Positions 1 to 64,000 of a stretch of DNA of 64,000 bases are shown one piece after another. This DNA is from Amphiscolops sp. MND2022 (lineage: Eukaryota). A program made the translations under genes and the position numbers. A model generated the notes under the pieces. That model saw only the letters and a list, made by a program, of their open reading frames with translations, was not told the origin of the DNA and did not search any database. The stretch covers positions 32,302,001 through 32,366,000 of the forward strand of contig OZ076420.1 in NCBI GenBank assembly GCA_964187785.1, in the 5' to 3' direction. Numbering within the stretch: the stretch's first letter is position 1; each line of letters opens with the position of its first letter.

Positions 1-1036
1 GCAACAGTTTGTAAAATGTGTCCAATTTGTTCCTGGTTGAGGGCGATGGTCGGGTGTCCCTGTGGAAATTAAATGATGGGGTTTTCTCAAAATAGGTCCG
101 GATTAGTTCTTGACTATTGATAGATAGTGGGGCAGGCCCCCCGGTGCGATGGATTGCTTCCTCAGGAGAAACATAGCTAGACTCACTTAGGGCAGGAGCA
201 CAGTTTTTGACTGGAGCGGCAATAGCGTCAGCTAATGTCGACCTCTTGGGCTGAACAGACTCAGGGTCACTAATGGCCGGGACTTCTGCTTCATTACATG
301 ACATGGGTATGTCCTCTCCTGACGTAGCCTGGGACTGAGAATCAATGGGGCTGGAGGTGGAGACTCCGCTGACAACAGGGTGCTCTCGTGCTGGGGCAAA
401 TATAAATTCCATCGTTAGAGCACTAATGTTGACCTTACTCTTAGGGTGCTTACTGCCTTGTCCCTGATCGCGTACGTTAGAGTGTAGGGGAGGAGTAGCG
501 AGAGAAATCTTCTCCAGTTCTTGTTAACGAATCTCGGCTATTGGACAGGCAGGAGGAGCTGTCGGGTTCAGTTCTATGGGTTCGCTGATGCTGACCTTAG
601 GTGGGGTTGACAGAACGTCAGACGCATCTTTCTTTCTCTGGGAGCACATAGCGGCAAATTTTCGAGAACAATAGGCACCCACACTTTCGTCAGAACCACT
701 ACTGGCAAACACGGAACCTCCTCGTTTATAAATTTTGGCTAAAAGGGATGTACTCTCGGCTTCACGCTTGATTTGAGCTACACCTAAACGCTCCGGTGTA
801 GTGACCTTTGGATCAGTCTGTTTCTGAGGGGTATATTCAGGCTCGGAAGAGGATATGGTAATCTCAATAACTTCAATCTCATCTTCAGTGCGGTCACTAG
901 ATTGTTCCTCGACGTCAGCATTTTGTTGGCTAGTATCCATCATCTCTTCGTTTGGCTGAGTTGGTTGGCCGTTTGAATTCTCTCCTAAACGGAAAGAAAT
1001 AAATGAGTGCGGTTGACTTCCTGCATAATAATCCAT
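1..1036 (-). pseudogene. Decayed acidic, low-complexity accessory ORF of a retroelement
   Basis: ORF 524-1036 continues in the same frame past one TAA (524-526): QELEKISLATPP...RTYFEKTPSFNF. Near position 60 it appears to shift frame to PQGHPTIALNQEQIGHILQTVA at the window edge. Confidence 0.55.
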
Positions 1037-1418
1037 CTTGCCGCAAATTTAAGAAACCTTCCAGAAGTAAGTTAGACACAGTGTTCACGTTTGTGACAGA
1101 ACATTTCATGATAGAGGAAGTGGCAAAGTTAGAATTTAGTCCTGATCAAGTTTGTTTCTAACAAAATTAAAAGAACCAACCTGATGTCTCATCCATATGG
1201 AAAGGCAGAATTGATGTGACTCAGTCCTTTACTAATATCCGCTGGGTATTGAAGAGTTGGACCAGTTACAGGATAGTTCACAGTAAGTCAAGTCCGCTCA
1301 AGTAGATTAGATCCTCAAAGATCCCAAAATAAGAAATTCACTCGATGGGAAATAACAGTTTAACTGCCAAATTGCCTGGGAAATAGTGGGTGGCCTTACT
1401 CGGAAAGCTGGTAATAGA

Positions 1419-1720
1419 CCCAAGGCCAGAGAGACTGCAAGAGAATACCGAAATAATCTATTGCAACTCAAGTGATGCTACTTGAGGTTGATTACTCAGC
1501 AATTGAAAAGATAAGAAATTTAAATGCAGGAATGATTTGAGGAAAGGAAAGTTCAAACTGATTGCGATGAGACCCGCTACTTTGGAGCCCAAGGTCAGAG
1601 AGACTGCACTAAATTACAAAGGTAAGTCAGTACAGCTCAAGTGACACTACTTGAATATCAAGTAACAAGGAGAATGCAATTGAATTGAAAGATTACAACT
1701 AGAATAATGAACGAAATTTT
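1419..1720. repeat. Degenerate tandem duplication, period 169 bp
   Basis: cccaagg(c/t)cagagagactgca...ctcaagtga..ctacttga...aattgaaa occurs at 1419 and again at 1588. Confidence 0.7.
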
Positions 1721-2797
1721 ACTGGCTGAATCAAATGAAAGATGTCAACTGACACTCTTTGTCGCACCAGTTACTAAGGCTATCCAATTCTTATATTTAC
1801 TTAACCAGAACGCTTCAATATACTAACACGCTGTACCATCCAAGTGACGTCACGAATACATTTAGACTGAAAGTACACTAGACAGCACTCCTTTACCAGC
1901 ATAGTAGTACATGACTAATTAGACGCAAGGTCCACTTAACTGCAAACAAATACCTCCATACTACTATTCACACTTCACAAGGAGTAATCGATTACAATTA
2001 TGACGTCATCATCACCTTCTTACCTGAAGTCGTGTTAATGGCATTATGATACTCCTCAGTACTCACCACTAGCAATTATGGAACCATCTCCATCCCTTCT
2101 CTGATTTTATCCAATATGCACAATTCGTTGTTACTAATTCCTAACATCAAAGAGTCGTGGCTACATGTAAACTTGCTCAATGTTATCATATATCTAGACC
2201 AACGTGACAATAAGTCCCGTATCTGCCAGCGGTGTACTTATTGAAAGTTAACATTTTGAAAGATTGACAAATCTTCATTCGGTTAATCGCTCCGTGCCAT
2301 CTCATTCCATAGAATTACGAATCATTTCATAAAATTTAGTCAATTTTCTTTACTCTGTGATTTTTCTTGAATTCACCCATTATTATCATCCACTCATTCA
2401 GAAAGCTAATTGGTCAGACCAGCTATTGCAGTCGGCCTGACCAAAGGTCTTTGATGCCAATTGTTTACAAAGAGTTAACACTAACACCTCTTAAAGCGTC
2501 AATGAGATGTCTTTTAAAGGGAGAGTAAACTCAACTCAAGAGGCAATTATTAAACTCTTACAGACCGTAAACTCTAGATTGTTGATGACCATTCACCCAA
2601 ATTGAAACCTATAAGGAAACAGTTGGGGAAGATGTGGGTAAATTTCCCGCTCAACCATTCCCGCGAAAACGGGAGTAGACCTAAAGTCAGTTTGACTTCA
2701 CCCCATCATTCTTACCCTAAACTTCTCTCTGAATCGGTCGCAAAGAAACTCAAATCAAAATTGCTAAAAGCTTCTCATTCAACGTTTCTACAAGGAA

Positions 2798-3622
2798 ATG
2801 TTTCTACAATTTTCATTGGAGGAGCAAGATAGGCCTCTAGTTAGTCTTTCGTACCAGTCATCCGATGAAGAAATGGAAGTAGACTCAGTGTCAGTTGCAG
2901 ATGGACCTGACGGTGAAGATTCTGACGACGATATACAAGTTCTCGCTTGTTATCGTGAAAATATACCCTTCCCTCCACAACTCATCGCAGGTCCGGCTAT
3001 GACGACAGAGTTAACACATTGCTTAAACGACCTGAACATACCAGATGACGATCTAATTGGATCAGCAAGCACTTTTACAGATCCGTCTCAAGACTTGCTC
3101 GATTGGTGCGTGGGTGGCCCCCCAAGAACTTCTTGTGGCTCAAATGCAAATGACCACCCAATAACGTACTGTGGCCAGCTAAACCCAATACGGGACTCCC
3201 CATGGTCACCTCCGCTAGAAGACCAAGGTCCCTCAATTGACACCCACCAGTCTATGCAACCACATGGTTCAGCAAACTCATGGTATGGCAATTCACACAT
3301 CACAGGCCTAGGGATTAGCGTCAGTGGAAGCTGTGGCCAACCGAATGAGACAATCCAATCTGGTTGCGTGATTTGGGGGAAATCATCAGCGGACATTAAA
3401 GAAGAAATAACACTGGGGTACCTTGAACAGACACACATTCCCGGAGAAACTTATGAGCAGCGGATTGCTAGACGTGATGCATTCCAGGCAGGCATGAAAG
3501 CAGGGACTTTCATACTTGTACCGGGGGGACTGTCGCAAGCTGCCGCTTGTGACGGCATTCTATACAAAATGATGCCAGAAGGTAATGAGACACTACCAGC
3601 ACCCGGAGTACTACCTATCTAG
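2798..3622 (+). CDS. Retroelement accessory ORF (274 aa, acidic N-terminus), function unknown
   Basis: Intact ORF ending 55 nt before the LTR start at 3678; no recognisable domain; acidic stretch SSDEEMEVD...DSDDDIQVL. Confidence 0.5.
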   Translation: MFLQFSLEEQDRPLVSLSYQSSDEEMEVDSVSVADGPDGEDSDDDIQVLACYRENIPFPPQLIAGPAMTTELTHCLNDLNIPDDDLIGSASTFTDPSQDLLDWCVGGPPRTSCGSNANDHPITYCGQLNPIRDSPWSPPLEDQGPSIDTHQSMQPHGSANSWYGNSHITGLGISVSGSCGQPNETIQSGCVIWGKSSADIKEEITLGYLEQTHIPGETYEQRIARRDAFQAGMKAGTFILVPGGLSQAAACDGILYKMMPEGNETLPAPGVLPI

Positions 3623-3677
3623 TACTCTGAAACGAACTTTAGCATTCATTCTGATAGTTTAATATTTGTTTCATACA

Positions 3678-5063
3678 TGTAACGACCGGATTATTATCGC
3701 TAAACATGAAATTTCGATGTTACTATTTCGACCTAAGGTCAAACTGACAGCATTCAAACAGTGCATTTATTCAATTGCTATTATTGAATTGTTATTATTT
3801 GGAATTTCTCATTGATGAAATTACTCGCAATTAATCTGAACCTAAAGTATATTACTTAGTTAACGATGCAATCCTTATCAAATTAACTCAAGTGCTGTTA
3901 AACGGTGTAAAACACTTTTCTGAGTATTTAATTAACTAGTACTCTACTGCTGTCAAATTGGCGTGTGGTCACAAGTACCTGTTGACCAATCAGAGTGAAG
4001 TACCAGTCTATCATTGCAGTCATGCTGGCGCATGGTCAAATTTGGAATTTCATTGAGTATTGATGTTACCAATGCATGAAAGGTTGTTTTCAACCTGAAT
4101 TTGAATACATGTAAAGATACCCACTGTTTGTTTGATGCTAGTTATATCTCCTCATTTGTGTGACGTAATGTCAAAACCTTCAGTCTATTTTTAGAACCAG
4201 TGACCTAATAACGGAACCGGGGCTGTTTTTAGAATGATATCACCCTAAATTTAGTTCCTGACACGCAAAAAATTGCATGTCATGCAGTATAAACTATATA
4301 TACGCGGAATTTGTAATAGAGAGGATTCATTCATTGATTCAGAACGCTATGATACAAAACTGTTCAATTTGTTACTGTTAACTTATTCACTGTTGAAATC
4401 AAATCCATTTCTTGAAAATGCCTTCAACTAGAAAGCAGAAATCAAAAGAGAAACGCTCTAGACAGTCCGACGTAATGTCTGATATAGAAAATCTAGATGT
4501 AATGCTAGGAAGTTATCAGAGAGAAAATAATGAATTTCGGAGTGAGAATAACGAAAATACATTAGACCAAAGGTCAAATGAACGGGAAGGCCAGGATCAA
4601 AATGTAGATGACTATCAAACCTTCTTGAATAACAATCCAAACGAAAATAGTTGTTTGACTATTGAAACTAGTAGAGCTATTAGCTCTGAAATTTCATCAC
4701 AGATGTCGAGGAAATTTCAAGAAATGCAAACTAGCCTAAAATCTTAGATATTGGACGTTATAAACACTGCAATTGACACTAGGGTGCTGCCTAGCATCAA
4801 AAATGCTGTTAGGAGACAGAATTCAGCGAAAAATATAAATTTGGACCTTCGGTCAGACGGACTGCATCAAGACACTGCAGCCCCAGAAAATTCTCAGAAG
4901 GACCTTCGGTCAAATAGACTGCATTTAGAAAATATCAATAAATCAAACCAGGATGCTCAGAATGTGTTTCCGAGGTTAATATCGATCAAAAGTAACCAAA
5001 CAAACCATCGTAGAGAGAATTCAGTTGATTCTCAAGAAAGCGATGATGAGTACGGTTACGACA
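3678..5063 (+). mobile_element. Long LTR (1386 bp) containing an MPSTRKQK-type ORF
   Basis: Starts TGTAACGACC, ends GGTTACGACA. ORF from ATG 4418 (one in-frame TAG at 4745) runs to the LTR end. Shares non-coding motifs (gacctaaggtc, cagtgca, ccaatcagagtg) with the LTR at 58165-59634. Confidence 0.75.
3971..4000 (+). promoter_or_regulatory. CCAAT-containing motif conserved among diverged long LTRs
   Basis: acaagtacctgttgaccaatcagagtgaag; related motifs on the minus strand at 17001-17015 (gtactgttaaccaat) and 59341-59375 (acaagtattttgcaccaatcagagtgcag). Function is inferred. Confidence 0.4.
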
Positions 5064-5798
5064 GTATCTGTATTGCTTTGTTTTCGAGACCATTTCAATG
5101 AAAAATTTCATTGAAATATTCTCTAGATCATGATTGAATTAAGTAATGCAAAAGTGCACAAAACTCCAAGAGCCATGAATTTCCATCAAAATTTGTTTAT
5201 CCAGCTAAAAATCAAGAAATTTTTCATTAACAACTAGGTGTTCGCAAACTTTTGATACCTTTTTGTATAAGCATGCAATGTAACGAAAAGCAAAATAGAC
5301 TAGAAATTTCGAACTGGTCGAGAAGTTTCACAAGATATACATTGATGCACGGGACAGGTCCTAACTACCGTAAAACGTTTTTTTTCTCTGAAATGGCTCA
5401 ATTTTGGGAGTCGCTTTTTATAATTGTTAAGATCTCGTCGTTATCTATTGAAAACAATGTTCATGGAAAGTAATCTCTTTCAACTGTACTATATCAAAGT
5501 ATAATTTTTGACTGAGTATCTAAATGTAACAACATAAATAAGACAGAAATCAGTTAGAGTTTGTTTGTAAATATAATCAAGCAACTCTCTGTCTATGGTA
5601 GTTTAGTCTGTGCGAAATGGTTTGACCACTACATTCCACATTCCCCCTCCTCCGGGTGGATCCGGTTAAGCGCGATTGTTTTGGTTGGTAGTTCCAAAAT
5701 AATCGGTTAAAGGTTTGGTTTTCCAACGTTGTCCGTATCTCACGGTTGATCGTCCGTATTTCACGGTTGGTTCCTTCTTCACAGTGTGATTGGTACGG

Positions 5799-8700
5799 TT
5801 AGCTGGTTTGGCTTTCCTGTAAAATACAAATTTTATTTGTTTTCTTTTTAATATTTGTATAGTATGGGATACCGCCTAATTTTTCGGTTTGTTTTGCATT
5901 GGGTATTCCTTTCAACTTTCCCACCGTTTGGTAGGGTTCATCATACAGTAAATTCGTTTTTATACCTGATTCAGGAGTTAAGTTTGTCTCCTTTGGAAGT
6001 AGCTGTAGTTCGTCCTCCACATTGGTGTGGACGGGCTTTCCTTCACTGGTATTGAAGCATTGGAAATCGTCACCATCGGACACCATGCTTAAGTCGAGGT
6101 CCATTGGTTTTCCTGCCGACTTGTCAGGGCTTGTAAATTGGCCTCTTTCATTTCTTCGTTGGTCCTTTCTCTTGGGCCAATCAGCACTGCTCTCCGTGTT
6201 CTCCGGTCGTGGTTTCTCTTTTCTGCGGTATATGCAGGTTGTTTTCGCAGTTTTTGAGCAGGTTGGCTTGTCGGCTGTTGTTGTCAATCTAGTGCTGATT
6301 CTTTTCGTTGGTGTTGCTGAAAGGGTAACGGGTTAGATATTAATTTCTTGTTTTGGGGTTTGTTATTGTCAATAGTTACGGTGTGTTTGGTCCCCGAAAT
6401 TGCAATACGCGGTTTTTTATTAAATTTGCTTCCAAGCGAGCTTTTTGTATGTGCTTTTTTGAAAAAAGTAAACGGATAATATGTATTTTTACCGGTATTT
6501 ACCGTATTTGACAGTTTTGTTTTTGGATAAAAGTCATTCCTCTCCAATATTTCGGGTCGTTGATTTTCTTCTTCGACATCGCCAGATGTTCTGTTATTTC
6601 GCCGGCAGAGTTGCGGATAATTTAGACTGATAAGTCCTTGGAATCAACTGAAATAGCATTTTTTCGGTTAGATAGTTTTGTTCCAGGTTCTCGTCCAAAA
6701 TGCAGTTCAAAAGGGGTTTTCTTTGTTTCTGAATGTATAGTAAAACGGAGGACATATAGTGCTTTGTAAAAGCTTTCTCATAGGTTTTGTGTTTTTTTTC
6801 TAATTTTGTCTTTATCAGATTCTTCAGTGATTTTTTGGATCTTTCAACCAATCCTCTACCAGTGTGCAGGTTTGGTGTGCCGTTTTGACGGATTATAATG
6901 TATTCTTTGCAAAAGCTTTTATATTTTTTTTGAGATAAAAGCGCTGCCGTTGTCCGATTCGATTGTTTTCGGTACTCCGCATAGGTTTATGTATTCCCGT
7001 AGGAATGTTATACCAGTGTCGTGGTTTGTATGTTTAAAGATATTTGCTACCGGCTAGCGGCTATTTTTGTCTACGGCTACTAGTATAAAAGGGGAGGAAT
7101 CTAAGTGTTTACTGTTTAGATTTCCCGTGAAAACGACTTCGATTTCCTCTCCTTGTCATTTTGGCGGTTCAAGTTTTGATTTTTTAGTGATAAGTAGTTG
7201 GGTTTTCAAATTCTTACCGGCATTTAGGCATGCGGAACAGGTTTTTGCTTTCTTCCCTCTGTATTCTCGCATGTTTGGCCTCCAGAAGATAACTGCGTCA
7301 TTCCCCTTCTTGTTTATTCCTGGGTGGCCGAAATGTAACGCGTTGAGTGCGGCGTATCGCAGGCTTCTTGGAACGATGATTCGAACCCTCGTTATTCCTC
7401 AGCGGTGAGTCAGCTTCTGCGCTACTTGCTTGTAGTCTTTTGGGATAGCCTGGATGTTATCGTCTTCGATGCAGCACTGTACTTCGTTTAAGTCTGGGTC
7501 AGCTGCTGTTTCTGTGATCAGCGTTTCCAAGTCGGGCATAAAATCAAGTTCCGCGGATCTGATGTTATCTTCTTGTTGGCGGTTTCTTGGTGCCTTTGTT
7601 TCGATGATTTTGTTTGTTCGCACATAAGGAACAGCTATTTCCTCGATCGGGACGTCACAGTATTCTTGAACGGAGATTGCTGGATATGTTCCCGGTTCTT
7701 CTGTTTTTGCCGGTTCTTCTGGTGATGAAGAGATCGTAGATTCGGTATCTGGTGCGGCTTCCTGAATGCTGATGGTTTCTAGATTTGTTTCGGCTGATGT
7801 GCCGGGTGTTTGTGGGATTTCGTCCCCAAAGTTTTCAAAGTAACCGCCTCCGATATCTGTGACGTGGTTTTCCTTTTTTCTTCGTAGGCGGATGTCGATT
7901 CGTTTTATTTCTTTCCTGTCGACGTCATCTGGTCTTCTTGGGACGAGTATTTCTCTCTTGAGTTTTTTGTGCCATTGGTGTTGCATGTGACCCGGTCTCG
8001 TCGGTTCAATTCTTCTTTCGATTAATTCTCTGGTCTCCGGTGAATTATCTCTTCTGTTGATTTTTTTCATAATCTCATCATCGGCTCCCCAATGGTATTT
8101 CAATCTGCCGTCTGGTGTGAATCGGTCATTTGCCGGTTGTTGTTGTTGTCCATCGTTTCTAGATGAGTGTAGATTTTGTGATAACTGTATGTAGTGTTGT
8201 TAATCTGATTAGCGGTCAGTTTCAAATTGGAATGGTTGATGTTTGTTTTGCGGCGGCGCGTACCAGTTTGCGTGTGCGTATCATGCATGCTTGTCGTATT
8301 GATGTTTTCTGATTGGTCGAAAATCCGTCCTATTCTGCAGTTTACCGTAGCAAGTTGCGCGATGGCGCTGATAACAAATTCTTTTTCATAAATTTCTTCC
8401 GGTTCAGCAATTTCTGTTGGATTTCGGCTAATGAAATTGGTAAAATTGATATCTTTACCGGCGGTATATTTGAGTGTTTTGTCAAAATGGTTTAATCTGT
8501 CTAGCCGTATTAGTCGGCCACTGTACTGTTTGTTTGTTTTGTTTCTCTTCAATAGTGGTTCCAGAGTTTGGTGGTCCGAGAACGATTGGACTTGTTTTCC
8601 ATATAACTGAAATCTAAACCGTTCAACGCCCCAGACTAGAGCTAATAGTCTAGTTCGCCGACAGAATTTTTTTCTGCGTCGTTCAGGTAGCGGCTTGCAT

Positions 8701-10119
8701 ATGCGATTGCTTTCAATTAGCCGTTGTGTTGTCGTTGCCATAGCGCTGTTCCTAAACCGGTATTACACGCGTCGGTTGTAACGATATTTTGTTTGTTGCC
8801 GTTGTAGTGCGCTAGACACGGTTGTGTTGTCAATTCTTTTTTCAGGTTGTTGAATTCTGCATTTCGTTCCTCTGTCTATTCCCATTTCATTCCTTTTTTC
8901 AGTAATTATCTCATTTTGTCCGTCTTTTCGGATAGGTTCGATATGAGTTATGCAAAATTTTGTATTGCTCCAAGAAATGATTTCAGTGTTCTTGTATTTG
9001 TCAGTGGGTTCAGTTCGTTGACTGCGTCTGTTTTTTCTTTAATTGGCCTGATTCCAACTTGTGGAATGATGTGTCCCATCCATACCGTTTCCTTCTGGTA
9101 AAATTCCGACTTCTTTTTACTGGTTTTGTAGCCTTCGTTCTCCAGTTTTGTTAGGACTGATTCCAGTTTTGGTGTGTGTTGTTCCTTTGTTCCGCGTGTC
9201 ACAAAAATTATGCCATCCAGCCATACTGGTATTTGGTGGCCGAGTGTTCGATCTATTTTCTCTTGAAAGATAGTAGGTATGTCAGCTGGTCCGTAAGTTC
9301 CTTTAATGAATCGGTTGTATCCGTTGATTTTCTCTCCCGTAATAGCAAAATTACAGTGTTTACTTGTTTCCGGTGATAATTTCATTTGTCCGTAAGCATA
9401 GTCTAAGTCTATGACTGATGTCCAGATTAGATTGGGTCTAGCTCATTCTTTGATAGCTCGGAGGAGATTTGGTTTAATGATTCGTCCATATTTGGCATGT
9501 GTGGCCTTTTTTTGATGCAGCTATCATTTAGTTTTCGGCGTCAAGTGCAATTTTGACCGTTTTGTCTTTTTTTACCGTAATTACGACGGGGGATACGAAA
9601 CAGTCTTCTTCGATTGTTTATAGTCTTTCCAAATGTCCGGATTTTTTAGTCGGTCTAGTTCGTTTTTTACATCGTCTTGTAGGTGGTATGGTATTGGTCA
9701 TGCTTTTTTTGTTGTATTGGGTAGCACCCCGGCTTTATTTGTATTTTCACTTCGGTATTCTTGATGGTGTGTTTTGTTCCGAATAGTTTCTTGAATTTCG
9801 TATGTATCGTTGTTGCTGATTGGCCGGTTTTGTTGTCCAATGAGATTTTGTTGATAGTGTTCGGCAGTTGTTTTAACCAGTTTACTCCTAATAAAGGTGT
9901 AACGTCGGTCTTTTTTGTAATTAGGAGTGGTAATTTGGTTTGTTTACTGTTGTATTCGATATTTACCCATAGTTTTCCCAGGAATTTGATTTCATTTTTA
10001 ATTACATCTTGATTTCTTTCCTTCAGTGGTTGGATGTCTTCTGGGTTGTAAAATGTGGTGTTGTTTGGCATGATAGTAACCGGAGAACCGGTGTCAATGA
10101 TAATTTTTGATTTTTCCAT
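5799..10119 (-). pseudogene. pol: pol (protease, RT, RNase H, integrase), many frameshifts and stops
   Basis: PR IIIDTGS (9667-10119). RT with WLDG in place of the xxDD motif (8948-9385). RH LLALVWGVERFR..SDHQTL (8100-8741). IN LHFGHP..CSACL, AVDKNSR, IESDNGSA, GLVERS (about 6600-7400). Confidence 0.9.
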
Positions 10120-10249
10120 TTATTTTCATTTCAACACCGTAGTGGTCAATGTTGTCCGGTATTATTCTGTTATTCTGTGTGATCTGGAGTATTCCTTCGG
10201 GATCGCTTTCTTCACTGTCTTCTTCGGAGGTCATATCTTCCAGATAGTT

Positions 10250-11110
10250 GATTCTTTTTGTTTTGTTTGGTTTTGTGCGGCATACCCGTGCAAAATGCCC
10301 TATTTTCTGGCAGTTGTTGCATTTTACCGTTCTGGCCGGGCAGTTGTGTTGGGGTGTCCAGTTTTGCTGTCCGCAGAATCCGCAGTTGTTTTTCTTCTGT
10401 TTTTGTTCTTCTCGGTATTGTTTTGTTTGAATTTTCGTGATGGGTTCTTGTTTTATCTCTTTGTCTTTCGCCAGTGCGGGTGGTATGGTAGATTGTTTGT
10501 GTCGACGGTCGAAGCTGTCTTGTGTGATAAGTTCTACGGTGATTTTCAGGTTTAGGGTTTCTTCGCGAAATAGTTTTTCCCGGAGTTTTTTGTCGGATAC
10601 GATTGTAATTAATTTCGATATGAGTAGATCTTCTTGTTTGATGTCTTTAAATTCGCATGCCTTTTCTAGTCTTATTTTTTTCCAATGTTCTTCGGGCGTT
10701 TCATTTTCTCATTGTTTGGGCCAGAAGAAATCTCCACAGCGGTGGTAAGTGTTTCTCATTGGCATGTAATATTCTCGTTGTATCAACTTGTCGGTTTGGA
10801 TTGTGTCGGGGTCCGTGTTGAATTGTCTTTTTGTGATAATTTCAAATGCCGACGGACCGGCGCCCCAAATGAAGTCTTGTCTGATTTCTGGTTCTTCTGT
10901 ATCCCATGGGTCGCTGGTAGGTACCGTATCATCCGTTAATATCGGTTTGATGTCTATGTTGTGGATTCTTTTTATGTAGTGCCGAATTCTTCTGGTCCAT
11001 TCTTTATGTGTGTATATCTTCTTTCCGTCAAGTCCGGTATCTTCTAGGTATGGTAGTTGTATCTTTGTTGCCACGGTCATTTTGTAATAATCATAGGTTG
11101 ATAAAAATGT
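10250..11110 (-). pseudogene. gag: gag (frameshifted) with a decayed CCHC zinc knuckle
   Basis: ORF 10709-11203 (MTVATKIQLPYLEDTG...DFIWGAGPSAFEII) follows the PBS; a frameshifted Cys/His knuckle lies near 10280-10350. Confidence 0.75.
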
Positions 11111-12255
11111 TTTGTGCCGTAGTAGGAAAGTTCGATAAAAATTTTGCTTACTGCGCCATGTTAAGATCTCGTCGTTATCTATTAAAAACAATGTTCGTGG
11201 CAAGTAATCTCTTTCAACTGTACTATATCAAAGTATACTTTTTGACTGAGTATCTAAATGTAACAACATAAATAGAAAGAAATCAATTAGAGTTTGTTTG
11301 TAAATATAATCAAGCAACTCTCTGTCTATGGTTTGACCTCTACATTCCACAATAATATCCTCCGACTTCCCCCAATCTGTTGCTGCTATTAGTTATCAAA
11401 ACCATCCACTGATTAACAAGTGAAGTTCACCAATGAAACCAAGTATTTCCCATGTTTCCACAGACTTCGCTACAAAGAGCTCCAAGTATCAAAATTCCTT
11501 TGCCTAATAACCTGAAAATGGGAATCGAGCAAAATTTGGAAGAGCTCTTGAGCTGGCAACCGTAAATACGAAATTATCTGGAAAAATCTATGCTTCAGGA
11601 AGCGTGGACATGCCAAAAGATTCTTTTTCCCACCTGCTAAGGGTGTCTGGTGTTTGTTTAGCGTCTTCGCACGTCTTTTTGTTCAATTTTTCAAAAGTCC
11701 AAAAGAAGCAGCAAAACAATTTTAATGCAATTATTATGGACTTTTCAATGTCAGGTCGTAGAAAAAATTGAAATAAGATGGGAACGCTTCGCATGGGGCA
11801 CTGTTAAAAATGGACTTAACAAAACCAGATTTATCAAAGTGATTTAGTGTTCTGCAGAAAAAAAAGTCGTCACTGCAATGACGTTTCAACCGAACTGAAT
11901 TAGGCAGGTCTGCAGTGGTTTTGCACTTTTTGAAAATTAGGCGCAATGTTGTCGTCGTATACTTGTTGCTCACAAGATTGGTGTTTTTCAACGTCAGATG
12001 ATGGAGAAACTAGGTTGTAAAAACTGAATGGAGTTTGAAAGATTATGGATGACTTTGAAGGGTGAAAATTGAAACGAATTTATGTATAGAGCTGTATTGT
12101 ATGAGAACCGTATGAGAGAAAAGTCAATTAAGAGTGTCATTTAGTTGGTAACCCAGAAGCTTGAAAGTTAAAGGTTAACTGAAAAAGTTTAAAACAGTTC
12201 AGTTGCTACAAAATTAATCTGAAACAATTGCCTTTAATTAAGCAACCAATTTCAG

Positions 12256-12875
12256 CTAAACTAGCCGAGTCACCGGAAATGGATGATGATTCACGAGAGA
12301 TGCTCTCATTCCTCTGGATTCTCCGATCTTGGTTGTTGGACTGCACTGCTCACGGAATACCCAAAGTGGTCTCGTCTGCCAACTTCAACCGAAAGATTTT
12401 CTGGCTGTTGGCTGTGATCATTTGCAGTGCTTGTTTCATCTACCAGATCGGCATAATGTTCCAAGACGTTTTCAGCTACCCCATAACTGTCAGTGTCCAA
12501 ATCAAGTATCCAGATAACCTCATAATGCCTACAGTTACAATTTGTAACTCCAATAAACTGAAAGAATCGAGCTTGAGAGAGTATGATAACAGAGCAGAGA
12601 CTCAGTTGCACAAAGTATTGTTGTTCGAAGACTTCACGTCAATCGGGATGAATGAAATTGAGAAAACATTGTATGAACAGCTTCAAAAATACCAAACGAA
12701 CACAACTACTAGAACAAAGGAGGGACGAACTCCCCAAGGAACGTCAAGCCAAAGCCCGGAAACTGAAGCCAATCCACCTCCACCACCTGACACCTATCAG
12801 ATCGATTGCAACGCTACGTACCCATATACTCTGAACTGGGACGATTCTAACAGTTTCAAATACCGCCCTGAATCG
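12256..12875 (+). CDS. DEG/ENaC exon: N-terminus, HG motif, TM1, start of ectodomain
   Basis: Acceptor tttcag|ct at 12255/12256; donor tcg|gtatcc at 12875/12876 (phase 0). Confidence 0.9.
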
Positions 12876-15800
12876 GTATCCTTTATCAATATATTTTCCT
12901 GGTATCTTATTTGCCCCAGTCACTTCAACACTGGTGTTTGTTCTGGTGTCGAAACTAATCAAGTATTCTTTCCTTTTTACTCGCACGCTTCTAAAAACAA
13001 AGCAGGAATAAAAGTTGCTGAGATTGAAAAATTTTAGTTTCAAACTTTCCATACGAAACTCAGGTCGTAAAATCAGTGTAAAATTGGTGTATCACCAAAA
13101 AGCCGTGTCTTACTTATTGCTGGTAGCTTATTGTGATCAAAAAGTTGCATTGTCTTCATTCTAAGCAATCAATTTTTTTATTAAAAACTTCAGCGCAATT
13201 GTTTAATAAAAAATGCTTTTCTTTATGATCAAGGAACACAATTTTTAGGTTATATACCATTAGAAACTACCTCAACTTTACATGAATTAAGAGATGGTTC
13301 CACCCAACTGCTTGCATGTAACTATGTCCACCAATACGATTCCATGAATTTAACCATGTTGTCAAATGAAATCAATTTTTTTGCGGTAGAGGATGAGTCA
13401 GCAGCTACTTGAACTTATCGCCTAAGAACCAGTTTCTAAAGTGAACAAGATCTAAAGCTAAATGCCTAGAATTTTTGGCAGCCTTCATTAATTTTAGCCA
13501 TCAGAAAGGAACATCTGCGAGTGACATCTGGCTGGTGACCGGATTTCTTTCATGTAGCAGGCTCATAACTGTTGTCCGTAGCTTCGTTGGCAGAATTATT
13601 TGATCGATAGTTTCTTCTTGTACGGCCGGTGATCCGATTTGTTATGTACAAAGTAAGTCATGTTGTTGCCTTTCCATGCACCCGAGTGTTTCCATTAGGA
13701 ATGAATGTGCCGTTGTCTCTGTCAATAGTAGTTCTAGATACATTGAGGAATTTTTCCCAGTTTCTTTGACTACTTTTCCCAAGTCCCAGTCTTTTCCTTG
13801 TTCCGCGTCAATTCGGGGTACGTGCCCGATTTTGATAAACTGGACCCTATTGAAGCGAATATTTTGTACCCAGTTTACAGTTGGCGTTTCTTGTCCTGAG
13901 TTGGTAACCCATGGTGGTGTTGATTGTTCGCAGATGGGTATCATGTAACGACCGTTGGGTGTTTGTTTTGTTTAAATGACATATTCTCCCAATTTCTGGG
14001 TTGCTGATTCGTTAATGTTTTAGCTAATGCAAGCGTTTGTTGGAAGTGAACTTGTGGTGTGGTTGATGACGTATACTGTTGATGACGTATTCTTAGTACT
14101 AGGCGTCATCCGTTTGCAACTACGCTGTCGGATTTCAGTTACGGATAATCCTGCGTGGTTGCTGGCTGCATGGGTACCGTTGACTGGAAAGTGTGTAAAC
14201 GATCGAATCATCTCCTTAAGATGTTTTTTTTTACATAACTTTTGTTTGAGTGTTGTTTCAAGTTCTTGGTGATCCGTTAAGAATTTCTTCGGTCTTCCTT
14301 GAATGTAAAACCGAAATGTTTTAATCCCCAATCTACTGCCAGTAGGTACATCTCGTCTGCTCCATTGTGTTTCTGTATCTCATGAAAATCGGATCAGGAA
14401 TTATGCTGATGTTAAGTTACCGTCTTGTTGTTCTTGCAGTAAAGTAGCCCCAGTCCTCTACTACTGACGTTTGTCGTTAAGATTTTCAGATAACTTGAGT
14501 TGTAGTAACCTAAATACCGTATTTCCGTGAGACTGGTTTTCTCATTTTCAAAGGCAATCGTATGTTCTTCCGTTCGCATCCGCCCGCTCAATATCATTTT
14601 TCGGAGCTGTATGAGGCTGTTCGTTAGGCTGATGAAATGTTAATATTTTTAGACAGATATCGTATTGCTAATAGGAAAGACTTTGGCTTGTTTTCGCTTT
14701 TTTAACCTGTGGAAGGTTTTTTTAATCGCGAAGACGTTATCTTTAAGCGGTTTAATGCCGTTCTGGTTTATTTTGCTAATGATTCTTCTGCACTGTATTG
14801 GCATGTTCAACAAAACATTAGCAAACAAGTGACCTAATACAGTCAAGAGTTATCGTGCTGTTGGCGCGAAACACTTCAACAGTGCTGATATGCCTTAGTT
14901 TTGCTCGCGGAAAGAAATACGAACAAGTACGTGTTATATTGTGCGATTCCTTGCGCTCATCCATTAGGAATTCATGCTACGATTATCATTTTCTGCGATG
15001 ATTGATGTGCAAAGTTTTTTGACACTGGAAGTTTAGTATTTCGCCCATTTCAGAAACAGGATGCTTCTGAGCGAGAACAAGGCCGTGGCATATGCCAAAC
15101 AGTTTTCTTTGTTGTTCTCAAGTCAACGTTTTTCTTCAAAACATTATTTGCCATTTTTCTGTACAATTTTTGTAAACTTAAAAGTAATTCCGGTTTTGCT
15201 TTATAGAGACAAGTTCAGGCACTATCTTATTAAATCTTTTCTTTGCGAAAAAGATATAATTGTCTTCTTTTACATTTTGCTGAATTTGGAATGTTGGATT
15301 ATGAAGAGGAACGTGCCGTTTGAGGCAATCTTCCTTGGTAGTCGCGGGAACGTTTAAAGTTGGGGTTCCACTTAAGGGTCGAAAAGCGTAGAAGTTTAAA
15401 AATATGGTCACAACTTTTTCAAATGAAAAACTTACAAAGAAGTGTCGAAACTTCCAAAGGGGGCTTTTCGCGCTCAAAAACGCTTTTGTAGTTTGGTTAT
15501 AGCATGCTGGGCCACATGGGAGCGGTTTTTGCGAACCTCGACCTACTGCTAAGGAAAGCGCAATTTAGTCAAGATATAACGTCAAAACTTGGATATAACG
15601 CACTATTATCAATCATCCACTTCCTCTTTATTGAAATGTTATATATTTCGGATATAAGATCAAAAGTTTGGATATCAAATGCAGAGACAAATCTCAGCGC
15701 TTGTTTTTAAACCTCCGCGTCCTCATTAGTAAACGCAGGATTGATCGGATTTAAGTCTAAAGTTCGGATGTAGCGCAATGTTTTCGAACAACTGCCTCCA

Positions 15801-18800
15801 AAGTCCGGATAGTGTTGAAAAAACTATCGGTGGATATAGTGAGAAAATCTAGAATCAGACACAAATTGATAGTTTGAAATAGTCGAATTGTGACAAAAAA
15901 TCGATAGTGGGCGCTTTAGTATCGTTCGCTTTTCTTAGTTGCTTTAAAACAGAAAAAAAAACGAAAAGAAAGACCCTTTGCCGTAACTTAGTGTAAGGAA
16001 TTTGGTCATTAGTGTCTCTAAAATCAAATGCGGAGAAAGAATTCTTCCTTGTTAATTTCCTTTTCAATCCACATGTTCCCTCGTTGCTATTCGGAATTTT
16101 GTTGGACGCTCCCGACTCAGTGTCCCTTTGTTCTGAAGACAGCGTACCCATTTTATTTTGTATTTCAGAAATACCTCTATTGCTAATAGCAGTGCTTATG
16201 GCCCTGTTGAACTGAGAGTGCATCATTGACGTCAAGTAACCCGATTCCTAGGAAAGTCTCATACTCATTTCATTTGAGAAGATTTCCTTCGATTCAATAC
16301 GTCTACCTTGTCTATGAAATTTTGCTTTCAACAATAAAATTCCTAGTTTCATTCATTTGTGACGAATTTTTTCTGTTATTGGAAAAAGCCTCAGTGTCGA
16401 TATGACTAACTGAGTCATTGATAGTATTAGGTAGTTATCGCTCAATAGGATTTGAGCTTTCGTCACCTAATTTTGCGTCCCTGTCTGCAAAGTCGGGTTA
16501 CAAATCCGTCTCTCTCGAGCTTCTTGCCTTTCCTTTCTGTTTTTTTAGTAGGAGGCATAAGAAAGTATCACATGGGAAGAATATAATCACATTTGCCTTG
16601 TAGATAACATAGTTTTACAGTTTTGTTGAATATCAGATTTTCAACTTCAGTTTTGTGTCGGGTACTACAAGTCCCGGGTAAAATACTCAAATTACAAAAG
16701 CACCCATACTTAAGAACATCATTACCCCATAACTAGGTGACGCTAATCTAAAAATAACACAATGACGACAATCCTGTTCTAGATATAGCCAGCAAAGGCC
16801 ATTTTTATTTTCCTTACAAGGCCGACTTCAGGCATATGAACATTTTATTAAAGATCATACGTGTTCAAATACAATTCACTGCGAGTGGCATGATGCCCTT
16901 CGTGTCCCCATATACTTTAGGCGCTTTTATTGCAAACATGCGGGTTGAAAAACAAACTAATGTTGAAATGAGAGCTCTACGGGATGGAAATATCAACTTC
17001 ATTGGTTAACAGTACAACAAAGAGTATTTATTTCCTATTAACTAAATATCCAACAGTACTGTTTTAATTTGGAGCGAACATCCCGTAATCGGTTGATTGA
17101 CTTAATTTTCGTCTCCGCATGGCACTTGGCCGTATACATATACTTAATCACAGCATTATTACTAAAAAATAGGCGCCTCCGATTAGTATATTGAAATTTG
17201 GACCAGTGGTCCACCACGCCATGCGAGAAGGCATTTGATTTCTTTTCCTTCTCGCTTGTACGCTTGGTGTCTAATATTAGCGCTACATATAACATTATAC
17301 ATACACTATACTACGGTATACTACGCTATACTACGCTATAGTATTATACATATTCAATAACATTGTCGATAAGTTACTGGAAAGAACATGGAAACAACAG
17401 CATATTATAAAAGGTTGAAAGTTGGTTATTCTCAACTTAACAGGATCGTTTTTGCAACGCTCTCTGGTAATCGTGGCTGAAGGAAGCTATGTTGCAATCT
17501 CAGGCAGCTGCTTCGGGCACTTTCCCAGGTGCTAAGATGAAGGAGCCAAACTTCATACCTTCGAGAAATGCTGGGTGCCTTGCTTTTAACTGCTCCGTAG
17601 ACTGGCCCCTCACGGCTCTTTGAGGACGTCCATAACTGCTTTGTCTTGCATTGGCTGGAGTGAGTTTCCACAGACAAGGCAATCGGTGCAGCCAGTGATG
17701 TACGTGCATTCCTTGACATCTGGTCTTTTGAATTGGGTTCAGACTAACTCTACCTCCTGAGTTGGCTGCCTTGAGTAGTTTGTCGGAGCATACGTTTCAT
17801 ATGTAGGGTACTTGTCCTCGAATTGTGGAGGCAAGTGTGTGTACACCAACGGGGTCAATTTTCCGCATAAGTTGTTGGGATGATTATTCCTCAAGCGCGT
17901 ACCTCTCTGGCGATAGAACTTCTGCGCCCCCGCTTGTCAAAAAAGGCTGGGGTAGACGAAGGCCCAGGATTAATGGAAGGCCTCGGGGCAACACTTATTT
18001 ACGGCTTAGCGTTCAACTTGTTAGCAGTCATTGTTGGTACGATTCTCCTAGTGAAAGTGATCACCATCTGTCTTTCCACACACTGAGTCAGCAATGCCAC
18101 GTCCTTTGATAGTTCTTTCACAGCTTCCACTGATGCATCGCTCGAGCATTCCATGGAGTCGTCTCTTGAAACGAGACTACACTGATGGGTCGTGTGGACC
18201 CATTGATAGACTCCATTTCAAAGTATAGGGAGAGAAACGTAAGCATCATAGCCATTTTGAAAGATTGATTGAGGTTTGTTTTAAGAGCTAGCGTTGAAGA
18301 CCAACAGTTTTGCATTAGATTAAAAAAAGATGTGATAAGGCATCTCACTTAAGTTTCGAAATGAATTCCTCCCAGCTAGTTTTGATTTTTCCCAGGCATT
18401 CCTCCCTTTGTTGATGAGAAATTGCTCAATACCATATTCATTCCTTGCTTTGATTAGAATCCGCCATCTTTTTTTTGGCTCTCAAATGCCTCAAAAGTAC
18501 TTGAGGCGGCGAAAAACCATCACTCAGTTGTTAAGTGTTTTCTACCCCTTCAACAGCCACTTGAAAGTCTCGAGATGTTGTGAAGAAGGTGGATGACAGC
18601 CGTATTCTTCCTTCACTCATAAGACAATAAGAATGTTGAAAAATTTTGGTTGATCATGCCATCGATCCATATAAGGAAACAATCAAAATAATGTGAAATT
18701 TTGAAAATATTGGAATACAAGAATAGGTTGTTATTTAAATGTATATAATGCAGATATTCCTGGCAGATGATCCACATGTCATTGATATCTTCATATAGCT

Positions 18801-21800
18801 ATAGTATTAGAAACCAATACAAATAGGCAGGTACTCCAATTTCCTTATTTTTGTCTCAACATTGTTAAATCGCCAGTTTGTCATCCAATTCCTTTTACAT
18901 ATTACCCCTTTTGCAGCTTCTAATATTTATCTTTTTGTAAATAATCACTTCTTTCTAACATCATTTAGTTTTCTAGTCTTTGCGTCATTGTCATTTTGTT
19001 ACTTTTGCTTTCAACGTTTAATGCATCATCATCTTCTCATCATCCCTTCTTGGATTGTCTTTCGGAAATCTCGTCCTCATCCCCAAGTCTAGCTCATCTC
19101 TGTCAACTTTCACCCTTACAATTTTCTCGTCAGTATAGTCTTCCTTTTGGAACAACGATACCCACCTAGTCCACACATTCCAACTCAACTGCCAGTTGTG
19201 ACTGAATCAACTTCGTTTTCACCAGCAGAATTCTGTCCAGTTGGACACCTCAGGTTTTTCTATCTCGTTGTGGTTTTGATTTTCGATTTTGCACGGGAAT
19301 AGGCTTGACCAGGGCTTTCGTCTTGTTCACGTATTTCTTTTCCTTTAAAACGCAAGTCTTCACAGGTGTTCTGTTTTATCTACTTTCGGAAGAGTTTGAA
19401 TCCGGCGTTTTGGATTTCTTTTCAGGAAGTTCAGCGCTAATTGATAACCTTGATGTTTAGCTATGTCAACAGGAAGGGATACATGTTTGCCTGAGAGTCT
19501 CTTCGCACATCTATCAGAAATAACGACCGTCAATCCTTTTACTGCCAGTAGAAACCGTCAATCCTTGCTACTGCTGCTCACTACAGAGGCATGTCTTCAC
19601 CCATTTGTTACTCCTCCAAGTCCTTCCACTGAGGAAAGCCTCAACGTCTACAGTGAATAAACTCTACTAAATTCCCACAGCTTCGGTATGAAACACTGCC
19701 ACTCCGCCTCCAACTGGTCCTGCTACCAGGTTTGTTCAAACCAGAGCGGAACCCGAAGTTTTCGGAGGGTCCATCATTGTCAATCAGACTGAGAGGCCAC
19801 TCTCGCTGAAGGCCAAGCATCACCGCAAGTTGCTTCTGATGTGATTAGTGAAGTTAGCGGTCAGTACCAGGGGGTCAACTAAGTGCCTACTGATTCACGT
19901 GAAGTTGAAGATCTGCTTGACAGCTCGGGGGTAGAGTACAAGTTTAATAGGCCTGTTACCCTCACATTGGACTCAGTTGTCTTACCGACCACCCAAAGGA
20001 ATCTGTACCCAGGTCAAGACATCAGTGATTGTGAATAGGGTGGAAATTTGCCACCGAGTACCAGTACTCCTCGTCAGGTATCTGCAACTTGTAGGGCCGT
20101 AATTCGGAAACGATTTTCCGAATATCCTTCAAAATCAGTACTCATCGGCCACTACACCGTCGCATTTAGTGAAGGCCAAATTCATCGCGTTTTCCGTGTC
20201 ACCTCAGATGAAACAGCTCTTTCATCTTTTCACCTGGTGAAAACATTGTTAGCAGGAGCACGTTCAGGTGGTGTTCCACTCGGGGAAGACCAATAATCCT
20301 GGTCTTCGTAGAACCCCTCAACCACGGTGTCCTCCTGAATGAAATATTTACGGTTGGTTGTCACAACGAGGGGTACACCAGTTGTGTCCTCAGTTCAGAT
20401 GAAGATCTAGCGGTCTTTGAATCGGCACAAGGATTTGTGTCGACTGCCGATACAGTCCCAACTTCCATCTCCACTGCAACAATTGCATCCGATATGCCTC
20501 TCGGTCTATCCGTCAACAGCATGCCGAGCTCGAGATACAGTGAAGCCGACTCTCAACCCCTAGCCCAGGAGTGCTAGCGCACTATTGTCAGTCCTACCAT
20601 CCCCCGCCCTCCTCGCAAACAAAGCAGACTCATGTGCAAACCCGGCAAAATGATTAAGAACCTCTTTGAAGGCAATGGCTGAACAAAAACTTTTGTGACA
20701 GATCACCTCGAACCAGAGCACAGCAAACATAAGTTTTACTGCCAAATTTGTGGAACAAATGTTTCAATCTTCTCAAAAGGCGCAAGAGAATTAGTCTGGC
20801 ACTACCAATTGGAATCTCATCTTCGCAAAGATCAACGTATGAGAGACGAGTACCCGGGGAAACTGACAAGATCACAGGGGTTACCAATCACTAAGTCCGC
20901 GGCAAAGACGATCACGTTTTAACTGCTTTTGAACTTAGGAGAGAAGTCTTTATTTGAGAATGCGCCATAAGTGGACATCGGGGACATGACTGTCTTTGGT
21001 GATTTTCGAATCCGACAGAGGTACGAGCAACGATAGCAGATCTCCATGATTGGCCTATTTGTTGTTCGCTGCGGGGACATTATACTGCTGCAGAATATGC
21101 GGGCCCAAGTCGGCATAACTGCCAATCACCAGGAAATTTTCTCCCCTTTTGACTGGAGCGCCACAACACATACATTAGGTATCTTGTTTCTAGTCAGAGC
21201 TCTCTCATGATCTATCATCATGTTATATTTTTTATCATTTGTTTCGTTTCACACCATCTTTCATAACATCTTCCTGTGCGGCATTGCAGACGTCGCGCAC
21301 CAGATCATATCATCCGAAATGTACTTTCTCGAGTTTGAACTAAAAGGCACCCACTGCTCAGTCTTCATCCGTTTTTGGAAAACAGATTTCTCGTCCTTGT
21401 TTACCTATGCTGTTACCGACAAGTACAGATTCTCCAGTTGGGATATTCAACTGGTCTCCCTCTGTGTTTGCCACCAAGACGAGTCTGGTTAGCGTGTCGG
21501 GGTGTCCGGCTGGATTATTAGCTCGCGTCGTGGAAAGATCCACTGTCTTCGGCCAGGTGTTCCAATCCCCCGTTAGCGTTCTGTTTTCGCCGAACTTGAT
21601 GCACCGACCACGAGGGAGCATGTTCGGGCTATTCGACTTCTTTTCTCAGTTGAATTTACTTGTCATTTTCCTCGATGGCTGTCAAAATCTGATTTGGATC
21701 GTTCAGACTCCTGAGCTTTCTCAAGTAGGTATTCCTTTCCTTCACAGGGCATCTTTCCCCATAGTCTGGATCTCACTTTCGGTTTTCGGCAAGCAGTCTG

Positions 21801-24800
21801 AACTTGAAACCTCCACTTGGCTCAATTCCAGCGATAGGTTCAGATCTTCTTGCGAAATGAAAGCCCATACTGGACTACATGGCCAAAACTGCCCCAACTC
21901 AACCAATGCAAGGTGTCCGAAATGAGAAAGGTATACTCCATTTCACCTTATTCCCTTTTGGCTTTTGCTTTGTACGACTGCCTCGAAAATCCTGTCAAAC
22001 AATTGTGTGTATGCTTTTGGCTTCAGCCTCAAAGTCGCGAGTGGCTCAATATAACGGACAACTTTCGTCTGTCAAACTGGAGTTCTTTGGCAGAATCCTC
22101 AGGGATTGTTAGTATATCAGTTGTTTTATGGTACATCCTGATACTTTCCACGCTGTCCTCTAATGTTCGTTCAGACCAAAGACTGTCCCTTTGTGATTGT
22201 CTGTGCATCACCCGTCTGCTGTTTAGATACAGATTCAAAAAATTTTGAAAAGAGTCTCTCATGACGTAAAGACTCTGAGTGCTTCATTTTGGGTAGTAAC
22301 ACCAGTTCATGAAAAAGCTATGTTATCTGTCTTTCCCGCCCCCGTATCTCCTTGGGAAATCCAATTGGTCGTCGCTGCTCGCAATAACAGGTCAGGAACT
22401 CCGACAGTTGTCATGTCGTGAATTGCTCTTTCAATTAAAGCTGATTTCGAATTTTAATGGGGTTTGTCGTTTCAGGATGGCGCTTGTCGCATCAAGGCTT
22501 AACGTGAAATATGCGACAAGAAGCCTCGCAGCATAAATATGGAGAGTCTGACTGATGCTGCCAAAGAAGTGATCACTTCGAAGGCTCGGTGCTACCTTGT
22601 CTCTCTTGTTGAGTCTCCTAAATGCCAACCTTTCCAGAATTGAGGCAAGTTTCGATCCAACTGACTTGTTGTTACCAGTTGACCAGGCCACCTTTTGTTT
22701 TACATCCCTGTTTCAGAGGTTCTACTTGCGAGGAAGGTTACCTCATTCGCCTGAGACAGAACTCTTGAATTCTTGGATCAGTTCCGCTGTTTCGCTGTAC
22801 ACATGAAAGCAACAGCATAATAAAGTTTGTAAGTTGTCGCAGCCTGCGCAGTGCTGCGTGACCCCAATGTAAATGTAAAAATGATGTTTGTAATGTAAAT
22901 GTTAAAATATTATTGAGAACTTAACGCAGTACCTAAAATACACAAAGATTTGAATACTCAAACAAAATTAAGTGCAGTGTTTGTTTGTAGTCAAGCAGGC
23001 AACGCGTTGACTGAAGTTAATTGTTTAATTTAGGGTGATTTGTTTGCCTAAACACATGAAGATAATAGAGCTAATACGTTATTTTATCTGCAATCGTTGT
23101 TTTGTTGCAGCTTAAATAAAGTAGGCTAATCGTTGCCTCTGAACACTTGGTTTGACGTCCCAGTCAACTATTTAGTTGCCCGAAACCAGAAGCATTGCCT
23201 GGAATGTGACCAGGATATTTTTACTACCAATGTTTGTAACGCTAATTACTCGCGTCCAATAATCGTTTTTAGTGCTCGAAAATTCTTCAATTCAATATTT
23301 AAGGCAGTTTATTCGAGTATGATTGAGAAATCCATTTTTCTTTGTTGTAAATATCATATTCTTTTCACGCTTCAGTAGCTAGGTTCATGATATTTAGTTC
23401 CACTTTCGGCGTATCGAATTGGCGCTGAAGAAAGAAAAAGGAATGCGGCATTGGGACTGCGACAGGAGGTAGACTCCCACTTTTCCTTAAAAGTGAAATG
23501 ACGCTGAACGGCAAGTCCAGAAGAAACCTCCGTTTTTTGGATTTCCTCGCCTCGCCTCGGTAGGACGCCGATTTGAACAAATTGGTGAATTCACGCACGG
23601 GGTTTATCCCGCGTGTCTTGCGTGAATTTAAAAAACCTGGAGCGTGATCGGAGAGGTCATTATTTTTGCACCCTAACTTGCGCAGTACTCTTTTTTAAGA
23701 AGTACTCTTTTCCATTTCTGAAATTGCAACTAGTAAATGTTCTCATTTTGGCAATCATGTATTTTCTCAAAAAACAGCACTTTGCAAAAGCCGGATTTGC
23801 TTCCAGCAGTTTAAAGGAAAATGTCGAATCTAATTGAATTACTGCCACCACAAAGATTGTTCGACTAAAGAGCATGCCCAAAAGGTCATTAAGGGGGAAA
23901 TTGGGAATTGACCCATCTAGCAATCAGGAAGCAAGCGTAGTCTTTAGCCCTTCAGTTGACGAAAATCAGTCTCTTTCTCAGCGTGATTTCGGCCTATCTT
24001 TCTAACAAAATCGAAATTGGAATATCCAAAAGCCTGATTTCGGACAACGAGAAATCTTAAGACTGATAGAGAATCTCTCGTTCAGAGTGTATAGTCTTTC
24101 AAACACTTGGTCTTAACAAGGTTGTCCGGTAGTAATTTGAGAGATCCCGAAGGAGTAACACCTGAGGAAGTCAAAAGAACAAACGTGACAAGAAACTTTA
24201 GTCTCAACATGGTGACAGGAGTTACAGCGAACCAACCCGGAAACAAACACCAAGGATCTTCCTTTCTGCCACCTCGAAACCAGAGGTACCCGGAAGATAT
24301 CAGCGATAAGCTCTTTTAATCGTTTCGAGCGGCAACACAACAGAAATCAGACGTCCCCTCGGGCGTCTCAAACAAAAGAGACACGTGGTGCTTGCCTCGA
24401 TGGACTTCCAGCAATTGTCAATGGACGTTCTCATCAACTTGGGAGCAATGGTTACTTGCATGCCAGAAACTGAATACATAAAGCTCATCCGATCCACCAA
24501 AGCTCATCCGGAACCGATCCACCAGGTTTCATACTGAAAGTCGCAAATGACGACATTGATAAGCCAATCAAAACAAAACGAAACATAGGTTCAGATCTTC
24601 TTGCGAAATGAAAGCCCATACTGGACTACATGGCCAAAACTGCCCCAACTCAACCAATGCAAGGTGTCCGAAATGAGAAAGGTATACTCCATTTCACCTT
24701 ATTCCCTTTTGGCTTTTGCTTTGTACGACTGCCTCGAAAATCCTGTCAAACAATTGTGTGTATGCTTTTGGCTTCAGCCTCAAAGTCGCGAGTGGCTCAA

Positions 24801-27800
24801 TATAACGGACAACTTTCGTCTGTCAAACTGGAGTTCTTTGGCAGAATCCTCAGGGATTGTTAGTATATCAGTTGTTTTATGGTACATCCTGATACTTTCC
24901 ACGCTGTCCTCTAATGTTCGTTCAGACCAAAGACTGTCCCTTTGTGATTGTCTGTGCATCACCCGTCTGCTGTTTAGATACAGATTCAAAAAATTTTGAA
25001 AAGAGTCTCTCATGACGTAAAGACTCTGAGTGCTTCATTTTGGGTAGTAACACCAGTTCATGAAAAAGCTATGTTATCTGTCTTTCCCGCCCCCGTATCT
25101 CCTTGGGAAATCCAATTGGTCGTCGCTGCTCGCAATAACAGGTCAGGAACTCCGACAGTTGTCATGTCGTGAATTGCTCTTTCAATTAAAGCTGATTTCG
25201 AATTTTAATGGGGTTTGTCGTTTCAGGATGGCGTTTGTCGCATCAAGGCTTAACGTGAAATATGCGACAAGAAGCCTCGCAGCATAAATATGGAGAGTCT
25301 GACTGATGCTGCCAAAGAAGTGATCACTTCGAAGGCTCGGAGCTACCTTGTCTCTCTTGTTGAGTCTCCTAAATGCCAACCTTTCCAGAATTGAGGCATG
25401 TTTCGATCCAACTGACTTGTTGTTACCAGTTGACCAGGCCACCTTTTGTTTTACATCCCTGTTTCAGAGGTTCTACTTGCGAGGAAGGTTACCTCATTCG
25501 CCTGAGACAGAACTCTTGAATTCTTGGATCAGTTCCGCTGTTTCGCTGTACACATGAAAGCAACAGCATAATAAAGTTTGTAAGTTGTCGCAGCCTGCGC
25601 AGTGCTGCGTGACCCCAATGTAAATGTAAAAATGATGTTTGTAATGTAAATGTTAAAATATTATTGAGAACTTAACGCAGTACCTAAAATACATAAAGAT
25701 TTGAATACTCAAACAAAATTAAGTGCAGTGTTTGTTTGTAGTCAAGCAGGCAACGCGTTGACTGAAGTTAATTGTTTAATTTAGGGTGATTTGTTTGCCT
25801 AAACACATGAAGATAATAGAGCTAATACGTTATTTTATCTGCAATCGTTGTTTTGTTGCAGCTTAAATAAAGTAGGCTAATCGTTGCCTCTGAACACTTG
25901 GTTTGACGTCCCAGTCAACTATTTAGTTGCCCGAAACCAGAAGCATTGCCTGGAATGTGACCAGGATATTTTTACTACCAATGTTTGTAACGCTAATTAC
26001 TCGCGTCCAATAATCGTTTTTAGTGCTCGAAAATTCTTCAATTCAATATTTAAGGCAGTTTATTCGAGTATGATTGAGAAATCCATTTTTCTTTGTTGTA
26101 AATATCATATTCTTTTCACGCTTCAGTAGCTAGGTTCATGATATTTAGTTCCACTTTCGGCGTATCGAATTGGCGCTGAAGAAAGAAAAAGGAATGCGGC
26201 ATTGGGACTGCGACAGGAGGTAGACTCCCACTTTTCCTTAAAAGTGAAATGACGCTGAACGGCAAGTCCAGAAGAAACCTCCGTTTTTTGGATTTCCTCG
26301 CCTCGCCTCGGTAGGACGCCGATTTGAACAAATTGGTGAATTCACGCACGGGGTTTATCCCGCGTGTCTTGCGTGAATTTAAAAAACCTGGAGCGTGATC
26401 GGAGAGGTCATTATTTTTGCACCCTAACTTGCGCAGTACTCTTTTTTAAGAAGTACTCTTTTCCATTTCTGAAATTGCAACTAGTAAATGTTCTCATTTT
26501 GGCAATCATGTATTTTCTCAAAAAACAGCACTTTGCAAAAGCCGGATTTGCTTCCAGCAGTTTAAAGGAAACTGTCGAATCTAATTGAATTACTGCCACC
26601 ACAAAGATTGTTCGACTAAAGAGCATGCCCAAAAGGTCATTAAGGGGGAAATTGGGAATTGACCCATCTAGCAATCAGGAAGCAAGCGTAGTCTTTAGCC
26701 CTTCAGTTGACGAAAATCAGTCTCTTTCTCAGCGTGATTTCGGCCTATCTTTCTAACAAAATCGAAATTGGAAAATCCAAAAGCCTGATTTCGGACAACG
26801 AGAAATCTTAAGACTGATAGAGAATCTCTCGTTCAGAGTGTATAGTCTTTCAAACACTTGGTCTTAACAAGGTTGTCCGGTAGTAATTTGAGAGATCCCG
26901 AAGGAGTAACACCTGAGGAAGTCAAAAGAACAAACGTGACAAGAAACTTTAGTCTCAACATGGTGACAGGAGTTACAGCGAACCAACCCGGAAACAAACA
27001 CCAAGGATCTTCCTTTCTGCCACCTCGAAACCAGAGGTACCCGGAAGATATCAGCGATAAGCTCTTTTAATCGTTTCGAGCGGCAACACAACAGAAATCA
27101 GACGTCCCCTCGGGCGTCTCAAACAAAAGAGACGCGTGGTGCTTGCCTCGATGGACTTCCAGCAATTGTCAATGGACGTTCTCATCAACTTGGGAGCAAT
27201 GGTTACTTGCATGCCAGAAACTGAATACATAAAGCTCATCCGATCCACCAAAGCTCAATACAAGCTCGAGCCGAAGATAAACCAGTAATGCTGGCAAACT
27301 CACGCTCCACAGTACAGTACACGAATCGACGGTACCAATCAGAATTACGAACACCTCACCCACCTCATCAAGAAAACTACAGTGGCAGCTGAGTTCCACA
27401 TCACAAAACCAACGGAAGCCAAGCATATTAAGCATCTGTCTACAGCGGCACTCAAAGACTTAACTGATGACGCTTCAAAACAAGCACTTGAGTACATCAA
27501 TGAACTAATCAAAACCCCCAACCTCAAAACCTCAAAAACTGTAAACGACACAACAGTTATGAATCTCCACTCCTGCTAACCCAGGTGGTGACCTTGCCAC
27601 CCATACTCCAATCCAAAGACGGATCCTCAGAGAAACCGAAGAACTGGAGGAAATCCAGAAACTCAACCTAAAGAAAAGCCCATAAGTTAGACAAAAACGC
27701 TTGCGAATTTTACTTGGGACGATTCACAACTGGTAGAAGACGACTGAAAGGACACTGAGAACATACTTGTCGAATATCATGACTTTTTCGCCTGCCACCG

Positions 27801-30800
27801 TTTGGACATCGGCATTAATCATGATTTTAAAATCGAACTGACTCCCAGAAACAATCATCCAGTCCACCCTGTCCTGTAAACCTCAAGGAGGATCTTACAA
27901 GGGAACTAGCCCTGATGCACTACTATGGCATCATAACCACGCTACTGTTCAGTGAAAACTCAAACCTTATCTTTGCTCAGAGAAAACCGAAAGGGTGACC
28001 TAGCCGGGAAGATGTTGTTTGGTAAGCTTGACTGCTCGCAAGCTCACCACTTTCTACAAATAGCAGAACAAAACTTGGTGGAACCCCCGACCTTCAATTT
28101 CTCCAGTCGGAGATTCGCATACCTGCGCCTCGCACTGGGGCTCAGCAGGTCCCTCACCTTTTTTCCAGCTTTTTGCGGGAGTATCTTGTCTCTTGTGACC
28201 GAGTCATAAAGGCCCACAATAGCGCCCTCATGATTGTGGAAAATAGCGAAGAATAGATCATTTCACTCAAAAAAACGTACGCAGCCATGGTTTTCGAATC
28301 CCCAACTTTGTCCCTGACGGAGATTAAATTGTCCATTTATGCGAAAGGGTTCCTGGTAAGGTATTTTGCCTTCATGGAATACAGTCAATTTTTATGAGGA
28401 TCAACCAAACCGGTTGTCATTCTGACGGACAACAAATCTGTGACTCGCTTCTATTAGACAAAACTTATCCCTCCGGCATTGTGCGACTTTGTCCTACACT
28501 TCCACCTTACGTACCGATGAACACAGCTGCTGACTTCCTGTCCCACTTAGACCTTAATCCGAAGTCAATGTCTACTTGACGATACAGGACGACATACGTA
28601 CCACTCAGGTTAACAGCCAGTCGTCCGATGTCAGGAAAGAAAAGCATTTCTTCTTCAGGCCTGATGAAGACACGGAAATTGAAGATTAGAAGTGGGAGCG
28701 CAAACTGCGTGTGCGAGGAAAATTGCCGAGGAAAACGTTGATCAACGAACAAAAGGAGAAACAAAGCGACAACATGCGCCACAGACGAAGAAGTCACCAT
28801 GTTTTAGACGAATGACTATCAACTCGCTAAACCCCCGAGGCCGACAACGAGGACTTTACCCCAACGAAAACCATGTGACATCTACTAGACCAAGACCACG
28901 TCCTGTTGAAACTTAAAATTGAGATTGTTGGAAGAACCCCACAATGAACAGCTCCTAGCAAGGGACCCAAGAGCAGCCATAAACATTTCACAAGACAGCA
29001 GGATAATACTCAGAGACTGACTGCTTAACCGGCAAAACTACGACAAAACAGGGAAAGTCAAATTCCTACGGATCCTGATACCCAAACATTTAGTCGATGC
29101 ATCTATCCTGGCGCACCATAGGCAAACGAACAAAGACCTTGGAATCGTGATAGTAATAAAGCAGTGCCGAGAAAAGTAATCTACCCAGGAATGGCTGCGC
29201 GGATCGCACACTACATAACCAGATGCACTGACTGCTTGCAAACCGAGCGCACGGACAAACGGTTCATACGCCACTTTTGATAGACACGTATCATAGACAC
29301 CTAGCACTTAACCCCTGGTAAAAATTCCCCGATCACGAAGTCACCCAGAAAAAGCCAATATAATATACGTGTGAACCCCTCATCAAACTGGAAAAAGGAT
29401 TATGCATTTTATAATCCACTGGATATCAATTGTTTTGTCTAAGGTACATTGGCAATATAACGAACGATACAACTAGTCTCACTACTTAAAACTGATTCAA
29501 CTAAACATTCAAGCAAAAACGGATTCGATCAGCATTATAATAAATAACGGAAGACTCCACCACGGAGTATTCTCTGATGCACTTCGGCAAGCCCTCTCTA
29601 CTTCAATTCAACTCCTTTTCGTTTTAGAGAAAACTTTTGTAGAATGAAAGAAGCGCAATACACAATAATTTTTCAAAGAGAAAAGAATACAATATGCAAT
29701 TTCGAAATCACACAAGATACGACTGCCTAACTACAGTCTCAATTGATGAATTGCAATTACGGTTGACCCTCCTTGACCCGCTGAAATTTCCCTTGTGAGA
29801 AGAACGAAGAGGAGCCCTGTCACACTGAGGGAGCGTTTTTCTTCTCTTTCTTTTTTTGTGTAACACCACTACTTGGGTTGACTGCCGAACCGGGCAACGG
29901 GACCATTGAACTAGACTGCACACCACACGGGGAAAGTTCATGAATCCGCAAGAGCCACCATCCCAGACATACCTCTGTTTATTTTGAACCAATAAAGGAC
30001 TGCAGTTTGTCTGGGGATTAAGTTGCTGAATACAGACCCAAACCAGCATGCCGATGCTACTCCGTGACTTGACCCAAGTAAGAAGTTTCAAAAGAATCGC
30101 GTAACGCGCGAAAATTGTTTTAACGTCCATTGTCCTACAATGAGCTCCATGGCGTTTTCCATAAATTTCTTTGGCCTTGCAATTTAGCTCATCTAAGCAA
30201 TAATTTGTCAGTGGCTCTCCTGATACGAACCTAGCACAATATACATAGGACTGAGACACAAGAATCGATGACAGCAGAATCTTCTTTTGCACCACTCAAC
30301 TGCATACCGACATCGGGATAGTGAACCTAACGAGGGACCATGGCCATTACCGTCAACCTTGTTGAACTTCAGCCGACAGTCCAGTAATCTAGAATTCCGC
30401 AGACAGGAGAAACTATTGGTAATGAAAGAAATCACCTGCTGGTTCAGTCGGCGATTCTCCGCAAGTAATGATTTGATTTCATTGCTTGGCGCCTCACAAT
30501 CCAAGGACGTCAACCGACCTCACTCCAAGGAATAAGTAGTCATATTATTGAAGACTGTCTGAGTGTGAGCCTCAGTACCCTGCAACATCATCTCAGGACC
30601 AAAACGACTCCAACTGGAGGCGCGTTCATACTCTGCTGATTCTGAACTGCTCCACACTTCGAGGAACTTCAGAAGGAACCCATGACACTCGTGCAAAAAG
30701 GTACGTCTCAAAGCTTCTCCAATTGCACTCAAAGCAACCTTCACATTAGGTTCTCCCGAAAACACTTGTTATAGGTAATGTTGGCCAACGTGCGCAAAGG

Positions 30801-33800
30801 TTGACCGTCGTACAGACTCCAAGATTCAATCTCAAGCAGATCACTCAGCGTCTTTGCCTTGCCATGCAGACTCCAAAAGAATAAACAAAAATCAGCATAA
30901 TTGCGACAGGTACAATCAGTTACTGCAGTACCAAACTGCTTCTTGAAATTTGTTTGAAAGCGAGTCACAAGAACGTGCAGTACACTCAGACGCGGTAACA
31001 CCAGTGTATCCGATATGATCAATTGGCCCACATCGAGAGGTGCCCTACTTTTTGCTGCGAGAATAGTGTCCGACTCCTTAGGGAACAAATTTACATTGTC
31101 ACGGTGATTAGCAAACTTAAAAATTACTGGAGAAAACGAGGCAAATGGATCTTCCTGTTGTCGGACGCAGCAATGAAACTAAGTGAATGCCATCAGCCAC
31201 AGCTGGTGGACCGCTTTAACCGAGCGCAGAAGCAAGTAGTCCTAAATTGCAAAAAGATCCAAAACGTTTGCACCAACAAGATCGGCCTCATAAACGTGCT
31301 CCTTAATGACTTCCTCGGTACACTCCAGCACTGGCAAAGGCACGAAACGATCGTCACCCTTTCATAAACGTTAGTAAATACGTTGAATGAAGTAGAGGAA
31401 CATCCACGGGGAGCAACAGGCGGCTGAACTGCAGGAAGAAAGGCAAAAACTCGAGACAAGCATTCAATTTCAGCATTGCATAACCCGGAAGCAAGTTCCT
31501 CCTAAAGCACAAAAACTGCAAGAAACATCGCCAGCAAGGAAACGAAATTGCGCAACCCAGTGTCATTATCTCAAAGACACACGGAAATCTGCTCCTTTGC
31601 ACCCAGTCTGCACACAGCGCATATTGCGGGACACGATATTTGATACAGAAATACAAATGTTTCAGTTTTGCTCCAGGTGGCTTGAGCATAGCTGGTTTCC
31701 ACTCGAATTGTCGTCCCAAATTGATTACAAAGTTGTCTTAGGAAACTGTTGGTCCACCGCTTCCCAACAGCCTATATAGCCTTCGTAAAAGGGTTGAAGA
31801 AGGAACATTGGAAACACCGCCCACGAGTGCGTCATCTTAATCCTCAACAAACGCATTTGTCTTGCGCCAAAGAACAACAGCAATCCTCTCTTCAATTTTT
31901 GCCCGCAACTCCGGGGAACACAAAGCCACGTCAATTGCATCGAGCTCGGCAGTATACACGACAACCTCATGGTCAAGGCGATAACGAAATGAGTTTTGCA
32001 GCTGAAGTGCTTCCAAATCGCGTTTTCTCCACGTCACAAAATGGAATATGCTTCTTGCAGCAAACACAATTGAACCCATTCAGGTTTTTTTGTCCGACCT
32101 CTGGCCTACAAATAATCCCTTGATGGGAAGTTCTGCTATTTCATTTCAAAGAACATGACGCTCAGCCTGCCTTTCTTTTCTTCTCTGGTACTTAGCGTAC
32201 TCTGGAATGACAAACATGAAACGTGCAACACTTACAGCGAGATAATGACCGCTCCTCCAACCGACTCTGAGGTCATTCCCAACGCACAGCTGCCTGATCA
32301 ATGGCCAACACCTGGGAGGACGACAAACACACTGCTCCGTCAGGCACCTCGGTGAGCCCCGCTGAAAGCAAGAAATGATCAGGAAGAATAGACTGGAACA
32401 ACATACAGCGTAACAGCACAGTAATATAGTAACGGAGTAGCGATGAATGGGAATAGAAAAGGCTATTCCCTTTTGCCCACTCATTTTGTAGAACTGAGCG
32501 CTCCAAGCCCTCTGCATCTCACAAATGTTGGGTACGCTCACGTCGCGGTTCGATGCCATGCTCCAGCTCCTGATTATATCCAGCCCCTTCCAACAATAAT
32601 GGGAGGAACAACACTTCAGAATCTGTAGATCCAACCCCCACAAACTCTCGTCCACAAGCCTGAGAAAACTTGATAATTCAACTGACTATTATCTACACTG
32701 ACACTTAAAAGGGCAGAATATCTACCTCCAATTGTTCCACTTGGGCCCTAAATGTCTCATCACCTGCACTATCGTCTGTCTCTTGAAGGGACAATCGAGC
32801 ACGCTTGGTCATCCCAGCACAAAAAGTGAAGTCCACACGCCGGCTCCGCCGCAGAACAGAAGAGGATGCAATTTTGAGCCAGGCAGATGGTCTTCATTGG
32901 GGGAATTATCAGACAGCAATGATAGCAGAAGTAGGTAGATGAAATGACGCGCCTGAATCCTCGCATGAAATGTTAGCTTGGTACTAATAACTCGCTAAGG
33001 AACTCACCCTCTGCATCAAGTAGGTAGTTTAGATCATGTCGAGCATCACTCGAGGATGAATGCAACGATGGGTTGTCATCATAATCAACATCACTGACGT
33101 TCGTCCTGCCAACCGCATCGTTAACAATATCATCCTCAGAACTGTAATCTTCAGCTATCTCGCCGAAACTGCTCACGCTATGGGTTTTCTGGGACCTCAA
33201 CCCAGCACACGGATTTACATCTCCACTGCTATCTTCTATCCTCTAACAAGCCTCTTACTCACTCTGCAGAACAGCGATTTGTCGAGAACGCACAAAACGT
33301 GCAGTATTCTCATCGGTAGATTCTGCTATTGTCGACAACGGGATCTTAAAAAACACCATTCGGTTATAACGAACGAAGACGTGGCGTAAAACCAAAGCCA
33401 TACTTTTATCAAATAAATTAACCATGACGTTATGAAAAACATTCAGTCTGCCAGCTAAACACTTTCCCCATCACGCATGCAAGCAGCGTTAACAAGAACA
33501 AAAGAATAGAAAGTATCTTTCAAGTATTCAAAAATTCCTAAAGCAGTTGCGTAACATCACGCGGACTGTTATTCACACTACAATAGTTACTTTGATTACA
33601 AAAGACAATGTCGTCATTAGATTTCAACCGATCAAGTGATTGTTTCATTCTAGATTGCGACCAAGACACTTACCTCAGCATTCCCAAGGCGCAATCGACG
33701 CTCAGGACGGCGACTGACGACATTGAACAGTAGCGACATTAGATTATCGAGGATGTGTATGAAGTCATTGAAACGGAAAGTGAGCCTGTTATCCTATACC

Positions 33801-36800
33801 ACGAAACGGCATCGGAATCTTTATTAGTGACGGCACAAGAGATATTTTACAAATAACACACTAATACCAGATGACGTTTTCATCAGTTCGTCCAGAAATT
33901 ATGACGAAATGGGTAGCTGTTTTTTTAGCCCAGAGGACAGTTTGCTTAGAAGCAGCTCTTGATCGATTGGCTATTTTCCATGCAGCGATTTGTCGGCCGA
34001 CTCATCATGACTCCACTTTTCACTAGTGCAGTCTGTTTTCTGTCCGCCTATATCATCCCCTCACTGGCCAATTTTTCCGCTGCCTTTAGTGGACGACCCT
34101 CAAGAGAACTGGGGACTGTCGCAGTCCCCACAGTGCTGCGTGACTTTAAATGCATTGAGAACGCCTAACGAAGAAGGCTGAGAAATTGACCAGAGAGAGA
34201 CTGAGGAATCAACATCGAATCAAAAACAGAATTTGCCTACAAACAACGTTTATAATACTAAATACTCATGTAAAGGTTTGAATTATATTGAGAACTCAGC
34301 GCAGTACATAAAATACACAAGCATGTAAAAAATTAAACTTTTTCAAGTGCAGTGTTTGTTTGCAGTGAATCAGGTAACGCGTTGGCTGATTTCAATTCAG
34401 TTAGCGCGTTGATTGGAGCGCTGCCTTAACAATGGGATGAATTTCAAGCGTGTGGATATGGCCAAATTATTTGATCAATGCCGTCAATTAATTGAGAAGT
34501 CGTCCCAGGCAGCTTACTAGTCGCAGAAGCTGGGACAACCGCCTGGCTACTCGACTAGAATACTTTTTTGTATTGAAGCGTTCAACTGTTATCTAAAACC
34601 ACAAGTACGGAAATCTCGGCCTGAAAAAGGTCTAGTAGGACGTCCTAAACTTTAATAGTTTTGAAGTCTGAGTCAATAGCTGGGACAGCCTACCATTAAA
34701 CTTACAAGATTACAAGTGGTAAATGGGATAGTGTAGTTTAATTATTGTACTGAAGTAACAATTCACCCTATATAATCTGAGTCGACTGCCTGGCGACCTA
34801 CATGTAAATGTTGGAATACGATGTTATGAAGTTGAGTTGTTTGCCTAATCACATGATGAAATAAGTGCAAATACGCTATTTGATCTACAATTGTGTTTTT
34901 GTTGCAGTTTAAAAAAAGTAGGCACTTCGTTGCCTCTGATGACTTGGGTTCACGTCCAAGCCAACTATTTAGATGCCCGAAACCGGAAACTTTGCCTGGA
35001 GTGTGACCAGGAAATATTTTTGACTAACAATGTTTGAAACGCTAATTTTTCGTCCAATAATTGTTTGTAGTACAAGCTACATTTTTATTTTTAGTGCAGT
35101 TTATTCGAGTATTATCGAGAAATCTGTTTTTGTATAAATTTCATTTCTTTTTCCCGCTTCAGTAGCTAGGCTCATGAATTCCAGTGCCAATTTTGGTTTG
35201 GCGTCTCGAAATGGCGGGGAATGACGAAGAAAGGGACGCGGAATTGGGACTTCAACAGGAAGTTGATTCCCATTTTTCCTTAAATGTGAAACAAAGCTGA
35301 ACGTCGAGTCCCGAAGAAAGCTGCCTTCTTTGGATTTCCTCGCCTAGGTAGGACGCCGATTTGAACAAGGGGTGAATTCACGCAAGGGATTTATACCGCG
35401 TGTCTAGCGCAAAATATGAAGACCTGGAGCGGGATCGGAGATGTCATATTTCTTTCACCTCCGACGTCAACTTCAGCAGTACTCTTTTTTATGAAGAAGT
35501 CTTTCCGATTTTGAATTCGCAACTAGTGAATAATCACTTTTTGTTAATCATTTCAATTCCTATTTTTGTTTGTTTGTCGCCGCAATTAAGCCGCCCAATT
35601 GTTTTATCTTACAAAATCCAATAGTCAATAGACTGAATCGCTTCCAGTAGTTCAAAAGGACCTGTCAATTCTAATTGATTTATTGCCACGACAAAATTTT
35701 TTTCACTTAAGAACATGCCCAAAACGTCTCAAAAGAAGAAATTGAGAAGTGACCCATCTAGCAGTCAGGAAGAAAGCGTAATCTTTAGCCTATGAGTTGA
35801 CCAAACTCAGTGTCTTTCGGAGCGTGACTTCGAAGATGTTTCTAACGAGATGCAAAATCGAGTATCCCAAAGGCTAAGAGATATTGAGATCAGACAAAGA
35901 GAAATCTTAAGACTGATAGAAAATCTCTTTTCCAAATTGGATATTCTTTAAAACACTTCGTCTGAACAAGGTTGTCCGGCAGTAAGACTAGAACCTGAAG
36001 AAGTAACACAAGAGGAACTCGAAAGAACCGACATGACCAGAAACGTTAGTCTCAACATAAGTAGTTGAATAATGTCATTTTAACGAGATCGTATTTGGCA
36101 ACGCTCTTTGGTAAATGTCGCTGATCGAATATATGTTGCCATCGCAGGCGTCCGCCTGGGACACTTAGACGCGTTTCTGCTGGCCTGACTTGGCCCGTCC
36201 CGTATGTTAGTAGTTTTAGTAGTTTCTGTAAAAAGTGTCAACTACGCATATATTCTGTTATCTGACGGAATGAACTAGCCACTAAAGTATGCCGACCAAA
36301 AACAGTTGCTAAATCAGTTCTATCTCTGGAATGGACCGCCCCTGAGCCTCAGTACACAACATCATCGACGAAATCTTCAGATGACTTTTTTCTAACTTGA
36401 AAGTGACCTAGTTTGCATCAATTTTTTTCCGAAGTTTTATGATTCAGTGATATTTTGTATTTCAAATCATTCTTTTCTCAGGTTTATGTGGCTTGTGACT
36501 CGTATTCTTGCATCCCCATCAGGTACATGTGTGACAATTACTATGACTGCCCCATAGACTATTCCGTTTATTATGAAAACCCTGATGACTTGCGACCTTA
36601 CGATGAATCGGTTGAGCTCTGTGGAGTATGCCCATTCACCATGTTTCAATGTGATGACGGATCATGCATCGAACCCTTCCTAAGGTAATCTTCGTTCTCT
36701 AAACTCAATGCAACAGTGGTGGTTTGATTTTGCTAAAAAAACGAACAGTCAAATTGGGATGAGCCTTATACAATTAGTAAATATCAATTCAAATCGAAAC

Positions 36801-39800
36801 AAGGTAATATTTGCAACTACAAAATTCTCCACGGTGAAAAATTATGGTAATATGGTGACTCGTTGGGAATAATGTTGAAGCATTTCCCAAGATCGTGTGC
36901 GATCCACGTTGCAATCAAAACAAATTACCATGCAAAATGATACGAAACAGCAATTTACCTGAACAAAATTTTGGATTTTAGTTCAAACCAAGCCACTTGG
37001 GGGGATGCGACTGCTGTTAGTCAACTTGGGTTTCCTTCCCAAGCACAAACTGACCGATCACAACCCTTCCGTAAAAATAAGTGTGGTTTTAGGTTGATCA
37101 AAATCTGCTATGAAACACGGTTATAACACGGTTAACAACCAAATTACTTTAGTTAGGGTGAACGTGACTTAGATTTTCCATTATACATTATACAGCTGGG
37201 CCCAAGAAAGAAGTTTTGGTTGGTACCAAATAAACCACGAGAAAAAGAAAAAAAACAAATGAACGTCTTCTCCTTTACACGACCGCAGGTTATACTAGTA
37301 AGCAAAGCTTGCAAAAATGAAGTAATAATTATAGGCATCAATTGTTTTTACCGAGGCTAATAGCAAAAGACATTTTGAAAACATCGTAGATAGAACATCT
37401 TAGGCTCCAGAAAAAACATTTTGAATGGAATTGTTTAGTATGACATGGCTACATCCATGAAAGAACTTTTAGAATTACGGTCACAAAAGTAAACTTTTAG
37501 TCATGACTGGAAAAGAAATTTTATCACACGGCCATGCTCGCAGCAGAAATTTAAAAATTGCAATACAAAAATTTGATCAAGTGCTAAGTTGTAGTAGGAA
37601 CTCTCATGTGAAGCTGCATCAAAATGAAGCAAATAAGGTTTCAAAGACGATCTGCAATAAATTATTTCGAACCAGAGGTGGCGCGAAACAACTGACCATT
37701 ATGACTGAACAACAAATTGTACGCATAGCTCTACCGAGTGAGATATATTGACCAACGCAACGAGTCTCGACAGCGCTTCTCCTGCCCGCTTGACAAGGAC
37801 GTCAAACATATACACCTGAAAGTGTGTAACATCACAATCGAGCAGTCACTAACCGCATTCAGATCGAAATCCGTTGTCTGAAAAATTCGAATTCGTCGAA
37901 AGTGACATTGATTTGTAACGGCAAGCAGTTATCGGTCGCTTAACGCGTTAACAGAGGTGGAGGAACCTGCAGGAATGGGTGAATCGCTCGGGACAGGCGC
38001 CCATCGCCACAGATCCATTTTGCCTCCAGGGCTGAAATACGTCCCGGGGCCGCGGGTGCTTCGACGAATACTGTCCAACCGGTCCCAGTCTTTAATTGCT
38101 AATAGTAACGGGCATCTTTCTGACTCTCTAAAGACCACCGCTTAACTAGCATATAAAAACAATGCCAAGAATAAGGTAAATTTCCAGTTCCAGGGTGACA
38201 TGTGAATAAGATCTAAAATTGGGGAATAAGATCTAAACTAGCGCTAGCGCTACTGAATACAGCCAAAATCACTGTAAATACATGAAAACAGGCACGAATA
38301 TGGCAAACCACACAGCTAAAAAGCTGGGGCGCAGGGGCTCCAAGCACCAAACAAGGATCTTTAGGCAAAAAGACTCATTTTTACGGTTTCCGCTACATAG
38401 GGTAGCATAATGCTGAAAATCGATAAAACCGGTGTTAGCACCTCAAAAAGAGTCTATTTTCGGATGTTCTTGCCGTCTCTGGCTTCTGTCATGGCGGCGC
38501 GCCCGTGTTTTTGCTCGTTCTTGCTCTTTGTTGTCGAAGTACCTGCCAATTTCGTGGAAACAGCGAAAAGAGCAATCACATGCTCAGTGCCACGTCACAC
38601 ATCGGATTAGAATTTTTGACAAAATTTCTGAACAAGTCAAAGTTGCAAAATCGGTTGATATTGCTGTACCAGAGCTTGCCGTTACAATTGCTAAACTGAC
38701 GTGGACAGCCAATGTGTTTGCCCGATTGCTCAAAGTACCTCTTCGCCAAATTGAAGAAAGCTGCGCACGTACAAAGACCGTGAAAGCAAGAATGCTTGTT
38801 AGAAGATCGCCTGCGGAAATATTCAAGTAGTAGATGCTGAGATGCTGTGCTATTAACACTGAACCTGATTATATATTGCCGTTGACGTGTCTTTTAGCAT
38901 GTTCCTGTTTTTGGTAATAAACTCCTACTTAGGAGTGCGATAGCCTATTCTCCTCGCACGGTCCTTGTGTCCACTTTCTTGTTGTTTTACAATACCAATA
39001 TATTGTACTTTATTGTACCTATTTGATGTCTTAGCTCGTGAGCTACACTGTTTTAATAACTGCAAATGGGAATTTCATTGGTTATCACCAACGCCCGTTT
39101 TGAAAGCTGAGGGCTCAAGAGGAACAAGGAAGATACTTGTTGTTTTCAGCGGTTACAGACTGGGATAGGTCGCAAGTACTCCTAGGAAGTCCTAGGAAGC
39201 GGAACTTCCTCCCTGGCGGACTCCTCCACCTTCAGTAATTTGAGAAGCGACCGGTTTTTGCTTGCCGTTGCAAATGTTATGATTCGACAATTTTGTCGAT
39301 TCTACCTTCAACTTAAACTGATGGTTCAGTACCATATGTCGGCCAGATTATGATCAGTCTCGCTCTGAAGCTCACGTGAACTAACAGCAATTTTTTGTCG
39401 AAGCTTCAGATGTCAAACATGCAATGGTTCTAGAACAGTTCACCAAAGATATTCCATTCTTCTGAAAGGCTGAGTGGAAAATCATGTGAACCCAATTGGG
39501 TGAAAAAAAATTCGGTTACTTATGTAGCTTCCATTTCATGAACGACAGAAATATGTTGTTCCCCAGTAAAATAACATCGAAAATGTTGCAGATTCCATTG
39601 CCAAGAAACTTCGAAAACTGACTCTTTAGTACTCGCGGTTTTGATAGAGCAGCGCAGCTAAGTTTAGTCAGTCTTTGTGGTTCACTTGATAACAAATCGA
39701 CTGATTCTTTTGGTGTCATACTTAGAGAGTATGACCAAACAATTTGGGTAAGATGAAAGAAAACGTAAGCATTAATATTATAATTTTGCTTTGGAGATTG

Positions 39801-42800
39801 AAAACAAGAAAGTTAGTCTCACTCTCTGTTTTTTTGTAGACAGCTGTTTTTTGTTAAATTCTACACACAGCTGTTCCAAAGTATTTCTTGATACTAAAGT
39901 CGAGAGATGTTTCTTTTTTTTAAAAAAAATCAAATCATCATGAGAGAATGTTTTGCTAGGTGCAACTCAAAATTCGACTGTCCAGACGGATCTGACGAGG
40001 ATGAGAATTTTTGTGATCCCCTCTTGACGCAAGATGAATTCGTATGCTGCACAATCAACAAGAAGATCCCCTTGAGCAAAGTTTGCGACAAGTATGACGA
40101 CTGTGCAAGAGATAAATCCGATCAAGTTTTGGAGTCTTGTAGGAACCAGATGGGAGGAGAGCTCTACTGTTTTATGCCTTACGGGGGTGAGAGTCTGTAT
40201 ATGCGAGAAATCTTGGGAGTCACAGAGAGTCAGCTGAATGACGGCAATATAGACTGTATGTTCGCTGCTGACGAAACTTGCGTTTGGAAAAGTTCCACAA
40301 AACCATGGCAGCATCCTTACAAAGGTGGAGATTTTTCTGAATACTTCAAATTTCTAGAGCTTTTGGCCACCAAACCTGCATCTTCCCGATGGTACACAAT
40401 GGCTACTAGAGAAGAAATCTATCAATTGGGTCATGATATTGAAGTAAGGAACGTTCACCTCTTTTTTCATGCCATTTTCGTTCGCAAAAAAATTGGAAAC
40501 CTTACTTTGGTGCAGTTTTTCAACTGCATTTTCGAACTTCAATTGAATTTACTGATTCAACTGAACTGAACAAAAAGATAAGTGGTTTCAAATGGAACAT
40601 ACGTTAGAAGTTTGATATAACGTTCAAGCGTGATATAAATCGATTATGAAAAGCATAACTCCGTGATAGACAACTTTCTGTTTCTATGTCTTGCCAAGCA
40701 AAAGACGGGGACTCAAGGATAATTAACGTTGAACTTTCAACTCGATTTGTTTTTCAATTTTTAAGGAGAGGAACAATCGAAATTCGGTGGTGTTTGTTTC
40801 CAAAACTTTCTACAGTAGTCAGTTTCGGGATCGCTCCAATAGTTAAAAATGTCCGTGTAACTCAGATGCTCGGTCCTAGTCACTCCTAGAACCCAGGCAG
40901 AAATCGGTGGGTTCAGTTCCTCCTGCCAAATCTAAAATTGTCATCATTTTTTAACAGGATAACTGTGCTGTTGTTTTACCGGTGGGTCATTTGAGAGCTC
41001 AGCAAAAGCTAGTCGGAAAGTAGCCTAGAAATGGTTTTCAAAAAGTCAGAGGTTGTCCAGCATTTCAACGCGAAGTATTTAGAAGTTGTTCAAGTTCTTT
41101 CCGTTCAAGTTGTGAAACTGATTGACCAGAGAGTTTGCGAAGAAAAAGTAAACTTACCCGTTAAACGAAAAAAATATGTTTTTCAAATTTCAATCACTAA
41201 TGTTTCTGTCGCAAGATCTCTTGCAGAGATAGATATGGACTCCGACAATTCAAGAAGGGGAAAAGTGCCACCGTACATTGCTTTTTTCTGAATGACACGA
41301 ATGAGTACTTTTTGAATTCAAAGAGGGTGGTTGTTCGCCAATTATCGCTTAGTAAGATAGAAAATGGTTGTGCAAATGCCCCGGTAGCGGACCCTTACTA
41401 CCATACTCTGACTACTACTACTAAGAATGTGAAAAGGTTTCATCGGCAAACAAAATTTTTGTTGATGGAACTTTCTCGTTATATAATCCAGCAAACATGA
41501 TTCTAAAAAACGATCTTAATGGTGAAGATGCGTTCGCAATTTCATATTGGTTTAAGTTTGCTCAGTTCCTCGTTAGTTCCTTTTGATAAGTTGAAAGTTT
41601 CAATTTGATGAGTCATCATGGTTCGTTCTTTCATAGTGTTCCCTGGTGATTTTTTGACGATTTTTCTTCTCTTCAGATAATTACGGTTTCTTTGCAACAC
41701 TTTTACGCTCATTTTGATTACTTTACAGTTTTTGAGGTACCTAAATGAGTATTTTCTCCAGGACGCTTTCTTTTGGGGCGAAATGTGGCAATGATTGTAA
41801 TTTATATAGAAATAGTCATTAGCTAGATGCGACAATGTGTCGAAAAGTGTGCACAGAAAGTTCTCTGCTAGTTTCTAATTCTGTGAAGTTGTCTTGGAAA
41901 ATCTTTAAAGGGCATTCAACAATTTATCAACAACAAAAGCTTGAAAATGGCCAAGGAAAAGTTAATTGGGCCCCAAGTTGGGCTTCATTCTCAGCAGAGG
42001 GAGGAGTTATCCTTATTGGGACGTTTTTTTGCAGTACTATATGCACCGTTTTTGATTTTGTTGTTTCAATTAGAAGCAATCTTATCTGAAAGAGCAAAAT
42101 CTGGTAAGCAAAATCTTTGTTTCGTAGCTGCCCTTATTGTCTTAACATCTTACTAAATCAACGTTGAATAAGCTACCTTGGACACATTCATCAACCTTGT
42201 CATCGGGGTTTGTTTATCTGATACTGGTTTTTTCAGGACATGGTGGTGACATGCGTGAATAACAACAAAGTCTGTAACGAGAGTCTTCAGATTGAGGAAG
42301 TTTTGTCTCAAGCTTACGGGAAATGTTTCTCATTCATTCAAAACTCGACAGTCGTGGCCAGTGGACCAGCGTATGGTCTTCAACTTCTATTCAACCTGGA
42401 AATCAATGAAAACATGGGTCTCTTCTCACCTCGCAGTGGCTTGAAACTCTACTTGACACCCCCTGGCTTATTTGGAGCAGCCGAAGACTTGTACGTCAAC
42501 TGGGACTCAGAGATCAACTTGACTCCCGGATCCGAGCATTCGATATCTGTGCACCCGAAAAAAGTCACCAAGTTGGGTCTACCTTACAGTGACTGTGAGA
42601 TTTACACAAATGGCCGACTCGAAGTCTATAATTCCCAGAGAGAGTGTCAAAAAATATGTTTACTCAAGTAGGTGCCTAACGAAGTGTTTCACAGAACTCG
42701 AAGTGTTTTTTTTTCAGAAGTTAGAAATTAGGGGGGTCAGTAGGGGGGTCAAGAATGACAAGTGAAGCCTGCCAGCATTCGACGCAATATTCAACACCTG

Positions 42801-44002
42801 TTTCAACATTGTCAACATAATTACTGGCCAATATGCTGGTTGAGTCATTTTTGAATCGGCGAGCCGAATCGGCCACAATAAATATAAACATCTACCTCAT
42901 TGAATTTTAATCAAGAACGCAAGCTTAAGGCAAAAATTTCAAAACGATTGCGGCAAATTCCGCTGAAATTGACTGAAATTCATTCTTCAAGGTTTGTTAT
43001 TTTACCAAAATCCACGGACGCTAAAGTTGCTGCCAAACTCATTGATTCCTGCTCATGTACTTTGCAATGTACAACCTAGAAAAGAGTTTCTATCAGTTGA
43101 TTTCACCGTAAAATAAACTAAATTCGGAACTGCGACGATGATTAAGTGCTCATTTTGGTATTGATTAATGAAGATTTCTTCTTTTTTATTATAATCCAAA
43201 ATTGAGTTGAAAATCTTAAAAAATTCCAACTTTTCTTATCTAAAAACATTTTTTTATTTTTTCAGTTATTGTATTTAAGTAATGTTATTTCATTTCTAGT
43301 CGACAATTTGAGGAATGTCAATGTGTGGATGACATTTTCATGAAAGGAGCCCCATTGTGCTCATTGGACCAAACAGAAGCTCGAGGTTGCGTGGATCAAC
43401 TGAAAAACTTGTTCAACCCCAACCTAGATTGTGACTGTCCAAACGACTGCAACAGTTTAACTTATGACGTCACAATAACAAAACTCGAATGGCCGACTAA
43501 ACGCTCGTTTCCTCAATTTGTCATGTCTGTTCACAAATCACTGAGAAGTAACATTTCGCAAGTCTTTCTTCTGGAAACATTGTCCAAATATAAATATGAA
43601 GACCCGTTTATGGATAACTCTGACCATGCTGCTTTGGCACTTTGGTCAGTCCAGTCAACATTCGGGCGATTTTCGGTTTACTTCTCCGACCTTTCGATGA
43701 CAGTGATTGACGAAAGACCAGTGTACAATTTTGTGATGGTCATTTCGAACTTTGGAGGGCTTCTCGGCCTATATCTGGGAATCAGTGTACTCACTGTTTT
43801 GGAAATCCTTGAATTTGGTTTTGACTTCATCGAGTATGTCAATTTGCAGGGAAAACAAGCCGGAATTCGAAAAATTGCACAGCAACCTCCAGTACTATGC
43901 GACCCAGAAGGTGGAATGTCTTTGGATTTTTCGGCTGATCAATATCTGAAGAAGAAAGACAGCATCACGAAAACGGGAGATGACACACTTCAGGAAAAAT
44001 GA
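12256..44002 (+). CDS. DEG/ENaC (ASC family) ion channel subunit with LDLa-like repeats in the ectodomain; spliced model join(12256..12875,36482..36684,39960..40443,42237..42667,43300..44002)
   Basis: GT-AG introns with compatible phases 0,2,0,2; 2418 nt from ATG 12279 = 805 aa + stop. Motifs: pre-TM1 HG (CTAHGIPKV), TM1, PTVTICNSN, LGHDIEDMVVTC, YGKCFSF, GLKLYL, Cys-rich thumb (CQKIC..ECQC..CDCPNDC), VYF, TM2 SNFGGLLGLYLGISVLTVLE with a G-x-S filter. An upstream exon is probably missing from the model. Confidence 0.93.
13280..14850 (-). mobile_element. Ty3/gypsy pol fragment (RT-RH junction to integrase N-terminus), heavily decayed
   Basis: SKINQNGIKPLKDNVFAIKK (RT/RH tether), LTTNVSSRGLG (RH DAS..GLG-like), LTDHQELE, IILPTKLRTTVMSLLH (pre-integrase zinc finger). 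No LTR found. Confidence 0.7.
15992..17287 (-). mobile_element. Long LTR with a decayed MPPTKKQK-type ORF (probable 3' LTR of the element to its right)
   Basis: Minus strand ends ...CCTTACA at 15992 with no PBS. ORF from ATG 16558 (frameshift in an A7 run) resembles the ORFs at 4418 and 58797. CCAAT motif at 17001-17015. The start at 17287 (TGTAGCGCT) is tentative. Confidence 0.6.
17306..17340. repeat. 10-bp minisatellite (ctatactacg) about 3.5 copies
   Basis: ctatactacggtatactacgctatactacgctata. Confidence 0.7.
20521..22806 (+). pseudogene. Decayed zinc-finger (BED-like) protein, possibly hAT-transposase-derived
   Basis: FYCQICGTNVSIFSKGARELVWHYQLESH (C-x2-C...H-x5-H), then fragments YFLEFELKGTHCSVFIRFW, SLVSVSGCP, LMHR and C-terminal LLLPVDQATFCFTSL. 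Confidence 0.5.
21834..27257. repeat. Tandem segmental duplication, period 2751 bp
   Basis: 21834-24506 matches 24585-27257 with only about 7 substitutions seen by eye; the ORF track is duplicated at an offset of 2751. Confidence 0.97.
22835..24584 (+). mobile_element. Duplicated 5' LTR (22835-24209), PBS and start of gag/protease of the TAAGT element
   Basis: TAAGT then TGTCGCAG...GTCTCAACA, then PBS TGGTGACAGG at 24210; degenerate protease VLINLGAMVTCMP. Confidence 0.9.
26960..29340 (+). pseudogene. pol: gag-pol remnants (gag largely deleted; PR, RT, RNase H, integrase zinc finger)
   Basis: YYGIITTL and KLDCSQA (RT), PVVILTDNKSVTRF and NTAADFLS (RH), YPGMAARIAHYITRCTDC (IN HHCC); many frameshifts. 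Confidence 0.85.
29708..33200 (-). pseudogene. Antisense accessory ORF(s) inside the LTR element, decayed; not env-like
   Basis: Chain of minus-strand fragments (32973-33200, 31837-32079, 31193-31459, 30741-31088, 30520-30765, 30208-30513, 29708-30295) between integrase and the 3' LTR. No signal peptide or TM helix recognised. Confidence 0.55.
33608..33855 (+). pseudogene. Decayed sense accessory ORF just upstream of the 3' LTR
   Basis: MSSLDFNRSSDCFILDCDQDTYLS...IIEDVYEVIETESEPVIL, with internal stops; divergent from the antisense ORF starting at about 33200. Confidence 0.35.
36482..36684 (+). CDS. DEG/ENaC exon: rest of LDLa-like repeat 1 and first half of repeat 2
   Basis: tttctcag|gtt acceptor; VYVACDSYSCIPIRYMCDNYYDCP...DESVELCGVCPFTMFQCDDGSCIEPFL; donor ag|gtaatc (phase 2). 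Confidence 0.92.
37945..38630 (+). repeat. Dispersed repeat, copy A (inverted copy at 50673-51360); unclassified, probably transposon-derived
   Basis: Shared blocks ggaggcaaaatgga, tgggcgcctgtcccg, cagggtgac, aataagatctaaa, aaaaagactcat, aagtacctgccaatttc, aaacagcgaaaa. Confidence 0.75.
39960..40443 (+). CDS. DEG/ENaC exon: end of LDLa repeat 2, degenerate repeats 3-4, return to the finger/palm
   Basis: ttttgctag|g acceptor; CNSKFDCPDGSDEDENFC, EFVC..IPLSKVCDKYDDC..SDQ..C, LNDGNIDCMFAADETC, ATREEIYQLGHDIE; donor gaa|gtaagg. Confidence 0.92.
40960..41830 (-). mobile_element. Possible decayed CACTA/EnSpm-like DDE transposase remnant
   Basis: Fragments ILFADETF..SSSSQSM and QFHNL...MLDNL*LFENH loosely resemble the NxDG..SS and H..LDNFSAFPFEN motifs of that superfamily; many stops. 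Confidence 0.28.
42237..42667 (+). CDS. DEG/ENaC exon: palm/beta-ball and start of thumb
   Basis: ttttttcag|gac acceptor; DMVVTC..YGKCFSF..GPAYGLQLLFN..GLKLYL..PYSDC..ECQKICLL; donor aa|gtaggt (phase 2). Confidence 0.93.
43300..44002 (+). CDS. DEG/ENaC last exon: thumb, TM2, C-terminal tail
   Basis: atttctag|t acceptor; RQFEECQCV..CDCPNDC..VYFSDLS..SNFGGLLGLYLGISVLTVLE; TGA at 44000-44002. Confidence 0.94.
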
Positions 44003-44919
44003 AATGTATGAAGTGTTCCCATTTTTTGAACATTTGTTGATTTCATCTTTGAATTTCACAAGTAATAGACTTACCTACCCACTGCGCACAGATTTCTCGA
44101 AACATTTATATTTATCCGAGCTAATCGAACAATTTCCCAAATTTTTGCATATAAAGTGAAAACAAAAAAACGTATCATTCAGTTTGAAAAAGTTTTGCTT
44201 TTTCATAGACCAACAATTGAATAAATTAAAACGCAATTAGTGTTTGCTACATAAGACATTGAGTTTGAAAGGCAACGCGCTAAACAAATTTTCCATAGTA
44301 ACTCATCGAACAAGCCGGAACAGCGCCCGCTCAAGGTTCGTAAGTGTAAAGTTTCTTGAATATGCAAAGGACACTTTTGTCAAAAGTTTATCAACTTTAC
44401 AGTGTCGCAAAATATCAGAATGGATATGCAAAAGACTCGAACACCGCTTTTCCTCAACTTGAAACATCAAAAAACGGATATTGTTGAAAGGTCTCACGGC
44501 AAAAGTCTCATAGTGCTGAAAAAGAAGCTTTACGCTCGTGAAACCCTAGATCTATTCTACAATCATTGAGGAAACTCATCAGTTCCGAACGATCAGAACA
44601 AGTTTTTGAAAAGGTCTCACTCTGCAAAAAAACGCAAAAGAGGGAACCCTTTGGGCTTTTTACCATCCAGTTGGATGCAAAAAATTAAAATAACTAAAGA
44701 GGGGACCCGTTGGCGACTTTCATATTCTTGACTGCGGGAAAACCTTCGTTATTTATTCAGTCAATAACAATTCAAAGTTATGTGCTAATCAATTATTTTT
44801 GAATCATTCATTCAGAACAAAAATCACATCCCCTCCTCTTTGAATACTAGTCATAGGAGGATTTCAAGCAATAACATATAAGAAAAACGTATGAACATAT
44901 CAGACTATACGTTAACATT

Positions 44920-47700
44920 TCATTGTCGCGCTTGAAACTTATTAGTTTTTGTTGTATTCCTGAAAGGATACCGTCTCATTGGATTATCGGAGGCATGATT
45001 ATCCGGCTGCGTATTATCGGTTATCGGAAGAAGACAACTCCAGATGATCAAAAAATTTGAGATATTCAATTCTTTTAGTTGAGGCAGGGGCAACTCATGA
45101 TAAACTCCATGTTCGCCCATCATCAAGTGTAACAGTAGTTTTTCTTCGTTTAAGTATTTTCTTTGGCTTGAAAAACTTGTAATGCAATTTTTTGTTTTGA
45201 CGAATCGGGTCTTTAACTCGAACCCAACACAAAGTTCAAACTTTTTGAAAAGATTTTGTTTCGGCGTCGATAGACCAGGGAAAACATTTGTATTATTTAA
45301 ACTCATGGATGGAAGCTTTGCTATAAGAGCTGTACATTTCGTTCTCATTTTTCCCCTAAATCATTTCATAAAGGGATTTTCCCAATGCAGGATGAATTAT
45401 ACTTCGTTAAGTTTGTAGCACGGATTTTAATATATCGTACCAGCTGCGCGAATCTTCAAAATTGGTTTGCGACAATTTTTGTATGGTTCGATTGAATCGT
45501 TCAACGAGACAATTACTGCGAGGGCAATACAATGGACTATACTTCAAGGCAGCACCTTGATGAGTGATAAAAGTTTTGAACTCAGTGCTGGTGAACGAAG
45601 AACCTTCATCACAGCGAATTAACTCAGGTACCCCAAAAGGAGCAGAAAATCTTTCAAAGACAAAATTATTTGTTTCGCTTGTGTGTTAGGAAGCGCATAA
45701 ATTTCAGGCCATCTCGAGTATTCATCAACAACACGAAGTAAATACTTAAAGTTACTCGGTGCATCGTTGTAAAGACCACTAAAATATATATTGATAGTTG
45801 CAAATATTTTATCTGCTGTAATGATTTTCCCATGCGGAACATCTCGAACAACTTGTTCTTTATTAATTTTTATCAATCTCACAACGATCTGGGTATTTTT
45901 AACCATCTGTTCCAACATAGCTGAACTTTTTGGCCACCAAGCAAAACACCGCAACTGATGCTTAGAACGGACAATTCCAAAATGGTCTTCATGAGCTAGT
46001 TGGAGAGCTTTTGAATGAAGACTTTCAGGCATTACAATGGTTGCACCTCGGCCTACACAGGATTTAGCCCAACAATAAAGTTCATTACGAACTGCAAAGT
46101 AAGGTAGTATCATTTCATCCATCACATTTGGTCTGGGCTAAACATTGAAAAATAAAAATGCGGACTTTGACCAATATTTCGTCCTGTTTGGACGCATAGT
46201 CAACTTCATCTACTGTGAAAGCAGACAAGTCACTAAAAAGGGCATTTATAACAAACGAATCATCATCACTAGATGAACGATCGACGGGTAATCGCGAAAG
46301 TGCATCAGCCACTGTATTGTCTTTTCCAGTTTTGTGTACTACACTAAAAGTGTAGCGTAATAACCTAGCAGACCAACATGCAAGTCTCAGTGGACGAACA
46401 CCGTCCCCAATGTCACCATTTTTGAGCTGCAGTAGAGATTTATGGTCAGTTTTCAAGGTGAAGTGTTTACCCCACAAGAACCTTTCGAACCTTCCACAAG
46501 TACAAAAACAAGCTAACTATTACAATTCAGGAACGTTATACTCTTTTTCAAATTCTTGTAACGAACGAGACAAAAATGAAACTGTTTTGTATTCGCCATT
46601 TTCTTGCAACTGTGATAATTCACCACCGATTCCAAGTTTGGAAGCATCACCTGTACCTTTTTGCTAGAGGATATTACATTGCCAGAAGTTTAGCACTATT
46701 TAACTTTTTTGAAGTCATTTGAATTCTTCTGTATGACGTTCTGTCCACTTAAGACAACATTTTAATGAAGTAGTTTATAAAAATCGGCAGCTTTAGAAGA
46801 ATACATACTTTGCAAGATCTTTCGATAGTGACTAAATAATCCTAGAGCAGAAGCTAAGGATTGTTTTTCGTAAGGAATTTTCACTTCAGCAATTGAAGTC
46901 AAATTATTCTCAAGAATAGCAAACTCATTAAGACCCAGTTTGAGGCCAAGCCATTCGATGTTCGTTTTCTCAAACTCACATTTGTCTTAATTAGTTACCA
47001 ATCCATTGGATTGCAATTTAGTCAAAAGAGCATTTAATCTTTCATCATGTTCTTCCTTTGTAGAACTACAAACAATGATGTCGTCAAGAAAGCTGAAACA
47101 ACCTTTCAAGTCAGCTAGGATTATGTCCATTATTTTTTGAAATTTTGGAGGAACGTCTCGTAACCCAAATGGTGTTCTGAGAAATTTGTAAAGTCAAGTG
47201 CAGACGTTAAGTGTTTGAATTGACTGGAAGTTGATGGTAAGCATTAGATAGGTCTATTTTTGAATAAACTTTTGCCCTCGTTATCGAATTTACTGTAGAC
47301 TCATTGTTAGGTAGAGGGTAGGGATACTTCTTTGTCGCTTTGTTGACTTCTCGCAAGTCACAGCCAAGCCGAACTTTTTCCGTTTTTTCTCCATGAAACA
47401 ACATGAGGACTGACACAATCAGTATCAGCATTGGCACACGGTTGAAGGACACTCAGTGAACGAAGTTTTTTAACTTCTTTCTCGACATGGTCTTTCATTG
47501 CAAAATGAAGAGGACGAGCTTTCGAAATAACGGGAGTAATTGTTTCTTCGATTGTTGAAGACAAAACAAAGTTTTTTGCATGACCAAGAGTATCAGAATC
47601 CAACGATTTTGTAAAGTTCTATTTGAGGATACATCCTGAGCTTGTTTCTGGTATGCAAGTATGTACACGGTTCAATTGTGTATCGTTTATCGATATTGAA
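44920..47700 (-). pseudogene. pol: pol remnants (RT, RNase H, integrase)
   Basis: VRLGCDLREVNK..YPLP..SKIDLSNAYHQL (RT), FTLKTDHKSL..HKTGKDNTVADALSRLP (RH), LAHEDHFGIVR..WWP and LRVVDEYSRWPE (IN), RRYPFR tail. Confidence 0.9.
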
Positions 47701-47911
47701 GTTTGTAGTTTGTCTAGAATATCGAGGCCAATCAAAGAAATTCGCTGAGCTACATAAAAGTCGTTGTTACATAAAAGTTACATAACAGAACCACTCGTTA
47801 TTTCGAAAATTAAAAGTCCATGATCATCAATAGCAGAACCACCATAACCAGTAATTTTGATCGGATTTTAGGGCACTTTTTGTTAGGAAAAAACTTGTAA
47901 AATGTATCTTT

Positions 47912-48706
47912 TCAAAGAATTGATGCCTTGGCACCACTGTCGACAACAAAAACAACACTTTTGTTGTCCAACTGTGAGGAATATTTGAAGAATTCCGGAA
48001 AAATCGAATTACAAGAACTATTTACAGTAAGGGTAACGGGTTTAGAAAACTTATCTTCCAGACAGATTGTAACAACAACATTTGAACCCACACTACGGCA
48101 CACTATTGCAAAACGACCAATTTTGTTGCAGTTTTTGCATTTTTTGTACGTAGAAGGACAATCTTCGCTGTTAGCGAAATGTAGTTTAGATCCACAACAA
48201 AAACAGGAATGAATCTTTTCAGCAGTAGATTTTGACTTTTGTTGACTGAACTTCGAATTAAACCGCTGTACAATGTAAGTATTACCATGAGCAGTTCCAG
48301 TGTAATTTGCATTTTTGATAAAAGCAGATGTAGAAATTCTCGCTTCAATTAGTTTAGCAATTTTTAAACATTCTTCCAGAGAAGGGTTTTCTTGAAGTAA
48401 GCGATCTCTTATGCGAAGCTCTCGTACTCCTCTGATTATTTGATCTCGCAACGATGTATCCAGAAAAGCATCAAAATCGCATCCTTGAGCGAGTCGTCGT
48501 AAGGCAGCAACAAATTCATTAAAACTTTCACCTGAATTTTGAACACGACACCCAAATGAATAACGCTCCAAAACTACGTTGACTTTATCAGCAAAATAAT
48601 TTCCAAGGCATTGTAAAACTTGTTCATAGGTATCATTAGGTATTTGTGTATCATTTCGTAAAGAATAGTAAACGGTCTGACCTTCAAGTCCAATTAAACG
48701 GAGCAA
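47912..48706 (-). pseudogene. gag: gag with zinc knuckles running into protease
   Basis: LERYSF..QNSGESFNEFVAALRRLAQGCDF..LRDQIIRGV; CFCCGSKLH, CKNCNKIGRFAIVC; protease FVVDSGA. Confidence 0.9.
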
Positions 48707-50672
48707 ATAGTTTTTTTGTATTACTAGCCAACTCTGCGTAGTTCGTAGCCGTCATGTAATTGTAGAAAGGACGAATCCAATCCTTCCATGGAGTTCTTTG
48801 TTTCCCAGGATCAGGTAAAAAAGGTTGGGGCGCAGGTAGGTGTAAAATTTCAGACATTGGTTTCGCTAGTTTTAACTTATCTCTGTCGCCATTTCATCTT
48901 CTTGACTGCGGGAAAACCTTCGCTACTTATTCAATCCTATCTCTGTCGTTATTTCATATTCTTGACTGCGGGAAAACCTTCGTTACTTATTCAGTCAATC
49001 ACGAATCAAAATTATGTGCCTATCAATCATGTATGAATCATTCATTCAGAATATATACCACAGCAACATTTGAAAAATTCGGGAAGAATGTCTCATAATG
49101 CCGAAAAAACCGGTAACACCAAACCAAAAAGATGGAAAAATGAGAAAAAAAGAGTGGGATATTTTTTGTATCACAAAAAGCGCCTACTAAAAAACAACCC
49201 ATTTTTCCATCAAAAAACCTCAAACTGTTTTCCGTAGATGAATCTAATAACCAATGTGAGTCATAAAACAAGATAGTTATGGTACTGTATTTTCGTTATT
49301 AATACTTGAATTTTTCGAACAAAAAACTGATTCAGTGAAATAATACTTTGTACAACAGTATTTGCGAAAATCTTGAGATTATCGCCCCAATGAAGGTGCC
49401 AGCGAAAGATGTACTTTGGCCAGTCTTCCGACTGGCTAACAGTTAAGAAGTTTCATTTGAAGTCAATACGTAACAGTCAACGAGAGGGCACGATTGGAAC
49501 GAACAACAAGAAAAAAATATAAAAAAAGTTGAAAAATATTGACCAACTGAAAAATCTACTACGGAAATTTTGAAAAGGGTGAGAAAACTCCTTTTGTTCA
49601 GGACGAAGATGAAGCCTTGATTGGAATTCATTCCAATGTTCCACAATTGAAACCTTGTTTGTTTTGCTGCACAGTGACGGTAGGGTTTCTTACGTCACCT
49701 GGGGCAAAATTCCACATTGCTTTGCCTGTAGATAGTCGTAATGCGCACTCCTCCTGGAGCAGAAAAAACACTTGTTTTTGTCGTTTTAGACTTGTACCCG
49801 TTTTGAGAAGGTGTCAACATCGTGTGGATGACTGTTGAGGAGATAGGGAATTTGGGTTGCCGTTGCAACCAGACTTGTCCAGTGGTCGTTGTTATCTGCA
49901 CTCTTTGGCTGACGGTGACTACTAACATCCCTTTTCCTGAATACCCTTTTAAAAAAATCTCATTTTTGAAAACCTATTATCCACGTCTCGCAGTGCGTCT
50001 TTTGTGTGGGGTTGGCGAAAGTCCAGAGTTTGATTTTCTAGTTTGTGTTTATATTTGAGATTGTCTGTTAATTTTCTACTCATTCATTTGCTTTTTTGCT
50101 CAAGTTCTATTGCAATTCCTGGAGTTTATAAAACTTCTCAAATATTTAAGTAATCTATGTTGTGGAGTTCTAGTCTGAGTTATCGGCCGATATGCAGAAC
50201 TTAGTTTTTCAACGTAACAATGTAGCAAACAATTATTGCACTTGAAACGTTTGGATTTTTCGATTGGGGTTTGATATAAAGGCAAGCAGAACTCATTGTT
50301 GTTATTATATTTTCTTTTTTTCTGGTTTTTATTTATCACGGAATACAACATGGATGTCAGAATAACAAGCTTGGAACGGCCCAAGTCGGCCCCTCGCCCC
50401 TTGCTCAAGGTTCAAAAGAGTTAAGTTTATAAATATGCAAACAGGCACAATTGTTAAAATTTCATCATTTTTTTTTCGGAAAAAGTCTCATACTGCCGAA
50501 AACCTCAAATAAATTCGCAAAACGGCTTTCCAAGCAAAAAGTGTTTTAAAAATGATGGTGTACCATTTAACCGGAAGAGAACTATTGAAAAAAGGGTGTC
50601 AAAAAAAACTGTTCGTCTTCCGTCCAATTATTTGAGAAAATTCTAATCAGTGCCATAGGATGTTGCGGTTGG

Positions 50673-51360
50673 AGAAATTTGATGAAAAATTCTAATTCGA
50701 TGTTTATCGTGGCACTGAGGATGAGATTGCTGTTTTCGCTGTTTCTAAGAAATTGGCAGGTACTTAGAAACAAAGATCGAGATCGAGCAATAACACAAGG
50801 GCGGCCGCCATAACAGACGCCAGAGACTACAAAAACATCTGAAAATAGAATCTTTTACAGTTGCTAACACCCGGTTTTTCTTGATTTCAGTAATATGCTA
50901 CATTAAAGAGCGAAAACCGCAAAGATGAGTCTTTTTGTCTAATTCGCGAATCTGTGCCTGTGGTGCTCCAGCTTACGAGCTGAATGTGGATACTGCTAAC
51001 TAATTGTTGTCGATGAGATTGCCGTACATTGTTGTAATTTAATGGCTTTTCTGGACAACTTTAGATCTTATTCCGCAATTTTAGATACATTCCGCAAGTC
51101 ACCCTGAATGACAAAAATTTACACAATTTCCTTTTGGAACGTTTTTAAAGGCCGTCTAAGCGGTAGTTTCGATCACAAAGCGTAATTCACGTTACTGACA
51201 GCAATTAAACACTGGATCACGCCCGCGAGCACTCCACACGAAGCGGAATCCTCCTCTGACGGGACTGTTTTTACCCGAAGGAGGCAAAATGGACTCATGG
51301 CAATGGGCGCCTGTCCCGGGCAAATACCCATGTCATGGGTCCCTGCATCTCTATTAACGG
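50673..51360 (-). repeat. Dispersed repeat, copy B (inverted relative to 37945-38630)
   Basis: The same conserved blocks are present on the minus strand. Confidence 0.75.
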
Positions 51361-54300
51361 AGCGGCGATGGTGAGAGCTTGCCGTCATTACACATACCAA
51401 TATGTGAAATTATGCAAGATTTCAGAAACATCTGCAAAAAATTTCCGCTTTGTTGTCGAAAATTTTTGGAATTAGTGATGTGCAGTTTCACTTTCATTGG
51501 TTTCTTTATTGGAGACATAAGAATTAAATCTTTTGTTCTGCTGAAATGGAATTCAATGAATAATTTAGACTCGCTGAATCTCCAATCCCTCGTGGAGACA
51601 CAAAGATGAATTTGGAAAGTGATTCAATTTAAATGGGACTTGTTACAACACTATAAATGTTTTAGCAAACTGATTGAATCAAATAAAAGCCCATTCAAAA
51701 ACCACAAAATAACGAAACAAAACTTGAAATTGTTTGATTGTTTGTGCGTTTTCTCTGATTTTGGATTTTAAATTAGGCCCTATTTTTTATTTGCATTCTT
51801 TTGTGGTCAGAATCTTCAAGTCCTTACTCTACTGAGCCCCTCATATTTGCGAAACTTTGTTGTTGTCGTACCTTAAATGAAGGTATGACTAAATCGGGGG
51901 GTGCTGATTTTGTATTAGCTAGCCGTGTACCTCAGAAACGAATAGCTCCAGAAGAGATATCGTACAAAAGACACGATTTTCAAAGAAGTCCATCTTTGAT
52001 CAATATCACCAAGCGGCGAGGCAGTGCATATCACGGAGCTCACAACATTAAACAATCACTCCGAAAAAATGACAACAGAGAAGGTTACAGCTCAAAGAAA
52101 TACATAATCAATTCAAAATTCAAAGCAATTATTAAGAAATATTGTTTCATCAACTTGCAAGTTCTTGCTTTTTATCGTAAAAGTTCAAAAACCATCAAAA
52201 ATGTCAGGAAACGTTTAATGATGTTTGGATTAACAACATTTGGATCAGCATGGTAACATTTATTAGCAGAAATTTTGGACTGGGGAATACGAGTTTATCA
52301 ATTTGATGTAAAAAAACTGGTTTCAACAACATTCAAACTTCGATGTGTGTCAAGATTGCCATCACTCTTTTATCACACTCGAGGGTTTTCAGCTTCCTGA
52401 TTCTTTTACATGGAACGCTTTTCACGAGCTTTCCGCGCCAAATTTGCAGAAAACTTCAACCGTCGAGACTTTGCCAAATCAAAAAAAAGTTCCTGAAAAC
52501 TGGGGTAATGAAGAAAAAACACGGACGGAAAACCCAGTTACCGAGCGAAATTTGCAACCAAGTGAAAAATTACTTCGAGCAATCCGAACTTGGCTAAAAA
52601 ACATCAATGACTTCATGTCAAGCGTCAACAACTTCGCCACCTAAATGGCGACTACTGATTCGAAGAAAGCTGTGACGATTTTGCTAAAGCGAGCTAGATT
52701 CATTGTGTTTATCCCAGAGCGGCAGGTATTTTCGACAATTACCAAGCAATAGACTCTTGAACTGTAAATTATCTGAAATACTCCTCTCATATCAGACCCA
52801 TCGGTTGCCAGACAAAAATAGTGGCCTTTCTTTTTGTCACACTAATCTCTGAACACAGTGTAATTATTTACTTTCACAATGAAAAGCATTAGTTTTGCAT
52901 TTTTTGCACTCTGTTCTGCATGTTTTTTTTCCATTTCTTTTGCAATTTTGCTAATAAACTAAAGGCTGTCATTTTCATGACGAAATTAAATTTGTAGCAC
53001 TTGAAACCCAAAATATCGATTCAAACTCGGATTTCAAGTGAAAAAAGTTGACTTTTAGATGTAACGTCAAGCAAGTAACGCACATACCAGAACTGGGACA
53101 ATACTTAGGTTGCCTAGACAGGAGACCATAGTCCTATAACAAGCCTAAATACCAGTTTTTCGTCCCTAAAGGTCTCCTAGGGACTTTTCCAAAACACCGT
53201 GGAGACTCCTCTTATTAGAGCTCCGTGGCGACGTGCCGGCACACTCAAAGTCCGGACACGTCCCACAAGCATGTAAAAACGTTCCTAAAGACTTCCTGCG
53301 GTCCTACATACTCCCGAGGTCCGAAAACAGGGTTCTAGCTGAAATGCATTCTATTTCAGAAAATAACGTCTAAATACTCCATTACAAGGATCTGGCAGAT
53401 CCGACATCATCATAAATCTGTAAATCAAAACTAATGACATCAGAATTAATCAAGATTGGCACTTCTGGCATGTTTCTATTGAATTCGCGATTCTCTTCAT
53501 CTTCTTCGCTGTGGGATATCTGGATCTCAGAACGTTTTTGTTTTAAAAACGCACTTTTCTGGGGAGATGACACAAATCCGAGCATTTTTCTTGTTCTTCC
53601 ACATCGTGTCAGTGTCTTTTCTTCTTTTCCGGGTCGGGGTGGGGGGTCGTCTCTTTTTTTGTGCTTCCTTTTTGATTTCAACGACCTGCCAGGTCGGCCA
53701 TTTTGATTCGCACACTTTCTGGTCCTTGATCGAATTTTTCATCGAAAATTTGGTGCTGACTGGAGGACGTTACAAGAAGCACAAGGAGTTTTGTTCCTAG
53801 AAGTGTGCAAAAAACATTTAAACCCTAATTGCAAGAACAAACAATTTTGACACAAATCGGAGTGCGGAATTGTTCTCCTACCACATTCTTTGTATACTAG
53901 CATAAAATTGTCAATGAACGCAGACAATGAATAATCTTTGTGTATTTCCAATATTTTCCACCACAAAACCAATTTCCACATCGTATGTTGCTACAGTCAT
54001 GTTTATTCTGGAAGGAATCACAAGTAGCCTTTTAAAATGAGGAACTTGCAGCAAACTCGTTATTTACCTAAAAAAGAAAGTCGATTTGTTTTGTAACATT
54101 GAAGCTATATACGTTTTAAAGTCAGCCCAAGAATCTAAGCAATTCAGAAAATTAAAATAGTTTCGAATACGTGTCTCCTTACGTTGTTTGGTGGCATCCA
54201 TTTACCTCCAATTAGCTGATGGCTTGTATTACTGAAGAGTTTTATGAATTGCATTCCAGGCACCGTGAGGCAATGAAGACATCATGTTGATCGTTGATAG

Positions 54301-54368
54301 GCGGAAAATTTAAAGATAGTCAAGGCTGATTGTAATCGTGGCTAAATACGGATATTGTCCCTAATAGT

Positions 54369-55467
54369 TGTTACAACTTGTACATTGGTCGTTGTTTAGG
54401 GCGGGGTTTATTTTTACCGATCTAGTTGGTGTGTAGAAACTTCTGCATTCGTCTTCTATAGTAACTTCGTTCTGTTCTCTCATGCTTTTTCATGTTTTAG
54501 GCTTGAGTAACTTCAACAGCTCTCTTTGGGATTCTACTAACAACCCATCGATCTCCGACGTTACTCCTTCTTTCAAAGACGCTCTCAAGCTTTCTAGAAC
54601 GCTATTTTCAATCCTAGGGGACTTAGCACGAGAAGGACCCGCAACTGCTACGTCTTGCTCATTTAGCTCCTAATTCTCAAATAAAACTGGTGAAACTAGG
54701 ATTTCACCACTTACGTTCTCGGTGTTTTCCTCATGATTGCTTTTCGTGATGAAGTTCCTGATGAAATTTATCGTTTCAAACATTCGATTTGAACTAAAAA
54801 TTAGATCACAGATTGAATGAATCTATTTACAATTCTCAAGGTATATATAACCTCCTAGCATCACGTGATCACGATGGATTACCGAAATTTTCCCTGATCA
54901 TTTAATCATCTCTTGTGATATCTGGGGAAATTTCGTTTAGGTACCTAAATTCACGTCGACATTCCAACTAGATTTGAGCGCAAAATCTCTAATTCGATAT
55001 TAGTCATCAGACATGATCACATCATTTCATACTCGTGTAATTTTTAATTCCTCCCAAGCAGGAAGTAGATTTTCTTTCTGTCTGTCAAACCGGAAATGCT
55101 TTTCTAATTTACTGCTTTGGTTCGCGCGAAAATTGACAACAAACAGATTAGCGTCAGTTTTGATGCACAAGAAATGAGTGTACTTTATTGGTACTTCAAT
55201 TGAAACATTTCTAATAAACTTCATAACTAGTGTTGCAATGTGGTTGTAAATTTCAGTCGTACTATTAGACGAGGTATATACAAATTTTACAAACTAATCA
55301 AATATTGAAGGAAATATTACATCTCAACAATTAACTTTAATATAATAACACTTTAAGTGGTGGTAAAACCCACACGTGGAATAGTAGCAAGCAAAGAGCA
55401 AAATTTGTTCAGCAACAAAGGATACAAATTGTTATTATAGCAATTTGAACCAAGTTTGACTACGACG
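54369..55467 (-). mobile_element. Long LTR (solo or 3') with an internal AGPSRAKSPRIEN-type ORF
   Basis: Minus strand ends ...AGTTGTAACA at 54369 with no PBS. One frame from about 54765 to the end (2 stops): EQDVAVAGPSRAKSPRIENSVLESLRASLKE...FYTPTRSVKIN...CTSCN. The start near 55467 (cgtcgtagtc) is tentative and no TSD was confirmed. Confidence 0.6.
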
Positions 55468-56841
55468 TATTGGCGTCATCTTGTATGAGTAGCAACATGG
55501 ACGGGTTAGGACATTTGAATAAAAAAGCACATGTTTATAAAAATCTTTCTGGAATGCAAAAATATATTCGTCCTGCTTTTCGCAGTTATAAACTGTCACT
55601 TTTGACGGAGCCATATAGAAGAAGCTTGCAATTTCAAATACGTCCGCAAAATCGACCTTCTTCTTCATTTAAGGGTTTTAATCCTCATTGACGCAACTTA
55701 GACGTAGAACTGAATGTTCTTATCTTATTGAATGTTCTTTTTGAATGTTCTTACCTAATCTTCAAAGAGATGGCATCATGATTTCAAACAATTTTCCTCT
55801 GAAGTTTCATTACCGAAATGGCAGATCTTTCCAAATTTAATACCGTGCGAGCGCTTATTCCCATAAAATTGTGACGTAGTATTGACATGTTTTTTTAGCA
55901 GGCTTGGCAAGCTGCCTAGTTTGACGAGATGCTGAGGTTTGTTTTGAAATGAAATTCAGTTAGCTGCCATAGTAGTGACGAAGCGCAGGAGTCACTGCCG
56001 TAATGATATTAGCTGCCACGGCCATGTTTGTTTACTTAACGACATGTATTCGTCTCATTCGACTTTAATTGCTTTTCAAAGAGCATTTAAGCTTCCTTTT
56101 CTCAGAGCGGCGTAATTCTCTAAAGTGCATCTCAGTGTAGTTTTTGTTTTAGATTTGTTTATGATCCTAATTTAGTTATAATTATGTCCGTAATTTTCAT
56201 TTAGATTAGTTTCTGGTTCTGGCTGGAAGATTAGTTTGCTTTAGTTTTAAGGTTGCGCATGTCTATTATTGGACGTGGCTCAAACGTCTTGGCGGAAATG
56301 TGTGAATTCATTTCAGCCCGTTTAACTTTGTTGTTCATTTTCATTTTTAGATCCGTTCAAAAATAGACGTATGTTTCTTATTCTTAAGTCACAGTTTACT
56401 GGTTTTTGTTTGAAAATTGTTGTTCAAAAATTGAAACACCACTTTGGGAATTTCGAACTGCAACCATACCATCTTCCATACCATCTTCTTTCACATCCTC
56501 AAGACAGTCTGGACGCGGATTAAGACAATAGTTACTTCATCATAGTAGAGCATACGTGGAAATTCGCTTGTTTAGAATGCTGTCATTATTGGTCCACATT
56601 ATGATCAACCTTGACTGAGACTTTCCACACTTGGAAGACGGAAAAAAGCTTGTCTGGAAAGCAGTGCTAGGACTCTGTGAACGGTTTTCCAAGCAGAAGT
56701 AAATTCCCACTGGGAACTATTCAAACCTAAATCTATGACGCTTTCATGCTTTTCCAATCTTTTGCAAGGTCTAGAAAATTGGAAAAACTATCAGTATATC
56801 TTCAATTCAACAAACCATGTGAAATATTCAGTGTTTTTCAG

Positions 56842-57440
56842 CTAAATCGTTCGAACCCCAGCAATTGGACGATGATTCGCGAGAGATGTTCTCATTTCTC
56901 TGGATTCTCCGATCTTGGTTGTTGGACTGCACTGCTCACGGAATACCCAAAGTGGTCTCGTATGCCAACTTCAATCGAAAGATTTTCTGGCTGTTGGCTG
57001 TGGTCATTTGCAGCGCTTGTTTCATCTACCAGATCGGCATAATGTTCCAAGACGTTTTCAGCTACCCCATAACTGTCAGTGTCCAAATCAAGTATCCAGA
57101 TAACCTGATAATGCCTACAGTTACAATTTGTAACTCCAATAAATTGAAGAATTCGCTCCTTCGAGAATATGACCAAAAAAAGGATACACAATTACACAAA
57201 ATTTAGCTATTTGAAGACTTTACGTCTATCGGCATGGATGAAATAGAAAAAGAAATGAAGCAAAATCTTCATGGGAATCCCATTATGGTACGGGTTGTTG
57301 AATATGTTAGCGAGGATTATGAATATTACTACAGTGGATATCAAAATGGAGATTCTAGTGGGTCTACTTTTTGTCGAGCTGAAAATCCTTTTATTCCGAG
57401 CTGGGAAGACCTTTTAGGTTTCAACGAGCGACCCTATAGG
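56842..57440 (+). pseudogene. First seen exon of a tandem DEG/ENaC paralog, with an in-frame TAG
   Basis: Same acceptor context (ttttcag|ctaaa), HG motif, TM1 and PTVTICNSN. TAG at 57204-57206 replaces TTG of copy 1 and the frame continues. Phase-0 donor agg|gttagt at the homologous RP.. position. Later exons are not found in the window. Confidence 0.85.
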
Positions 57441-58164
57441 GTTAGTATAAAAACCAAATCCATTGCGATTTTTCTCCATCTTTTCCTCTAATGATGTTCT
57501 GTTTCTGAATTTTTACCTCGGAGATCTTTTGTTGCCTTTGAATAAATGGCAGTATAAGCTCTTGTAATCTCTTTAACCTTTTTTGCTAAGTTTACTCTGG
57601 GAATGCGTTGTAACTGCATTGATAGTTTTTTAGTTCATGAAACCTTATAAGAAAATACTATTTTTTAAACGAAATTGCGATTTGAAAATTCGCCTTCCTT
57701 TGGACTTCTTTTGACAAGAGCTAGTCCAACTTCTTTTAGATTTTAAAAATTCTTTGAATGCCTGTTGCTTTGAGATAACTCAAAACAGTCGAACATTGCC
57801 AATCAGTTGAAAAACAGACTGAGTATTTCACTAAGAAAAAAGCATTTACTGAGCAATGAAAGCTCCCTACGGGTAATTCGACAGTCTAGTTGTTGAAAGG
57901 GTTTCATCTAAAACGCACTGGGCCAATGTAAAAAACGTTACATGTCCTGCGTTTCGAAAAGGGCGCTTTTTTCAGACATTCTAGTCTTGTTTGTTAGATT
58001 CGATGTTATATTATTTTAATCTGATACTTTTTCCAAATGTGAAATTGTGCATTTGAAGCCAACAATGATGAACTTTTGAACCTTAGATGGTTGAGAGGAT
58101 GTTCGTTATTATTTTGTTTATTTTTTTATATAAATTTATTTTTTATAAAATTTTTTATAATTTT

Positions 58165-59634
58165 GTTCGCTATTATTGGAGTCTGTTGAACTCTCTCTAG
58201 ACCTCATTCTACTATTTTCCTGTGTAAAACAAGTTCTGGGACGATTTTCCCACGATTTCTGAGAATTTCCTACTTCGGCGTTCCGTTGTAGCCCACTGGA
58301 CCTTCGGTCCCTTATGGTGAAATCGGTTGACCTTGGGCTAGGATGTAGCCCGTTGGACCCTCGGTCCACTGTGGTGAAATTAGGTCTCCCCTGCATTTCT
58401 AGTGTATTTTGGATAGATGGAAGCACTGTACTTGTTATTGCAGTTGTGATAGCTTCCTGGATTTGAGAATTCAGGCTGGTTTTGACCTCATTGAGTTTTA
58501 TAGACATTTGATTGGAAATTTCTTCGTTTATCAACCTAGTGGTCTCAATTGCAATTTCGCTGTTTTCTCTGCTATTGGTATTAAGTAAAGATCTAAAATC
58601 TTCCCCTATAGCGTTTGAACTTTTTTGTGGTCTACTAGACCCTGAGTCCAAATTCACTTCATTTTCACTAATATTATTTTCTTCATCATCTCTAGAGTAA
58701 CTTCCATGCATTACATCAACATTTTCTACATCGGACAGCATGTCTAACTGCCTAGAACGTCTTTCTTTAGCCTTTTGCTTTCTTGTTGAAGGCATTGGAG
58801 AAAATAAACACAACAACAATGAATTGACAGAACAGACTAAAGTTAATATGGTTGATGAATGAAATGTACAGATTGTACTGAACGTAAAGTTGTGATCGCA
58901 ATTAATGCAGTTTGAATTGGATTGTGACTTCAAGTTGAGTTTCCAAAGAATGGTCCCTCTGGTCTCCTGGGCGCTGCTATAAATCCCCTACTCTGCCTGA
59001 CAAGCAAATTTACAGGCATCATGGTACTAAATATAAACATGATAAACTAAAAAGAGCATCAAATATGGTTCCGTCAACATGACGTCAGTACATCAAAGAG
59101 CGAGATGGGGGGGGGCTTTGGCGGTTAAGCCGACAAAGTGAGAAAATGTTTATAGTGACCTGTAAGTACATTCAAGGTTAATCTACAACACTACCTGTTT
59201 CCGGAATACATAATTTCATGTTATGTAAGCTTTTCACCATAGTGGACGTTAAGTCCGCGTAGCCGCACTCAATTACAGCACTAGCAGCACTTGTTCGTTA
59301 ATTTCACCGTGGCAGACATTCTGTCCACGGAGCGTCACTAATATACTGCACTCTGATTGGTGCAAAATACTTGTACAGCGAGTGTAGTAAATTAGAAGAA
59401 GCGTTCATTTGAACGCGTTTCCTCTTCCGCATACAATTGCATCGTATTAATTCATCGATTTACAAGCTATCTATTAAATTACGTCAACATTCTGATAACA
59501 AAACAGGCACAGAATAAACTACTAAAGAGTAAAATACATCCTTGTAGACTAAAATGATTAATTGCACTGAGGCCGCAAGGACCTTAAGTCTTTCATGGTG
59601 AAATTCAAATTAGTGAAACTAGCAACAAAACACA
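58165..59634 (-). mobile_element. Long LTR with an intact MPSTRKQK-type ORF, 3' end replaced by an A-rich tract
   Basis: ORF from ATG 58797 (MPSTRKQKAKERRSRQLDMLSD...) is similar to the 4418 ORF; upstream non-coding motifs are shared with 3678-4400. Confidence 0.7.
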
Positions 59635-61074
59635 TGTGGTTTATAATACCTTTTAGTTTTTGTCAGAGCTTAAATGGGAAAAACTCCTGGGGGAGGGTTA
59701 GAGTTATCTCCTTCCAACGTAATTTGATAAAAATTGCCATCACAGGCGGCAGCCTGCGACAGAGGAACACATTCAAATGAATAAACCGGTCAGCAGGAAT
59801 GCAAATTCATTATGTGTATTAGAACAAGATGCCCGCTATGCACTGGCATATTTTCCGCCTTCGATTGGCTAACAATAGATATTTAATCGAAAATTTACCT
59901 CCTCTCCGCTTCAAGTTTTTCATCTTCACTATGCAAAATTGTAAACGGTCTCTTTTATGTTCAGAAAGTGTAATCTTGACTTCATTTTCAATTCAAACTT
60001 GCCACAAGGCTTATTTTCTGAGTTGAAAACTATGCTTCCGTGCCTTAATCGGATTTGCAAATCAAGAAAAAAACAGAATTTTCATTATTGTCTGATCATT
60101 AAGCGAACTTTCAGAAAGCAAATTAAGCACCGGCATTTCTCGCTCAAGACCTCTTCCTTGGAGTTCAAGAGAACCTACTCTGTGAACATTGGAGAGACAC
60201 ATTTCAAAAAAAGCGGGAACCCATCACTTTCAAAAGGTATGGATCGTACCGAAAGGTTCTGGTATTTGGCTCTTTTCGATCAACTAATATAACCTCACAT
60301 CATCATCAAGCATAGCTAAGGCCTATGTTCTGAATCTAAGTTCTCAAGCTTACTTTTGATAGTGTGAAGAATTTGCGCTCTGAACTTCATTACGAGACAC
60401 ATCCGGTTAACGAACTAGGAGGATGGAACCTACTAGTTCGATTTTTGCCCATTCAGACAGCGAATTTTTATTCTGGAGGATTTAAACTTGTCAAACATTG
60501 CATCATTGATAAGACGTTACACTAGTTTACATGGCTTCATATATTTGACCAGTTTACACCATCAGAAATTACAGGAGTTGACTAGTTTACACCAAACATC
60601 GTTCCTACTCAATTTGACTACCTACATTGGGCATATCATATATACAGGTGGTTCTGATGAATACTTTTGTCGATTTGTAAATCCACTGTTTGATTCGCAT
60701 ACATAGTTTGAACCGGTCAAACTTATAACATAAGTTGTACATAATTGTGAATCACACTCAATGCATGGTTGTAATACTAGTTAGCAACTAGACCGTGCTA
60801 ATGTAAGGGCTCACGACAGATAGCAAAATTATTATAACGACCGGTACCAAATAAGTCGGTGACCGATCAACCGACACGCAGTTCATACGTACATACGGAT
60901 ATTTCACTGTAACTTTGTGACAATTCGTATTTTGTTCATTGTTTCATAACTATTGATTAATATGATCCTGTTTTCAGGACAAATCCAAATGATTTTTCTC
61001 AGGTTGATAAGTTTTCATGCTTTTATGATGTTTTGTCGATGAAACTCATTTTACATTATTGACAAAAATTCTTT

Positions 61075-61320
61075 CATTCGGGGAGACCTAAACGGTCATA
61101 AATAGTGGGTTGTTGTTGGTTATGTTTGCAAGAGGCTAAAAGGCATATGGTGCAGATTTTGAATTTAGCTCAAGATTTCATGATTAATATTTCAAACAGT
61201 TTTATTATCCGATTGGGATGAGTTTTCAACTTCTTTTAGGTTTTTTGTAACAAATGATTTGAAAAAAAAACAGGATGATAATTGCGACGGATGGTATTGT
61301 TCGACTTGATTAAACTGGCT
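61075..61320 (+). mobile_element. Possible non-LTR retrotransposon AP-endonuclease remnant
   Basis: GDLNGH (GDFN-like) followed, after a frameshift, by QILNLAQDFMINISNSF (compare G..LL.F.....L.I.NTFF of LINE APE domains). Confidence 0.4.
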
Positions 61321-62399
61321 TCGACGGGGCCCAAAAATACCGAGTTTCATACATCAATCATATGTGATATGTTCACTAATAAGTAGCTAAAAGGTATTAT
61401 ATTTGCAAGTATTATGTATGGATAAACTACACATGTACATGTGTGCAATGCAGGTTATAGGTGCTATTTACGGTATTGCTTAGGAATGGTAACTAATAAT
61501 CGAATGAATCAATGTTTAACTTGCATGTTTTACGATGTGGTTGTATGAATTGAAACTAAATTGAGCACGAATTAGTGAATGCTATGAGGTAATTTAGTCA
61601 CAACTTGCAGATTGTAGATCGCTAATATACTTGTAGATAGTGGAAATTACAAAAAGTTTGACTAAATTACGGAAAAGTGCAATTTCGATTCAACCTCCAC
61701 TTCTCACTAACTACGCATCTTGACTAGTCTCCACTATTTTCCAATACGCGCGGTGACATAGCTACACCTTCCAGGAGTACACCGTCTTGACTGAGTCACG
61801 CTGAATGACCATTTTACGGATTATACAGATTACGCTCGTGAGGGATATCCATTTTACTGCTGTGTCTCGTAATGTTCACAAAAGCGCAGTTTCGATTCAA
61901 TAAACAATCGCGAAGTTTTTGCGTGTTTTCACGGGTTTTATTGTGTCTAAAATAGGTTTTTAACCTACTTTTCTAATCACAAGATACCAGAGCTCTCTTG
62001 AAGTCGTGTTTTCTTTACCAATTTTTTTTGCGCAACGACTCTGACTACTTTGTTTGATCATCGTTTGAATGGGAGTTTTAGTTTTTATTATGCTCATTTT
62101 TTGCTCTCTCTTCTTTCTCTCTCGGGTTTGTTTGCTACAAAATATCTGGCCCGCGACCACGGAACAGAAAATGACTAAGACTTCAAAACTTGAAATGCTT
62201 CCCGAAAACGCTCGATTGCTGGAACCAAAATGGAACGCGTTTTGGCAAAGATTTCACGATCTACACTAGAACGTCTCCCACTCTTTTCCGCCCAATTCCC
62301 AAACATTCAAGATTGGAGTGAAGGAACTAGATGATGGGAACGTGGAGCACGAAACGACTAACTACGGAAGATTTGAACAATCGTGCGATACCGGGAACT

Positions 62400-64000
62400 A
62401 GAAAAATTCATGACGCAGCAGCTGAGTTCGAGATAGAATTGACAAACCTCGCGGTTCAGTTCATTTTTTGTGGCTTCTAGCCCTTAAGAAAAATCCGTCA
62501 GGTTGGCGAATCTCGATCTGCCCCGTTCGTCCGGACGCTGCAGGGAATGGATGTCGTCCAATGATCCTTTTTCAGCCTCATTCGATTCAAACAAAACACT
62601 CTCCGATGCTCAAAAACTACTGCGCCTAAAAACATGTGTAGAGGAAGAACGAACTTTATCGTTTGATAAGTTCGCTGAATATCAAAAGTCAAACTATAGT
62701 GTCAAGTTGAACATTTTGCAGAAGCGTTACAAAAACAAAAACATCATCTTTTTCGAACATATCCTCTCTCTCGTAAGTTTCAACGCAATTGAACGTGGAG
62801 ACGCTACGGTTTTGAGGAAGTTGATTGAAAGAAAGGACAAAAAGTATCTTGTTCTCAAAATCTTGGCGTCGACGCCATCTCTCAGGGTCCTATCCTGAAA
62901 TACTCAGTCACGGAACGCCTTGGCGCTGTAACTAGAAATGATCAGGATCATTAAGCATCCGAAATTTCAGGCACAGAACTTCCGTCCTTAAGTGATTTGA
63001 AAACACATGAAGAAAGTACAGCAGTTTTTTTGAGGCTGTTTTTTGAAACTTCAGACGCCCAAATCGCAAAACTAGCTTGTTGTTTATGTAGCAGCCCACG
63101 GAAAAGGTCCGTACTGTAAGGATACACACAAAAACTACGTTTTTTAAAAAATGATTGCATCACTGATCGCCAAGAGAAAATAGTTCGCGAAAACAAGCAA
63201 TCTTTGTGTAAATTGATTTTCGCACTCTCTTCGAAGATGAAATCCTAACAAACGTCATCAATGTGTGATTCATGATGAATCAATCGCAGTAATTAGCTCG
63301 GCTGATCAGTTTTCCGCAATTTCCAGTTACGCTATTCAAATGGTCAAACGATTTTGTTACAGCACTCGGGTCTTGAACGTTGAAGACGGAATTTTCGTTG
63401 TCGCGCTCTTCTTGAGTCTGGAGCGAAATATAGCTTCAATACTGAACACTGGCTCCAGCTGTTGAAGTTAAAATATCGGAACTGCAACCTCACGATTCCA
63501 GGGGTTGGATGTGAAAACTTGGCGCAATCAAACAGTTTAGTTCATTTGCCTCTAGGCCACGATTATGATTTATAAGTTAAATGCGCTGTGTTGATTGATT
63601 TACTGAACACCCTTTCGACGAAACACTAGTGTAGTTTGAAAAAAGTCAAATTAGCTGATCCAAACATTAAAATACCCAGTTGCACCGACTTGCTTTTAGG
63701 CCTGGATTTATACAATCACATCGTACTTGAACCAAAAATTCAGCCAGAAAATGTTTTTTTTACGCGAAACAGTTTTTGGTTGGATAGTATCAGGCTGAAT
63801 CGGTGACACTGAGCGTTTGAATCGGGTTCACGTTGGCGTTGATCATTCCGACTTGAGTTTCGGGAGTGAGAGGAGGTACCGAATTCACAGACACTCCGCG
63901 GAAGAAGTCGCTTGTGAAGACCACTTCGTTGAAACTAGTAGGCGGCTCTTAGTGGCATAATTCAAGTTGAATTGCCGTTCAAAAACAAAAATTATCATGA
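62400..64000 (+). mobile_element. BEL/Pao LTR retrotransposon fragment (gag, protease region), decayed; may continue past the window
   Basis: LDLPRSSGRCREW..F...LSDAQKLLRLKTC...LQKRYKN (Pao gag, DUF1759-like), RALLESGA..SF (protease), PTDLLLGLD and ETVFGWIVSG (typical of the Pao protease region). Confidence 0.8.

Follow-up and report, generated by a model that had tools for sequence, protein, structure and literature searches.

All three retrotransposons in the 64,000-nucleotide stretch of DNA analysed here (the window) carry two accessory genes between pol and the 3' LTR: an antisense gene predicted to derive from a hAT transposase, and a head-to-head sense reading frame, ORF C. Our main reading, to which we assign a probability of about one half, is that the antisense protein is a domesticated hAT that no longer cuts and acts as a nuclear DNA-binding regulator of the element, with ORF C encoding a second, small regulator. 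Each of the three is a Ty3/gypsy element of about 16 kb, and they share the order LTR, gag, pol, antisense gene, spacer, sense ORF C, LTR. A first-pass annotation had proposed the head-to-head layout of antisense gene, spacer, sense ORF and LTR, and we found it in all three. The features in the window are as follows.

1-1036, minus strand: element 1, 5' portion of the first exon in the putatively hAT-derived antisense gene, encoding an acidic, likely disordered N-terminus
1037-2759, no strand: element 1, spacer of 1.7 kb, presumed divergent promoter region
1058-1067, no strand: element 1, CTTCCGGAAG-type palindrome with one mismatch, about 20 nt upstream of the antisense ATG
2760-2762, plus strand: element 1, ATT codon at which ORF C conservation starts in related copies, likely an AUU start
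2798-3622, plus strand: element 1, ORF C, 274 aa, acidic and largely disordered, with a CxxC and a helical hairpin
3531-5063, plus strand: element 1, 3' LTR (TG...CA), TSD GTATC at 5064-5068
15992-17519, minus strand: element 2, 3' LTR, TSD CTTAG at 15987-15991 and 36164-36168
about 17430-18260, minus strand: element 2, remnant of an ORF C that is homologous to the one in element 1
19410-22782, plus strand: element 2, antisense gene remnant, decayed (exons 1, 2 and the start of 5)
36063-36163, minus strand: element 2, start of the 5' LTR, cut off from its remainder by the nested TAAGT element
25586-26960, plus strand: element 3 (the TAAGT element), 5' LTR, PBS at 26961, TSD TAAGT
27118-29260, plus strand: element 3, pol remnants (protease, RT, RNase H, integrase)
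29720-33329, minus strand: element 3, antisense gene remnant, short 5' exons followed by the hAT-like core
33608 to about 34190, plus strand: element 3, remnant of the sense ORF C', which continues across the PPT into the LTR
34117-36057, plus strand: element 3, 3' LTR, PPT at 34111-34116, TSD TAAGT at 36058-36062

The backbone shows the hallmarks of Ty3/gypsy elements, namely TG...CA LTRs, a PBS, a PPT and a 5-bp TSD, and Pfam places protease, RT, RNase H and integrase in that order along one full pol frame. Gag is about 598 aa long, with its start codon inside the LTR in the copies picked by ORF C. LTR pairs are present in 16 of the 20 copies examined (elements of 15.5-16.5 kb, pair identity 96.3-99.95%), and all 16 have the PBS TGGTGACAGGAG 3' of the 5' LTR. 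The LTRs that had been set apart as a special class lacking a PBS are thus plain 3' LTRs, the PBS adjoining the 5' LTR. The layout recurs in 10/10 copies picked by ORF C (element 1 included) and in 5/5 relatives of element 2. Among the relatives of element 3, four of five have an 872-codon antisense frame, and the fifth copy is decayed.

The 5' LTR, PBS, gag and pol of element 1 lie left of the window, as do the BED-like finger and exons 2-5 of its antisense gene; its LTRs are 96.3% identical and its TSD is GTATC. With gag-pol just beyond the left edge, the earlier statement that only the TAAGT element has these genes does not hold. Its 3' LTR, first placed at 3678-5063, begins at 3531 and contains the first ~215 gag codons, from 4418. 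The PPT (3523-3529) is inside ORF C, which enters the LTR by 30 codons, and an in-frame stop interrupts antisense exon 1 at 524-526. Element 2, on the minus strand, extends from 36163 to 15992 and has lost gag-pol; element 3 is nested in its 5' LTR. The start of its 3' LTR moves from 17287 to about 17519, and a sense ORF annotated at 19150-17430 shrinks to a remnant at about 18260-17430, since 19150-18260 has stops in each of the three frames. Its antisense exon 1 carries a BED-like finger (~20650-21186), exon 2 lies at 21247-21781, and the first part of exon 5 occupies 22303-22782, the remainder being deleted. Element 2 matches the antisense exons and ORF C of family 1, and its five younger relatives are full elements that share the module at 31-39% identity. 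Element 3 has a second copy of its 5' LTR at 22835-24209, within a 2751-bp tandem duplication. Its LTRs are 75% identical, most of gag is deleted with the gag start retained, and pol survives as remnants only. Profile matches to the hAT-like core of its decayed antisense gene span 32092-30176. The sense ORF reported there at 33608-33855 exists, about 280 nt from the antisense start, but ends farther on, at about 34190; in younger relatives ORF C' is 209-219 aa long.

A profile of the 872-codon family-3 protein matches the antisense exons of 15/15 copies of families 1 and 2 and of elements 2 and 3 in the window; all three antisense genes of the window are therefore homologous. What had been described as antisense ORFs are indeed antisense genes, in the form of multi-exon genes rather than single ORFs. 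Four introns, of phases 0, 0, 0 and 1, interrupt the core of families 1 and 2 at shared peptide positions, and the sequence and length of these introns vary between copies. GT or AG stands at 115 of 115 scored junctions in 20 RT-picked copies (140 were possible; 25 were left unscored where the peptide anchor had no match). On these sequence features the antisense gene is likely spliced. The introns found are the four in the core and one doubtful 5' candidate. The first 17 antisense codons end in TTTAG and could be taken for an intron; we disfavour this and prefer to read them as probably coding, because their length is identical in 15/15 copies while the other introns vary. No longer form of exon 5 appeared among 6604 candidates, which is weak evidence.

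The family-3 gene is built differently. Its core is one exon, judged by eye to be colinear with the exons of family 1 over introns 1 and 2, and four phase-1 introns interrupt the acidic 5' part; the same 5' exons are seen in four subfamilies, GT and AG being at their expected positions for most. The two intron sets, in the core in families 1 and 2 and in the 5' part in family 3, do not overlap. The likeliest reading is that family 3 lost its core introns by an RT-mediated process. Two lineages with non-overlapping intron sets in one gene offer a compact case for the study of intron gain and RT-mediated loss.

The antisense gene is present in 20/20 copies sampled at regular intervals along 144 RT matches, and 51 of 64 family-3 core matches are free of stops. 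In comparisons of element 1 with a relative, dN/dS is 0.15-0.20 in four segments of the antisense gene, 0.10-0.18 in ORF C, 0.24 in gag and 0.19 in RT; these values come from few pairs, and dS is saturated in most between-family pairs. The first-pass annotation had put forward dN/dS as a check on the module, with values near 1 counting against it, and the 0.1-0.2 obtained for the accessory genes indicates purifying selection. A functionless module, whether passive cargo or nested DNA-transposon insertions, is largely refuted and scarcely credible. It would suit the antisense copies of the window, which are all broken, and the very young pairs, in which dN/dS is near 1 on few changes. RT gives equally noisy near-1 values in those pairs, and a module without function fits poorly with the low dN/dS of the accessory genes, with their conserved splice sites and with an antisense gene whose position and orientation stay constant in families at 21-35% protein identity. 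A nested-insertion origin was rejected on that same constancy across families, and neither terminal inverted repeats nor an 8-bp TSD were apparent around the antisense gene in self-comparisons of copies.

The predicted structure of the antisense protein resembles a hAT transposase. We folded a natural antisense frame of 861 aa with 38 alignment rows (pLDDT 73.9). Foldseek, proposed earlier as a check on the accessory products, returned a Hermes hAT match for the antisense core: ranks 1-10 are all Hermes transposase, six of them at E<=0.001, with modest TM-scores of 0.23-0.34 by query. VIA-align against Hermes gave Z 13.2 over 398 residues at an rmsd of 5.0, the next hit scoring 6.6, and ranks 2, 3 and 5 are likewise DDE-type recombinases. 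The language-model neighbours of the protein are of the hAT/FAM200/ZBED5 type (0.90-0.93). Over residues 194-699, the model predicts a Hermes-like arrangement of RNase H-like core, helical insertion and C-terminal region. The protein also has a conserved, BED-like CxxC...H...H finger, which gave no match to the zf-BED Pfam family.

Searches by sequence gave a different picture. Pfam found no family over cut-off in the exons, ORF C or 38 full cores, and the Transposase_28 domain (PF04195) was absent from exons and cores. PDB sequence searches with the antisense protein returned nothing relevant, and HHalign of the core against eight hAT frames of the same genome gave a probability of 0.1%. A search of the genome for DUF4371 had no match, and its control was equally without one. 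The hAT link comes from the model and the language-model features; no sequence method finds it. With catalytic positions placed from the secondary structure of the model (the third residue by eye, without residue-level superposition), the 38 rows show no conserved acid where strands 1 and 4 end. The CxxH, TRW and ERxFS motifs were not seen in the same 38-row core alignment; the hATs of the same genome, which served as a control, do show D-D-E and the companion motifs. We consider it very probable that the antisense gene is coding and hAT-derived, and its product is predicted to be a hAT-like scaffold rather than an active hAT transposase.

ORF C is widespread as well. The frame at 2798-3622 has 141 scored matches in the 1.07-Gb genome; they are 56-100% identical, and 119 contain no stop. 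Within the 10 kb fetched, ORF C was found in 16 of 20 RT-picked copies. Foreign sequence in or ahead of the spacer interrupts or displaces the remaining four, three of which end at an (ATT)n run in the spacer while the fourth carries an insertion of 2 kb. The frame of ORF C covers the PPT and continues over 30 codons of LTR sequence. The family-3 ORF C' has the same location and also enters the LTR, but it is a different sequence, and a profile of ORF C matched none of six ORF C' proteins. Foamy-virus tas/bet and HIV nef are also 3' ORFs that overlap the PPT and U3. ORF C is conserved from 13 codons upstream of its ATG, where 23/23 copies (18 distinct contexts) have an ATT, with A at -3 in 23/23; these copies are related and so amount to fewer than 23 independent cases. 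ATT makes up 138 of 340 Ile codons in the body of ORF C, and in 18 of 22 open copies the upstream stretch contains no in-frame ATG. Translation of ORF C thus likely starts at AUU; in element 1 the ATT at 2760-2762 and the ATG at 2798 are in different frames.

The structural model of ORF C has low confidence (pLDDT 43) and is mostly disordered, with a helical hairpin at 197-235; a CxxC is conserved. ORF C has no Pfam family, no Atlas hit and no Foldseek match at E<=0.001, which does not imply novelty. Its role, likely that of a regulator, is read from its composition and position only. The position, on the sense strand directly before the 3' LTR, is that of env, and an env-like or membrane protein for cell-to-cell spread could be looked for there. 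We rejected ORF C as an env: the peak 19-residue hydropathy of the three ORF C types is 1.26, 1.05 and 0.52, with no transmembrane stretch, and a product of 274 aa that is acidic, mostly disordered in the model and of no Pfam family makes such a protein highly improbable. The original proposal of a 3' module of non-env proteins, a conserved divergent pair under purifying selection, is supported.

The spacer between the two genes is 1.1-1.7 kb long in copies of families 1 and 2; in family 3 its length is about 280 nt. A CTTCCGGAAG palindrome, which we take to be a candidate ETS-type promoter element, lies ~20 nt above the antisense ATG within one mismatch in 14/15 copies of families 1 and 2. 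It is exact in 14/20 RT-picked copies, occupies the same position in elements 1 and 2 of the window, and is absent from family 3 spacers. The whole window contains three matches of this type, which is not above chance, and only the position counts. Two further palindromes in the element 1 spacer, at 1468-1485 and 1637-1654, have the form TCAAGT-N6-ACTTGA. According to the available part of PMC2077898, bidirectional promoters in human cells are driven by GABP sites. Two separate promoters are here as likely as one bidirectional promoter, because ORF C is >1 kb away and family 3 is without the motif. Both accessory genes are likely transcribed from internal spacer promoters, and their products, as putative nuclear regulators, would keep the element expressed.

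The first-pass annotation treated the module as one co-inherited cassette; we find instead that backbone, antisense gene and ORF C reassort independently. Several pairs of copies show 95-98% identity in gag-pol, 50-75% over the antisense gene, and recovery at ORF C or the LTR. One pair combines an RT pS of 0.015 with an antisense pS of 0.75, and two other pairs an RT pS of 0.45 with an antisense pS of 0.02-0.11. Family 3 has two backbones and several antisense alleles in crossed combinations. Eleven copies with 96-99% identical integrase carry five antisense alleles (69-76% identity) and two ORF C alleles, one antisense allele being found with both. ORF C travels mostly with the LTR and gag, as predicted from the overlap of ORF C and LTR. 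Natural alleles on near-identical backbones that differ only in the antisense gene make its function testable.

This reassortment bears on two other accounts of the antisense protein. Transposases bind DNA ends and target DNA, and a dead one might bind cDNA or target chromatin and steer or shield the integrase complex, with swapped alleles shifting target preference. The predicted retention of the hAT scaffold and BED-like finger, and the presence of the gene in 20/20 RT-picked copies, would suit such an integration helper. Its alleles move freely among backbones with different integrase, gag and RT, however, a poor fit to a tight partner of integrase or LTR ends, and target sites are varied by eye; we regard this account as unlikely. 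Quite unlikely, too, is that the antisense protein or RNA interferes with rival alleles or, as a dominant negative, with active hATs, ORF C perhaps being the counterpart. Deep, coexisting and freely swapped alleles are in keeping with competition or immunity of this kind, as are the many hAT transposases of the genome (150 scored Dimer_Tnp_hAT matches), but antisense alleles are not tied to particular ORF C alleles and there is no sequence similarity to the resident hATs tested.

Under the main reading, that of a non-cutting element regulator, an ancestor would have captured a hAT transposase gene in reverse orientation. This orientation would protect the introns, the packaged genomic RNA being the opposite strand. 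Cutting would then have been lost, while the BED-like finger, the oligomer scaffold, the acidic N-terminus and a basic tail would have been retained, a set that suits a DNA-binding activator or anti-silencing factor. ORF C may be expressed from a subgenomic message ending in the 3' LTR and serve as an acidic partner or transactivator. Backbone, antisense allele and ORF C/LTR would be shuffled whenever the template is switched between co-packaged RNAs, and old alleles would persist, as expected under conflict with host silencing or between elements. A bolder and distinctly tentative version is that a DNA transposase was domesticated as an allelic, sequence-specific anti-silencing or self-activating factor, possibly encoded by a spliced antisense gene with a divergent internal promoter and an AUU-initiated, LTR-overlapping partner, the factor being traded between elements as an independent module in an arms race and its gene gaining and losing entire intron sets within the retroelement.

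We found no published description of an antisense hAT-derived gene or of such a divergent pair in an LTR element, with subscription journals and Repbase lying outside the search. Plant and fungal gypsy elements have antisense additional ORFs between pol and the 3' LTR, among them Grande gene23, RIRE2, Retand TRP28 and Boty (available parts of PMC7264820 and PMC11963269). In Grande, according to the same parts of PMC7264820 and PMC11963269, gene23 is served by an upstream promoter of its own and its product is nuclear. Such ORFs are known mainly from plants; the available part of PMC7264820 gives their function as open and the origin of most as unknown, a TE origin being unsupported. In those elements, as described there, and in ours the antisense gene occupies the interval between pol and the 3' LTR, is conserved, and occurs in most copies. 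The present elements differ in their animal host, their introns (the word 'intron' is absent from the main text of PMC11963269), the full predicted hAT fold and the head-to-head sense partner. The origin of the gene is readable here from the predicted fold: mobile elements of one class seem to have acquired and disarmed the enzyme of another class.

The predicted fold over residues 194-699 and the BED-like C2H2 finger are shared with Hermes (PDB 8EDG, 8SJD, 4D1Q) and with proteins of the ZBED5/FAM200/C17orf113 type. Unlike hATs, the antisense protein is without the conserved catalytic Asp, is encoded inside an LTR element and has no family match at the sequence level. VANC of Arabidopsis VANDAL elements is also a transposon-borne accessory protein, proposed in the available part of PMC6719617 to act on its own family. 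VANC, as described there, needs a high-copy short motif in the element, whereas we found none: in a count of exact 9-mers, high-copy 9-mers of the VANC-target kind are at shuffle level in 10 of 11 modules, and the exceptional module has a 9-mer with 6 counts against a null of 3-4. No homology to VANC is claimed. Extra genes 3' of pol are known from other animal LTR elements, as the available parts of the following sources report: Oikopleura Tor elements have third genes with an internal promoter (PMC4402516), rotifer ORF3 captures are ORF modules shared between elements (PMC5408684), and planarian Burro belongs to the same group (PMC6431247). The extras reported in these parts for Tor, rotifer and Burro elements are env, esterase or exonuclease genes or polyprotein domains, whereas the elements described here carry a predicted hAT-derived antisense gene in a divergent pair with a sense partner.

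The LTRs of the lineage that bears the accessory module (the antisense gene, predicted to be hAT-transposase-like, together with the small acidic ORF C) carry fragments of its genes. Further features in the window are listed here with their coordinates and, where assigned, strand.

59762-58136 (-): LTR belonging to the accessory-module lineage, either solo or truncated
21834-24506 / 24585-27257: tandem duplication of 2751 bp, 99.7% identity between repeats
49578-49832 (+): isolated fragment of the family-3 antisense core, E 2e-10
5425-11340 (-): different LTR element of about 5.9 kb, whose short LTRs share 96% identity and which retains a remnant of RT

The solo or truncated LTR contains the gag N-terminus as well as ORF C's final ~38 codons; both fragments are present in every LTR of this kind. 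The gag start lies ~645 nt ahead of the LTR end (4418-5063 in the window), and in full elements the gag frame continues from the LTR across the PBS. In the pol of one copy outside the window (L034:4675-9852), a dUTPase-like stretch between protease and RT narrowly misses the Pfam cut-off, with an E-value of 6e-4.

The spacer between the antisense gene and ORF C contains an (ATT)n run in some alleles. Foreign DNA interrupts three copies outside the window (L099, L106 and L109) at this run, near oriented position 6790, and the same 3.5-kb foreign sequence (99%) is common to two of them.

The tandem duplication takes in the 5' LTR of element 3 and part of element 2, and represents either a recent duplication or an assembly artefact. 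The separate ~5.9-kb element is without an accessory module. A long inverted pair (37946-38629 / 50673-51359; 70% over 700 bp, arms 12 kb apart) possibly represents DNA-transposon ends. A coding piece present twice, at 12250-12665 and 56836-57251 (copies 87% identical), presumably resembles the N-terminus of a DEG/ENaC channel.

What the first reader, a model, noticed from the sequence alone, without database searches (positions are those of the whole stretch)
12256..44002. DEG/ENaC channel with an array of LDLa repeats inserted in the finger region
Seen: between PTVTICNSN and LGHDIEDMVVTC the spliced protein has one canonical LDLa (CPFTMFQCDDGSCIEPFLRCNSKFDCPDGSDEDENFC) and three divergent ones (CNATY..CDSYSCIPIRYMCDNYYDCP..DESVELC; EFVC..IPLSKVCDKYDDC..SDQ..C; LNDGNIDCMFAADETC). 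Established: the finger is the variable gating region of DEG/ENaCs (ENaC GRIP domain, ASIC acidic pocket, FaNaC peptide site). LDLa modules are Ca2+-binding ligand-recognition units (LDLR, RXFP1), and C. elegans EGAS channels are a precedent for added extracellular modules (EGF). Inference: a channel gated or modulated by a protein/peptide ligand or by extracellular Ca2+. I could not check whether this architecture is already described in other invertebrates, so novelty is unverified.
Basis: partly seen in the sequence, partly recalled or inferred. Interest (0 to 1): 0.82.

Follow-up and report, generated by a model that had tools for sequence, protein, structure and literature searches.

The report
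Sodium-channel gene with LDL-receptor modules
This is an apparently intact gene for a DEG/ENaC-type sodium channel subunit carrying LDL-receptor-type binding modules in its outer "finger"; the design is real, but the same untested design already sits in public protein sets of acorn worms, echinoderms and acoel worms.

Summary
A clean five-exon gene (12279-44002, + strand, all GT-AG, 805 aa) encodes a DEG/ENaC subunit. It has the HG motif, two membrane segments and a GIS filter. About 290 residues are inserted between the two halves of the ASC domain.

The insert holds one canonical LDLa module with an intact Ca2+ cage, two degenerate LDLa-derived modules and one remnant that no profile recognises.

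Exon 3 carries LDLa and channel sequence in a single open frame, so the fusion does not depend on splicing. Synonymous sites are saturated and replacement sites are not among four paralogs of this genome. A second haplotype differs at 6 silent and 2 conservative sites.

No RNA data exist; the only public runs are DNA.

The architecture is not unique. 48 of 71 relatives of one acorn-worm channel carry LDLa, and all 207 LDLa modules in 40 full-length homologs lie at this same site. An acoel gene encodes ASC-LDLa-CUB-ASC in one intronless frame.

I found no paper describing the class, so its function is unknown. My best guess is a Ca2+-stabilised binding appendage on the gating finger.

The scan had already noted similar genes elsewhere in this genome. 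The neighbouring copy is a pseudogene.

The parts
12279..12875 (+). Coding exon 1 (aa 1-199): N-terminus, HG motif (aa 25-26), TM1, beta1 (PTVTICNSN), first finger helices, Thr/Ser/Pro-rich linker and Cys177. Phase-0 donor GTATCC.
   Evidence: Pfam ASC 83.4 bits, profile positions 5-128. Model and splice sites. Matches to ASIC5, alpha-ENaC and FaNaC1 chains at E about 1e-9. The donor position is shared with copy 2.
12876..36481 (+). Intron 1 (23.6 kb). No other LDLa- or ASC-like exon and no recognisable host gene. Contains repeats 100% identical at 2751-nt spacing (21834-22133 = 24585-24884; 23785-23991 = 26536-26742).
   Evidence: tblastn and motif scans; ORF list and Pfam scan of the large ORFs; repeats.
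36482..36684 (+). Exon 2 (aa 200-267, ends in phase 2): divergent LDLa module 1 (36494-36622, with a 14-residue insertion in the Ca2+ loop) and the N-terminal half of canonical module 2 (from 36629).
   Evidence: Pfam Ldl_recept_a 30.5 bits in two stretches. Local LDLa model gives 18.4 bits for module 1. Homologous exons in paralogs L001 and L009 have the same phases.
39960..40443 (+). Exon 3 (aa 267-428), one open frame holding: the C-terminal half of LDLa module 2 (to 40014, DCPDGSDE cage), degenerate module 3 (40030-40140), an 8-Cys region with the module 4 remnant (40168-40281), and the return into the ASC fold (...RWYTMA...LGHDIE).
   Evidence: Alignment of three paralogs has 63 invariant columns including all Cys. 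pN 0.23-0.35 against pS 0.71-0.95 among four paralogs. Second haplotype at 39999-40098 has 6 synonymous and 2 conservative changes.
42237..42667 (+). Exon 4 (aa 429-572): DMVVTC... and the middle part of the ASC ectodomain (Pfam profile 151-304).
   Evidence: Pfam ASC 44.7 bits, profile positions 151-304. Aligns to human alpha-ENaC residues 280-397.
43300..44002 (+). Exon 5 (aa 572-805): last third of the ASC domain (Cys-rich CDCPNDC region), TM2 with the GIS filter (aa 732-734), C-terminus and TGA stop.
   Evidence: Pfam ASC 97.9 bits, profile positions 309-455. Matches to FaNaC1, ENaC and ASIC1 chains at E 1e-8 to 1e-7. Motif positions.
56865..57461 (+). Exon 1 of the tandem copy 2, a pseudogene. 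ATG is changed to TTG and there is an in-frame TAG at 57204-57206. Its other exons lie beyond the window (L009 coordinate + 62609 = window coordinate).
   Evidence: L010 is 100% identical to window 52951-64000. In L009 exon 4 is absent and exon 5 has a deletion of about 36 nt with a frame change.

Best explanation
SHOWN: this is an intact-looking gene for a divergent DEG/ENaC channel subunit of 805 aa. Its finger region, between the N-terminal and C-terminal halves of the ASC domain, carries a disulfide-rich insert of about 290 residues with 20 Cys. The insert consists of a Thr/Ser/Pro-rich linker, one canonical Ca2+-cage LDLa module, two degenerate LDLa-derived modules and a conserved 8-Cys region. 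The gene belongs to a family of at least four paralogs in this genome, one of them a dead neighbour. It also belongs to a much wider and unstudied class of DEG/ENaCs that carry LDLa, CUB, Kringle, PAN, discoidin and other binding modules at this same site in hemichordates, echinoderms, amphioxus and acoels.

INFERRED: the modules form a Ca2+-stabilised protein-binding appendage on the outer top of the channel. It would hold an extracellular partner, either a basic ligand or a matrix tether. Because it is wired into the finger, the element that tunes gating in ENaC, ASIC and FaNaC, partner binding or pull would modulate or trigger opening. Ca2+ is structural here, not the signal.
For: Gene model: five exons, all GT-AG, in frame.

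Channel hallmarks: Pfam ASC on exons 1, 4 and 5 at 83, 45 and 98 bits. HG at aa 25-26, GIS at aa 732-734 and two hydrophobic segments.

Fusion independent of splicing: exon 3 holds the LDLa half, modules 3-4 and ASC sequence in one frame.

Selective constraint: pN 0.23-0.35 against pS 0.71-0.95 for exon 3 among four paralogs. The allelic bubble has 6 synonymous and 2 conservative changes. All Cys and the DGSDE cage are invariant in three aligned paralogs, and copy 2 also keeps DGSDE.

Exon 1 to exon 2 link: compatible phases, no other candidate exon, and the same order in the duplicated copy 2, where the intron is 11.2 kb.

Wider class: 48 of 71 relatives of a Saccoglossus channel carry PF00057. 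ASC is split at profile position ~128 in most of those scanned (98-139; P0025 reported only from 224), with LDLa, CUB or Kringle in the gap. 207 of 207 LDLa modules in 40 homologs lie between the two ASC halves. Symsagittifera XP_063721483.1 is an intronless ASC-LDLa-CUB-ASC frame.

Binding role: it rests on the established function of LDLa, Kringle, CUB and discoidin modules, and on the fact that different binding modules occupy the same site.
Against: There is no transcript evidence. The only public runs holding the locus are DNA. Skipping exons 2 and 3 together would stay in frame, so an isoform without LDLa is not excluded.

Only one of the four proposed modules passes the LDLa threshold. 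Module 1 has a 14-residue insertion in its Ca2+ loop and module 3 lacks Cys3, so classic ligand binding may be limited to module 2.

AF2 on exon 3 failed (pLDDT 39), so there is no structural support.

No partner, current or expression site is known. The only studied module-bearing relatives, C. elegans EGAS-1 to -4, gave no currents in oocytes (PMC10424705).
Confidence: 0.55

Rival explanations
1. The insert is a structural or biogenesis element. It would serve folding, ER quality control, subunit assembly, glycan or mucin-like shielding, or spacing of the ectodomain. It would have no ligand and no direct part in gating.
For: Three of the four modules are degenerate. A Thr/Ser/Pro-rich linker precedes them. 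Insert length and module content vary widely between homologs, from 148 to 1122 residues, as expected for a tolerant surface loop.
Against: Replacement changes are strongly constrained in exon 3. The Ca2+ cage of module 2 is invariant in four paralogs. The modules recruited at this site in other phyla are all known binding modules.
Confidence: 0.2
2. The LDLa module makes the channel a sensor of extracellular Ca2+. Ca2+ occupancy of the cage would set the conformation of the finger.
For: Module 2 keeps the cage residues N/D...D...D-E. Some DEG/ENaCs are Ca2+-modulated; TadNaC6 is an example, going by a paper title listed.
Against: From my own knowledge, LDLa Ca2+ sites bind in the micromolar range and would be saturated in sea water or body fluid. 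Homologs carry non-Ca2+ modules (Kringle, PAN, fn3) at the same place.
Confidence: 0.07
3. The model is not what is expressed. Either the LDLa exons are skipped (exon 1 joined to exon 4 stays in frame) or the locus is silent and on its way to becoming a pseudogene like its neighbour.
For: There are no RNA data. The tandem copy 2 is dead. A related contig from another sample has frameshifts in its exon 3 homolog. No annotated full-length protein of this lineage exists in the protein collections.
Against: All five exons are open with canonical sites. The allelic differences are mostly silent. Skipping exons 2-3 would also remove conserved ASC-side sequence (...RWYTMA...LGH) that is invariant in three paralogs.
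Confidence: 0.12

Closest known systems
Predicted LDLa-bearing DEG/ENaCs of Ambulacraria. Examples: Saccoglossus kowalevskii LOC100372922 (P0101, 9 LDLa stretches), Anneissia japonica 'degenerin mec-10-like' (P0025) and Acanthaster planci 'LDL receptor-related protein-like' (P0172).
   Same: ASC split at the same place (Pfam profile position ~128), with LDLa modules in the gap. These proteins are also functionally uncharacterised.
   Different: Only 23-29% identity in the ASC part. They form a separate, well-supported clade (99 SH-aLRT). Their modules are canonical and numerous, often with Kringle, CUB, PAN, F5/8C, SRCR or TSP1. Here there is one canonical module plus degenerate ones.
Acoel Symsagittifera roscoffensis XP_063721483.1 (P0079) and relatives: ASC-LDLa-CUB-ASC
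   Same: LDLa in the finger gap. The closest named relative of the window's exon 5 is also from an acoel: Convolutriloba macropyga, 51% identity over a short stretch.
   Different: That gene is intronless and carries a CUB domain. It sits in a different clade of the tree (100 SH-aLRT). The window gene has five exons and no CUB.
C. elegans EGAS-1 to EGAS-4 (EGF plus ASC domain channels)
   Same: DEG/ENaC subunits with an added extracellular protein module, and function still unknown (PMC10424705).
   Different: The added module is EGF, not LDLa. I did not check the position of EGF in those proteins here.
ENaC finger / GRIP domain (human alpha-ENaC, PDB 6WTH)
   Same: The insert occupies the interval between residues that align to alpha-ENaC ~170 and ~280. 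From my own knowledge this is the finger/GRIP region, where proteolysis relieves inhibition.
   Different: No RxxR (furin-type) motif occurs anywhere in the protein. The inserted sequence is LDLa-derived, not GRIP-like.
LDLa modules of LDLR/LRP, of RXFP1 and of type II transmembrane serine proteases
   Same: Module 2 has six Cys at canonical spacing and the acidic Ca2+ cage.
   Different: The host protein is an ion channel. The neighbouring modules have lost or moved Cys residues.

Membership tests
DEG/ENaC superfamily (Pfam ASC, PF00858) | ASC profile match above the curated cut-off of 23.6 bits | tested here: met
   Exons 1, 4 and 5 score 83.4, 44.7 and 97.9 bits and cover profile positions 5-128, 151-304 and 309-455.
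DEG/ENaC superfamily (Pfam ASC, PF00858) | Two membrane segments flanking a large Cys-rich ectodomain, a pre-TM1 His-Gly motif and a G/S-x-S filter in TM2 | tested here: met
   Hydrophobic peaks at about aa 36-60 and 720-750, HG at 25-26, GIS at 732-734 and 38 Cys.
DEG/ENaC superfamily (Pfam ASC, PF00858) | Trimeric, amiloride-sensitive, Na+-selective channel activity | not testable with these tools
   Requires expression and electrophysiology.
LDL-receptor class A module (PF00057) | Profile match above the cut-off of 24.1 bits | tested here: met
   Met for module 2: 37.3 bits with Pfam and 35.7 bits with the local model. The verdict for the other three modules is given in the next row.
LDL-receptor class A module (PF00057) | Profile match above cut-off for the three 'divergent' repeats | tested here: not met
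   Module 1 scores 18.4 bits on part of the profile. Module 3 scores 14.7 and 12.5 bits. Module 4 scores -0.9 bits. Homology of modules 1 and 3 remains plausible: module 1 is near-canonical in paralog L001.
LDL-receptor class A module (PF00057) | Six Cys at canonical spacing and the acidic Ca2+ cage (D/N-x3-D-x-x-D-x-x-D-E) | tested here: met
   Met for module 2 only. The CNSKFDCPDGSDE-type motif keeps DGSDE invariant in four paralogs. Module 3 lacks Cys3 and has an extra adjacent Cys. Module 1 has an insertion in the loop.
LDL-receptor class A module (PF00057) | LDLa fold | tested here: inconclusive
   AF2 on exon 3 with a three-sequence alignment gave mean pLDDT 39.1, which is unusable.
ASIC, ENaC or FaNaC subfamilies | Clear phylogenetic nesting within, or closest similarity to, one characterised subfamily | tested here: not met
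   The gene is about equally distant from FaNaC1, ENaC, ASIC1 and ASIC5 chains (E 1e-9 to 1e-7). In the tree it is a long branch next to two spider ASIC-like proteins (96 SH-aLRT in a quick search). No reference sequences of the named families were in the tree.

The most novel reading that the evidence does not exclude
DEG/ENaCs with binding modules in the finger could be one old bilaterian subfamily shared by acoels, ambulacrarians and this lineage. The AU test does not reject a single clade of all LDLa-bearing channels (p = 0.115). They would work as receptor-channels or tethered mechanosensors that open when an extracellular protein binds to or pulls on the finger. That gating mode has not been described for this superfamily.
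Probability: 0.15. Interest if true: 0.8.

Novelty: new member of a known kind. Interest (0 to 1): 0.42.

Why it matters
The finger is where proteases, protons, peptides and toxins act on ENaC, ASIC and FaNaC. A large, conserved and wholly untested class of channels carries ready-made protein-binding modules at exactly that spot, which suggests a route to protein-gated or matrix-tethered DEG/ENaCs. This gene is a compact member of the class (one good LDLa module, 805 aa) and could serve as a test case. On its own it is not a new architecture.

Tried and rejected
RNA evidence. Both run searches returned only four runs from one sample. Laying them on 36400-42399 showed even depth over introns, so they are DNA.

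Cross-species orthologs. I first read contig L001 as an ortholog from another species. This was wrong. The ENA assembly ERZ25074608 is the window's own genome, 100% identical over 11,050 nt. L001, L005/L006 and L009 are therefore paralogs.

Full-length annotated ortholog. None was found. The best matches to exon 5 are single-exon fragments of 257 aa or less. A profile search using a scaffold plus the exon pieces returned only echinoderm and hemichordate proteins.

Structure. AF2 on exon 3 gave pLDDT 39, so I ran no fold search. The spliced protein has no reference id, so it could not be folded or searched as a whole.

Independent origin of the insert. The tree needs at least 3 changes of the LDLa label. 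However, the AU test does not reject a single LDLa clade (p = 0.115). I therefore claim neither one gain nor several.

Literature. Eight searches pairing ENaC, degenerin, ASC or PF00858 with LDLa, LDL receptor, Kringle, CUB, PF00057 or EGAS found no description of LDLa-bearing DEG/ENaCs. A look inside the eLife 2023 ASIC phylogeny paper also found nothing.

Other genes in intron 1. I looked for one that might own exons 2-3 and found none.
Full report
**Observation.** I built a five-exon model:
- exon 1: 12279-12875
- exon 2: 36482-36684
- exon 3: 39960-40443
- exon 4: 42237-42667
- exon 5: 43300-44002

Every intron is GT-AG, the frame is continuous and the product is 805 aa. The ATG is at 12279, not 12256.

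**Channel part.** Pfam ASC matches exons 1, 4 and 5 at 83.4, 44.7 and 97.9 bits, covering profile positions 5-128, 151-304 and 309-455. The protein has the following features:
- HG at aa 25-26
- hydrophobic segments at about aa 36-60 and 720-750
- a GIS filter at aa 732-734
- 38 Cys, of which 20 lie in the insert

Against solved structures it is about equally far from FaNaC1, ENaC, ASIC1 and ASIC5, with E-values of 1e-9 to 1e-7. I therefore do not assign it to any named subfamily. Exon 1 aligns to human alpha-ENaC up to residue ~170, and exon 4 aligns from ~280. The insert thus occupies the finger interval. From my own knowledge this is where ENaC carries its GRIP domain.

**LDLa part.**
- Module 2 is split by the phase-2 intron between exons 2 and 3. 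It is canonical, at 37.3 bits with Pfam and 35.7 bits with a local model built from 109 modules of the homologs.
- Module 1 matches only profile positions 5-27 (18.4 bits) and has a 14-residue insertion in its Ca2+ loop. In paralog L001 the same module is near-canonical.
- Module 3 is sub-threshold (14.7 and 12.5 bits). It lacks Cys3 and has an extra adjacent Cys.
- Module 4 is not recognised (-0.9 bits), although it aligns to the cage half of the profile.

So the 'array' is one good module, two degenerate ones and a remnant.

**Is the fusion real?** Four lines of evidence support it.
- Exon 3 is one open frame. It contains the C-terminal half of module 2, modules 3-4, and the conserved segment that leads back into the ASC fold (...RWYTMA...LGHDIE). 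The link between LDLa and channel therefore does not depend on any splice prediction.
- Among four paralogs of this genome, exon 3 has pN 0.23-0.35 against pS 0.71-0.95. All Cys are invariant in the three that I aligned.
- The DNA runs show a second haplotype across 39969-40128 with eight differences. Six are synonymous and two are conservative (Q>E, K>Q).
- The link from exon 1 to exon 2 across the 23.6-kb intron has three supports. The phases match (0/0). No other ASC- or LDLa-like exon lies in between. The duplicated neighbour keeps the same order, with exon 1, then an 11.2-kb intron, then exons 2-5.

One thing cannot be shown. There is no RNA. Only four runs of one sample hold the locus, and their even depth over introns shows that they are DNA. 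Skipping exons 2 and 3 together would stay in frame, so an isoform without LDLa cannot be excluded.

**A correction made during the work.** I first took the ENA contigs as another species. The ENA assembly ERZ25074608 is in fact the window's own genome: L010 is 100% identical to window 52951-64000. This changes how the contigs are read.
- L001 has exons 2'-5' intact. It is 56.7% identical to the window protein over 559 aligned positions, with identical intron positions and phases.
- L005/L006 carry exons 3-5 of another copy.
- L009 is also from this genome and continues the window beyond its end.

All of these are paralogs, not orthologs. This agrees with unchecked notes of this scan on other LDLa-bearing DEG/ENaC genes in the same genome.

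L009 shows that copy 2, whose exon 1 is at 56865-57461, is a pseudogene:
- its start codon is changed from ATG to TTG
- it has an in-frame TAG at 57204
- exon 4 is missing
- exon 5 has a deletion of about 36 nt with a frame change

**How common is the design?** Among the best 150 library matches to exon 5, many full-length proteins carry LDLa.
- Pfam shows ASC broken at profile position ~128 in most of those scanned, with LDLa (up to 9 stretches), CUB or Kringle in the gap.
- 48 of 71 relatives of one Saccoglossus protein carry PF00057, often together with Kringle, CUB, PAN, F5/8C, SRCR, TSP1 or fn3. They come from three hemichordates, five echinoderms and, without LDLa, amphioxus.
- In 40 full-length homologs, all 207 LDLa modules lie between the two ASC halves.
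- The acoel Symsagittifera roscoffensis has an intronless 880-aa frame reading ASC-LDLa-CUB-ASC. This proves the design without any gene modelling.
- The closest named relative of the window's exon 5 is from the acoel Convolutriloba macropyga, at 51% over a short stretch. The host may therefore be an acoel, but I could not establish this.

**Phylogeny.** On the ASC parts alone (80 rows, 434 columns, quick IQ-TREE), the window gene and L001 form a long branch next to two spider ASIC-like proteins that lack LDLa (96 SH-aLRT). The ambulacrarian LDLa clade (99) and the acoel LDLa+CUB clade (100) are separate. The LDLa label needs at least three changes on this tree. An AU test nevertheless does not reject a single clade of all LDLa-bearing rows (p = 0.115). 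Whether the insert arose once or several times stays open.

**Mechanism.** The following are shown: an intact subunit, a constrained disulfide-rich insert in the finger, and one Ca2+-cage module that is invariant across paralogs.

The rest is inferred. LDLa, Kringle, CUB, discoidin and PAN are all protein-binding modules, and different lineages place them at the same site. The common denominator is therefore binding of an extracellular partner. Because the finger tunes gating in the studied families, that binding could act as a ligand or as a tether. Ca2+ is most likely structural. I put this reading at about 0.55, counting both the identity of the gene and the mechanism. The rivals are a purely structural or biogenesis role (0.2), a model that is not expressed as drawn (0.12) and Ca2+ sensing (0.07).

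**Novelty.** Eight full-text searches and one paper read found no description of LDLa-bearing DEG/ENaCs. The only discussed precedent for added modules is EGAS in C. elegans. EGAS means 'EGF plus ASC', and the four proteins gave no currents in oocytes (PMC10424705). The architecture is nonetheless plainly present in RefSeq and UniRef. This gene is therefore a new, divergent member of a class that databases hold and nobody has studied. It is not a new kind of protein.

Noticed in passing
window 56865-57461, continued in L009 (L009 coordinate + 62609 = window coordinate): exon 2 at L009 5969-6181, exon 3 at about 8294-8782, exon 5 at 9805-10336: The tandem copy 2 of the channel gene is a pseudogene. 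Its ATG is changed to TTG, it has an in-frame TAG at 57204, exon 4 is absent and exon 5 has a deletion of about 36 nt with a frame change. Its LDLa exons 2 and 3 are still open.
   Followed up: yes
window 12250-12549 versus 56836-57135: The 5' part of exon 1 is 93% identical between the live copy and the dead copy, while the rest of exon 1 and the other exons are only about 70-77% identical. Similarity begins exactly at a shared TTTCAG just upstream of the ATG, which suggests an upstream non-coding exon.
   Followed up: partly
window 37800-38800 (intron 2): A very high-copy repeat. Summed contig depth in the DNA runs is 1e5 to 7e5, against 15-90 in the flanks, with many internal-deletion joints.
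   Followed up: no
window 21834-26742 (intron 1): Repeats 100% identical at 2751-nt spacing (21834-22133 = 24585-24884; 23785-23991 = 26536-26742). This is either a very recent tandem duplication or an assembly artefact.
   Followed up: no
window 62488-62895 (+): An ORF with Pfam DUF1759 (46.5 bits). From my own knowledge this domain is typical of the gag region of BEL/Pao-type retroelements.
   Followed up: no
window 52951-64000 = L010 9161-20210 (reverse strand): The public ENA 'metagenome' assembly ERZ25074608 contains this same genome at 100% identity. Its contigs (about 87-114x by their names) can be used to walk beyond the window.
   Followed up: yes
L004 736-1462 (ENA ERZ26859043): A related gene in another sample has its exon 3 homolog spread over three reading frames (two frameshifts) and has lost Cys5 of module 3. 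It is probably another decaying copy.
   Followed up: partly
L008 (Convolutriloba macropyga OZ077307.1): The region homologous to exon 5 is split into at least three pieces over about 11 kb. RefSeq models only a 110-aa fragment there (XP_075253526.1), so genes of this lineage appear to be under-annotated in acoel genomes.
   Followed up: no
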